Shown here: positions 1 to 64,000 of the stretch, piece by piece
How positions within the stretch are numbered: position 1 is the stretch's first letter
Layout: each line of letters starts with the position of its first letter
NCBI GenBank assembly: GCA_002633005.1
Contig: NMRA01000629.1
Location: 109,589 to 173,588 of the forward strand
Length of the DNA: 64,000 nucleotides
Direction of reading: 5' to 3'
Source: Phoronis australis
Taxonomy: Eukaryota > Animalia > Phoronida
The notes under the pieces: generated by a model
Database searches by the model: none
Told to the model about the DNA's origin: nothing
What the model saw: the letters and a program-made list of their open reading frames with translations, nothing else
Program-made: the position numbers and the translations under genes

Positions 1-888
1 TCACCCAGCATAAAATATTGGGGGGGGGGCTCGAATTGTTCACTATGCAGACCTTTTACTGAACGAGATCAAAGAGGACTAAGTAAAAAACGAGGCTACT
101 AGGTTCAGACCCACGAATTGTGCATCCGCGTTGACTTACCGTCGATTTTGTGTACTTTTATCTCTTTTAATCGGACTTTTTGTTATACCGAGGTGGACCT
201 TTTTGCCCANCGATTTTGTGTACTTTTATCTCTTTTAATCGGACTTTTTGTTATACCGAGGTGGACCTTTTTGCCCAATTCGCCAAATTGGGGGCTCTTT
301 CGAGGTTTTTGCACATCCAAATTGTTGTAAATAAATCCCACTCAGCGTTTCAAGGTCAAGATTATTCGTGAAACAGTATTTCAAACACACTGTCGCTCAC
401 TGTTTTGAATGTGCAGCAGGTGGCGAAAGAGTAGGTTGTATGATCACTTATGCCAAAACTTAACTTATTATCTGTCTAACTTACGATCAAAAACCGATAA
501 CGTACTTCGTATTCATGAGAGGGGGTCATGAAGGAATGGAATGCAAAATTGTGCGCCAGTCTCCTTGGTGAGGAGTTATCCCTTCTGCATCGGTTACGGC
601 CAAACAGAAAGACACAAGAAACCTTCAAAAACGTAAATCTCTGAATACTTACAGATTTCTTGAAGATTCTTCTTCTTACGTCTTTGATGTGACTGGTAAA
701 TTTGGGTATTTTTTCTAAAAACTAAACAAGATCCAAACACATATTTTAATTATTTTCACAGGCGTTGATGCTACCATCCATGATTCGAAAGATGGAGATA
801 TTGTTTTGGTTATTGTTTAAGTTATTCGTCCACTTACTTTTAATGATGTGTTATTGATGACACACTAATATGTTTTGCTACTTTTCAG

Positions 889-1151
889 TTTGCATTACAA
901 CCAAGGTGTCTGGTTATAGCGCCACGTGCGGGTATTGTGACGGAAACGATGTTAGAGATTTAACCAATGCCAGTCCAGATGACTGTGCGAGCAGTTGTGA
1001 CTGGCTCCTTTTCACATGTGTGGAATTTCTGTACAACAAAGAAACGCGTGTGTGCTACTTAAGGAACAAGTCTTGTGAAAACCCTTCCACTGGAGGTCCA
1101 GACTACTCGTTATACGTTGTGTACACTAAGAAATATATGTTTAGCATTTAA
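889..1151 (+). CDS. PAN/apple-domain exon, type A copy 1 (small Cys-rich secreted protein; probably decaying)
   Basis: ttttcag acceptor at 888, then CITTKVSG-YSATCGYCDGNDVR...CASSC...CVEFLY...CYLRNKSC, a PAN/apple Cys spacing with GND motif. Paralog at 48581-48822. Relative to the paralog the last Cys is Tyr and the TAA after YTKK reads through (TAT). A candidate signal-peptide exon (MLPSMIRKMEILFWLLF, 768-820) lacks an in-phase GT donor. Confidence 0.6.
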
Positions 1152-1329
1152 TTTGCAAGAAAATGTAGTTATTAAAAACATATCGTAATATTTTTCAATT
1201 AAAGTCCAAATGTCGCCTAATTTTACTAACTTTAAGTTGAGGTTTTACTTTATTCAAAACTAAGATGACCATGCTGCATGTTATTTAGTGAACACATGAT
1301 GTAATTCCTACAACATCCAAAAGAAATAT

Positions 1330-1430
1330 ATTATTATTTATATTGTAATTATTATTATTGTTGTTATTATTATTATTATTAGAATTAGTACTACTAGTAG
1401 TATCAGTACTATTGCTATTATTATTATTAC
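1330..1430. repeat. (TTA/TAC)n-type microsatellite
   Basis: Degenerate tattattat/ctactagta runs seen directly. Confidence 0.8.
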
Positions 1431-4259
1431 TCTGCGTGTACCAGCGCAGAGTCTTGTTATTCTTAGATTTTAATTATTTTCTTCTTCGAATTATTATTTT
1501 ACTTTTCATTTTAAAGACCTTAAAGTCCTTCTCTCACGCGTTTTTAACCCTTATTACATGGTTAGAGGATGTTATAAGGATCCAAGAAGTACCTACCCCA
1601 TAACTAATACACGATCCGTACTCGAAAAAAGTTTAAATGAACGCGCCACTCACGATTCGCATCCGAAGAACCACCGCCATTTTGAACTTGCCGCGAACCC
1701 GGAAGTACAATTCATTCAGGAACCCAGGCCGAGAAAACGCCGTCAGTGCGACTGGAGCAGTGCTTGTACTGTCACCAGCCAGCAAACGGGGATAAAATAA
1801 TCGACAGCGCGCCTTAATTTTAATAAAATCAAACTACGGACAATTTTATCGAATTTGCTGAAGAAATGTGGCGAATAAATTTTGACAGAAATTATTTTGC
1901 CAGACTCGGGACCGCAGCCTATCGGACCCGGTGCGGATCGAGATCAGACACTGGCGAACGGTAAATGCATGCGGATGCAAGCTGTTTGTCGAAGTAAAAT
2001 GGTCAAATCATAAATGCTACATATATTCAAGGGTAGTTTCAGACACTTGCATGAAATTACGGGCTGGATAGTCCTGTGTCACACTGCCGCGGCAGACCTT
2101 AGTTAGCCTCAGTCACCAGCTACCAGTGAAGACTATCGTCAACATACAGCTTGTTAATAGGCCTATACAGCTTTGCGCCAAGGCTACCCTTAGGCCTAAC
2201 TGGTCGCTGGCCACAGCGCTTGCTCAAACGAGGTTTATTTAGAACTTGGGTACTTATGGCCAACTGTACAAAGTTGTTGGCTTTCAATAGAAAATTTCCC
2301 AGACTTTGTTTTAGCGCACCATGCCTAAAAGAATGGGGGGGCTGGAATTTTTGGGAATGTCCATCTTTTACTACAAGATTCAGTGGGTATGTTCAGAGCT
2401 ATGAATTGCAGACTCTAAATTTTAGTACTTCCTGTCTTCTAGTGGAATATTGTCTCATTTTCTACTTTTTTCGGAATTCGTGCTTCTGAAACTGAGGCAG
2501 ACCTTTTTCAACTTCTCCAAAAAGGGGGCTCGTTCGAGCACATAAGTATGACAAGTCCAATACAACATGTTATCATTTTTTATTCATTACCCAAAATGAT
2601 TCAAACTTTTAACATAATAAGTAACTTAAAATGCACAATACTTTACAACATTTAGCATTACAAACACTATTCAACAGCAACAGTTTCCATGATATGAAAG
2701 TGGAAATACATGTAACTATTACCATGGTGACGGAATAGTGTTTCCTTACACCAGAAATTGACAAGCATCATTTAAAAAAAATATGAAGTTGCGAGGAACA
2801 AAAATTAGAGGCTTGAAGCTTCACAATCCAACATAGCTTATTTCTCAAATTAAGATTATTCATATTGTTGACTAGATAACCTGAATTAAGAAGCAATAAA
2901 TTACAAAACATCACTTGAAAGCAATTGAGACTCAAACTTTAGAAAAATATGAATCATTTTGTGACACCGAATCAAGTCTTGAACAGCAGTTGACAGTCAA
3001 ACAAAAAACCATTTCAAAATTATTTAACTATTTTTTTAGCTTAGTGTAAGATCACCCGAATGGGAAATTTACAGTAAAATAATTCGAATACATCTTATAT
3101 CTTTGCACAAAAAACACGAAAATTGAACAAAGTTTCTTTTTTGTAGCAACGTTTGTCAAAATGTATCAACGTTAAATCTTCACAAATTACAAAGTAGCCG
3201 ATTGAACTTGCCTTTGAGTTCAGCAAAAGTCGCCATGTTGTCGGTGCTGCCAGAAATGAGACGAAGTCCAACGGGAATTGTGAGCAAATTTATCACTTAA
3301 TGAGTAACAACTGCTAAGCTGAAATTTGGTGAACACTGTTAAATCGTGCAGAATAGTAAGTAAAGATACATGTATGTCTAACTAAATTTCACCGTAATTT
3401 GTTGGCTGGCAAAAACAATTTACACAAAGTTTTAAACTCGTAACTTATCCTGCTGTCTTCCAATGTGTCCGACGCGATCCAAACAAAGTGACCCAAATTT
3501 CGCCAAAAAACTTGCAATAACTTTACGCTGCTTGTCCCGATTTTTGATACTTAATAGATTTTTACTGAGTAGAATGCACTACCTTTCCGATGATAGCAAA
3601 GTACTTTTTCAAAACGAGAAAAAAAATAAAACCGAAAAAAATAAAACCGAAAAAATAGGTTTGACCCATATTGGTTCCTAGGCTCGACCGGCCTACGTAA
3701 GGAACTAAACACCAATGCTATTTTAACATACAAAGTACGCGTAACATTCCAAAAAACATCAACGACCACTAACTACAAACTATCAATACAGTACATATGC
3801 AAACGAATCACGAGATATTACTAACAAAACAAAATAATAAAGACTTTTCGAGCAAGCGATAGCACATTCAGTTACCAGGAAAAAATGGCGGCTTTCAGGA
3901 CAAGTTCCTGAACTGATGAGCCGGAAATGTGGGTACGGAAATAACCGATGACAACCGGTAATCATACGCTCAGAGAAAAGGGTCTAATACTGTTCAAAAA
4001 TTGCTTTTAGCAAGAAAGGCGAAAAGAATATAAAGAAAGGGTGTCGAAAATAAGATTTTATGTAGTAAGTATTTTCGGATACTGGAACCACATGGGCAGT
4101 TTGAGAGAAGGACTTTAATAAATCTCAAGCTACACAACTCTCAAATTCAAAACTTTTCAAGTACTTTTGAGCCACACAAAATCTTTACAAAATGGCATAT
4201 TTTGACTAATAATGCACCGTAACAGTCTAATTTTCAAAATCCTATTTCTCATATAATTT

Positions 4260-5500
4260 CCAAGTACTTCTACTCAATTACAGTGTGAAGGTGTAAGTCT
4301 GGATGCATTCCAATCAGATGAATTACCTGTCTAAGTAATCCGGTCATCCAATCAGATTAAATAGTTCCAAAGTCATTGAGTGCCAACTCACATCCTAAGC
4401 TAGACACTTCAAATTCACAAATCTGATTTTATAAAGTTTCATGTCATCTGGTGCAACTGAAGGTCATTAAGAGCATTTTTTTCTTAAATTTTGGCCTAAT
4501 CATTCAACACTTATTCTGATGTGTCAAAGGTTAGACAGCCGTGATTCTCGGCATTAAACACACTTTTCACGAATTCTACTAAAATGACTTACATGTATAA
4601 TGCACTGGGAAGCGTCAATTAGTGCAAAGGTAATGAAATTTTAAAATGCTTCTTAGGCACATTTTACATGGATTTTTTTTCTGTTTCAGTGTACTGCTAA
4701 TCGCATTGTTTTTGAAGTAATCGGTTCATCCATCCAATCAGATGAAACAGGACTAATGTCATTAAGGGGAAACTAAGGTTTCAAATTTAGATACACGTAC
4801 CTGGTTGGTACATGGAATTAAGTTTCATGTCTCACGTGTCAGGACATTTGGTGCATCATGGCATAATTAGGTGCATTCATTTTTCTTCTGGAGCTGACCT
4901 TTTGATTCAGCGTATATTCTGATGCCCCAGCAGTTACACAACTATTATTCCTTGCTTACACACACTTTTCAAGGTATTTCTAACAATTCTACCAAAAGGC
5001 CACATAATGCAGAGGAAAGAGTCAATCAGTGCAAAGGCCACTTAATTTTCAAAATGCAATTTTCCTACATTTTTCAACTAATTCGCTTCAATTTCAGCAC
5101 TCAGGTGTACGCATACACGTCAATCAAATGCACTTCTTTATTTAGCAACTGGAGCATCCATTCAGATAAAATAGGTCTCAGAGGTCTTTGAGTGCAAACT
5201 TAAATTTGAAGTAGTCACTTTGTACTTACATGTGGGATTTATACATTGACCTGAGTTCAAATTCCAAAGCTTCAGGTCATTTGGGGCAACCATGGAGTAA
5301 TTAAAGGAATTTTTCTTCTGAAATGTTGACCTTCTCATTCTACTGTGCCAGCAGTTTATTATCTGTGATTCAGCATTATCCATATTTTTATTTTCTATTA
5401 CAGTTCAATATAATTCTACTATGGTGCACAAGCCAGTCGATAAAATGTACAATTTTCCAAAAAGTCTCACTAACGCAGAGTAATTATTCTCATTTTCATA
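4260..5500. repeat. Degenerate ~400-bp tandem repeat (about 3 units)
   Basis: catcca(a/t)tcagat recurs near 4346, 4731 and 5156; gtcaat(t/c)agtgcaaagg recurs near 4615 and 5021. Confidence 0.55.
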
Positions 5501-5799
5501 CAGTGTTTCTATCATTAATACTATTATTCTTATATTTTGATGTGTATTATTATTATTATTATTATATTAATCACCATTGCCATTATTATAGTGCTATTAC
5601 TGGAAATCATATATGATGCTTTTAATATAAATAATGGATTCAGTAATATTTAAACTACATGTACAGTACACCCACGAATGTAACTCTTTCAAAATTTATT
5701 GGTTATTTTTCTTTCTCTTATTCTCGGTGTCACTTTAATTGTATGGGATATTGTAACCATTAATTTAAATATACAGTGTCTGATATCTGCGGACTGATT

Positions 5800-8700
5800 G
5801 TTAAAGTTTCGCCTGTGTCTCATCCGTGGGGACGGTCGTTTTAATAAGGACGAGTACTATTTCGTCTCCGTCTATAACACTTTTAATATTTTGTGACCCA
5901 TCATTGTTAAAAATGTAGTTGAAATACAGTATGTTGATTGTGATACAGCTACAAATTAAAGACTGGTGAAATCTGATCCCCATCATTGACTATTATGTTG
6001 TTCACTGATCTTGTCTCGTGTATTCTCTCTCATCAAAGTTGTTGTGGTTTGTACTACAAGGTATGATAATAAAGTATAAAAAAGATGTGCATGTGACTCA
6101 TAAAAAGCTAATTTTGTGGTTATTTGTTGGATGGAACAGGCTTCTTGAAGTTCAAATACTCAGAGATGCATCACAATGCAACCCTTTCATCAAAACAATT
6201 GCAATGAACAACTTCGCATAAAACGTCATTCTCCATAAGTCGCTTTTCACTTGGTCCTGAATACTTGCTCATTTTTTAAAATGTTTTCGGTTAAGTCGTC
6301 GTTCCTGAGAAGAAGCTTTCTTTAATTTATCGCTGAATTTTATCCCGCATGCAGGTGTTTCCACACACCTACACGGAATACAATTCCACTGAGTTGAAGC
6401 AATTCCACGGAGACGAGGTTCTCCCAAGTTGGAAGTCATTAGCCTCGCAGATTCTTGTACAAATGTAAATAATCTCAACTTCTGTTGAAACTTGGATTAG
6501 AAAACCATCAAGCATACTGATTTAGAAAGCGGCCGCAACTACACGTAAGTGTACCTGTGTAATTTGAAGTATTTTCGTTGGGGGCTACTTGCACTTGCTT
6601 TCTGTCAAAAATCAGAAATTCACGAAACTGCACTTATTTTTCCATGTAGTGGATGTATGAACTTTTATGTGGGTTTGTTTAAAAGATAGCTATGATTTGA
6701 GGTTGTGCGTAGATAGGGAGAGAACGAATACATTAAGTAATTAATATATTATATGGTAAAAACATCATCTAAAAATACATGTAGATATTGTCGTCAAAAA
6801 TACGTGTAAACAAGTTTAACCCCACGCTTTAAACGTATATATACATATATTTTGAGCAACTTAAATGGAACTATATGTACTAATTACTTTATTAACCTTT
6901 ATTTTGACAGTATAAAAGTCACATGATAAATGGACTGTCCACTGAGAAATCAGGTGGAAGTTTATGAAATCTTAAGTTAATATTTGTAAAGAAACACCTT
7001 GCTGAAATAGGTATATTAATCAAACTCAAGCTGCAAATGTCTGTAGAAAGCGTGGCTCAAACTCGTCATCTTGGTTATTTGTGCTGAATTTGTTTGCGCG
7101 ATCTGAGCTCTGAAGCCAGGTGACATGCAGTAATCTGTGGAACACCGAAAAACCGATCTCAGCACAATTTTGATGGAAGCTTTCAACTTCACCCATGGCT
7201 CATTTTGTGGCGGTTTTCTGGGTATTGTTTGCGTGTGAGATTAAACTGGAAATGTCATGGTTGACGCCGTTTATCAAATATGCGTATCTTTCGTGTATCC
7301 CGGATGTTGACAGTACTAAGACATGTGACGGGACCAAGGAAACTAGCATTGTAACGCTAGTGTTACTAATCACATTACATGAACATGTTTATTTATTTTA
7401 TCATACATGTACATAGAATACAGCACCAGTTGACATGAGCCAACAACTTCCCCATCATCTTAGGTTTACATGTACATTGGCCAAATCTTGCGCTAACAGG
7501 ATTTACACACAAGTTGACGAGAAAGCGTGCATCGTTTTACCCCAGAGTATCCAGCAAAACCCTTGGCACATCAAAAGATGATGATGCCGATAAAGACTGA
7601 AGTGTGCTGGATGAGATAATTGCTGTCGTAAACCAAGTTCTGCCGTCAACGTGACAGTAAACAGTTTGTCAAATTTTATGAATATCCTCCAAGAAACTTG
7701 GAAGAAATTAAGAAAGCGCAAAGAAATCCATAATTATCAGTAGTGAACTCCAACGCAGTTGAATTTGTGTGACTTAAAATCAACGAACATTCCGAAATGA
7801 TAACACAACAGTTTGATGTTCTTGTTGTATGACATATTGACTTTCCGAAGTTCATGTAATTAGCTTTGACAAGAGGTATCAAACAACAATTTACGTTTTG
7901 TGTTTTTGCGATTTTGTTACAAATCGTCTATTCTCGCCGCTGTCTGTCAACCATTCGCTGGGAGTCTTAGTTAGTTAAATTTTGTAAATTGTCCACCAGG
8001 ATGTGTGACATGTGTGTTCCAATTGTGACGTATTAAGCGAATGTGGCTAGTATCCATTGGTTGTCAAATGTCATGTTATTCAGACATTGGTTCAAAATCA
8101 TGAAGATGCATTCTAGAAAATATGCATGCACAGATGCCGATATAAATGAGCGTCTTTTGGTAAATCGTTAAAAACATATGGAAATATTTCCATGAGGTTA
8201 GACTAAGAGTAGCTGTGACGCAACCTACATGTACATGTGCATGTATACAATGTATGAAAACTAACTGTTGATAGCAGGGTTGGTGCAGCGACGTTGCCAA
8301 TAACTTCTGGTGAAGATATTTATTTTAATTTGAAATAGTGACGATATATTCTGTGGCTTTCTATTAGGAATGTCCCAAAAAAACATAAAAACGTTGTTAC
8401 AACTTCGCCATTAGAATCAGGACTCTTTTACATATTCTGACTGTCTGTGCTTTTTTACACAAGTAACAGTGTGCTCCACCTAGTTTCATTTTAAGAGTCA
8501 ACATCAGTCTCACGGAGGAACTGGAAGGCGTTTTCGGAAACTGTTGTTAGCTTCAACAAGAATTATGAAACAAAAAGACCTCTAGTTTCTGTGACAAAAC
8601 GACAATTCTCGTTGAAATCTGTCAGACTTTCGCAGAGATCACGACAGCTCACTGCACTAGTTTGATACGCGTTTAATACTCAGCCACTTACAGTACGGAG

Positions 8701-10170
8701 TGAGACATGAAATGAAGTGCAGCCGTTGTCATAGATATCTATACCTGAAATCTTCAAAGATAAAAGCCCCCTCACAGGAGACCACCTTGCTTAATACATA
8801 TAGGCCTTCATGTAGTCAGTAATTCAAAGAGCTGTTAAGTTGTCGCTAGTGACATTTCTATAAATTGATCAAACTGTTGGTCTGCATAGAAAAAACATTT
8901 CCGCAAAAATGTCAAGCGAAAAGTTAACAAGGAATCACGTGCTACTTCAGGCCACGTACCAGAAAGTTGTATTAATTTCGTCTCAAATTTCCAAACAATG
9001 TTAAATGCAGTCATTTGTTTCCTCATCAGGGTTTTGCGAGGGCTATTGTTTTAAAAGGCTTGCTTAATGTTTGAAATAGCTTTGTCACAATCAATCAAAT
9101 ACTGTTTGAATACTAATCGTCAAAATCGCGTACACATCGGTCACTTTTAATCATGTGACAGATTTAGAAAATTCTTGAAAAACAGTATTTGGAAGATTGG
9201 GTTTGCTCATTGGACGTAAATTTCCCACGAGGACTATATATTTTGCTACAATTGTCTTAATATAGCTAATCGAGAAGGCGTATTTTCACCCGTACACTGA
9301 CAGAACTTCAGCATGGATTCCAAACCTAGCAAAACATCGTTAAGGATGTGTTCCTTCAACGCTTTCCTTGTTTTGATCTTGTGTGTTGCCCCCTCGCACG
9401 GTGAAGCACGTGGCCAGTTCTTTGAGTTAAGGAAAGGGACAGTTCCGGGGTATGCGCAGTTAGTCTCAAGCTCCACCACATGGACGCTTTTGGGCTGTGC
9501 GTCCATTTGTTTTAAAGACAAGATGTGCGATGCTTTTGCCTATTCGCAGCAGAGTACGGGTTGTCGCACGTTCTGTGTCAACGATCAGATGGCCGAAGAA
9601 GACAAAAATGTAACTGAATGGAGTCATTACGAGAAACGGGGACTCGTTCAAGGAAGTTGCACACCAGGTATGATACCAACTGGAGCAAACTCCAATTTTA
9701 TTTGAATACCGCTAGCAAACATATTGTACTAAAATGTTTTCAAGTCCAGGTTATCCAGCTCCATTAATTTCTGTGAATGAGACTCGTTTTACAAAATCGA
9801 GCTAAAACTTAATTCCAATGATAATAAGAACCAAATTCCTACTGAGACAGCATGCTATTAAGATACTGATCTCAAACTGCTGTGGTCTAATTGGTGATGC
9901 AACAACTGACATTTTGTTGGTGCGGAGACCAGGCACACAAGTTGTCTTGTCACGTATCATTTGATGCACACAACATGGTCTCAAAGAAAAAAGAACTTCC
10001 AGTTCTTAGCAAACCAAGAACTCACTTATCGTCTGAGTACAGAACAAGTGGAGACCACTCACATAGCCGCAAATAGTCTGAATCAACGATCTTTCTTTTT
10101 GGAATGGACGTAGATTGATATCTGCTTTAAAAATGCAACTAACTTAGTTCTTCAATTATCACAAAGCATT
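5800..10170 (+). repeat. Segmental-duplication backbone, unit 1 (paralogous blocks at 17370-19320, 21520-21710, 46580-47830, 49540-50050, 50810-51420)
   Basis: Long colinear near-identical strings, e.g. tctcaacttctgttgaaacttggattagaaaaccatca at ~6473 and ~18050; aattgctgtcgtaaaccaagttctg at ~7618 and ~51070; gatgttattcagatattggttcaa-like at ~8073 and ~21522. Confidence 0.85.
9313..9705 (+). CDS. Secreted PAN/apple-like protein, type B copy 1
   Basis: Hydrophobic signal (AFLVLILCVAPSHG), then C-x3-C-x5-C-DAFAY-x6-C PAN pattern; paralog at 46942-47418. A strong phase-1 donor (CCAG|GTATGA at ~9667) suggests this may be exon 1 of a spliced gene rather than a single-exon ORF. Confidence 0.75.
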   Translation: MDSKPSKTSLRMCSFNAFLVLILCVAPSHGEARGQFFELRKGTVPGYAQLVSSSTTWTLLGCASICFKDKMCDAFAYSQQSTGCRTFCVNDQMAEEDKNVTEWSHYEKRGLVQGSCTPGMIPTGANSNFI

Positions 10171-11879
10171 GTTTTCGACGTTTTTTGGTTCAGGTCTCAG
10201 TGAAGGTACATTGTACGTTCAATCGTAGACTAACACGTTTACTTTAATGGATCGCTACTGTACGAGTGTGGGTCGTTCCGGTCACCATCTTAATCTGAAG
10301 CTGTTGTTGTTTATTGTTTTTTTTCGAATTGGATATTTATAAAATAGTGATATTCATGCATACACGTATATATGTTCTCACACAAATACTTAGCTACGTA
10401 ATTATGAGTTGTTTCTCGTAAACTACGTTACCACACCTTTTGGAAGAGCCTGAACTTGCCATTAATCAGTGTAGATTATACACTCACTAAAATCAAATAT
10501 CATTTTTTCCGTAAACTAATTTAACATGATTTTTACATTCAGAAGATAACTTGTTAAAATCTCCCGTATATAGTGTGATAGGCTGTTGAAAGAGGTGCTA
10601 AGACTGAAGCTGAAAATGGACTATTCCCAACATTCAGCCAAGGCCATAGGTCGGGGAGTACATTGGAACCTTTGTCGCGTTTGTTGACTAATTTACCGGT
10701 GATTATTTGGAATCCAATATGGCAGAGCAACTTTAATCTTGTATGAAAAATTTAACAAGTTTCAAGAAAAAGCAATTTCATTCGAATATTTTAAAACTTT
10801 AGAAAGTAGGACAGTCACTGCCGCCAATAAATTAACGGTGCAATTTTGAATAATTTTGCAATACATTGACTGTTTGAAAAGAAAAAATATCAATATTGGC
10901 CATATTTCTATTCGAATTTGAGGAAAATTTACCGTAGATCCCCTATTAGGGAGACGTCACGCTGAAAACTTAGCATTTGCCAAAGGTTAATTCCTCTGTG
11001 AGGGGTCTTTTGAACCATCCGCTATGCTTAATTCTTGAATTGGAATTGGAAAAGGCGTGTTTGAACTCCCTGAAACATTAATTAATATAAAATACACAAA
11101 AATTGTCCCTTTGCAGTACAATTCATGACAGCGCCCTTTCGCAAAAATTCTGGCAGTGAATCTGAGTGGTACGTTCTATCTGCACTCATGTAGGATCAGA
11201 AAAGTTCCAGCGTTTCTTATTATTTTCCTGATGTGCGCTCCTTGACAGTTTAATATTCATCCGCGTGCATGAGACAGGCGTTGAGCCGGTAGGTCTTCGT
11301 CCCGCGTCTAAGAAAGCACATCCAGCGAGGCACGAACGGCAGAGTTCTTGTAGTGCACTCACTATTTTGACACTTAAAAAGACGTCGGTAACTGGCGACG
11401 TATCGTTGAAAAATGGCAATCCCGACGAAATGCATGAAACTCTTTGGAGAAGATTATGGTAAAGTCATCGAAAAATACAATAGTGTATGTCTTAATTTGC
11501 TTCCAATAGGGCCGCAAACGGAAGTACACTGTAAACCACTCCGTTTAAAAAATACATGTAAAACCATTTGTCCTTAGCCCCGTTTCATGAAATTTCTTAA
11601 GGAAAAAATTAAGACTGGACATGCTCTAAGCTCAGACCTAATGTCAGCCTGCAACGGAGTAAGCTTAAAATTGCACTTTTGGTCTAGATCGACCACAATT
11701 TACTAGTAGATCAACTCTGAAAACTGGTGTGGAACAAATATCTTTTCACAATCTAAATGTCTCTGAAATCGAAGATCGTCTGCTTTGAGAACTGGCAAAG
11801 CGGCAGAGACTCGTAGACTCAGTGCAGTGCATCATACTTAGACATGCGAAACGATATTTTCCAGTCGTACCTGTAGCAA

Positions 11880-12440
11880 GGTCCTCACACATCCAAACTG
11901 TTGTAAATAAATCCCACTAAGCGTTTCAATGCCAAGAGTATTCTTGAAACCGTATTTCAGAAACAGCACCTCGCTCACTTTTTTGAATGAGCAGCAGGTG
12001 GCAAAAGCGTAGTTTGTACGCTCACTTATGCCAAAACCCAACTTATTATCTGTCTTAGTTACAACCAAAATCCAATATCGTACTTTGTATTCATAAAACA
12101 GGACCATGGAGGAATGGAATGCCAAATTGTGCGCCAGTCTCCTTGGTGAGGAGATATCCTTTCTGCGCCGTTTGCCGTTGACGATGTTTACGGCTTACGA
12201 GACCGACACAAGAAACCTTCAAAAACGTAAATCTCTGAATTCTTATAGAGTTCTTGAAGATTCTTCTTCTTACTTCTTTGATGTGACTGGCAAATTTAGG
12301 TATTTTTTTTCCTAAAACCTAAACAAGATCCAAACACAGATTTTAATTATTTTCATAAGCGTTGATGCTGCCATCCATGATTCGAAATATGGAGAAATTG
12401 TTTTGGCTACTGTTGAAATAAAAGTTGGTTGCCTAGTTAA
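11880..12440 (+). pseudogene. Second copy of the type-A upstream region (signal-peptide-like exon, Sushi-like remnant); downstream PAN exon absent
   Basis: Colinear with ~300-830 (e.g. gacacaagaaaccttcaaaaacgtaaatctctgaat); MEKLFWLLL vs MEILFWLLF. No PAN exon seen before the next paralog block at 17370. Confidence 0.6.
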
Positions 12441-12956
12441 TTATGTGTTATCGATGGCATCACATCAGTTTTGCAATAATCTAAGTCTAAATTGTTGCAT
12501 AGTTGTCGTTAATTTAGATTTTTGAATTATACTATAGCACTCTTTAAGGTTGATATAGCTTTATATGCCGCGATTTCCTTAAAAATTCGTCAGGATTCTG
12601 GTAAGTAAATTTCTCCGTACCAACCCTCAAATGGTTAAACCGTTCAACGCAATATTGCGGCTTGGGGACGAGGCTGATCCCGTGAGTGACCTTCACATAG
12701 TTCTACAGCATTCAACCCTGATATTTCGCGGGAATGGCTGCGCCAGTTTGCACTGTGTATTTCTGGTTGTCCACTCAAGATTTGATAGAATGAATGACTT
12801 GTGATCGAACACGGAAATCATGGAAGCAGTAATTTCATTGCCTCATTTTCATTTTATCATTTTTGTCCGTAATGGAATCAACAAATGAGACCCTTGAGGT
12901 AGAGTTTCGGATAAGCCTGCGACTTCTCGGCAATATGAGTAAGAAAAAGTCTATGT

Positions 12957-15075
12957 CTATCAATACCATATATATACTGGTATTAGTTGATTTTGAAAAA
13001 GCCTTTGATTCTGTGTCCTGGAGATTTCTTAAGAAAGTTCTACACTATTTCAATTTTGGTGACGATATTATTCGGTGGTTCACAATACTCAATGAAAGTG
13101 TTCAACTTTCGGTCATTCAGTATGGCTTTACGTCCAACTACTTTAACATTTGCCGAGGTTGCAGACAAGGGGATCCCCTTTCACCTTATCTTTTTTGTTG
13201 AGTGCCAAAATTATGGCATCTATGTTGAGGCAATGTGAGAATGTTAAAGGCATAAAAGTAGGCTCTTTAGAGTATAAATTAATGCAATGTGCAGACGACA
13301 CGGTCCTCTTTCTAGATGGTTCAGAGGCCTCTTTAAAATCTTCACTTAACCTTCTTGATCAGTTTGCTAAGTATTCTGGTTTGACACCCAATATCGATAA
13401 AACTGTTTGTATATGGATTGGTTCTAAGATATGTTGTGGTGATAGGCTTTGTTGTGAAAAAGATTTAAAATGGGAAAGTTCCCAGTTCACATCTCTTGGA
13501 ATTACCTTCTCTGTCAACTTACAGGACATGATTCACTTAAACTACGATGTAAAATTAAATGAGGTTAGAAAAGGCATTGGAAATTGGTCAAAAAGAAATT
13601 TGTCTACCTTTGGTAAGATAACGGTTGTCAAATCTTTCTTATTACCAAAACTGATTCACCTCTTTTACACACTTCCTCTTCCAAGTGCTACTTTTTTTAA
13701 GGACATTGAAAAACTATTCTTTAATTTTATATGGGGTACCTCTTCTGATAGAATCTCTAGAAAAACCATGGTGCAGAAATCTGAAGTTGGAGGTGGGAAT
13801 ATGGTTCATATTGCGTCATTTGTCAAAGCTATTAAACTGACTTGGATTCGAAGATTCTTGAAAAATTATTATAACAATACTTCTCTTTGGCTAAATATTT
13901 TATGTGAAATTATTCCTAATATAAAAAATGACTCTTTTCAGTTAGGTTCTTGTTTTTTCCTTGAAGTATCTAACCGTACTAAAAATATTTTTGGAAGGAT
14001 ATTTTTTATATCTTATACGAATTTATCAATCTTTGTGAGATAGAGGATCCTTTGTACCAACCTTTGTGGTATAACCCCAAAATTTGTATAGACAGTAATC
14101 CAATTTTTTTGGAACGAGTTGTTTCAAAAGGTATACGGTACGTATACGATTTAATTGACCCTGATAAGGGATATATTTATGATATGATTATCATACCTTT
14201 TGTAAACGTTTTCAATTTTGTCCTTGTATTACTCATTTTTATGGAATTCGAAGTTCAATATTTCGTTCTTGGAATCATCTAAGAGACAAGAGTACTATAG
14301 TCACCCCACTTTTTCCAGGACATATTTTTCGAATCTCCTCGGAAAATAAAGGGACTGGGAAAATCTGTGAAGTATTTATTTCTAAATTATATGTAAAACC
14401 TGTCGCAGAATTGAAGTGGGAGAGAGAAATTAACTTATGTGATGAAACTCAATCTTGGAAAAAAAATTCATTCTGTAATTTATCATTGTACTTCTGATGT
14501 CAGACTCAGATGGTTTCAATTCTGTATCAACCACAGAATTATTGGTACAAACTCTTATTTAAAAAAAATAGGTGTTAGTGAATCGTCTTTATGTTCTGTC
14601 TGTGAGCAACGTGAAGAAACAATTCTACATTTGTATTGGGAATGTTCACTTGTTCAGAAGTTTTGGGGATGTTTAAGAACATGAATGATAATCAGTGCAA
14701 TTTCCCTCTGCAGTTAAATATGTCTTCCGCCTTGTTTGGAGATCCAGCCTGTAGATTAGAAGCTGTAAATTTAATTCTTTGCTTAGCGAAATTCCATTTA
14801 AATGTATATAGACAAAGATTACAAAAGACTAAGCTCAATTTTCAGTCATTTTTACGTGAGGTATGTGATTACTACAACCTGGAAACAATTATTTACAATG
14901 ATAAATTGGATCTTGAGAGATTCCATGCAAGGTGGTCTTTTTTTGCCTAACTAGCTTTTATAGGGTCCGATAATGTTCGTAATTTGTTTGATGTACACTA
15001 AACTAGATGTCATATTGTCGCACAACTATGTACTGGTTGGTTGAGTTAATAAATATCTCTGAAAAAAGAAAAAAA
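12957..15075 (+). mobile_element. 5'-truncated Tx1/L1-clade LINE (RT and C-terminal zinc finger, frameshifted)
   Basis: DFEKAFDSVSW, GCRQGDPLSPYLF, QCADDT, WSKRNLSTFGKITVVKS, CSVC...ETILHLYWEC; AATAAA plus poly(A) at 15048-15075; 16-bp TSD aagaaaaag(t/c)ctatgt at 12941-12956 and 15076-15091. Confidence 0.92.
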
Positions 15076-15699
15076 AAGAAAAAGCCTATGTATTGTTCAT
15101 TGTTTACACGCATCAACCCGTGGCTACATGTATTTGAGGACGCCGGGAATAGCTCGTGGGTATTTTTCATTGTTTTGTTACTGACTTTATTAAACTTAAT
15201 TTGTTAACTACAAGTAACACGCGTAAAATAATGCATGTGGCATTGTACCCGGCCTTGTCTGTTGTTACAATGCTGAAGGGAAAATCTGCGTTTTGCATAA
15301 TTTTCATGCTTTTATGACTGTTTCAAAACTTGCTTATACAGTTTCAGTGGAGTTCAAGTTTACCTCTGAAATGAGCAAAAATACACCTCAATACGAATGT
15401 CCCATTTCCCTTATTTCCCCGGTTACCCGTCAACAGTCTGCAAGCATGCATTCGGTAATTGCTTATAACAAATTCGTTGGTTTCTGATTTACTTGTTTGT
15501 GCAACTACCAAAACTGATAGATTCATAGATGATTTTATACACTTAGAAGCTAATATTGTAAGAACTGGTGATAAATCAGTGAATTTAATTGCAGCCTTAA
15601 ATATATAAAATTAAACTAATCGGTTGGAAGGGGTTTCTTTGCACTCCACTGGTGTTTTTATTTTCCAATAGTATTAAGCAATGAATTTTTGTTCTTCGA

Positions 15700-16085
15700 A
15701 ACTGAATTATTGCTTGTCCTTATTCGCATGCACGTCATGACTGACGTACTAACGTTAAAAAAAGATAGAAACATGCTGTTGGCCCGCGGAAAATCTCAGT
15801 TATCCACGGGAATTGAAATTGAACTCCACGCGTTCAGGAAGTGTGTACATTTTTGGGACACAATATCGACTGTTTCCCCAGCCACCAGAAGCTGGACTAC
15901 CGGTCGGTATTTTGAAACAGCCCCAAAGGCAGTATACGAGGACTTCGGCACCTCACCTTTCAAAAAAAAACTTCTTCAAAGAATGACCATAATAAAAAAG
16001 TTTGCCTCGAAACTAGATCACAATAAAACGAATCTTGACCTTATAGCGAGCGCAGATGGCCGGTACGAGCTGCCTGTCTCAAGTG
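15700..16085 (+). repeat. Older diverged fragment homologous to the P-like element at ~62050-62375
   Basis: aagtgtgtacatttttgggacac...ttccccagcc...cagaagctggac matches aagtgtgtgcctttttgggacac...ttccccagcc...cagaagctggac at ~62137-62197, and stays colinear to gtctcaa. Confidence 0.6.
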
Positions 16086-19000
16086 AATCACAGATGAGCT
16101 GACAAGTAACTAGCATTAGTTCATCGGGAATTTCGTATTTTCACACTGTTAGATCTCAGCTATACTTGAGGCAGCTTCTCGCTACCAGCCCGTGTACTGC
16201 TCCTAGAACCATTCTTACCTCTCCTTGTTGCTTCACGGTTACTCAACTCGTTGGTTCACGGTTACTGAACTCTTGATGGCCTCATTACCGGGATTGTCCC
16301 AGGGGCAGATCTAAATTTTTGAGTTGCGGGGGCTGGGCAGAGTGTTAGCCAGAGACTTACCCCTCAGAAATTCGCACCCCCTAGCTACCAAAATGGAATT
16401 TGGGAGAATTTTATGGGGTGTATGGCTCCTTAGCCACCCCTAAAGCCGCCACCGTGCCTCCCACCTAGAGCGAACGTGGGAGATTTGGTAGCAATACGGT
16501 GGCATTTGGAGCACGGAGGCGAGGGGGGGTGGGGGTGGCAGAGGTGGTGGTGATGAGGGGGTTGTTCGGATAAGTCGAAATCGTTTGTGCCTCCCAATAT
16601 TTTTTTTCTGGCCTACAGGCCTGCAACGTCGTCTCGTCCCCAAGCCTCCAGGTAACCCTGATCACTCATTTGAAGCTTGGTGAAGAGAAATTTACGGAAA
16701 TCGGAGAAATATCACGAGTGTTATTAAGTTTTATCACCTCCGATATAATACAAAAAATCAAAACGAGCGGTATATTCATGCAGTGATTTAGATTTATATG
16801 TAGATCATTGAAAGCTTGATGTAGGCCTAGTATTTGATTTTGTGGTGCTTTCAATAAAACAGAACTGGGAATAAGTACGTGAGCACCTTTTGTTTCAAAC
16901 AATAACGAAAACAATATCTTATGCTTCCGAAGCACGAATGGTAGTAACCCCAACGAACGCTTGTGACAATAGTAAAATCTTGTTTAGTTCCGAAAAAATA
17001 ATCAAATTTATAACATCAAAGAAGTAAAGATGAGGATCTTTAAAAACTAGTATTTTAGTATTTAGAGATTTCAGTGTTTGGAGGTTACTTGTGTCCCTCT
17101 TGTCAGAGGTGAACGTCGTCCACGGCCAATCAGCGCTAAGTCTCAACCGATCAGCGCCATCTTGAGGCTTTGGAACGAGGTTGTCATTGTTGTCGTTTTA
17201 ATTGTCTAAGACATTCTAACCATTAACATAGTCAGTGTTTGACATCCGCAGTCTTATAGTAAAATTTTCGCCTATGTCTCGTCTGTGTGGACTTTTTTAA
17301 TTATGATGAGTATTATTTTGTCTGGATCTGTATGTTCTACTTCGAATTAAAAAGGATTTCTCACCGTCTGGTGTTGGTCTCATCCCAGCAAACATAAATT
17401 TCTGAATATCTTTCATATTTTGTGACCCATCATTGTTAAAAAATGTAGTCGAAATATGTCCAATGTGCTACTGCTAGGAATTAAAGACTGATGAAAACTA
17501 ATCCGATGATTGACTATAATGTCGTTGTTTGTTTCTGTTCAGTGATCGATTCTCGTGTTTCCTCTATCATCAAAGATGTTGTAATCTGTACTATGTCTTC
17601 AAGCTATGATAATAAACTATAACTAAATATGTAATTATGACTCATGAATACTTAATTTGGGGATTGGTGTTGGATGGAATAGACTTCTTGAAGTTCAAAT
17701 AGTCAGAGACGCATCACAATGCAGCAATTAAATCATAATAATTGCATTGAAAACTTCGCATAAAACGCCAGTCTCATAAATCGATTTTCTCTTAGTTTCG
17801 ATTACAGACTCATTCTCTAAAGTGTTTGCGGTTAAGTCGTCGTTCTTGAGACGTAGCTTTTTCAATTTATCGCTGAATTTTATCCTTTTGCCACCCGAGT
17901 GTAAAACATTTCTACCCTGCATAAATTCAGGTATTTTCCACACAGCTGCATGGAAAACAGTTCCACTGAGTTGAAATTATTCCTCCGAGACGATGTTTTC
18001 CCAAAATTGAAGTCACTTGCCTCGCAGATTCTTGTGCAAATGTAAATAGTCTCAACTTCTGTTGAAACTTGGATTAGAAAACCATCAGGCATACTGATTC
18101 AGAAAGCAGCAGCAGCTACACGTACGAGTACCTACATGTATGTAACTTGAAGTATTTTCCACGGGGGGTGTTTGCACTTGCTTAGCGATGGAGTCAAACA
18201 TCAGAAATTCATTTTTTCCATGCAGTGGATGTTAGAAATTCTCTGTGGGTTTGTTTGAAACGTAGCTATTCTTTCAGATTGTGCGCAGATGGAGAGTGAA
18301 CGATCAAATCAAGTAATTAATCTACTATACGATAACCACTAATCAAAACAGTTGAAACCTGTTCTTAATTAGGTAGATTAACAATAAAGAAGAGTAACTT
18401 TGTACGCTAGCGCTCTCTGTAAGTATTACATCAATCAATTAACTATAAGTCATTTCCGCTATCCCTGCTGTAAGACTCGTTAGTTGGAGGACAGTCCTGT
18501 TGATGAACCAACACACAATGTACTGCTACATGTACAGGCACTTGCTGGTCATCGTCCTTCTTGACGCAAGATGTTCCGGCAGCATTTTCTGCCGACGACT
18601 CCTCTTGCTAGTCAACGTCTCTCGTGGTGCAACTCGTGTATGCAGTGTCTTCTACCCACGATTCCTCTCGCTGGTCACAGTCTCTCGTGACGCATCACAT
18701 GGAGGTAGTACCTTACCACCCACGATACAAGTGACATGCTCTTTGTTAAGTTCCTTTTCGTTAACCCTTGCCCAGACCCTGATCTTTAGAATCTTCTATT
18801 ATAGGGTTATATTGTAGAATTTCTTTTGTACACTTTAGCAAGTTTTCTAGCTTCAACTACTAAATCCCACCTGAGAATATTGCAAACTTCTACCCAAATT
18901 ATAATAAATGTACTTACTCAACGATTGGCTACTAAAAAGCAAATTATCTGATCCAATCATATCATTTGCTTTTGCGATTTGCTCTCAGAAGTTTCTAGAA

Positions 19001-22000
19001 TCTTATATTGCATTGACTCCAGAACCAAAATAGTAAACATCATCTAAAAATAGGTCTTGAAGTCAAAAATACATGTAAACAAGTTTGACCCCACGGTTTA
19101 AAAATACATATACACAAATTTTGGGCAACTTAAATGAAACTCTCTGTACTAATTACTTAAATAAAATTCATTCTGACAGTGGATAAGTCACATGATCAAT
19201 GAACTTTCCACTGGGAAATCAGCTGGAAGTTTCTGAAATCCTAAGTCAATATTTGTAAAGAAACACCTTGCTGAAATAGGCATATTAATCAAACTCAAGC
19301 TGCAAAAGTCTAAACGAAGCCTGGCGTGAAACACTTGAGGAAAATATTCTCTGAAAGAAAATATTTATTTCTGTATGAACACGGGGCCTAAATACGCACA
19401 CCACCAAATGTATACATGTACGCTATGGAAAACAATTTCAGTTCAGTGTTATATTGTATTTGTTAGCCAAACGCAGGCAATATTAAACAATACAAGGCAT
19501 TATAATACACAATGAAAATAAAACAATTAGCCTTTTGTAATGACAAGAACCACATGATATAATTATTGAAAGGGTAGTACCATGTTCATTTGAGAATCAA
19601 CTAAGTTTTACACTTGCAACAAATTGGCAGAATTTTAAAGCACACTGACGTAAGAAAGCAGATTTACAGAAATATGCTAGTTGGCTGGTGAGACTTTGGA
19701 GCACATTAAAACATTATGGTGTACATGTATAATTCAATAAAGCAGCAAAAGTAAAAATTTCTTTTTTGTGTCTGCTAGATATTCAGTTGAGAGACGCATT
19801 TTGCCGGATTCACGGCCTCGTCCCCTTGAAGTGCAGAGTGTGGTAATCGGTAGTTCCTCGTCTTTTATTCAGTAACGTTGTCTGTGGACAGCAGACTCAG
19901 AACGTTAAATGATGACGTAATGAACGGGGTATTTCCGGTAAAGGAACAGCGTGTAATTTCGTGTAAAATTAATATGTGCAACGGACGCGGTGCTCAGATC
20001 TCAGATTTTTCCAGGGTGGTTCATTTTTTGTAACTGTTGAGCTTGCATGTATTCGTGAACTTGGATCTTAGAATTATTTAACTTTTATCTTACTGTTCTT
20101 ATCTTAGGCTCATCTGTACAGGCTCTACTATCATGCATCTATTGTTCTTACTTTGGTGTTATAATGTTTGTTAATTTTCTTTTACAAGTTCATGTTACAT
20201 AGTCTCGTGTTGACAGAATGTTATATCCATGTACATTAGTATGTACAGCCCACTTTGAAATTAATCCTTATGCGCATGCGTTGCTGATTCTAATTCCCTA
20301 GATGTTGGCCGAAATTCAGTGGGAGACAAATCAAGGAGAATTAAATATTTGTTAAATCACACGTTTTCATAAGACTGTGTTATTAGTCGAGGTTGATGCG
20401 CCGTGTGAGTATTTTTATTAGGCACCGGGTTTATTATATCCTTTTAAAATGGTATTGAGCCCTGTTTTGGTGATTTCAAGCAATATTCGTAGTTTTTACC
20501 TCCTAATGCATAATAGGTGTCAAACTTTAACTAAGCGTACATCAAATAAAAACTAATACTCCCATTGTCGCAGATACTGTAGCTTACGGTGTAATATGGC
20601 TGTTGTTGGATGGTCTTCCAAATATTTGGCGCTAAGAGTTCACCACGCTTACCCGTTTGAGAGACTTTCCTCCAAAAATTTTGAGACTAGTCAAGGGTTA
20701 CAGAACATTATTTTGTTCAAGAGAACTGGATGAGAATACCATTTTTAACATCTTTCAATAGGTCAAAACCCGGTTTGGTAACCTTTTTTGTTAGCGGGTG
20801 GCACTGGCATGGTCGTTCATGAATGTGCTAGGAAGATATATCTTCCAACCGGCGGGCGACCTGTCGAGGATTTGAATAGTGACCGGGTTTTTTCGAGCCG
20901 GTATGCCAATTTTCTTGTGATTGTAATAGTTTCGAAGACAACGTGTGTGTATTCGGTTTGGGCACGCAAACCAGGCTCATTTATGACATTTGAAATTGTA
21001 AAAACTGCACGTAAGCTACATGTAATCTCACGAAATGACATGTGCACTGAATTTGGCATTATCGGCACATGTTCGGGATTATTGTCGGATTGGCTGGACT
21101 TTTTTAAGCTATTTTGTCTTATCAGAGGTATAAAGCAAGACGGGTCGTCAGTTTATTACCTAATTCCCATTTCTCGCTGCAGTCCATCACACATTATCTG
21201 AAATCGGTGACTTTAGCAATACATACAGTCGAACTATCTTGCCAGACAGTAGGAGTGCCAGTGTGGAAGCGGCAGATTTGATTCCGCGTTGAGAGTAATC
21301 TCAAAAAATACCTTTCTCGCCAATAATGCTCCTTATCACTTATTCATTTAAATCGATACATGTTACTCTAAGCTATGGACGGTACAGAATTGTGATGATT
21401 CGATAAGTATTAGTGTACTTAAAGCGCAGGTTACATTGTGTAAATTGGCCAGGGTGTGCGACATGCATTTACCAGTTCTGCTGTACTCATCGAATATGGT
21501 GACCGTTATCCGTGGGCAGTCGATGTTATTCAGATATTGGTTCAAACTACTAAAGATACATTATAACAGATACACTTGTACACGTTGAGATGCCCATGTA
21601 AATGAGCGCCTACAGTAAACCATTAAAAATATGTAAATACTTTTTATGAGGTTTGCCAAGTGGCTAACCTGTGACGGAACTTACAATGTATATCAATACT
21701 GACTGTGGAGCGGAGGATTGACACAACGATCCTGTTGAGTAACCCGGGCCCGGTGCCTAATGTCAGAGTCGAACTCGAACTCGGACTCGAAAATTTCAAC
21801 TCGAAATCTGTCTCAGTCGAGTCGAACTCGAAACTGCCTGCCCAATGTTCATATTCTAGTTGATTCGAAATCGAGTTTACTCGAGAAATCGTACTCGAGT
21901 TAGTTATTGAACTCTCCTGTGATGTGAATTACTTAAAAAAATAATTTTCTGCAAGAAGTGCACCCTCTACTGCGGTATCGTCTGCTTTTGAGTGAAAAGG

Positions 22001-22804
22001 TCACAGACAACAGCCAAAATGTAAGTATTTGATTGATATTGCATACAATGTGTTCAATATACAGCGAAACCGTTCACATCGATTCATAAAGTGGTGCGGT
22101 ATATTGGTGAAAATTTATAAACGGAAAGCAAAGAAGGCTCACCTTACCTAAACAGTTTCGGATCGAAATCTTGCGAGAGTTTGCGCAAACGACAATTTTG
22201 TTGCCAAATTACGGAAAAATATACGTTTTTAAACCCAAAAAGACACCGTTATTTTAACCAGCGTTCCTTCATCGTTCCATATTTTCTGCCACATGTCTCG
22301 CTTTGAACTTCTTAGTTAACCAGCGCTTCTACAACGGTTTAACTGCACGGTTGTCATGTGTTCTATACTAGGTTTGAAAATACATAGCGTTATGCAACAT
22401 TAAACTACTTTGGTATAAAAAAAATTATCAGAATCAAAAACCATCGTTTAATAGCACTCGGCGAAAACTTGAAAAACACTTTAAAACCAATCCCCTATTG
22501 CGTCGTTGAGTGGCAAAATCGAACTACCTCAAAATTAATTTGAGTCCGATTATCCATTTCAAAGTTAATATATTTCCAAATGTAGCAAACTGTAGATATT
22601 TTCGTGAGGTTCACAAAACATTAACAACTCAGTTAGAAAAAATGTACTATGTTGCCATGGTTTCAAATGCACAACACCGTGAAAAATGGGCTCGATCAGG
22701 TGGTCATTCAAAATAGTATGCGAATCGTCGAGTTTTTTACGTAAGACATAACTGAATTAACAATTTATTAGAATGGTTATCACGGATTACAATTGTATAT
22801 TAGC

Positions 22805-24815
22805 ATGGAAAACGTTACACTATCGAGCAGTCAAACCATCGCATCTGCCAAAAGACGTCTGTGGACAACCGCAGAAGAAACTTCCTTCATAGAAATGGTC
22901 ATGGCCATGGAAAGCACGTTATTCGGAAGCTATAAAGTTCGGGAGCTATAAAATCGTCAGCCAAAAAAGGGCTGGGTGGGAAGTGGTGGCCAAATTCATA
23001 AGTAGGTGAGTTTTAGTGCGCACAGTGCGATATACACATTAGTGAACATATTAAATAGTTTGAATGACACTGTTAATTTCAGTTTGTCCAGAATTTGATT
23101 TACTGTATTCTTTTAATATCAGCCAGTTCAAGACCAAAAGGTCGCCAGAGGAATGCAGGAAAAAATTCAAAACCTAAAGCAAAGATGTAAGCAATTTTGT
23201 AACAAGATAATTGCAGTTTGTTGGTTGACTGCCTGTTACTATGTGAGAATGTGAATGCCTACCTAACAGTCGGAGTATATTTTTTGTATCTTATCCAACT
23301 TTCTTTGGTATGCATATTGTAATTGCATTTTATAAATTCCTAGTTATACTTCACAATATTGATTCCCACTCCCTTCCGTTAACACTAAATGTACTTCCAA
23401 GAACTCCATGTCTAGGGGAGGCCAGTTCTGAAGTGCCGACGGTTTCTAGGATGTAAATCATGGGTTCAGACACTAGAGCGCAGATCATTAATGTAATTTG
23501 AGTTACCTATCCTTTGTTTAATTCTTCGCACAGCTAAATCAAAAATTGATGAACTTAAGAAGAGTGCAAAAAAGACCGGCGGTGGGCCACCTGCAAAGGG
23601 CTTGGATGCCAAAGACGAGGCCATTTTGGCTGACTTCGATGAAAGGGTCGAAGTCTCTGGCATCCAGGGAGGTTTTGGTACAGATGGTGAGTGGTTTTGT
23701 TTTGCGTCGAATGCAAATTAATGTTTATGCCTGACACTTGTAAAATATATAACTGCAGTGGCTCATCTACGTTTTCAGTAGGGGGAGGTGAGATTCGCGT
23801 GAATCCGAGGCGCATAGCGCAGAGAGTAGGGGAGGTAGGAAAACCTCCTTCCGTGTAAGATTTTTTTCGACTTTAGTAGCTGATTTCGGTTTTCTGACGT
23901 TTCTAATTTTTTTATTTTTGATCTTGTCCGGACAGGGGTGTTGAATCAGTGGAACCCCGTAGGTCCTCCTCCGGAAACATTACACCTATGTGTTGACTTT
24001 TCCACTCAATGATTGACTTTAAATCGCATGTTCTATTCTAAGTTTAAATTTTCCAGATCATGGCATGACTGAACACAGCGGGGATGATGCAAAAGGTATG
24101 ACGGTTGTTGGTAGCCATTAATAAATTAGTTACTTTCCAAAATGTTGACATTTTTGTAATTTGCGATAATTCGCTATTTTGAAACTACTTCAAAGGTTAA
24201 CGATTACTTTTTAATCTTCCAGACAGTGACGAATATGAGATAGAGCCGGTGATCAGCCAGAAAAGAAGTAATTAACCTTTGATTATTTATTGAAATGCTA
24301 GCGCTCATGTGGGTAGGACATTTGTGCTTACGAGTATGAGCGACACTATGAACACTCCCACTAAAACTACGCTTTGATTTTCAACAGTAGTCTGACGTAA
24401 TCTGTTTACTGGATAACATGCATGTACAATTAGAATTACAGTTGAAAGGTGGGATAATGAAAACAACAAAGGTGTGAACTCCATAACTAAAGTTAACTTA
24501 CACAGGTCTGTGAGAATTAGAAATGGTCTAAAATGAACTGAACAAGTGTTCCTAAAAAATTCTTATGATCCTTATTGGTAATGTGCGATTTTCATTTCAG
24601 TTTACAGCAAACCAAAGTCAAGCAAATCAAGAAAGGATGAAATAGACGACGCTATACTTGAAAATTTGAAATTGGACAACAAGCGCCTGAAACTCAATAT
24701 AGAAGTGCTTGAAATGAAGAAGCTCAATTTGGCCATGAACTTGCAAAAAGATGTCAATATACATGTAGACATATCAACATTTTTCTCAACCAGTGAGGTA
24801 GCAACTGAGCAATAG
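22805..24815 (+). pseudogene. Harbinger-associated Myb/SANT-like DNA-binding protein, about 6 exons, frameshifted
   Basis: Exon 1 MENVTLSSSQTIASAKRRLWTTAEETSFIEMV...W; exon 2 (~23123) QFKTKRSPEECRKK; exon 3 (~23534) KSKIDELKKSAKKTGGGPP; short exons near 24058 and 24223; last exon 24601-24815 with coiled coil ENLKLDNKRLKLNIEVLEMKKL; GT/AG boundaries visible. Confidence 0.8.
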
Positions 24816-25004
24816 ATGTTTTAAATAAGGTTGTATAGGACATTATATCTAGGAGTATAATATACACTTCACCAATTATCTACTATAACCATTAATATAA
24901 CTTTTCAACATAACAAACTTGGTTATGTAGGACCTTACATCTAGTATATACATTTCACCAATTATCTACTAAACAATTAATAGAACTTTTCAACATAACA
25001 AACT

Positions 25005-25400
25005 TGCTTGAAGGCACAACTGTGCTTTTGTTAGACAAATTAATGTAAACTTATTCGTAGTCTCTATACAAGCTCATATCTTCAGGCGTAGGGTGAAGTA
25101 ACAGTGACATAAATGTTGGTGTAAAAATGGTAATGAATGGACCCGCCCTGCAAATGTATGGACAACCGTCGAGAGAGGGAACATGCCTTATGTTCAACGA
25201 TATTCACGATAATTTGAACAGAGACAATCTGCCATTTGATACATGTATGTGAATAGATAACCAACGTTAAATTTGGCTACTGATCGCTATCTGTACCCAC
25301 TGGGGTTGTTTTTCATGACAGGGTTACGTGACTTTATAGAGACTAGGAACGAGTATACACTAAGCTGTCTAACAAAAAGTACAGTTCGGCCTTCAACCAA
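25005..25400 (-). mobile_element. Penelope-like element fragment (GIY-YIG remnant) with inverted duplicated segment
   Basis: CSLSRRLSIHLQGGSIHYHF, homologous to 47869-48069; 25005-25072 is an inverted copy of ~25331-25398. Confidence 0.65.
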
Positions 25401-27580
25401 CATTGTGGCTACGAAGGGCTGCTACCGAACTATAATATATCATAAGTAAACACTTACTGAAACAAGAAATTCTGTATAATTCGATTTTTTTACTTCATAC
25501 CAACCTGCATTTAATTTGGTTACTTGACCATGTTTTTAAGTAAAATTTAGCAAAAATTGAAAGATATGTCATAGCAGACGACAGAATCAATTACAACGTA
25601 AAATCCAAATAATATTTGTTTTTAAATTATAGTTTCGTTTAAAGCAACCTCCTTTTTCACAAAGATAACATAATTTAAATTTTTTGGATATTATAAACAT
25701 TCAAAGTGAACCATTTCGAAAACAATTTAACAGTGTTAGGAGAACTTCATTGCATAAAGCAGAGTTTATGAAAGCTTCAATTGAATCTGATCAGTCATTT
25801 ATGAGAAAATATGTTCTGAAGATGACCAAAAGTAAATTTCTCCAAGGTTCTATATTTATCTAAAGCAGGTTTATTGTTGTATACTTTTCCCCTGTTCTGT
25901 TTTTAGTTGAGAGTTCTTTAAGGAATATTGTGTTCAAATACATTTCGACATGTTGCCGATTCATCATGTACAATAGGTGAAGGTATATGCTTCTAGAGCT
26001 AATCATTCCATATCATCACAAAACATGCACCTTCCATTATAGCACTGCAAATCAAAACCGTTAATTCAATATCCCAAAAACATTAAACTTGAATGAGGGT
26101 GCCACAAAAATATCAACTGTCAATCGTGCTCTAATCTATAGAAAGACATATCATTTCATGGCAGTCCTTCTTATGGTTTAGCAGAGGCAGACTTGAGGGC
26201 CGCCATCGACTCATTTATAAGGTAATTTTAACGTTAATGCCTACAATTACTTTCATAAGGCGATTGATTGGCAGATGCCAAGACAGAGATGACAGCAATA
26301 TGCATGCAGATAAAAATAAGTTGACCCATAAAAATATGTTTGGGCTAGGCTATTCAACATCCACAGTGGGTAATTAAACAAATTTCTGCTCAGGCAAAAC
26401 AAGAGAACCCCTTTGCTAAACTGTGTTTACTTACATATGCAAATTGACAAACTTGTTTGACTACCAGCAGTTTTCACAAAGAACTACTTTCATTGACCTT
26501 GCATGTCAATTTCAAAAGGCACATTGTGTGAACAATGCAAATACTTTACAAGTATCTAAATAAAGGTGAGCCACTATGCGGACTAGCGACACCCTACCAG
26601 CTCGAAGTGCAATAGCGTCACAGAATACATCCTATAACGCAAACATTGTAATGCAAAATTATAATAACAAGAGCACCAACAAGTGTTGATTGGCAAGCAA
26701 TATGTACATCGCATGGTGCAGAGATACAAGGGATTATCATTATTTCAAACATTCCCACTTTGGGTTGCAATGCTAGTAAACTGAAAGTAGCCTCCACGAC
26801 TCAAAATCAAGGAAGCAATGCTTTCTACAATAGGAACACACTCACCGCCCTTAACCATACAATTATATGGGTGCATAACAATTATTAGATAAATGCAAAG
26901 ATTTGAAACACATAAGCTTAGGTTTACTCACAAAAGGCAGGACGCCCAAACAGACACTGTGGTAATACACACTCACATACATGTGTATGCGTGCATTAAA
27001 AGTATCATGGTCATGGTCTCATATTCAAATGTAAAGACCTTGGCCTGAGTCATACACTAATGGTGTACTGCATTATGAACTTGAACAGTACATGACATTT
27101 TTCTGCAGGCCTATTGAATAGAAAAAAGATATATGGCTTTATCAAAGCTTAAAATATACTATAGGTTTGTAGCCAGTGACCAGGGGGAGCACCGCCTAAG
27201 AGATATAGTGAAATAACAGGCCACGTGACTACATACACTGTAGGTGTAGATTAAAAATCTTGTCATTATGTATTAATGACAGAGACCAGTGGAAGTCGGC
27301 CTGACAGTTGCATAGTCAATAACACATTACATGTACTTCCAAAATCTCTCAAGAGGGAAACAGGCTGGCTGAACAGAGGCGGTGGAAATTAATCATCCCT
27401 TGGTACGGTGAGCTTGTAGGACTCAAAGCAATGCCTCCACCTTTCTATCACACTTTGTCACAAAATTCAAAGTTGTAACCAATGGTAAACTTTCTGACCG
27501 GACTGAAAAAAGCGGTCACGTTGTTTGCTTCACAGCATAAATTCACCGAAAACATTCGCATGCACTGGTTCACGTTAAAA

Positions 27581-28765
27581 ACAAGAGCAACGCGGAGCGT
27601 TGAAATGCGGCAACGAATGCATCGAAACGATGTGCTTTTAGGACTGTTTATTGGTCATAAAAATAGCCACTAGATAACGCAAAATGTACAATCCATCCGA
27701 AAATGGGGACATGTCACCAAATTTCATAGAAATCTGTTCACGGAACTTCAGAGAAACAAAGAAAAAATTAATGAAATATAAACTGGCACTAGGGGGCACA
27801 GTGTTCATTGGATATGCCTGAAATTTGTCATTGTCTGTAGTTAGCTTCATATAAATACACTTACTAAATTTAATGAAAGCCCAGCAGTGGGTTTAGGTGT
27901 AAAACAAAACAAAACTACCATTGGAGAAGCCACAGTAGTCAAAGTTGTCATCGTCAACCATCCTCTTCAATTTTGAAACACATCCTTAGAATGACTTGGT
28001 TGATAGAGGGGTGGACACCAAAAACAGACTCGAAAACAGTAAATATGGTCACTAGGTGGCTCAAAATACCTCTATTCCATCCAAACATCGAAAGATAGCG
28101 TCATCTCACCAACAGATAACTGTATTCAAAATTTTAGGAAAATTGGTCGAGGACCCTTGATGATACAGAGGTAAACGTAAAATCTAAAATTGCCACCAGG
28201 GGGCACACCAGTAGTCAGATCTGTCCCAAAGTCGTCGTTGTTCTTTATCAACATCAAATCAATACACTTGTTAAATTAAGTAAAAATCCTGCAAACGGTT
28301 TAAGAGATAGAGCCATGGGTGCAAAAAATGAAACTGCCACTAGGAAGCGCAACAGTAGCTGAAGTCATCGGAAAACCATAATCAGCCGTTCACTTCCTAT
28401 AAAAAACATACATGACAATTTTCGCAAAAAATGGTAAAAATGGCCACTAGGTGGCGCAAACTAAGTCGAATCCATATGAAAACGGAAACAAACACAAACA
28501 ACAGAAGCCTGTACCCATTTTTTTGAAAATCTGTTAATGACTTTTGAAGATACAAAGGTAAGCGTAAAAAACTAAAATCACACTGGTAGTTGGATCCTTC
28601 CGAAAGTTAGCTCATGCTGTTCCATTCATGTGCCAAATTTCTTGAACGTATGTCAAAGAGTTTTGAACATAGAGCAGCGGACGTCGGACGGACGGACGGA
28701 CGCCACACGGACGGACGGAGATGACTGCATAATGCATCCATATATAAATATGTGGGAGCATAAAA
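27581..28765 (+). mobile_element. Helentron-type non-autonomous element (HINE/pearl-like) with ~150-bp core repeats
   Basis: Starts acaagagc after an A run; ~150-bp core units each with ccactaggtggcgc-like motif; (ggac)n microsatellite at ~28678-28720; 3' palindrome then A run; homologous to 40163-45740. Confidence 0.7.
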
Positions 28766-29312
28766 ACTCAAAATATTCAGACTTTACTCGAGTCGTTTGT
28801 TCATGAAATTGATTGACACGTTCAGCATAAGGAGATAGTCCGCCCCTGTTTTCACTGCTGAAGCCAGTGAGTGCATTTATAGTAAAGTTACAAAATGGAT
28901 TAACAAGTTGCCCAGTCTTCTACCTGTTTACAACAATATGACCATCAACATATTTGGATTAGATGTTCATTCTTTTATTTTTATGTGGAATATATAATTC
29001 GCTTTGCAAATGGACTCTGGGTTCAGCACATTGACTCAGATAAACTTTCATGTTGTCGGTCAAGTTGTTCCTCATGACTCGTGAAAGCATGTCGTGTCGA
29101 GAAGATCAAGCATAAAGACTGCAATATTCCATATATCCAACGCTAACAGGAACTGAATATGAAAATATAACGGCCAGGTTTTATGTTAGACAATGACCTT
29201 ATAAAGCAGGTTTTATGGTATGCAAAACATTAGAAATGAAAGAGGTGCACTCTCTGTTCATGTGGTGAAAAGCAATTAGTATAAGATGACTTTCAGATTA
29301 AGGTTGGGAAAA

Positions 29313-29686
29313 CTAATTATTAACAATGTGTCTACGAACCTCCCTACCATCCTCAACATCCTCTGGAATACCTTGTAACACATCATCATGATCTAATGGT
29401 TCTTCATCAGATGGACAGATGTCACCTCGTTCAATCCCAATGTTATGAAGAATTGCGCAGGCGTAAATAAATTGACATGCCTGTTGAGGAGAAACCCGCA
29501 ACTCACCAAAGAGACAAGAGAAACGGCGTTTCAAAATACCGAACGTTTGCTCAATTAACAATCTCGCTCTGCACAATGCATTATTAAAAGAGACCTCTGA
29601 ATCAGCACCAGGCTTAATAAATGGCGTCATTAGAAACGTTCGAAAAGGGTAGTTCGAATCTCCTAACAAGATTCCTCTGTGTTCCC
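29313..29686 (-). pseudogene. Harbinger (HARBI1-like DDE) transposase, 3' exon
   Basis: GILLGDSNYP...LMTP...FNNALCRARLLIEQTFGILKRRFSCL...ACAILHN; ttcag acceptor at 29687-29688. Confidence 0.9.
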
Positions 29687-29745
29687 CTGAATAAAGAAAA
29701 TTAAAACAATTATTACAATGAAATCCATGAACCAATTCAATGTCA

Positions 29746-32700
29746 TTCAATACATATCACTCGTCACTAAATGCCCTATGACAGACAAAATACACTGGGT
29801 TGTACCCGGCAGAAATCTCCAAAAATCTCAACCACGGTATGCCATCAAAATTTGAGCTAGACTAGATATTCGAAGTACCGTCCAAAACTGATTTACATGT
29901 AAAATGAACAATAGTACCGCACTGAACACCAAATGACCCATGACAGACAAATTGCACTCTGGAATGGGTCCGGCAGAAACCAAAAAGGACCCCCCAAAAT
30001 GAGCCAGCACGTACATTCGAGGTACCCCAAAAACAATTCCATCTGATTCAAATAGACGTTACTGGTTCCTAAATGGCGTATGGCAGATAAAACAAACTCT
30101 GGATTGTGCGCGCCATACCCAGAAATTTCAACCTCGTAATTTTGAATATCTTTGACATATTAGATAATGAAGACACCGGTTAAAGCTTGGTACAGTTTCG
30201 TAGAATCAATATTTCGATAAGGAAGATGCTGGGATCACGAGCGTTGGTTCATGGCGAATTCCTGTATTTCCGTAATACTTTTGCGTCTTCTGAGCTCTCG
30301 CACTGAGTGTCAAATCGATGATGGCCGAAAGTAAGCATTTTGGAAAGCACCTGATAGCAGTAAAACTTTGGGATAGCAGGAACTGTTTAAAACCAACCCA
30401 TTAAGTGATGTTCAAGACCGCAGGTAGTGTAGTATAATGATCTATCGAAACTGCCAGCAGCAACACATGTCTCCTAAATTTGCGCTAGACCGAGGAATCA
30501 CGAAAATGATTTCCAAAGAGCCCTTTCATTCCTTGAACTAGTAAACAATACGTTGAAAGAAAAGCAACAGAGGTGATTTCAAAAATCTTCTTTATCAAAA
30601 TTAACTTAAAAATAACATAACTTTCAAACAGCAACTCGCTTGTTTCGTCATAGTCCATTTCCTTCATCGACTTGGTTTTCTTGTGAAAGCCCAGCACCTT
30701 CAAAAAGGACATCAGGAACGGCAGATCCACAAAAATCATTCGGGAGTATAGTATCCATCTTGTGTCTTCCAGCCGTAATTCACAGGATCCAAACCGTTTC
30801 CCGGATAGGCAAAATCCGCTTGACCCCAGGGCATGGCAACATAATGCGCTCGTTTGAGCTTGTTCAATAGTGTCTTTCTGCAAGGAGGCAGCAATGCGCA
30901 GTCAATCTTCTTGATGTTGGACATCTGCTTTTCCCGAAATAAATAATGAGGAACTTTAATTGACGAGGAACCAATTGCCTGAACACCATTAATGTCTTTT
31001 GAGTATCAACTGAGATTGGGTCTTTTGGGAAAATACCATAAAAATATTTGAAATTATTTTTGTTGCTTTTATCAACTATATTTTAACAATTAACAGTCAT
31101 TACCTTGTTTATTTTTCCGGTCATCTCGAGTAATTTCAAATATCTCGCTTTATTGACATCTTTGACTCCACACTTCATTCCACAAAGGATGCATATGAAT
31201 TCTTCTAACTTTCTTTCGTCTGGGACATCTACTCTTGTTAACTCTGAGAAGAATTGGGTAAGTGTCCCAAATGAGTCTTTCATCAGAATTTCCAGAGGCG
31301 TCACTTTCCCTTTCCTATACAGTGCTGCTGTGACGTCACACCTGTCATTACATGCAGACCAGGTAATGATGCAGTGAGACCATGTTGTATAGACTCTAAA
31401 GTGTGAACAATAGCGGTGACGTCTATACGTCTACGGTTATTACCAGACCCACAGTCCATTATTACACGCTCGAAAGGCATTTCTCTGCCGCTCTTCACTT
31501 ATCTTGCTATCATTCCAATAACATTTACAAATACATCCGTGTCAGGAGCCCCGATTAATACATTGACATTTGAGTTGGCTAAGTGGAAGGCAAGGAGCGT
31601 GTCGGCTTCTTCGTGGGAGCATTGAAGATCCGGTGGATGATCAGCTGCCATGGTATCTCTGTATGAAAGGAGAATGTAGTTGCCCCCATGTGAGACAGCA
31701 AGAATTGATCCGTATCGTTTTTTTTCCATTCTTGTAGGAGGAAGGTTGCCAAACTGTCCTTAAATGTCCCGTTTTACAACAGTTTTGACTGGTCTGTCTG
31801 GGTGTTTGCTCTGGGCCATTGATGACGAAAGGTTGGTCTTCTGGTCCACGCAACTGCCGTTCACTACTCTTCAGAGAGAGCGTTTTGTATTTATCGAATA
31901 AGACATGGACCTCCTTACTTGAGCTTGCACAGACGTAAGCTAGAAGGTTTGGGGCCAGATTTTTATAAGATACGATGTTTCCACTTGAAGACAGAAACGA
32001 ATGCAGCAAGAGTACCCCATCTATTAAAGTCTCGTCAATCAACGGAACAGGTGTTTCTGAAAAGCCTCTTTGGAAACTCTCAAATTTACCTAGCAACTTG
32101 CTTTTTTCAGTCTTGATCATGGATCCGTCAGAGTGCGCAATGGACAGTGGGTACTGCGTAATTGGAAACGCCATCACATATCTCATGTCAAAAACTGACA
32201 TTTCCGAAATGATAACGAGTAAATGAAAGAAAACGTCCCGAAGGCTCTAAGCTATTGACTTGTCCTTGGCAACAGGCTGCTTTTTATTTGTACTTTCTTT
32301 TGCAAAGTTGTGCATTTTTCGTCTTCTAATGGGCTTCAAAAACCTCTTCTTATCAGTTGAACACTGGTCTTGGAATTCAAGTTGCAGTTTGCCTCCTGCA
32401 TCAAGGCACCCGATTAAATACTCTTTGGTTTCTTGTGCGGCTGCTTTACCAGTTGTAATATTCAGCAAATAGTCGGATGTTGTTGTTGGCTCCGAAAAGG
32501 GGTCTCAGGAATTTGAAATAACGTTCAACAGTTGGTCTTTGTCGCTCGTATCTTTTATAATTCTACTTCCTCGGAAATGCATTGCTGGTTCCTCTTCAGA
32601 CTGTAGTCCTGCCAGATACCTCAACTCCGTAACAGACATTCCTCGCTGAGTTGATGTAAAGCACTATCGTCTCATGGCAGAGTTTGAATTGTGAAAATTC

Positions 32701-35700
32701 CTAATTCCTTTCATAGGTGAGGCTGCGTCTCAGTCTGTTAACGGTCTGTTCAAGCGTTAAATCTACTGCTGACCTTGAACAATTTTTTCTAGTTCTTCTG
32801 ACCGAGAACTCTCCTGATTCCAGAATCATTAGAGTTAGAGGTGTGACGTTTTTGAGCTGGTCGAGAAAAAAAACAGAACCAGCGAGCGTAATTAGGTCGA
32901 TTCAGACCAAAAAACGTGTCGATGAAACCTGGGAGTACTTGTATGTAGTCCACAACGTTGTTTGTGCGCAAAGCACGCACCAGATTCCTGTGGAGATGAT
33001 TAATCATGTATACATACACTCCCCAGAGTAGGTCTTTAAAGAATGCATTGTACTCATCCATGTGACTTTGAAACGTTGGATGTGTTTCCAGAAACTCTTA
33101 TTGTATGTCAGTTCCTTCAGGGACCATCGCTAGAAATTCTTTGATGTCATCTTGCCTTTCCCGAGGAAGAGTTGAGACAAAGGTCTCGTACACTTTCCTC
33201 TCCATCGCTAGCGCAACAATGTCGTGAACTCTTGTGCAACGGTTGTAGTATTTACCACGGATGAAACCCATCAAGGAGCCTTCTGCTAATATACCAGATT
33301 CTGTCAACAAGTGCTATACACCACTATCGTCGACGAATGTTCCAATGGCACCAAAGAACGCCATCTCTAAGTGAAAATTTCCGAGCATAATCAGGAGCTT
33401 TTCGAACACAGGTGCATCCAGAGCTTGAATGGAATAAGCTTTGAGGGCTACGGCAAGGCCGTAAGTGACAACACCGTATTCCTGTCCAGCCTCAGGGGCC
33501 ACAATCATTGTCCTCACCATGGTTTCCCGGACAACATCATTTTTAGTTGGCGAAGCAGGTAAAGGGTCCATATACCATATTCTTTGCAAAGGTAAGGGGT
33601 CATAGATAAACTTCGAGTAAAAGCTAGAAAATAGAGGCATAGATTTTACAACGTGTGACAGCAGTAACCAGTAGAAGTCAAGGTGTTGGACACGTGGTGA
33701 TTCTGTTACTTCAGTGTCTTGCAGTGGTGCCATCAAATTAAAGTTAGCTTTTTTCAGTTCTTTGCAGTAAGGCATAATCTCAGTTTCTTTGCCGTCAAAC
33801 TGTCGTCTATTCCTAACAGTGCGGATACCTGTCTCCGAACGATTTTCATTGGGAAGTCTGGTTGTGGCATTATCTTCACGAATATTCTGGTAACAAATTC
33901 CTACTGTGGCATGAACTGTGTGTTTTCCCTCTGTGGTCTCCATATTAACGTCGTAATTATCCCAAGCAAGGGCTCTGGATGACGTTCCACGACATCTGGA
34001 GTATGTCTATCATTTTTCTCCACAGTGTATGCAAACTCTGTCTCAAGTGCCTTCACTTCGCACACTCCCAGACGATTCAGAATAAGTAGAATCAATTTTG
34101 ATCCAGACAGAGACCCCATTCCCAAGCCAAGCACAGTATGCTTCCAAGGTCGTACCGCTCCTCTTGAAGCGTTGTAAACGGCATCTGATGACATTGATAT
34201 CACTTTGCGTTTAACTGCGTCGTTACTTTCACTACTTGAAGGTTCATAAATACTACAGAGAAGAGTTGTGTAAAATAGCACCACTTCCTCTGGCAGTTCT
34301 GGTGGACTTGCCTTCAGAGTTGTTACGAAAGTCGGTATGGAGTTTCCCACTTAGGCATTGCTAGAATGACTGAGCAAAGATGAAGCGCCGCAGCTCATAT
34401 GGTGTGGAGTTGTTACTCATCAGCACTATGAAAACTTGCTCTTGCTTCTACTTCAGACACACTCGAGCAATAAACAAAATTTCCCCTCCTTTGGTCATAC
34501 ATAGATACAATGATCCTGTCACCGAAATTATCCTTTATCTTTCTCACCAAGGCTTGAATTGAACAACTTTCTGCATCGTCTCTTTCACCTCCAGCATTCT
34601 CGAACTCGCTTCTTTATAGATCCAGTAGTGATGATGAAAACATTGCCTTACCACCTCGAATTATTTTAACATCGATTAGATTGGACAATGCTTCAAATGT
34701 GGTTGCGTGTAATCCCCTCATTGAGGATAATTCATTCTTTATACAGTCAGTTTCATTGAAGAATTCCCGTCCACAAGATTTATGGTATTGAGCCTATTTC
34801 GCTATAAGATCTACCCCACTTGCAACAATAGACTTCAAGCACTGGTTGCTACTTTTGTAAGCAGCATCAACAATGGCTTTGACGCCATCTCTGGTAAGAC
34901 AATCGGAAAGAGGTTCTTCCTTCATTTTAGCAGTCTTCCTTTTTATAGGACAAAAGATGCAGGATCCCTTCAGTATACCTCTGGAATTCGTCGGCAGCAC
35001 CATATTTTGGAATCTGGTTCCTGGCTTCTTTATAGCGGTACCGGCTTTGGACTCAAATGACGGTCTTTTAACAGCAGTGGAGTTTTTGTAGCATTTAGAG
35101 TGGTAATTGCTGGTTTTGTCAAATTGACTTCAGTTGTTATGTCTCTGTATCGATCAGACTTCATAAGTAATCTGTATTGAGCGTGCCCCACACCTTTTCC
35201 ACAAGTAATTTCAAAGGGTCTCCTCCCTCTGACTTTCAAATGAAGCACGTATGCTTTGCTGCTTCAGCATGGGTTGGCACCTGAAAGCATATCTAGAATA
35301 TAATTGTTAAAAAGATGAACAAAAAACCCTAGCTCAGTATTTGTACGAGCCTCTTGTGGCATTTGATAAATTTCTCGCCGGATCATAGGTATTCTGCTTT
35401 GGTCTGATAACGAGTATGTAATTATACATGTATAGACGGGCATTATTGCTAATGTGTTTTCTAATCATATTTACCGGGTTAGACGTCTGTGGATCTCTCA
35501 CTGTGTCGCTACCCTCGTCCACATCCATTGATGCAACGTCGTCTTGCTGAGCATAAAACACGTTGGTTTAAAAGTATATAATGTAATTGCACTAAAGTTC
35601 TTTCATTTAACGAAATTTGTGAAAACGACATGTATGGCGTGATAGTTCCGCTAAAAAAAAGAATGGGTTTTACAGAGCAGCTGAAAGTCACCACTTGTTT

Positions 35701-37397
35701 ATGTAATCTTACAGTTCTGAAATGTATTTAATACCATTGGAAGTATAGTTGAAGTGCAGCGCCCACGTTTTGAAATTACCTGCAATAGCTGAGGGTATCG
35801 CTTAGGAGTGCTGGTATCATCGGCACCACTACATTCACTGTCCATTTCCATCATTATGAAACTCTGTAGGCGCGCCTAAAGTTAACCAAAACCAAAATGT
35901 ACTCTATACATGGCTTAACCATAGGCGGCGCACCATAAGGGACTGGGGAGCTATAGCCCCACACGCACTTATCTTCAGTGCTTCGCCGCCCATTTTAACA
36001 GTGGAAACAGTTCTAAATCGCAGAACCCAACACCAATCTTGGTGCTTTACATTGTCTCAAAGTATAGGTAACGTGTTAAAAAAACATTAGGTCGGCGTGA
36101 TTCGAACCAGGGATTGACATTCCCAATGTCTAAAGACAAGCGCAGACAAATCACCTCGTCTACCTGCCCTTGTTACCAAAACAGGTGGTTGTTTGTATAT
36201 TTATTTAAATAGCATTGGCACTCCAGCGCGTGGCTGCGCACCAAATCAGGGGTGATTTGTATTATATCACGCAAAACATTACCTAGGCCAGCGACAAATA
36301 TCGACTCCGCGAAACTAAAACGTTGCAAACACTATACACAACATTGAATTTCTTCAAAAACTTACCACGAGGCGAGTTAACTGTCACGCATCTTACACAC
36401 GTCTACTTTTCACTTGTAGTGAGAGCATCATGGGAGTAAACACAGGCTTTAGTGAATGAAAGATTTCTGTTATTAATTCTCGTTTCCTGCGGTCCCGCTT
36501 CGTAAAACATGCAGTTAACTTAAATACACTAATTGTCACCAATTGAGAATATGTTTACTTCGGTTTCCCTGATGCGATTTACATTGTATAACATCTCGCT
36601 GTCTAGTTGTTTGGGTTTCCCGCCCAAGTACTTGAACTAGCAGGGAAAGCTGCATGGGCAAATGTAGCTACATTTTAGGGTCCTTTCTGGGTTATTGGCC
36701 AACGATTTCCAGAGTAAAATTTGTCATTCACGGATCATTTTGTTCAGTGCAGCACGATTGTTAGTCTTAAATCAATTCAAGCAGGTACCCAAAAAATGGC
36801 ATGGTTGAGATTTTTAATGGTTTCTGCTGGGCACAATCCAGAGGGTATTTTGTCTGTCGTAGGGCATTTAGTGACCAGTGACATGTATTGAATCTCATGT
36901 AATTGTTTTTTGTGGCATCTCGAATGTATGTGCTAGCTCATTTGTAGGAGTCCATGTTTGGTTTCTGCCGGACCCATTCCAGATTGCAATTTGTCTGTCA
37001 TGGGTCATTTGGTGTTCAGTGCGGTATTATTGTTCGTTTTAAATCAGTTTTGGCCGGTACCTCGAATATCTAGTCTAGCTCAAATTATTGATGGCATATC
37101 GTGGTTGAGATTTTTGGGACTTTCTGCCGGGTACAACCCAAAGTGTATTTTGTCTGTCATAGGGCATTTAGTGACCAGTGACATGTACTGAATCACATGG
37201 AATTGTATTTTTGTGGTACCTCGAATGTATGTGCTAGCTCATTTTCGGGGGTCATTTTTTGGTTTCTTCCGGACCCATTCCAGAGTGCAATTTGGCTGTC
37301 ATGGGTCATTTGGTGTTCAGTGCGGTACTATTGTTCGTTTTAAACAGTACACAACATGGATTTTTGCACATTTTCAATTACCGGTGGCCACAGACTA
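29746..37397 (-). mobile_element. Academ DNA transposon (XPG-nuclease-bearing type), left terminus truncated
   Basis: Long inverted repeats (29746-~30110 vs ~36840-37195); right end ...ggtggccacagaCTA fits Academ TAG...CTA termini; encodes Academ-type transposase plus XPG/PIN-like motifs. Confidence 0.75.
30640..35250 (-). pseudogene. Academ transposase with XPG-like nuclease domain, multiply frameshifted, one intron (~30926-31102)
   Basis: CIFC...DLIAK-AQYHKSC; AWDNYDVNMETTEGKHTVHATVGICYQ; LGNFHLEMAFFGAIG; GILAEGSLMGFIRGKYYNRCTRVH; PLSIAHSDGSMIKTEKSKL; CSHEEADTLLAFH; PDTDVFV; LPGLH; LPPCRKTL...KRAHY...W. Confidence 0.85.
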
Positions 37398-38520
37398 AAT
37401 ATATGACGTAAAATTTAGCTAAACCCATGTTTATTTTGTGTAATTAGCTCAAAATTTTATTTTTTCTTTCAATTTTGCCAATTTTCACATTTCCCGCCAT
37501 GTGACGTCATGGGTTGAACACAGGAGATCAGTGACTAGCAATAAACAATGGCGGAGACCAGGGAATTTGAAAGTGACTATTATGAGCAAGAATTGAACGA
37601 ATACTATGAAGAAACGTATGAGAATGGTGGCCAGGATGAGGAAATGGGGTTGCACGAAAGCGAGAACAAGTTTAATGTGCTTCCGGCTGCGTACTTTTCT
37701 ACTTTGAGCCTTGTGAACTGGATCCTCCCTCGAGAGAAGCGGCCTCGGGCTCGGCGAGTCAACCCAGTCATCCAACAGNNNNNNNNNNNNNNNNNNNNNN
37801 NNNNNNNNNNNNNNNNNNNNNNNNNNNNNNNNNNNNNNNNNNNNNNNNNNNNNNNNNNNNNNNNNNNNNNNNNNNNNNNNNNNNNNNNNNNNNNNNNNNN
37901 NNNNNNNNNNNNNNNNNNNNNNNNNNNNNNNNNNNNNNNNNNNNNNNNNNNNNNNNNNNNNNNNNNNNNNNNNNNNNNNNNNNNNNNNNNNNNNNNNNNN
38001 NNNNNNNNNNNNNNNNNNNNNNNNNNNNNNNNNNNNNNNNNNNNNNNNNNNNNNNNNNNNNNNNNNNNNNNNNNNNNNNNNNNNNNNNNNNNNNNNNNNN
38101 NNNNNNNNNNNNNNNNNNNNNNNNNNNNNNNNNNNNNNNNNNNNNNNNNNNNNNNNNNNNNNNNNNNNNNNNNNNNNNNNNNNNNNNNNNNNNNNNNNNN
38201 NNNNNNNNNNNNNNNNNNNNNNNNNNNNNNNNNNNNNNNNNNNNNNNNNNNNNNNNNNNNNNNNNNNNNNNNNNNNNNNNNNNNNNNNNNNNNNNNNNNN
38301 NNNNNNNNNNNNNNNNNNNNNNNNNNNNNNNNNNNNNNNNNNNNNNNNNNNNNNNNNNNNNNNNNNNNNNNNNNNNNNNNNNNNNNNNNNNNNNNNNNNN
38401 NNNNNNNNNNNNNNNNNNNNNNNNNNNNNNNNNNNNNNNNNNNNNNNNNNNNNNNNNNNNNNNNNNNNNNNNNNNNNNNNNNNNNNNNNNNNNNNNNNNN
38501 NNNNNNNNNNNNNNNNNNNN

Positions 38521-38695
38521 GGGTGTAATGAGAGCCTGAGGCGAGGAAGCGGAGGGTCAGGAGGAGTTTGTAAAGTGGCGGTAACGATGTGTTGCTGTGA
38601 TATTGGTTCAGATTGATTAGATTTAATATGAAGACAATGGTGTTGGGTAGGAAGCGGTACCTACGGAATAGTTCCTCACTACTCAGGCTCTCCAA
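38521..38695 (-). pseudogene. Harbinger transposase N-terminal part (runs into the gap)
   Basis: EELFRRYRF...LPPLYKLLLTLRFLASGSHY is the typical HARBI1/Harbinger N-terminal HTH region; same strand as the 3' exon and just inside the right TIR. Confidence 0.8.
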
Positions 38696-38939
38696 CGGGT
38701 TTTGTATTAGTGTTTGGAAGTGGTGTTCGCCCTAGGATAATGCCTATTGTCTGCCAATTTTATTTTGGAGTGCAATTTGAAGTACGCTAGCTTAGCAAAC
38801 TTGAAATTTGGAGTCAAAAAATTTTCGAGTCTGACATTAAGGCACGCTTTCGACTTTGGACTCCAGTCGAGTTGAAAACGAGATTTCGAGTCCATGTTCG
38901 AGTTCGAGTCTGACAATGGGCACCGGGTCCAGAAAACGT

Positions 38940-39680
38940 CTGGTGTAACGACACCATTTTTGTCATCAGATGGTAGTCCTCCTTTCTTGGCTGTTTCACC
39001 GCTGTCCACAACAGCCTCCAGAATTGTGCCAACAGACGTGATCACGACTGTATATTGGCATTTTCTTTTGACATAGTTGCCTGCAGCACCTTCAGGAACT
39101 CTGCAGCGTTGCTTTGCCCGTGTGATATTTTTCATTCTCCACATCCACTGCGATGCTCTTTCAGCATGGTAACCCATGTCACCCACCTTTCTCCCTGTGA
39201 TATGTAGCATATGGAGCGCCCGCCAAACAGATTGGCCTACAAAACCTCTGCATCCAAGTTCCAAGGGGAAACATCGCAATCTCCAGCCGTTCTTCCGGCA
39301 CTTCTAGACCAGTTTTTAATACTTCACTCTCTTCCTGTCTTGAGCTTCTTCCATACTCTCTTCCCACGGCACAGTCAACTCCAGTATTACCACTTGCTTG
39401 GTTAGTCTTGACCACACTACTATGTCTGAACAAAAGTTGGTCTGGACTACTTCGGATGGAAAAATCAGTCTCTTATGCAAAATCACCGTTAACTTCTAAT
39501 CTCCTACTGAATCCAAGACACCGCTTCTTCCACTTTGTAGTGTCGCCTACTTGGTGCACCACACCAGTGGTTCTTCGACCTCTTGTCAACCTCCTGTCCT
39601 TCTTCAGAGTCTTCTCTAGGTGTCCTTTTACCACTTCTTATACCTTGATGTGTCTCCCACTGCACCGCCCTCCTGACATT
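38940..39680 (-). mobile_element. RLE-type non-LTR retrotransposon 3' fragment (HERO-like)
   Basis: Across frames: SRPDQLLF...VELTVPWEESMEEAQDRKRVKY...GWRLRCFPLELGCRGFVGQS...AERASQWMW; related fragment at 53140-53560. Confidence 0.7.
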
Positions 39681-40162
39681 AATTTTAGCTGAACTATTTT
39701 TTTCAATTTGAAATAGGAACGGTATCTGCCTGAGTCTTTCTTGTTATTAAGACTGCCCCAGCAATTCATACAGTTTTGTTGCGATTGTGTCGTGCGAACA
39801 AGGACACTTTTACATAACCTGATCATACTGTTTTTTGTCGAAATAACTGTATGCTTGGCCTACTATTATTTCAGACGACAACATCGGCTTAATGGCCGAG
39901 AACGCATTTCTGGAATACTGTTTCTGTGTGATTTTATTACACATTCCAATTCTCGTTGAGGTCTGTAGGACATATGCAGAGATCAAGACAGTTGATTTTA
40001 GCAGTTCAATTCTCTTAGAATACTCTGCCACTTCGGGAGTGTGTTTTAGTTTCGCCAACAGGCCGATAGACTTAGCCCGCGAGGTTTCCGGTGAAGTCAT
40101 AAAAGTGTGCCCATTGTTACTTATGTACAAGCCGGATATTTTAAAGAGGCATGGAACGCAAA

Positions 40163-43100
40163 ACAAGAGCAGTGCAGAGTGTTGAAATGCACCCACGAAT
40201 GCATCGCAAATGGTTTGCTTTTAGGGTTGCTTATATGTGTAATAAAAATGGCCACTAGATGGCGCAAAAATTGTACAATCAATCCAAAAACGGGAAAATT
40301 TCATTGCTTCTTTAATAGAAAGCTATACTTTAAATTTCAGATAAATCCGTCACCGAACTTCAGAGGAACAAAGGAGGGCAGGATAAATTGAAATTTCCAC
40401 TAGGGGGCACTCTGTTCATTGGATCCACTGAAAGTTTTCATTGTCTGTTGTTAGCTTCATATAAATACACTTACTAATTAAATTTAATAAAGATCTTGCG
40501 GTGGGATTAGGAGATACAGCTATGGGCGCAAAAAAAAACCAAAACTACCACTAGGAGGCGCAACACTATTCAAAGATATCTTCACCCATCCCCTTCACAG
40601 TGAGAACATATACGCCAATTTGCAAAGCCATCCTAAGAACGATTTGGTTAATAGAGGTGTACACACCAAAAAAAAAAACACTGGAAAACAGCAAAAATTG
40701 CCACTAGGTGGCGCAAAATACCTTGATTTCATTCAAAAACTGGAGTATAGCGTCATCTCACCAATAGATGTCCGTATTCAAAATTTTATGAAAATCCGTT
40801 GAGGACCATTGAAGATACGGAGGTAAACGTCAAACTAAAATTGCCACCAGGGGTCACACCAGTACTCAGATCAATCCGAAAATCGTCATGGTCCGTTGTC
40901 ATCATCATGTAAACACAATTGTTAAATTTAGTAAAGTTCCTGCAAACACATAACGCTAAATTGTCGTGAGAGACCGTCCGGAGTTGGTATATGGTGCAAC
41001 TCCGCACGGTCTGGGGTCAACAGAAAAATACAGTTCAACTGTGAGTCTACGTCAAAGTGATAAACGCGAGTAGTTCTACTTGCTTCGTCAGCTGTAATTA
41101 CGCTTATATCTTTTATGACACACAACGTGTGACTGGGCGAAGCATTTTCAAAATAATGTGGATAAATCAGTGGAGTGTGAGACCCCTGAGGTCCCTGTCA
41201 AGTCCTCACGACAATTCTACGTTATGAGTTTAGGAGATACAGCCATGGGCGCAAAAAACGAAACTGCCACTAGGTGGCGCCACAGTATTCGAAGCCAGAA
41301 TATTGTCACTCGTCCACTTCATAGTAAAACCATACATGCCAATTTTCACAACTATCTTGAAAGCGGTTTGGTTGACAGAGGGGTGGACACCAAAACACAG
41401 ACTCAAAAACTGTAAATATGGCCACTAGGTGCCGCAAACTAGGTCGAATTCCTCTGAAAACGGAAAGATGGCGTCACTTCACTAACAGAAGCTTGTTTAC
41501 CAAATTCAATGAAAATACCTTGAGGACCTTTGGAGATACAGAGGTAAACATAAACAAATAAAACTATCGCTAGGTGGCACACCAGTGGTCAGATCTGCGT
41601 GAAAGTCGTCGTCGTTTGTTGTCATCATCATATAAATGCACTTTCTTGATTTAGTAAAGATTCAGCAAATGGTTTAGCAGATATAACCATAGGCTCAAAC
41701 AAACAAAACTGCCACTAGGAGGCGCCACAGTTGTCGAAGTCGTCGGAAAATATTCGTCAACCGTCCTCTTAATAGTAAGAGCATACATGCCAATGGGGCT
41801 ATTCGGAAAATCTACAATAACTAGAGGGCGTGCGTGTACTAGCGGTGATAGATTAACAGCCTCGATTTCGCGAGTCCTTTAAATACATGGTGAAATGGCT
41901 TGCAGCCGTGCCAACTGAATCTGAGATTGCGTAAAAAGGGTGCTTCTATGAGAGGAAGTAAGCACGACCTCATACAAAGGTAAGGTTTGTGATTATTTTT
42001 ACGATTATTCCATGATTATTCTACCGATGCCTGTTAACTGAGGCACTCGCCGATGTCGACTTCGCGGCAGTCAGTCGCCAGCCAGAGTCTGGTTAATCTT
42101 TATATGTTGTGATATGTGATACGATACTTGACGTAGCAATCGGGATCTTTTCGTACATCAAAGCATTATTATTGTTTGGAATGATTTCTAAAAGTTTATC
42201 AGTGACAGTTACATCAATCAATGCTGAATGTTTATGCTGTCAACTCGATACAGGTTAATGAGTTAAGATTACAATCCAATCCCAATGGCAAAGGGTACGT
42301 GAGTGATAAATATCCATTGCATTAGACTATTTGTTTACTCCCTATCATATGTCTTCTGGAAATCTATTACACGTTGAAATGGAAATCTATCACGTCAGTT
42401 TTCACGTAACCTTTGGTTTTTAGGTTTGAAGGCTTGTACCGTGCAGAGGAGATATGCATCGCTTCTGCACCGTCCCTGAATGGACAAAAATTGGTTTTTA
42501 GCATTTGACTGCAGCTAACCAACAAGATCTTCCCATCCAGTGCAGATCTGTTGTCAAAGCCTACTTTCAATATTGGAGACAACGAACAAAGCCTTTGAAA
42601 AGGAACAGCTATTTTTAAAGTCATTTTGTTAAATTACTTATTCAGGTCCCGAGGGGGGATTGGCATGGGGGGTTGTAATATTTGGTACAACTGAATGTGT
42701 GGAAATAACAGGTAATACATGTTTGGGGAAAAGAGCATGGTGAGGTAATTCTTAACCTTCACGAAGTCCCTTCAAGTTGATTTCATGAAACTGTTTTGCT
42801 ACTTGTATCAATTGTAAAACCACGAAAATATATTACATTTTCCGAATTCACAGTGACTGAATAGTCTTAACTCATGCCTTGAAATGTTGCAAGTCGTTAT
42901 AAATTCAAATGACTGCCATTTTTGTGAAAATTGCATTTTTGATGGTGCCTTACGATTTGTAATTACTCTTAAACAACAGAAAGATTATCCATCATTTTTA
43001 AATGACCCAAGTCTTCATATCTTCTATTAGAAGAAAAACGGTTCCCTCAACCTTAGGCTAGAAGTATGCTTGACAGACCCATGAACCTGTAATCTGAGTT

Positions 43101-45740
43101 TAAAATTGCTGAAAGTATCAAAATTAAAAAGGCTTGAAAATGGGTAACAAAGGTTTGAAGTTGTCTCAAAAAACTTGTATATTTTACAGACAAGTGATGC
43201 CTTTAAAGAATTGTTATGGCTAGGGATAAAAAATAAAGACACAGTTTTATGCAATACTCATTATATACACCCTTGGTTTCTGAAAATAGTAATTATTTAC
43301 TTTTATGTGAAACTGTAGACCAATCACCATATATTTTTGAAAAACAGGGATAACATTTTTGATCCAATCTGGAGTACTTAATTATTCATATTTCAATATT
43401 TGTTCCAGGTTCAGTGACATTTTAAGGCCACTTCAAGCTGTATCATAGACAAGCTTTGTTACTCCGTTCTCTTCCCACAGCACTTCCACACACCAGCAGT
43501 GCTGCATGGCACAATGTGCAAGTCAGTGGCCCTGGAGAAATGTGAATCGCAGTACTAAGTTACCATAAGACAATGTGCCAGTGGAGTGTCTGTGTATCCA
43601 GACGAACTATATCTGACTGCTACACAAATAAGCCTTGTTGGTGAGGATGCCCTTTCATAGGCAATGAGTCATGTGTGGACAATAGCTTATTTCCTTTCCT
43701 GGAAGAAACATGAGGGACTGAAGCTAAAGAAGACCTAGTCACACTCTGGTCTAGTTCAGAGTCTGATTTTGGGCTCAAAACGATTCAAGTGATATGCTGC
43801 TGTGTTTACCTTCAAGGGTCTAATTGTGGATGTTATTGAGGCTGAATGAGGTTACATGAAAGAAAGCCACGTGTTGAAACTGGACCTTTTTTACAAGCGC
43901 TTCTATAGGCCATTGAAACTAGAACCCAGTGAAATGAAAGCCAAAAGCTGAGTGACATTAAATTTTCCTTTCAGAAGAAAGGCTTTATACTATTGGTAAA
44001 AACTTTTCAATTTGGTACAGATTATGGGGAAATGACATTCAGTGACTGCATCGATTGTCTTATTGTATGTTTTCAATTGTAGCTAGCTGCTATGCACAAG
44101 ATTCGAGAATAAACAATTATCAGTGTATTTAAAAACAAATGGCAAACTGAAAAAGCACAGAAAGAAACATTGCGAGGGAGTCCATAATCAGGCATATCAG
44201 GTGCTGAATTACTGAATTACGTTCAATTCTCTCAGGTTATTGCTGAAGGATTGCTTTTCACTTTGTCCAACGGTGAAATAGATGGTCAGGCGGTTGGTTT
44301 CAGTTGTTTTTTCTTGCCTGTAACAGAATAGAAATATTAGCAAATTGTAAAAGAAAAGGCAAGACAAAACTACTTTTGTAAGGCAGAACATACTTGACAT
44401 TTCATCTTCATGTTTATGTGTAGAAACTAATAACCTTTGTACCCAAGTCTTATTTAATAACTGCATAAAAATATGTGAAACAGGCTAAAAGTGATTTAAC
44501 AATGTGTATTTTTCATGACACTTAAAATGTGCTTCTGATCTCAACAAGTAAAATTCATTCTAGGTGTCAATTTTTTTCCAATGCAATGTTACGACATTTA
44601 CTGAGTTAAGGCTTATTCATGTTAATTCGATAACTGAGCTGGTGGTCCTGGGGATGGGGTCCACGATAAAATAAGGAAACTCACTCATCTAGAGAATTTT
44701 ATTGGAAACAGCATAGTTTTGAAGAGAAACTGCTGTGAAAAAGTCACTCTTGACTTCTGTGCATCACGTACCATACACCTCTTATTTTGGGAGCACTCCC
44801 ACCCAGGACAATATGAATATGTGCTGCTAGCCTACCCGGCATCGGGTGAGTTTCCAAAAAGAAACACTTAGTTCCACTCAATAAAACTGTTATTCAGTGA
44901 GGTAACTGGTGGGGATAACATCACCGAACGATGTTGATAGAAACTGATTGCTAAAAACTTACCAAGTAATGTTGTGTATTCTCCGAATGGAACTGGATAG
45001 TCATAGGATAGACATAGAGCACACACGGGGCTTCAGCATCCACACACTTTTTGTCAGTTAGTTGACCCTGTTGACCACAATTGTCCACGAATATAGTAAC
45101 CTTAGGTCTTTTGGGAATTTGTGGCCACCTGTCGAAGACTTGCACCAGGGAAATTAGCAGTAATAAGGCTTAGCGCGACGACGTATTTTGATAAAAATTC
45201 CATCTTTTACCAGTTGTTTACATGCAGACAGCCACGCATGCGCAATTTAATCACCACTAGTACAGCAGCGACACCGCGAGGAGAATTCTCCGAATAGCCC
45301 CATTTTCATAATTATGCTTAAGGCGGTTTGGTTGATAGAGGGGTGGACGTTAAAAACATACTCGAAAACAGTAGAAATGGCCACTCGGTGGCGCAAACTA
45401 CGTCAAACCCATCCAGAAAGGGGAGGATACCGTCGTCTCACTAATAGATGCCTATATACCAAATGTTGTGAAAATATGTAAAGGACCTTTGAAGATACAG
45501 ATGTAAACGTAAAAAAAGAAAATTGCAACTAGGGGGCATATTGGTAATCGGATCCGTCCGAAAGTTCGCTCATGCCGTCCCATCCATGAAAGGAACATAC
45601 ACATGTACGCTCAAAATATCATGAACATGTGTCAATCGGTATTGGAGATATAGCAGCGGACGCCGGACGCCGGACAGACGGACGGACGGATAGAAATGCC
45701 GGCATAATGCGTCCACATATAAATATGTGGGCGCATGAAA
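40163..45740 (+). mobile_element. Second HINE/pearl-like element, interrupted by insertions
   Basis: Starts acaagagcagtgcagagtgttgaaatgc (cf. 27581); ~143-155-bp core units; (ggac)n at ~45658-45690; terminal atgcgtccacatataaatatgtgggcgcat palindrome. Confidence 0.7.
41795..45301. mobile_element. ISL2EU-like DNA transposon (decayed), inserted in the HINE
   Basis: TIR ggggctattcgga / tccgaatagcccc; AT target duplication confirmed by the uninterrupted sister unit catgcc-aattttca at ~41335-41348. No intact ORF, so the superfamily call rests on GG..CC termini and AT TSD. Confidence 0.65.
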
Positions 45741-46941
45741 ACAATAAACTGCACGATTCAAAGTGGTTCTCTGCCACTGAAACAGAATGCCCTTGTAATT
45801 CACCAGACATTTTTATGGTTTGTTCGTAAAGATTTTGAATTTGGTTTTAAACTTCAAAAACACGATCTGTCAACTGCTAATTAGTTCTCCTTCAAGGCAA
45901 AGCGCGTCTCCTTATTGGGTATGGCAATACGTAGGGAAGCACATTTCCTATATGGAAAACGTGACATTTGACTTTTGGTGTAAACAAAACAATGGCTACT
46001 TCAGCAAAAGCCAGTCAGATTAAGAGATAATTGATGTAAGCCCTAACATGTTAAAATTAGTTATAAACGTATCGTTGCATTGCAAATTATTCTAAAACTC
46101 AGTTAAGTTTATAGAAAATTGTTTCCTTCACTGGCTTGACTCATAAAGTGTTCTGTAGACCGGAGTGCTATCACAAATGATATATACTGCCCTTAATATC
46201 CATCTTGTCAGTCAGCTGTTTGACGAACGGTTGCGAGAGCACGCACACTTTTATCATAAGTGGGAGGGGAATTAGAAACACGGTGGTGATTACAGGGTTT
46301 TTCCTTCGTGCATATTTCAAAAATCGTTAATTTTGTGATTCTTTTCAAAATTATCAGTCAGCGAAATTAAATAGTTGGCAGGTTCATGATACTTTCGTTA
46401 TGAGTTCTTTGGAAGTCATTTTGGACGAGTTTTAAATTCGTGTTCTATGCCTCTTTAAGGCAAATGCCACTTCGCAAGGAGACACTTACGTAGAGACAGC
46501 AATGCAATAAGCTGTGAAATTGCTGTATACTGATAATGAGTGACACTTAAATAAATAGATCCGAATGTTGGTCTTCATCGATAAAAGTACATTCGTTAAA
46601 ATGTCAAGAGAAATACTAAATAATAAGGAAACATGTACTGAAGCAGACCAATTACCAACAAGCTGTATTGATTTGCGTTTCCAAACAATGTTTGATACAA
46701 TACTCATTAAGGTTTAGGGGGGTTATTATAAAAGGTTGGCTTAAGTTTTATGATTTAAATACCTTTGTCACAGTTTCTCAACTAATACTTGAATACTAAT
46801 CGCCAATGCTGCATGTACATGTATGTACACATTGGCCATTTTAATCACGGGGCAGATTTTGGAAATCCTTCCTTGTTTCATTTGTCTCAGTTTAACTATC
46901 GAGAGGACACAATTTCGCCATTATACTAACATCACATCAGC

Positions 46942-47418
46942 ATGGCTGTCATGCCTATCAAAGTGTTGTTATGGATCTGTTCCTTAAAAGTTTTCCTCGT
47001 CTTATTCTTCTTTGATGCTTCATCCCACTGTGAAAATTGTGGCCAGTCCTTCGATCTTAAAAAAAGAAAAGTCGCGGGAAATGCGGAGTTACTCTCAAGC
47101 TCAACCACATATACGATTTTGGACTGCATGTTAGCATGTTTAGCTGTCAAGGACTGTGATACTTTTGCATATTCGCTGAAGCGTAGGGAATGTCGCACAT
47201 TCTGGGTCAACGACCAGCAGCTTACCGGAAAACGTCAAGAATTAACAGACGCTGAGTGGAATTATTATGAGAAAAGAGGACTCGTTCCAGGAACCTTCAC
47301 ACCAGCAGGTTTGATTCCATCTGAAGCAGCAAACTCAAACGTTAACTGGATACATCCAGCATGCATACAAATGTATTTTACTAAAACGTCACACACGTCC
47401 ATCAATTTCTCTGAATGA
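46942..47418 (+). CDS. Secreted PAN/apple-like protein, type B copy 2
   Basis: Signal-like KVFLVLFFFDASSHC; DCMLACLAVKDCDTFAYSLKRREC; WNYYEKRG conserved with 9313-9705; phase-1 donor GCAG|GTTTGA after 47308. Confidence 0.75.
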   Translation: MAVMPIKVLLWICSLKVFLVLFFFDASSHCENCGQSFDLKKRKVAGNAELLSSSTTYTILDCMLACLAVKDCDTFAYSLKRRECRTFWVNDQQLTGKRQELTDAEWNYYEKRGLVPGTFTPAGLIPSEAANSNVNWIHPACIQMYFTKTSHTSINFSE

Positions 47419-47849
47419 AGCTAGTTTTGGAAGTTTATACTTAAGTTGACTATAAAACAGCTTTCCATCACAAGTATCAACTTTTTATTTAGAATACAAG
47501 CTGTCATGAAATTGGTCTCAAATTGTTTTAGTCAAATTAGAGGTGATTAAGGGTTTCAATAGAACTGATACTCCGTTAGTGCTTGAGGTCCACCACTTCA
47601 AGTTGACTTGTCACGTATCATCTCAAACGCCGGATTTGATCTCAAAGATTGACAACTGCTAGAACATATCAAATCCAGAAATCACTTTACGTCTCAGTAC
47701 GGAACAATTTAGACTTAGTTCTATAGCAGAAAGTGATTTAAATTAACGGGTTGGTGCACGTGGGTTCATAGACGCTTTAAAGAAGCAATTAAATGAGTTC
47801 AGTAATTAACACAAAGCATCATTTTTGCAGTTACATGTATACATAATAT

Positions 47850-48420
47850 ATAGTCACGTCATCTTTTCTTGAAAAACAATCGAAGTCGTGAAAGACTACG
47901 ACCAGTGGCAGAGTGTAATGTTGTTTACCAATTCACATGTCATATGGACGAATGTCTTCGTCCTTATTCTCGTGAGCAGTGTCACATAGGACACACGATG
48001 TGTTCTCTCTCGCGACGGTTGTCCATGCACTCGCAGATCATTTCATACACCAACATGGCCGAAATATAACTAGGCAAGAAATACTAGACAATACCATCAT
48101 TCGCTATGTTGAAAATGACACATTTTGGTTAAAGATTTTGGAATCGCTATTGATCAGTTACAAAAAACCTGTGTTGAATGAGCAGCTCACAGGCGTGTAC
48201 CGCACTCTGGCTCTGTTTCGTTAGGGTTGCGGGCTTACTATCGTGTGTTGGATTCACACTCTCTGCTTGTATGCCCCTCTTCCCCATGTCACGAGTATTC
48301 CAATATTTATTTCGCTATGCATAATTTCATTCCATTTGTTGCCTGATGATAAGACATGTAGTCTCGAAATATAGCTAGTGTTTTACTTTGTTTGTTTGTT
48401 ATGTCTCTCGGTGTTTTACT
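47850..48420 (+). mobile_element. Penelope-like element 3' fragment (GIY-YIG endonuclease remnant)
   Basis: NVVYQFTC...HIGHTMCSLSRRLSMH; LKILESLLI...KPVLNEQ; followed by a hammerhead-like motif. Confidence 0.75.
48336..48380 (+). ncRNA. Degenerate minimal hammerhead ribozyme (Penelope-type)
   Basis: CTGATGA-t-aAGAC-atgta-GTCTc-GAAA core with stem II; stems I and III weak; position matches the PLE terminal repeat context. Confidence 0.45.
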
Positions 48421-48580
48421 ACATACCTGCACACCTTACGAAAGGAGACTGTTACTAAACAACGAGCGTACCAGTATCAAGTTTGCAAACAAAAAATCTA
48501 GTATTCGTATTATTTATTTATGTGTATGTGAATGCGTATGCGTATGCGTATGAATACACCTGTATATCGCTACTTTTCAG

Positions 48581-48822
48581 TTTGCGTCACCACGGAAGTG
48601 TCTGGTTATGACGTCAAGTGTGGAGACTGTCAAGGAAACGATATTCGTGAGATCATCAATTCCAATCCGGTTTCCTGTGCGTGGGCGTGTAACAACTCTA
48701 ATAACTGCGTGGCGTTTGTTATGTACAATGGAAAGACGTGCTACATAAAGTACAAGTCTTGTGAGATCCCCACTACTGAAGGTCCAATCAACTCACTGTG
48801 CGTTGTGTACACTAAGAAATAA
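48581..48822 (+). CDS. PAN/apple-domain exon, type A copy 3 (intact reading frame)
   Basis: ttttcag acceptor at 48580; YDVKCGDCQGNDIREI...CAWAC...CVAFVMYNGKTCYIKYKSC...LCVVYTKK*; 8 Cys after VSG; AATAAA downstream. Confidence 0.72.
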
Positions 48823-49086
48823 ATCAATTAGTTTCCAAGAATGTGTTGTAATAGAAAACATTTTCGCAATTACATTTCCAAAGTCGTATTTTTTACTGAA
48901 GTGAATAAAGAAGTTCAATGAAATATTCACATTTAACAAATTCCCAACGTCACTAGATTTTACGACTGGTAAGATGTCATTGATTTATTCAACTAGACGA
49001 CCATGTTGTACGTCATATAGCAAACGCATGGTGCAATTCCTGTAACATCCATGAATATAACGTATCATTATGTTTACTATTGTTTT

Positions 49087-49087
<1 letters not shown>

Positions 49088-49123
<36 letters not shown>
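49088..49123. repeat. (TGT)n microsatellite
   Basis: About 12 perfect TGT units; positionally equivalent to the microsatellite at ~1330 after type-A copy 1. Confidence 0.9.
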
Positions 49124-49124
<1 letters not shown>

Positions 49125-49299
49125 ATCATTATCGTTTTATTTATCGTTATAACCAATCAAAAGTACTATTATTGACAACAATGCATAATGACTACAGTAC
49201 TAATAATGAATTTACTAATAATCAAACTACGTTTACTACTGTAATTGCAACCCAAACATCTAATTACTTTAAAATATTTTTGCCACAGTAATTGTCTGG

Positions 49300-49460
49300 A
49301 TGATACAACTAAAATGTTCTAACCATAAAGTTAAAATTGAAATTGACCGGGATGCACAGAATGATAGACAGTATCGCCTGTGCGCCTACTGTGAAGACAA
49401 TCGTTTGGTTGAAGACGAGTATCATTTCGTCTGCGTCTGCAGTTTGTAGTCTGAATTAAT
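49300..49460 (+). mobile_element. Short LINE 3' fragment (C-terminal CCHC zinc finger)
   Basis: KIEIDR...RLCAYCEDNRLVEDEYHFVCVC translated from 49322 onward. Confidence 0.6.
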
Positions 49461-52400
49461 ATAAGCAGCACTTCTCAACGTCTAGCCTTGGTTTCATATA
49501 ACACACAAAATTTGAAATCACGTTTTTTTGTACAGTGGTCCAGTCTCATGCATCCTCTTTCAACAAAGTCGTTGCAATCTATGCTGTAGTCTAAAGTAAG
49601 TAAATCTTAAGTCAGTGATGAAATTCGAAATTTGATATTACTTGTTGGTGGAATAGACTTTTGAGGTTTGTGGTCATGCATCATTACAAATAAAAATGCG
49701 TTATATATTTCTGAATTTTATCCCAAAATTGAGATCAGAGTCTAAAACATCTTCACCCTGATAAGAGATGTTTTGTACACAGCTGGAAAAACTTTCCACT
49801 GAGTTGAAATAATTCACACAGAAAATTTCCTCCCGGGCGGAATTCATTAGCCTCCGTAGACAGATGTGTTAACAACATTTAGATAATTTCACGTGACGAT
49901 GAAACATTTACAGGACTTGTCAATCAATCAAGAACGACGGAAGTGACAGTAACTAAATGCACCCAAATACATGTAGGCAGAAGTATTTTCCATGAAGGTG
50001 CCTGATGAAAGGTCAAAAATCAGTATCACGAAACTACACTTGTTACTAAAACGAATGACTTGAGCCATAACTGGCTGGCTACTGAGAATTCTGCTGGAAA
50101 TTTCGGAACCCCAAAGTTAACAGCTGCAAAGAAGCCACATAGCTTGAATGTCTACATTAACCAAAACGACTGCAAATATCTGTAAGAACTTTAGCTCAAC
50201 GAAATCCTCACTGCGGATAATCCTACCGTTGCTTTTAGTCCGATTGGAATTCTGCCATGAAATGAAAGAGAAACTATTCGCAGCATTAAGATGGAAGCTA
50301 GAAATGCCGTGGTTGTCCCCGTGTACGATTCAACCAATATGCCTACATTACAAAGTCTTCATCTTATGTACCGAACTTAAAAACAATTCCACGCCTTGTG
50401 TGGCATTTATCATGAAGTGGGGCACATTAGTTTGTCAGAAATTATAGACATCCAATTTTTACAACCTTTTATGTAAAGTACGTGTATTTATGGCACTTCA
50501 TATTTTACTTTACCACCTTTGAGCTCTTCTCAATGGAATGGGTGCAACTGTCTCAAAAAGTCTTTCACCCGTTTGCAAAGGCATGTACACAAAAGTGCAT
50601 TATTCTCTTAGATCATCACACTGAAAATGGTCACCATCAAGGTATTATGTTGCCATTTCAAAGTTCTGTGCCATACATGTAGCTACCATGGACAACATAT
50701 TGAAAGATGCTGAACATTCACAGCAAAGTAAGTTTAGTGTATCCTCGGACGAAAACAGAATAAAGACATAACGGGACGAGGGGTGATTTATTGCCACCAG
50801 TAACTTCAAATGAACATGCTTATCAGTCGTAAGATACAGTACCAGTGGACATCAAGAAACAACATCAACAGCCTCTTCGGCTTACATTAACCAAATCTTG
50901 CGCTAAAAGGATTTGCACACAAGCTCCTGGATAGTAAGCAACGGTCACCCCTCAGACTTTCCAGAAAACTCTTGGACACATCAATGGCCTGCGGCGGCCG
51001 TCAAGGATTGAAGTGAGCTACTAGTCTCTTTTCATGGGCTTGGCCAAAGGTGCTGTACAAAATGCAGGTAATTGCTGTCGTAAACCAAGTTCTGTCGTCA
51101 ACATGATAGTAACTTATTAGTCAAATTTCATGAATATCCACCTAGGAACTTGGAATACAATGCGAAACGCAAGGAAAACCATACATGTACTTGCCACTAG
51201 TGCACTCCACATTTATCGAAATTGCCAGAATTAAAATCCACATACTTTCCGAAAAAATAACACAACAATATCTTTGAGTTTATTGATGTATGGGATATTG
51301 ACTTTCCGAAATTCGTGTAATTATCTTTGACAAGTGCTATCACACAACAATTTCCGATATGGTTTTTACGATTTTGTTGCCAATCGTCTATTCTCCCATT
51401 GTCTGCCAACCATTCGCTGATATCAATGCCAATAACATTTAAGCAGTTTAGTACGCTTTTAAGTCATTAATGGAGTGGAATTAAGCTCCGCCGGTAGAGT
51501 GTTAGAAAGCGGCTACGCGGCCTTCCAGTTTCAGTCGGCACTGAGAATGATTCCAGAGTATCACTTTTCTCGCCGATAGTATACCCCAAGCAGCTAGGTC
51601 AATGACAGTCCAAGCTCCTTCCAAAAATCATCTATGAGGCACAGTGATTTTAGACGAGGAACAAACATGTGCCTGAAGTACAGGTAGCTGTGATAGGTTT
51701 TGAAGATCTTTGAGGAATTCAATTTATTTGAAACTGACGGTTCATAAAGCACTCAAAAGATACAGTGTTCTCCACATCGTCAACTAAGTTGGTTGTTTCT
51801 CTGTCCTCTTGAAAACCAATCGTGACACGTTTTGATAAGCATCCATCTTCCTGATGCAACTGCACTTAAGTTTCGTTATATTATAAGTACATTGCATTCG
51901 AAATCATGGTAGATTTGAAACTTGTCGGTCATATATGTCAGTGCAAAGAAATGGACAAAGACCACAGAAAAAATAGATATTAAATAGCATACGCAAAAAA
52001 TATGAACATATAGGGATAATCGCCCGCACCTAAGTAAAGCATAGCATAGCCTCACGCGTTTATATGTGAAACAATTGAGGAAAATACTTGCTGAAAAAAA
52101 TATTGATTTTTACATAAATATATGTATATGCTACGAAAACCAATTTCAGTTCTATGTTGTATTGTATTTATTATTCAAATGCACGCAAGATTAAAAATAC
52201 GAGGCGTTATAAAATACAATAACAATAAAACAAGTAGCCTTTTGTAATGACAAGAACCACATATGTAATTATTGAAAGGGTAGTAAGCGTCATCGTTAAC
52301 GAATTAACTAAATGAATCCTACATGAGATTGATTTACCATGTTGATTTGAAAATTTTCTAACTTATACACTGGCAACAAATTGACAGATGTTTAAGCGCA

Positions 52401-53139
52401 CTGACGTATGAAAGCAGAATTGCAGAAATATACATTTACTACATCATGGCGGGTGTGACTTTGAAGCACAGTAAAACATTATATTGTATATTTCAATACA
52501 TCAGCAAAAGCGTAAATTTACTTTGCGTGTATGCTTCAAATTCAGTATAGAGGCGCATTTTGGCGGATTCACGGCCTCAGCCCCTTGAACTACTCAGTAA
52601 GTACGTCTGGTAATCCAAAAGTCCTGTTCTTGTATNTATTTATTATTCAAATGCATGCAAGATTAAAAATACGAGGCATGATAAAATACAATAACAATAA
52701 AACAAGTAGCCTTTTGTAATGACAAGAACCACATATGTAATTATTGAAAGGGTAGTAAGCGTCAGCGTTAACGAATTAACTAAATGAATCCTACATGAGA
52801 TTGATTTACCATGTTGATTTGAAAATTTTCTAACTTATACACTGGCAACAAATTGACAGATGTTTAAGCGCACTGACGTATGAAAGCAGAATTGCAGAAA
52901 TATACATTTACTACATCATGGCTGGTGTGGCTTTGAAGCACAGTAAAACATTATATTGTATATTTCAATACATCAGCAAAAGCGTAAATTTACTTTGCGT
53001 GTATGCTTCAAATTCAGTATAGAGGCGCATTTTGGCGGATTCCTGTTCTTGTATCCAGTAACATTTTGCAGCAAACCCAGAATGTCGGGTAATGACGTGT
53101 TGAAATATTGAGTTTTACTTGACAATGGCTAGAATATCG

Positions 53140-53560
53140 ACGGCAGTTTTGTCATTAGGTGAAAGTCCTCTTTCCTTGGCTGTTCACAGCAGCCTCTAGA
53201 GATGTACCAACGGAGGTGATCAGAACTGTACATTGGCATTTGCTTTTCATATACAGTAGCTCCCTCCAGCAGCTTCAGGGATGCTAGAGCTTTCCATTCC
53301 TCAAGCACTGTTGTTCTTTCTCCACAACCACTGCGATGCTCTTTCAGCCTGGTAAACCTTGTCATCCACAACTTTCTTCCAGTCGCTTATGCAAGGCTGA
53401 CGTTAATGTCCAATAACCTGCTGTATCCAAGATGCCGCTTCTCTCATGTTGTTTCCCAGTGTCATCTCCCTTGCGTAGGAAACCAGTGCATCCTACATGG
53501 GCCACTTGTCACATTTCGGTCCTTCTTAAAAGCCTTCTCTAGGTGTCCTACCACTTCTAC
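53140..53560 (-). mobile_element. Second HERO-like fragment
   Basis: Shares ccactgcgatgctctttcagc and cttctctaggtgtcct...accacttct with 38940-39680. Confidence 0.6.
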
Positions 53561-53954
53561 TAAATACCGTGTATCCAATTGTATCGCTGTCATGACAATA
53601 ATTTATTTAAACTATGTCTTTCAATTTAAAATGAGGACATTCTTGTTAGGATTTCTCCGGAAATTCCTGCTGTTAATATACTTTTTGTCAGTCGACTGTG
53701 AGCGCATGGGCGTTTTTATCCTAACTGGGAGGTAAATTAAAAACTCTGTGGTAATTACAGAGCTTTGCTTTCCAGCATATTTCAAAACTTGAATTGAGTG
53801 ATTTTCCACGAAATTCCGACTCAGGGAAAGTGAATAACTCTGTAATACATTTTGCCATATGATACTTTTTGTTTTGAAAGTCATTTTCCTGCGTTTTCGC
53901 GTTTTGTGCCTCTTTAACGGCAAAGGTCGCTTTTGAAGTCCAAGAAGCACACGT

Positions 53955-54645
53955 TGTTAACCCTTATTACAAGGTTAGAGGAGGCTATTTGGATCCAAGA
54001 AGTACCTATTCCAGAACATATACCCAATCTGTAATCGAATAAATTTGAAAGAAACGCTCCACTCACGATTCGAACACGAAGAACACCGCCATTTTGAACT
54101 TACCGCGAACCCGGATGCACAGTTCATTCAGGAACACAAGCTAAGTGTACGCCGCCGGTGCGACTGGAGTAGTGTATGTTACCAGCTTGCAAACGGGGAT
54201 AAGTAACCGACAGCCCGCCTTAACGTTGATAAAAATCAAAATACGGACAGTTTTATCGACTTCGCAGACAAAATGTGGCGAATAAATTTTGACAGAAAAA
54301 GGTTCGAATCACAAATGCCGTATAGGCTACATACAAAAATATTTTCACACACTTGCATGAATTACGGGCTGGTTAGTCCTGTGTTACTCTGCCCCAGAAG
54401 CCCTAAGGTTACATGTAGCTAAGCCTGCTAGCAGTACTGAAGACTATCGTTAAAATACAGCTTGTTACTATACAGGTTTGCGCCAAGGCTAACCTTAGGC
54501 CTACAGTGTACGTGGTCACTGGCCACAGCGCTCGCTCAAACGAGGTTTATTTAGAACTTCGGGTCTTCTGGCGAACAGTTTAAAGTTGCTGGCTTTCAAA
54601 TGAGATTTTCCCAGACTTTACATGAGCGCACTTAGCCTAAAATGG
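53955..54645 (+). repeat. Paralog of ~1545-2330 (unclassified repeat or duplication block)
   Basis: ggatccaagaagtacct, cgccattttgaactt-ccgcgaacccgga and gctcaaacgaggtttatttagaactt shared and colinear. Confidence 0.85.
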
Positions 54646-54927
54646 ATGGACAACAACAACAAAAAACAACAACAACAAAAACAACAACAACAACAAAATT
54701 ATTGCAGTTAGTGGTAGTACTAACTATAATTATAACTAAGTTAGACGAATTTGAGTCTGATTCAAAGCGCTTCGCTTAATCTTTCAGCCATACCCGGCCG
54801 TAGGACTCAACTACGCCCGAGTCGTGTTTGCGCAGATGACAGGATCGTGCACACGATTAGAGGAGGCTTTACATGTATGTCATTCATTGGCATTAAACTT
54901 GCGTGGTTGCTACACCATTACCGTCGA

Positions 54928-55203
54928 TATTGTCGTTGGCCAAACGAGTGAAAACGTTACACCTGTAAATTACGCGCGTACGTTAATTCTTGTTAGAGGC
55001 GTAAAGTAATTACCTATAGCGTAAAGTAATTATCACATTGCGACCAAAAGAAAGTATTTGCGGCGGTAAAAGTTACTCACGACGCAAATAATTACTTTAC
55101 GCGGCAAATAATTTATATATGCCGCACTTAATTTCGACTGTAACAAGAAATTTCTTACACAGGTAATTTAATGGCGTAACGTTCACCCATTTGGCCAACA
55201 ATA
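54928..55203. mobile_element. Fold-back MITE
   Basis: ttggccaaacgagtgaaaacgttacacc vs rc ttggccaaatgggtgaacgttacgcc; imperfect symmetry continues inward. Confidence 0.55.
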
Positions 55204-55921
55204 CATGTGCATCATTGGGTACCAAGGAAGTCTAAAAGTAAATGTCTGTAGCTAACTAAGTTTTAAAACAGCGAAATAGCTACCAAAAAGAAGTGTGGCG
55301 TGAATGTCTTAAAATCGACAAAGAAACAAAACGGCAGAAAATATGATTGTTATCTGCTATTTTGGTGTACTTGCTAGCATAGTAGGGTAAGGTGCAAGCA
55401 TATCAAATTTCTAATTGAAGGTGATCGTCAAATGTTCATCCAGTGTCCACTTTAATGGTGGATTGGTGGATTGACATGCATGCGCGCGTACACGTGTGTG
55501 CGTTTTCATTCTTTTAAATCCAGTACACGCCGATGGTAAGTTCACTATAGGCAATCTTCTGTCGTTGCTCAAACAAAAACCTTACATTTAAGAATGATTC
55601 CATATAAAACCACATGAAAAGGAAAAAATCACTCTATACTCAAAAATCCACACAGAGCTAATATTTTGTGCATCTGTTGATATGCTGGCCCAAAGTACGA
55701 GGCTGCAATATTTGCAATCAATGACCTTTGGTTACCGAGAAATGACCTACATGTATTTGACTATAAAGGCATATGTTGCATTTTTTCATGTCAGTAAAAC
55801 TGCATTTTTTGAACGGCAAAAAATCAGAATTGGAAAGCAGGTAACAAAGTTTGACATTGATGGTCATAAAGACTCCTGTAAGGTTAGTAAGAAAATGAAA
55901 TTTGCAACTCATAGGTACAAT

Positions 55922-57483
55922 CAGGAAGAGATAACCAGGAATGGACAACTGTTTAGCGCATTTTAACGGATATTCAAAAGTGATTTCAAATGTAAATGTT
56001 AAAGTCGTCTGGAATCCAAGCATTGTGTTTGAAAGCTTAACTCTTTAGCTATAAAATGACACCACTTTGCTCCACACTAGGATGCTTTGAACATGACATG
56101 TTTTACCCCTAAAAAGATGCCTCTTCCCAGGCATGTACTCGGGCATAATCCTCTTTTTTGAACCAACAGATGTCACTTATATATGCAAATGAGGCTCGCA
56201 TCTCCTACTTCATATGACGTCATACGATGTCATACGTCGCGAACTTCCAATTTGAACCCTCCGGTGCCTATAGCGAATGACTTGAAACGCAGTTCTACCT
56301 GATTGGGCAGATCTAAGAAAATTAAGAACTCACACAAATCGATGTTCAAAGAACATTGAATGGTTTCACATGAAAATACATTTAATTGTATTTGGATACG
56401 CTTGCATATGTGTAAGCGTGGACTTTGTAATTTTGCTTATATCCAGATTTATAAGCAGGTGTTAGTCAAGAAATTAGCTGCTCCAGCCACGGGTGGCAGG
56501 TGTCGTGGCATCCGAGTCGCCGGGAAGTCCGATCCATGCATGCGCAATTCGACGAACTAATGCTAGTCGCTGGTCAACTCCTCTATGATTCATGCGCAAT
56601 TCGAAAAACTAATGCTAGTCGCTGGTCAGCTCCGCTATGATTTGAGACGTGCGGCTTAGCTCGAATCTATACCCGTGTTCTGGCTCCAAGGTCGTTCATT
56701 GACCCAGTTTCGGGAAAAGTTTATTTTAAGACGGTCATTTCCTGAAGATTTTTTTGAAAGAAATGATCCCGAAATCCTTGGCCTATAGAGCTGTTGAAAC
56801 ACAGCCACTGGTCCAGCTTCTGCCGCCGGGCGGCTGGGGAAAATGCTATGGAACGCGTGTCCCAAAAATGCCGCACACTTCAACTCCTGCAGTTCAAGTT
56901 CATTTCCCGTCAATCACTGTGCGCGGATTCTACGCGGGCAGCCAACACCTCATTTTTAACGTGGGTGCGTCACTGAGTCACGACGTGTCCAGCCTTTGCA
57001 GTATGCACGGGAATGTTCAATAAACGATTCGGTTTAGAAGAACCTAAATTCATTGCACAATACTACTGGGTACTACAAGCATCAAGGAAATGCAAAGGCA
57101 ATCTTTCCAAATTTACGAGCAATGACTTCAATTTCTTTTTCGATCAGATCTACGATTTGTAAATTTTTGAATTTCTTTAGTCTAGTTTTTTTTTAAATCC
57201 AATACATTCATGAATATCACTGTTATCGTTTAGAGTCCTTCTTTGCGATATGGTGGTCTGATGATGGTTCCAATTTTTGCAAGTCCGTCCTTCAGCCTTC
57301 AACTAAGTTCAGTGACGCTTTGCCACTTCTTACAAGACAGCTCCTGTGCTGTGCACGAATGTTTTTTGTTTTTGATGAATTTGAAATCTCAACTTCCCCT
57401 CGTGAGTAGTTGGCAGTGTCATGTGGGAGGTGTATAGAGGTTGCAGCACTGAAAAAAGTGGGGGCTAAAGCCCCCTCAGCCCT
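55922..57483 (-). mobile_element. Truncated inverted copy of the right ~1.55 kb of the P-like element
   Basis: Begins caggaagagataaccaggaatggacaact; reverse-complement similarity to ~61527-63073 over the whole length. Confidence 0.8.
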
Positions 57484-57489
57484 TACAAA

Positions 57490-57652
57490 AAAGAACTTTT
57501 AAAAGTTTTCTGAAAAACTTAACATTGTTCTGAAAAACTTAAGTTTTTGGCGAAAAACTTAAGTTTTAAAAACTTAAGTTTCTTTTAAAAACTTGTTCTG
57601 AAAAACTTAAGTTTTTTCGCCAAAAACTTAAGTTTTCAGCGAAAAACTTAAG
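57490..57652. repeat. Array of the palindromic motif aaaaacttaagttttt
   Basis: About 7-8 imperfect copies seen directly. Confidence 0.8.
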
Positions 57653-57772
57653 AGTGCAGTACACTTCAGACCAGGCAAAAATCCATGCAGGGGTGATAAA
57701 CCCTACATGTATGTCACGGATTTGGATCATATTATGCATTTTTGTTTACTTTGTTATGGTAATTACTAAAAT

Positions 57773-60700
57773 CAGGAAGAGATAACCAGGAAGGGACAAC
57801 TAGCTAAACCGCCGTTTTTGGCCTCTTTCCCCGGATTAATTTCAGGACTTACGATTCGTTTAAAAGGAAACAGATGAGTTTATCGGAGACATTAAAGCTT
57901 TTTCTATAGAAGGATATCAAAAAACTCACTTTGCAACCTTAAACAGTGGTGTAATTGTACTTTGAAAATATCGACTTCAGCGCACTCAATCGTAACTTCC
58001 CACACGCAGTCACGGGCATTTAAGCTTTTCCGTCGATGTATAGATGGCGCAGTAGTCAAGTACTCCCTCATTTGAATATCAAATTTGCATGTGGGAGTTC
58101 TGAGACTCTCGTCAGTTGTTGGTCGAGCCCTTGATAAAGCGGTAACCTACCGCTGAGAGCACGCGCTGATGAAGATATCACAGCGAACTCGATCGCTTCC
58201 GCAATCAGGAGGTGAAAACACTCTGATGACCGCAGTTCTGAATTCCAGCTAAGCAAGCCCTATTTCGAGGAGCGGACTTTGAATTGTTTTTGTCCCCTGA
58301 CAGTGGATTGCAGAGACGGTTAGAATGAGGTCAACATCGAACTTTCTGCGGCTACCTATCGTGTTGACAAAGGTTTGAAGTGTTAGAACCATAGACGGAG
58401 CGAGCGGGTTGTCTATGATTCATGTTCTTCTTCAGTTGACGAAAACATTGCTATCGGCATAAAAATGACCGTGGGAAATTCATTTTGAAGTAGATACCTG
58501 TTTCCAAGAAAAAATTTTAATACTCTGTAATATCTCACCCTCCGCATGTCGTTTCTTTGACGTTGTTTGAGGTTGCGGTATTGTGAAACAACGCCGTCGG
58601 GTGAGAGAAAATGCACCGAATAATTGGAATTGGATGCAGGTCTTCCTTTAGAATGCCCGGACTCAACTGTGCCGTTTTCTTGGCAAGTCTCTTGCCTATC
58701 GAAATTTTTCTGAGCATTGAAGACATCGGCCTTTTCCTGCGCCAAACAACCTTTTGTCTGCTACAGAAATGTTATGCCTAATTTTCTACCATTTTAGCAC
58801 ACTTTTTGGCTCTGTTACAATTAGCACTGCCACAATCGTATTTTTTAATTCCGCCACAATATGCATACTTGGAAGTTAGTTTTGCTAGGTGTTTTTCCAA
58901 ATTAAGCCACAACAGTTGTTCATCGTTAAAAGCCTCAAATTCCTCGACGCCATGGACATTTCCGTCAACACAAAACGCACCCTTGCCATTCTTAAAAATT
59001 CGTGTATATGTGCTATAATTGCTTCGAAGGACCGGCAGTAACCGTGGCTGGAATATAGGCAGCTTCGTGACTAAGTCTACAACTAACTCCTGTTGAAATT
59101 CTCTATACTTCAAAATTCTTGTTTGCAGGTGCTGGTGATTGCCATGCAATGGTTTTCATAAAAAGAGACTAGAAATCCGAGTTGTCACACACGCCTACTA
59201 GCTGGCCTGGTACTGCCTTACATTTTCACTGGCCTCCTTCCTACAGTCGACTTGCACAATAGACGAATTAGTGTACACATTTGTGGTCACTTGTCGGGTA
59301 CAGGCCCATGAGACAAGTTTGCAGCAACAAATTCAGTACGAATCCATAAACCTTTTTACACGCACAATTAAATGCGCAAAAATGCTCCTGTATTTTTTAA
59401 ACATTTAATTTAATGCTCAAGCTATACAACGAGTGAGTGTTGAAACACAACATTGACCTTGGACCAAAAAAGATGGACTCCTTGCATCAGGACCTTAGTA
59501 AGCGGGGGGAGGGCGAGTCCAACCCCCCAAAAAATTGCATGCCTCAGGGTCAAACATGGCAACCGACAAAGGTGTGGGCCTGGGGAAGGACACAAAAAAG
59601 ACTTCGAATAGTGAACAGAGAGAAAATTCAAGAGAAAATTGCCATCCACTCGGTGTCAGGTTTACCATTTGAGGGCCCTGTCCAGGACAATTGTTGCTAG
59701 GGTCTCCGTTTTTGCAGCATAGGTCGTCTAAGCGCCCTTGAAAATGTGCACTTAAAGGAGCATGGCACCCAAAAAACCTAATTTGTATCAATTTAGATCG
59801 AGTAGTTCTACTCCACTAACGCCACGTACGGTTGCGTTACCTGACACCTGACGGGAGACGGAGGTGTTGAAATTATACAATGACGTCATCGGTTTCACAC
59901 GCAGTCTGTTCAGCAGTTCACAACGGGTTACTGGTGTCAGCTTATCGCTTGAAGTCATCGTTTAACACCAATAAATCATCAAACTCCGATGTAAAACCCT
60001 TAAAAATACACCGATTTCTTATAAAAACGTGTTGTTTTGTTTCGCTCTTGCGGATTTATTGGTATTTGGACACACCGCAGCCTACAAAGTTTGGCAGGCC
60101 AATAAGGTCCGTAGCAGGAGTTTGGGGTCTTTTCGGAGAGAATTTCGAAGTATTTTCCGTGAGATACAGACAGGAGAACCTAGATCTGTGTTGTTTAGAT
60201 TTGCAATTTTTTGAGTTCTAAATACAAAACGCTTGTTATTCTGGCCAGTGGCTCGGAGCCCGATCACTGAGGCCCGTGCCGGCCGGCCCGATTGCCTGAC
60301 TCGTTATCCCAGCCAGACGTGGCTCGGAAACTGATCAGACATCACGAACATAAACGAGCCAAAGTTCAGTGGAAATTAAACTTCCAGTCAAGAAAATACT
60401 ATACTAGTGAGCCAAAGCAATGTGCACCTGATTATGTTGGTGAATTAACCACGAAACTGCAAATCTACTTACTCGTCGGGTTCCGATTTGGCCACAGCAC
60501 CGTCAGGGCAGAAGTTGTACATTGACAATCATTATTTGAGTAATGTAAATGTAAATAAAGATTCCCCTTACACCTGGCCGTGGGATGGAAATCAAGTTGT
60601 TTCACAACAGTTCTGCCAGCAAACACTAAATTAGCATGAGCTCACACGGCCTCGGTGTCCCGTCAATTAGTCTGTTTATTGCACCTAAAGCCGGTAACGC

Positions 60701-63073
60701 AGTGTTTTATTCATTGCTGGCTTCTCAAATCATTTGCGCTCACGAACACTCCAAAGGCATTACAAATTGCATCTAATGAGGCGGACTTTGTTTCAGTTTT
60801 ATGTAAGTATTGGTTAGGATTAGAATAATTCATTTTGAAACAGAAAGCTCAGTAATAAACGCCAACATGGCAACTCGCAATCCCGACTTAGGACGAGCTA
60901 GAGCTTATCAGTCCCGACTTCGCAGGTGGATCGTTAAGTTTTACAGGCTATCAATTCGAACAGGAATACAATGATGAAGAAATACTAGAGAGGCGCCGTG
61001 AACAAGCTCAGACAACTTAAGGTATGGCGTTATTTGGTAAGCCGGCATTCATCAGGCACTGTCGACGTCTGCAGGCCACAGACACGGAGATGTTTCACGG
61101 CCTCACCCTTGCTATTTACAGCGTACATTTCATTCATCACTACCATGAGCCACTTCCTAAGCATATCGGACTCACGAGGAAGTAAAAAAACGATATACCC
61201 GCTTTCGAACAAGCGGGAACGATGCACCGCAACATAGCGCATTCACTCTGCATATGAACCACTGACTTCGCTAGCGTCGTTTCTCACCTTCCTCACAGGT
61301 TAACGCGACACCTCATGGCAAGGTAAGATCGACCGTATGCGAGGCGAAGTGGATATAGACCGATCAAGACTGCAAAAAAGACTAATTAAATCGGGTGGCA
61401 TTCTCCTTTAATCATTCATACATGTATTTCGAAAATTCGAGAAAATTTGTAAAGCAACAGTTTTGCGGAGCGTATTAATTCAGTCCAAGTTTTTCAGTGG
61501 CCCATAGGCGGTGCACTACGGGGAAGGGGGGCTGAGAGGGCTTTAGCCCCCACTTTTTTCAGTACTGCGCCCTCTATACACCTCCGGCATGACACTGCCA
61601 ACTACTCACGAGGGGGACTGAGTTGAGCTTTCAAATTCATCAAAAACACAAAACATTCCTCCACAGCACAGAAGCTGTCTTGTAAGAAATGGCGATGCAT
61701 CCCTGAACTTAGTTGAAGCCTGAAGGCTGACTTGCAAAAATTCGATCCATCATCAGACCACCATATCGCAAAGAAGGACACTAAACGATAACAGTGATAT
61801 TCATGAATGTCGGGCAGCTCTAAATGCTTTATTGAATTAAAAACTAGACTAATGAAATTCAAAAATTTACAAACCGTAGATCGAAAAAGAAGTTCAAGTC
61901 ATTGCTCATAAATTTGTAAAGATTGTCTTTGCACTTCCTTGATGCTTGTAGTTCCCAGTAGTATTGTGAAATGAATTTAGGTTCTTCTAAACCGAATCGT
62001 TTGCTTGCCATTCCCGTGCATATTTCAAAGGCTGGACACGTCGTGACTCATTGACGCAACCACGCAGTAGGCTGCCCGAGTAGAATCCGCGCACAGTGAT
62101 TGACGGAAAAAAACTTGAACTGCACTGAGGGGTTGAAGTGTGTGCCTTTTTGGGACACCGCGTTCATTTTCCCCAGCCGCCCGGCAGAAGCTGGACCCGT
62201 GTTTCAACAAGGAAATTTGACACAGCTCTATAGGCCAAGGATTTCGGGATCATATCTTTCAAAAATATCTTCAGGAAAGGACGGTATTAAAATGAACTTT
62301 TCCCGAAACTGGGTCAAAAAAACGACCTTGGAGCCAGAACACGGGTATAGGTTCGAGTTAAGCCGCACGTCTCAAATAAATCATAGCGGAGCTGACCAGC
62401 GACTAGCTTTAGTTCGTCGAATTGCACATGCATGGATCAGACTTCCCGGCGACTTGGACGCCACGACACCGGTCACCGTGGCGGGAGCAGCTAATTTCTT
62501 AACTAACACCTGCTTCTAAATCTGGATTTAAGCAAAATGACAAAGTCCACGCTTACAAACATACAAGCATATCCAAATACAATTAAACATTTAAATGTAT
62601 TTCCATGTGAAACCATTCAATGTTCGAACATTGAATTGTGTGAGTTCTTAATTTTCTTAGATCTGACCAATCAGGTAGAACTGTGTTTCAAGTCATTCAC
62701 TATAGGCAACTGAGGGTTCAAATTGGAAGGTCGCGTCGTATGACGTCCTATGACGTCATATGACGTAGGAGATGCGAGCCTCATTTGCATATATTAGTGA
62801 CATCTGTTGGTTCAAAAAAGAGGATCATGCCCGAGTACATGCCTGGAAAGAGGCATCCTTTGGAAGGGTAAAGCAAGTCATGTTCAAAGCATCCTGGTGC
62901 CATTAATATGCAGTCTTTGGGGACCAAAGTGGTGTCATTTTATAGCTAAAGAATTAAGCTTTCAAACACAATGCTTGGATTCCAGATGACTTTAACATTT
63001 ACTTTTGAAATCACCTTTAAAAACACGTTAAAATGCGCTAAAACAGTTGTCCCTTCGTGGTTATCTCTTCATG
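57773..63073 (+). mobile_element. P-superfamily-like non-autonomous DNA transposon
   Basis: 29-bp TIR caggaagagataaccaggaagggacaact / (rc) catgaagagataaccacgaagggacaact; 7-bp TSD CTAAAAT at 57766-57772 and 63074-63080; CA..TG termini. No THAP or transposase recognised. Confidence 0.72.
59756..61407 (+). mobile_element. Internally deleted Kolobok transposon nested in the P-like element
   Basis: TTAA|aggagcatggcaccc ... gggtggcattctcct|TTAA; remnant GYQFEQEYNDEEILERR (~60946) resembles the KolX N-terminus. Confidence 0.7.
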
Positions 63074-64000
63074 CTAAAATGCATTTTAAACAAATTCTCT
63101 CGCGTTAGGTTGCTTAAAAGTCGGGTACCTCAGTTTTCACTGAAAACAACTATCAGAACTTACCCCAATGATCGCAGTTTTTGTGACATTGTAAGTAATT
63201 ACAGAAGCTACTAAAAATGAAATAGCTACTGTTTTGTACAAAGTTATCCATTGTCTTCCTAAAAATGAAAAATTAAAGTGTCAAGTTGCACCTTAAATTC
63301 CACATTTTGGGGTTTGAATGGTCATGGGGTCATACAAGCAGAAAACATGGATAACTTGCCCTGGTTTGAATGACTCAATCTCAGCTGAAGCCAAATTTTA
63401 CACTTTGAAACTTAATCGTGGGTTTGTTCTATCTTAGTAGAATAGATATTTGGCATCAAAACCGCCGGCAAACACATGTCTTCATATAGTAATGAGCAAT
63501 TGTTTGCAGCCACCTCAGCCAAAGTGAGCACTTGTGACAATAGCTACTAGTCATCGAAAATGTTGAGTTTTGAGATTTAAAAGTACTCGCATGGTTGTTA
63601 AATTATTGGGCTTATTTCTTAGCAAATAAAATTCGATAAAACTAGTATTTTTTGTTTTTTTTTTTGTTCTTTGTTACTATAAATTACCATTTTGATGAAG
63701 AGCCCTTCAGGTGTCTCTGATATCACTGAAGAAAAAATGGCTGATAAGGTGGTGGAAGTAGTTAATATAGTGTGTTCGTTGGAATAATCCATCAAATCTG
63801 GTTTATGGAGCTTCAAGGGAATATCGAAACCATGCAGCAAGCAAGTGAAGCACTAACTGATTGCACCAAGTCCATAGCAAGCCATCTGAAATATGTTAAA
63901 GTCACCGACCCAGTCCCGTTCAGTGACAGTGCTGAAACTGAAAGTGGCAGCTGATTCTTGCCAGGGTTAGAGTGGGCTTGTTTACAACAGTTTGCCCCAC

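Follow-up and report, generated by a model that had tools for sequence, protein, structure and literature searches.

Probable transposon excision footprints account for an overabundant eight-base word, TACATGTA, in a 64-kb window

An overabundant word in decaying transposon copies

The window, by which we mean the whole 64,000-nucleotide stretch of DNA, probably animal, that was analysed, is scattered with copies of TACATGTA that sit in decaying transposon copies. We counted 31 perfect copies in its 63,256 non-N bases, where Markov models of orders 1 to 4 predict 1.4, 1.7, 2.5 and 4.6, an excess of about 18-fold over chance (31 vs 1.7) that bears out an earlier note's estimate of about 30 copies against about 2. 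The word is the commonest 8-mer of the window, the next palindromic 8-mer occurring 9 times, and its z of 22 is the highest among all 8-mers. No strand is assigned to this or any other feature listed below.

2707..61426: 31 perfect TACATGTA, starting at 2707, 3367, 4590, 5656, 6776, 7404, 7467, 8226, 11553, 15125, 18133, 18527, 19070, 19413, 19722, 21017, 24760, 25240, 27328, 29894, 35425, 46816, 47832, 49968, 50674, 51182, 54410, 54870, 55748, 57704 and 61419

Within the window the copies are not significantly clustered (longest motif-free stretch 10.6 kb, P 0.10), and TATA (317 vs 321 expected), TACGTA and TACTA show no excess. One-mismatch neighbours of TACATGTA are also over-represented (56 vs 38.6 expected, p 0.005), with a mean decay of about 7%, and the gains were therefore spread over a long time.

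Among the 150 longest of 156 stop-free frames of at least 72 aa, the only Pfam domains above or near cut-off were RVT_1, zf-RVT, DDE_Tnp_4 and PAN, and no Tc1/mariner/pogo domain was detected. The element at 29730-37348, tentatively labelled Academ by its protein motifs, had no Pfam match, and Atlas gave only unnamed eukaryotic clusters for it.

Filled and empty sites in paralogous copies

Eleven of the 31 motifs lie within BLAST blocks and 2 just outside. Of these 13, 9 are filled in one copy and empty in the other and 1 is filled in both; the remaining 3 (8226, 19413, 47832) are counted in neither class. Thus, 9 of the 10 resolved paralogous sites are private to one copy.

3367..3374: scar with the best polarity; lies in a TIR element of high copy number; majority of the family empty
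6776..6783: scar; empty partner TA at 19051; one family contig (set X3) also 6 shorter
7467..7474: scar; paralogue empty, with TA at 50883
51182..51189: scar; paralogue empty, with TA at 7731; shares the duplicated block of 7467, with filled and empty copies reversed
18133..18140: scar; empty partner at 6556, reading TG
29894..29901: scar; lies in a TIR element, left arm filled, both repeat units of the right arm empty
19722..19729: scar; partners near 52487 and 52959, each 6 shorter; gap position ambiguous
54410..54417: scar with diverged flanks; paralogue empty, with TA at 2104
25240..25247: clean scar, an addition to the earlier list; paralogue empty near 47939, on the opposite strand
46810..46827: putative chained scars; the paralogue near 9130 lacks 12 bases, 46812-46823
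19070..19077: motif in both copies; counterpart at 6801 with one change

The seven filled/empty pairs that had been named before all hold. Five are clean six-base gaps with the flanks in register (6776/19051, 7467/50883, 51182/7731, 29894/37040 and 18133/6556), which supports the claim that CATGTA is inserted exactly at a TA, and two are noisy. At 19722, the partner at 52487 and its tandem twin at 52959 are 98% alike and count as one independent witness. At 54410/2104, MAFFT returned a single, shifted six-column gap, which is compatible with a scar, and a pairwise aligner split the gap, with a net 3 within 8 bases. The 12-base gain at 46812-46823, which like 25240/47939 adds to the seven pairs, is most simply read as two six-base scars, and the motif at 19070 predates the duplication that separated it from 6801. 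Each insertion leaves TA present twice, framing a short core, as in a footprint, and the flanks of the empty sites hold no template for the insert.

A net six-base gap was found at 6 of 7 testable TACATGTA copies, compared to 7 of 82 other TA-NNNN-TA words (Fisher p 1.9e-5), 3 of those 7 overlapping the same events and 2 being TAGGCCTA. Over 10,250 non-redundant aligned columns we counted 8-10 events, or 0.8-1.0 per kb, in agreement with the earlier figure of about one scar per kb aligned; in paralogues this amounts to one scar per approximately 200 substitutions.

Such pairs alone give no polarity, and they would also be expected if TACATGTA were ancestral or selected, for example as an Irx or Myb transcription-factor site, with the empty copies arising by deletion between the TAs. 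The site common to 19070 and 6801 agrees with this, as does the use of the same word as a bound motif in Phytophthora, described in the consulted parts of PMC11134190 and PMC3520976. Data for 3367 contradict it. There, the six bases are absent from 1409 of 2092 reads of the repeat family (set X6; 246 starts), from 7 contigs (set X1), from 5 contigs (set X2) and from 2 contigs of a second organism (organism B, set X5), whose data share only 0.08 of the window's words and represent a second organism for this repeat family only, not an orthologous outgroup. We conclude, with strong support at this one site, that TACATGTA at 3367 is a gain and not a loss; weaker comparisons suggest that 6776, 29894 and 19722 are gains as well. 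Two findings had been named beforehand as speaking against insertion, an ancestral motif with deletions and a lack of excess of CATGTA; the family majority and the second organism are empty at 3367, and CATGTA exceeds other six-base gains. Other TA-NNNN-TA words seldom collapse (the 7 of 82 above), and the motif lies in dead repeats. By sequence comparison, the word does not behave as an Irx/Myb-type site that is conserved between copies or relatives and tied to genes, most resolved sites being private and organism B being empty at 3367. An ancestral or selected origin is highly improbable.

Allelic contigs of sample S1, possibly the source of the window itself, cover 10 scars; none showed a six-letter gap, so no segregating TACATGTA was seen there. 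A 20-letter gap within 6740-8400 was an unrelated deletion at 7594.

Target preference, related forms and origin

The bases next to the scars are not random. A at position -3 occurs in 34 of 62 half-sites, vs a background of 0.33 (p 3e-4), and in 28 of 49 once 13 scar-like halves are removed (p 3e-4); around 367 other TA-NNNN-TA words its frequency is 0.36. At 27 of 31 sites there is A at -3 or T at +3, compared to a background of 0.54 (p 2e-4). The full ANNTANNT, given as the Sleeping Beauty target consensus in the part of PMC8934666 consulted, is present at 7 of 31 sites, which is not significant alone (p 0.08). With A at -3 and T at +3, the flanks carry the Tc1/Sleeping Beauty target signature, and the target of ZB is described as similar to that of Sleeping Beauty (PMC7913693, in part).

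Related forms, TA-CAG-TA, TA-CAGTG-TA, TA-GGCC-TA and chained scars, accompany TACATGTA.

8210..8211: TA, other allele TACAGTA, a five-base Sleeping Beauty-type footprint; both alleles in sample S1
5925..5931: TACAGTA, five-base gain vs 17455 in the paralogue alignment
53252..53258: TACAGTA, five-base gain vs 39074 in the paralogue alignment
54502..54510: TACAGTGTA, seven-base gain (CAG + TG) vs TA at 2197, seen by eye, aligners placing the gap elsewhere
2158..2165: TAGGCCTA, six-base gain vs 54468 in the paralogue alignment, a second scar class

The alternative allele at 8210 has 5 letters inserted behind 8207; it appears in contigs of 118 and 123 bases (sets X2, X3) and in 2 of 2 reads (set X6), both from one start. 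Of 22 five-base gaps, 2 are TACAGTA, as is 1 of the 3 allelic indels in 1.66 kb; the count of this word in the window is not in excess (13 vs 11.2 expected). TAGGCCTA occurs 4 times vs 0.4 expected (2158, 2191, 16822 and 54496). TACATGTA accounts for 6 of 26 six-base gap sites, none of 29 four-base gaps is a Tc1-type footprint, and TACATA/TATGTA are not in excess in the window (48 vs 47.2 expected).

Because the flanks show this target preference and the sister forms are built from CAG ends, the footprint reading gains independent support. It is likely that TACATGTA represents excision footprints of TA-targeting Tc1/mariner/pogo-type elements with both overhangs kept, a product of ordinary turnover. 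An element with CA(G) ends would insert at a TA, favouring A at -3 and T at +3, and duplicate it; the preference is seen in the flanks, and the insertion itself is inferred. By analogy with Tc1 biochemistry, the transposase would then cut the element out at points two bases within its ends, so that either flank carries a CA overhang, and germline end joining would retain and fill both overhangs to give TA-CA-TG-TA. If the cuts lay three bases within, TA-CAG-TA and TA-CAG-TG-TA would result, which are the rarer forms here, and TA-GGCC-TA would come from a family whose ends are GG. The scars would drift to fixation at the rate observed for paralogues. Because a scar brings its own favoured A at -3 and T at +3, it can be hit again, which would produce chains. 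About a third of our weight on this explanation goes to another geometry, in which CAT- or CATG-ended elements leave annealing overhangs, and which accounts better for the uniform product; Minos serves as a model for this geometry alone, the core of its footprint consisting of the four terminal bases of one end, not CATG. That the both-ends product, rare in Caenorhabditis elegans, dominates here points to a germline end-joining route or to element ends unlike those of model systems.

The core of TACATGTA fits CA(G) ends, and we found no element with such ends in the 64-kb window: no TA-flanked CA...TG or GG...CC element with convincing TIRs was detected within 6 kb, and no occupied allele was seen among the loose ends listed in the 3367 and 6740-8400 read tables. 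The only candidates from the search for TA-flanked TIR elements were inner positions of larger inverted repeats and one TTAA-flanked element. As evidence, the lack of an intact element in 64 kb weighs little, because footprints mark places that the element has left.

The same absence, together with the high rate and the very uniform product (in the six- and four-base gaps above), could suggest that TA sites receive CATGTA directly, with no stage as a resident element, from a hit-and-run reaction or from an enzyme that is dedicated to the task and possibly domesticated. Against this, the mix of five-, six- and seven-base forms and the second core, GGCC, fit several mobile families, the target preference is that of free transposases, no candidate gene was found, and an order-of-magnitude argument with assumed rates suggests that ordinary turnover can supply the scars. 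We know of no enzyme that stamps a fixed six-mer into TA sites, and we consider such an activity very unlikely. Thus, where the earlier note had left footprints and stamping side by side, the flanks and sister forms favour Tc1/mariner-type footprints and there is no positive evidence for a dedicated activity. Even less likely is a host repair product at breaks of other origin, such as those made at TA by a nuclease, in which a primer or template would supply the fixed insert. No element was found, and polymerase theta repair does make inserts at breaks (PMC4490562, part consulted), but these vary and are copied from flanks. Here the insert is a fixed palindrome that does not occur in the empty flanks, it lies within an exact TA duplication, and the flank preference resembles that of a transposase. 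A broader proposal is unlikely: an activity derived from a transposase, or germline repair acting together with such an activity, would make the fixed six-base TA stamp a distinct mutational process (about one event for every 200 substitutions, about 3% of small indels), shared across distant eukaryotes and seeding Irx/Myb-type sites, the Phytophthora promoter motif being co-opted scars.

Comparison with known systems

Excision of DNA transposons in a natural germline is difficult to quantify, as the element is no longer there. A scar that is uniform, countable and datable, at about one per 2 kb, would record past occupancy much as fossils do, yielding lifetime turnover and target preference of possibly extinct families, and would give mutation models and the building of repeat consensus sequences a fixed indel signature to include. 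It would also be a warning that the leading motif from de novo discovery in genomes of this kind can be a scar and not a regulatory site.

The closest likeness is to Tc1/Tc3 of Caenorhabditis elegans, with a TA target, a core of CA and TG and, as inferred here, 2-nt overhangs; according to the parts of the sources consulted, Tc1 breaks have 2-nt non-complementary 3' overhangs (PMC4490562) and taCATGta is recorded among the rare footprints of Tc1 (PMC3520976, which cites Eide and Anderson 1988). In that species, however, TACATA/TATGTA make up 73-78% of Tc1/Tc3 footprints and germline products are very varied (10.1101/2022.08.01.502254, PMC12632400, both in part), whereas here the six-base, both-ends form dominates and the scars are fixed, at about one per 2 kb. 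Sleeping Beauty and ZB share A at -3 and T at +3 (PMC8934666, PMC7913693), and the canonical Sleeping Beauty footprint, TACAGTA, is present here as gains and as a segregating allele; unlike in that system, it is a minor class, and TACATGTA is absent from the eight Sleeping Beauty footprints listed in the portion of 10.1101/659086 consulted. Minos resembles the predicted source in being a Tc1/mariner element with a 6-bp footprint (PMC10992017, in part).

Our survey of the literature, mainly freely accessible main texts and abstracts, found no description of TACATGTA footprints at such scale in animals. The same word is very abundant in Phytophthora, where it is treated as a Myb/Irx-type binding site in promoters and a footprint reading was rejected for its abundance; the consulted parts of the published account (PMC3520976, PMC11134190) contain no filled/empty test. 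Unlike the Phytophthora motif as described, TACATGTA here behaves as a neutral gain in dead repeats.

A recurrent six-base gain at TA sites

The perfect word TACATGTA, read as TA becoming TA-CATG-TA (a scar), occurs 31 times in the 63,256 non-N bases of the window. Since Markov models of order 1 to 4 predict 1.4, 1.7, 2.5 and 4.6 copies, the estimate in the earlier note of about 30 against roughly 2 by chance is borne out. The motif is the top 8-mer of the window, where every other palindromic 8-mer has at most 9 copies, and it stands alone among TA-x-TA words with a z of 22, followed by TAGGCCTA (4 observed versus 0.4 expected). Across the whole window, TAATTA (47 versus 28.5 expected) and TAGCTA (18 versus 8.9) are mildly over-represented, which could reflect either one-plus-one scars or plain palindrome bias. 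A motif-free 10.6 kb at 35433-46815 is not significant alone (P 0.10). Other elements of the window are listed below.

Other features of the window
861-1148, 9301-9705, 46930-47418 and 48532-48819: four PAN/apple-domain reading frames (Pfam), in duplicated blocks
1520-4118: element with TTAA on both sides, AG termini and short TIRs; reads cover it at hundreds of times the single-copy depth
12833-14681: decayed LINE ORF2 (RVT_1, zf-RVT; Pfam), multi-copy by read depth
27578-28767, 40160-41794 and 45299-45742: repeat family, internal unit of ~143 bases with CCAC(T/C)AG(A/G)(T/G)GGC(A/G)C
29313-29756 and 37604-37778, minus strand: Harbinger-type DDE_Tnp_4, C-terminal part by Pfam, N-terminal part by eye
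29730-37348: 7.6 kb TIR element interrupting the Harbinger-type frame
55922-63073: element with inverted arms of ~1.5 kb (8.5% divergence) and an inner 20-base satellite

The PAN/apple frames are a small local gene family. By its end rule the element at 1520-4118, whose deleted derivatives are visible as joints, is presumably Kolobok-like, and we take the 7.6 kb element to be Academ-like, by motifs only. The degenerate word of the ~143-base unit, which is similar to the CTCF core motif, has 6 full matches, all on the plus strand. No TACATGTA was found in these repeat copies, nor any scar in the arms of the 55922-63073 element, whose decayed cysteine-rich frame has no Pfam match.

Filled and empty sites

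Comparison of the window with itself by BLAST gave 42 blocks of at least 60 columns, which upon re-alignment, and without removal of redundant blocks, contained 312 gaps over 15,791 columns. Seven pairs of a motif-bearing copy and an empty paralogue had been proposed; five show a clean 6-base gap, the pair at 19722 differs by a net 6 with ambiguous placement, and that at 54410 is compatible, if noisy. Two more cases came to light, the pair 25240/47939 and, at 46812-46823, a gap of 12 bases. Aligned blocks contain or adjoin 13 of the motifs, of which 9 occur in one copy only, 1 is common to both and 3 are ambiguous. As had been claimed, events hit either copy: in the duplicated block 7418-7960/50834-51419 each bears one scar. 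In these paralogue alignments, TACATGTA lies at 6 and TAGGCCTA at 1 of 26 six-base gap sites, TACAGTA at 2 of 22 five-base gaps, and neither TACATA nor TATGTA at any of 29 four-base gaps. Collapse between two TAs was rejected as the explanation of the motif's filled and empty states, because a net 6-base gap marks TACATGTA in 6/7 cases and other TA-NNNN-TA words in only 7/82 (p 1.9e-5).

Polarity was judged from public sequencing runs. At 3367, within a high-copy TIR element, a second sample (S3) has 2092 raw reads, of which 1409 miss exactly six bases and the rest do not necessarily bear the motif; 2 contigs of a second organism miss the six bases too (both results come from the best 12 of 163 indel rows). 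One family contig lacks the six bases at 6776, and opposite 29894 the arm is empty in both repeat units. The TACATGTA words are gains, not ancestral; deletion, which the earlier note had named as refuting its reading, gives way to the prevailing empty state at 3367. Allelic contigs of a sample (S1) that is possibly the window's own source showed no 6-letter gap over 10 motifs, a weak test.

Twenty-three non-redundant blocks, picked by hand (10,250 columns, 17.6% divergence), hold 8-10 scar events, or one per 180-225 substitutions, in agreement with the suggested one scar per kb aligned. One-mismatch neighbours of TACATGTA are over-represented in the window (56 versus 38.6, p 0.005), implying a mean scar decay of ~7%; scar gain thus appears long-running rather than a single old burst. 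If the window is typical, the genome would hold scars of the order of 1e5.

Target signature and proposed excision

When the scar was excised in silico, A occupied position -3 in 34/62 half-sites, versus 0.33 at other TAs (p 3e-4). This preference persists without 13 scar-like halves (28/49, p 3e-4), is shared evenly by left (16/31) and right (18/31) sides, and is absent around 367 other TA-NNNN-TA words (0.36). At least one preferred flank base is present at 27/31 motif sites (p 2e-4); both together occur at 7/31, which is not significant. Excerpts of the literature give the Sleeping Beauty target consensus as ANNTANNT, in which conservation is highest at -3 A and +3 T (PMC8934666), and liken the ZB preference to it (PMC7913693); the TACATGTA flanks likewise favour -3 A and +3 T. 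Among the independent indications of a Tc1/mariner-type transposase, this signature is the strongest.

Passages on Tc1 describe excision breaks with 3', 2-nt, non-complementary overhangs (PMC4490562) and record TA-CA-TG-TA as a footprint, but a rare one (PMC3520976). Retention of both 2-nt overhangs would yield TA-CA-TG-TA; by the same rule, cuts of 3-nt would give 5-base and 7-base forms, and GG-ended elements TAGGCCTA. A scar would provide its second TA with a -3 A and its first with a +3 T, so that chained scars would be favoured. In the window we found no TIR pair matching the scar ends, and Pfam no Tc1/mariner/pogo domain in 150/156 long reading frames, in agreement with the statement that no intact Tc1/mariner lies here. 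Taken together, the TACATGTA field is real, gain-polarised and transposase-like in target signature, and most probably represents mass excision footprints.

The earlier note had offered either enormous turnover or a dedicated, possibly domesticated, activity stamping a fixed 6-mer into TA sites. Assuming a substitution rate of 5e-9 per base per generation and a genome of ~5e8 bases, a figure for which contig totals of 406-503 million letters are the sole basis, we obtain, to an order of magnitude, ~0.01 scars per genome per generation; with an assumed 1,000-10,000 mobile copies, excision at 1e-5 to 1e-6 per copy would be needed. Since Tc1 germline excision, in the measurements excerpted from PMC12632400, is <2.2e-7 when silenced and 1e-5 - 3e-3 once silencing is lost, ordinary turnover would suffice by this estimate and a dedicated enzyme, an improbable alternative, is not required.

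Comparison with known footprints

This kind of footprint is already known; its scale and single dominant both-ends product are unreported in the literature searched, in which genome-scale TACATGTA footprints in animals were not found among the matches listed. In the C. elegans excision spectrum, as parts of two sources report it, TACATA/TATGTA make up 73-78% (10.1101/2022.08.01.502254, PMC12632400), whereas in the window they remain at background level (48 versus 47.2 expected). The contrast would reflect either germline end joining that keeps both ends or CAT/CATG element ends with annealing overhangs, the latter comparable to the 6-bp Minos footprint noted in PMC10992017. Passages on Phytophthora regard TACATGTA as a binding site (PMC3520976, PMC11134190); here it is read as an excision scar.

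Sister forms also occur. At 8210, S1 has both alleles of a change from TA to TACAGTA, through a 5-base insertion behind 8207 that is one of three allelic indels within 1.66 kb; the longer allele appears in 2/2 S3 reads with a single start, and the paralogue leaves the direction unfixed. Allelic deletions of 2 bases at 7289 and 20 bases at 7594 in S1 are unrelated to the motif. The site at 54502 was read by eye as TA-CAG-TG-TA. TACAGTA is described in part of 10.1101/659086 as the canonical Sleeping Beauty footprint, and such an allele segregates here at 8210.
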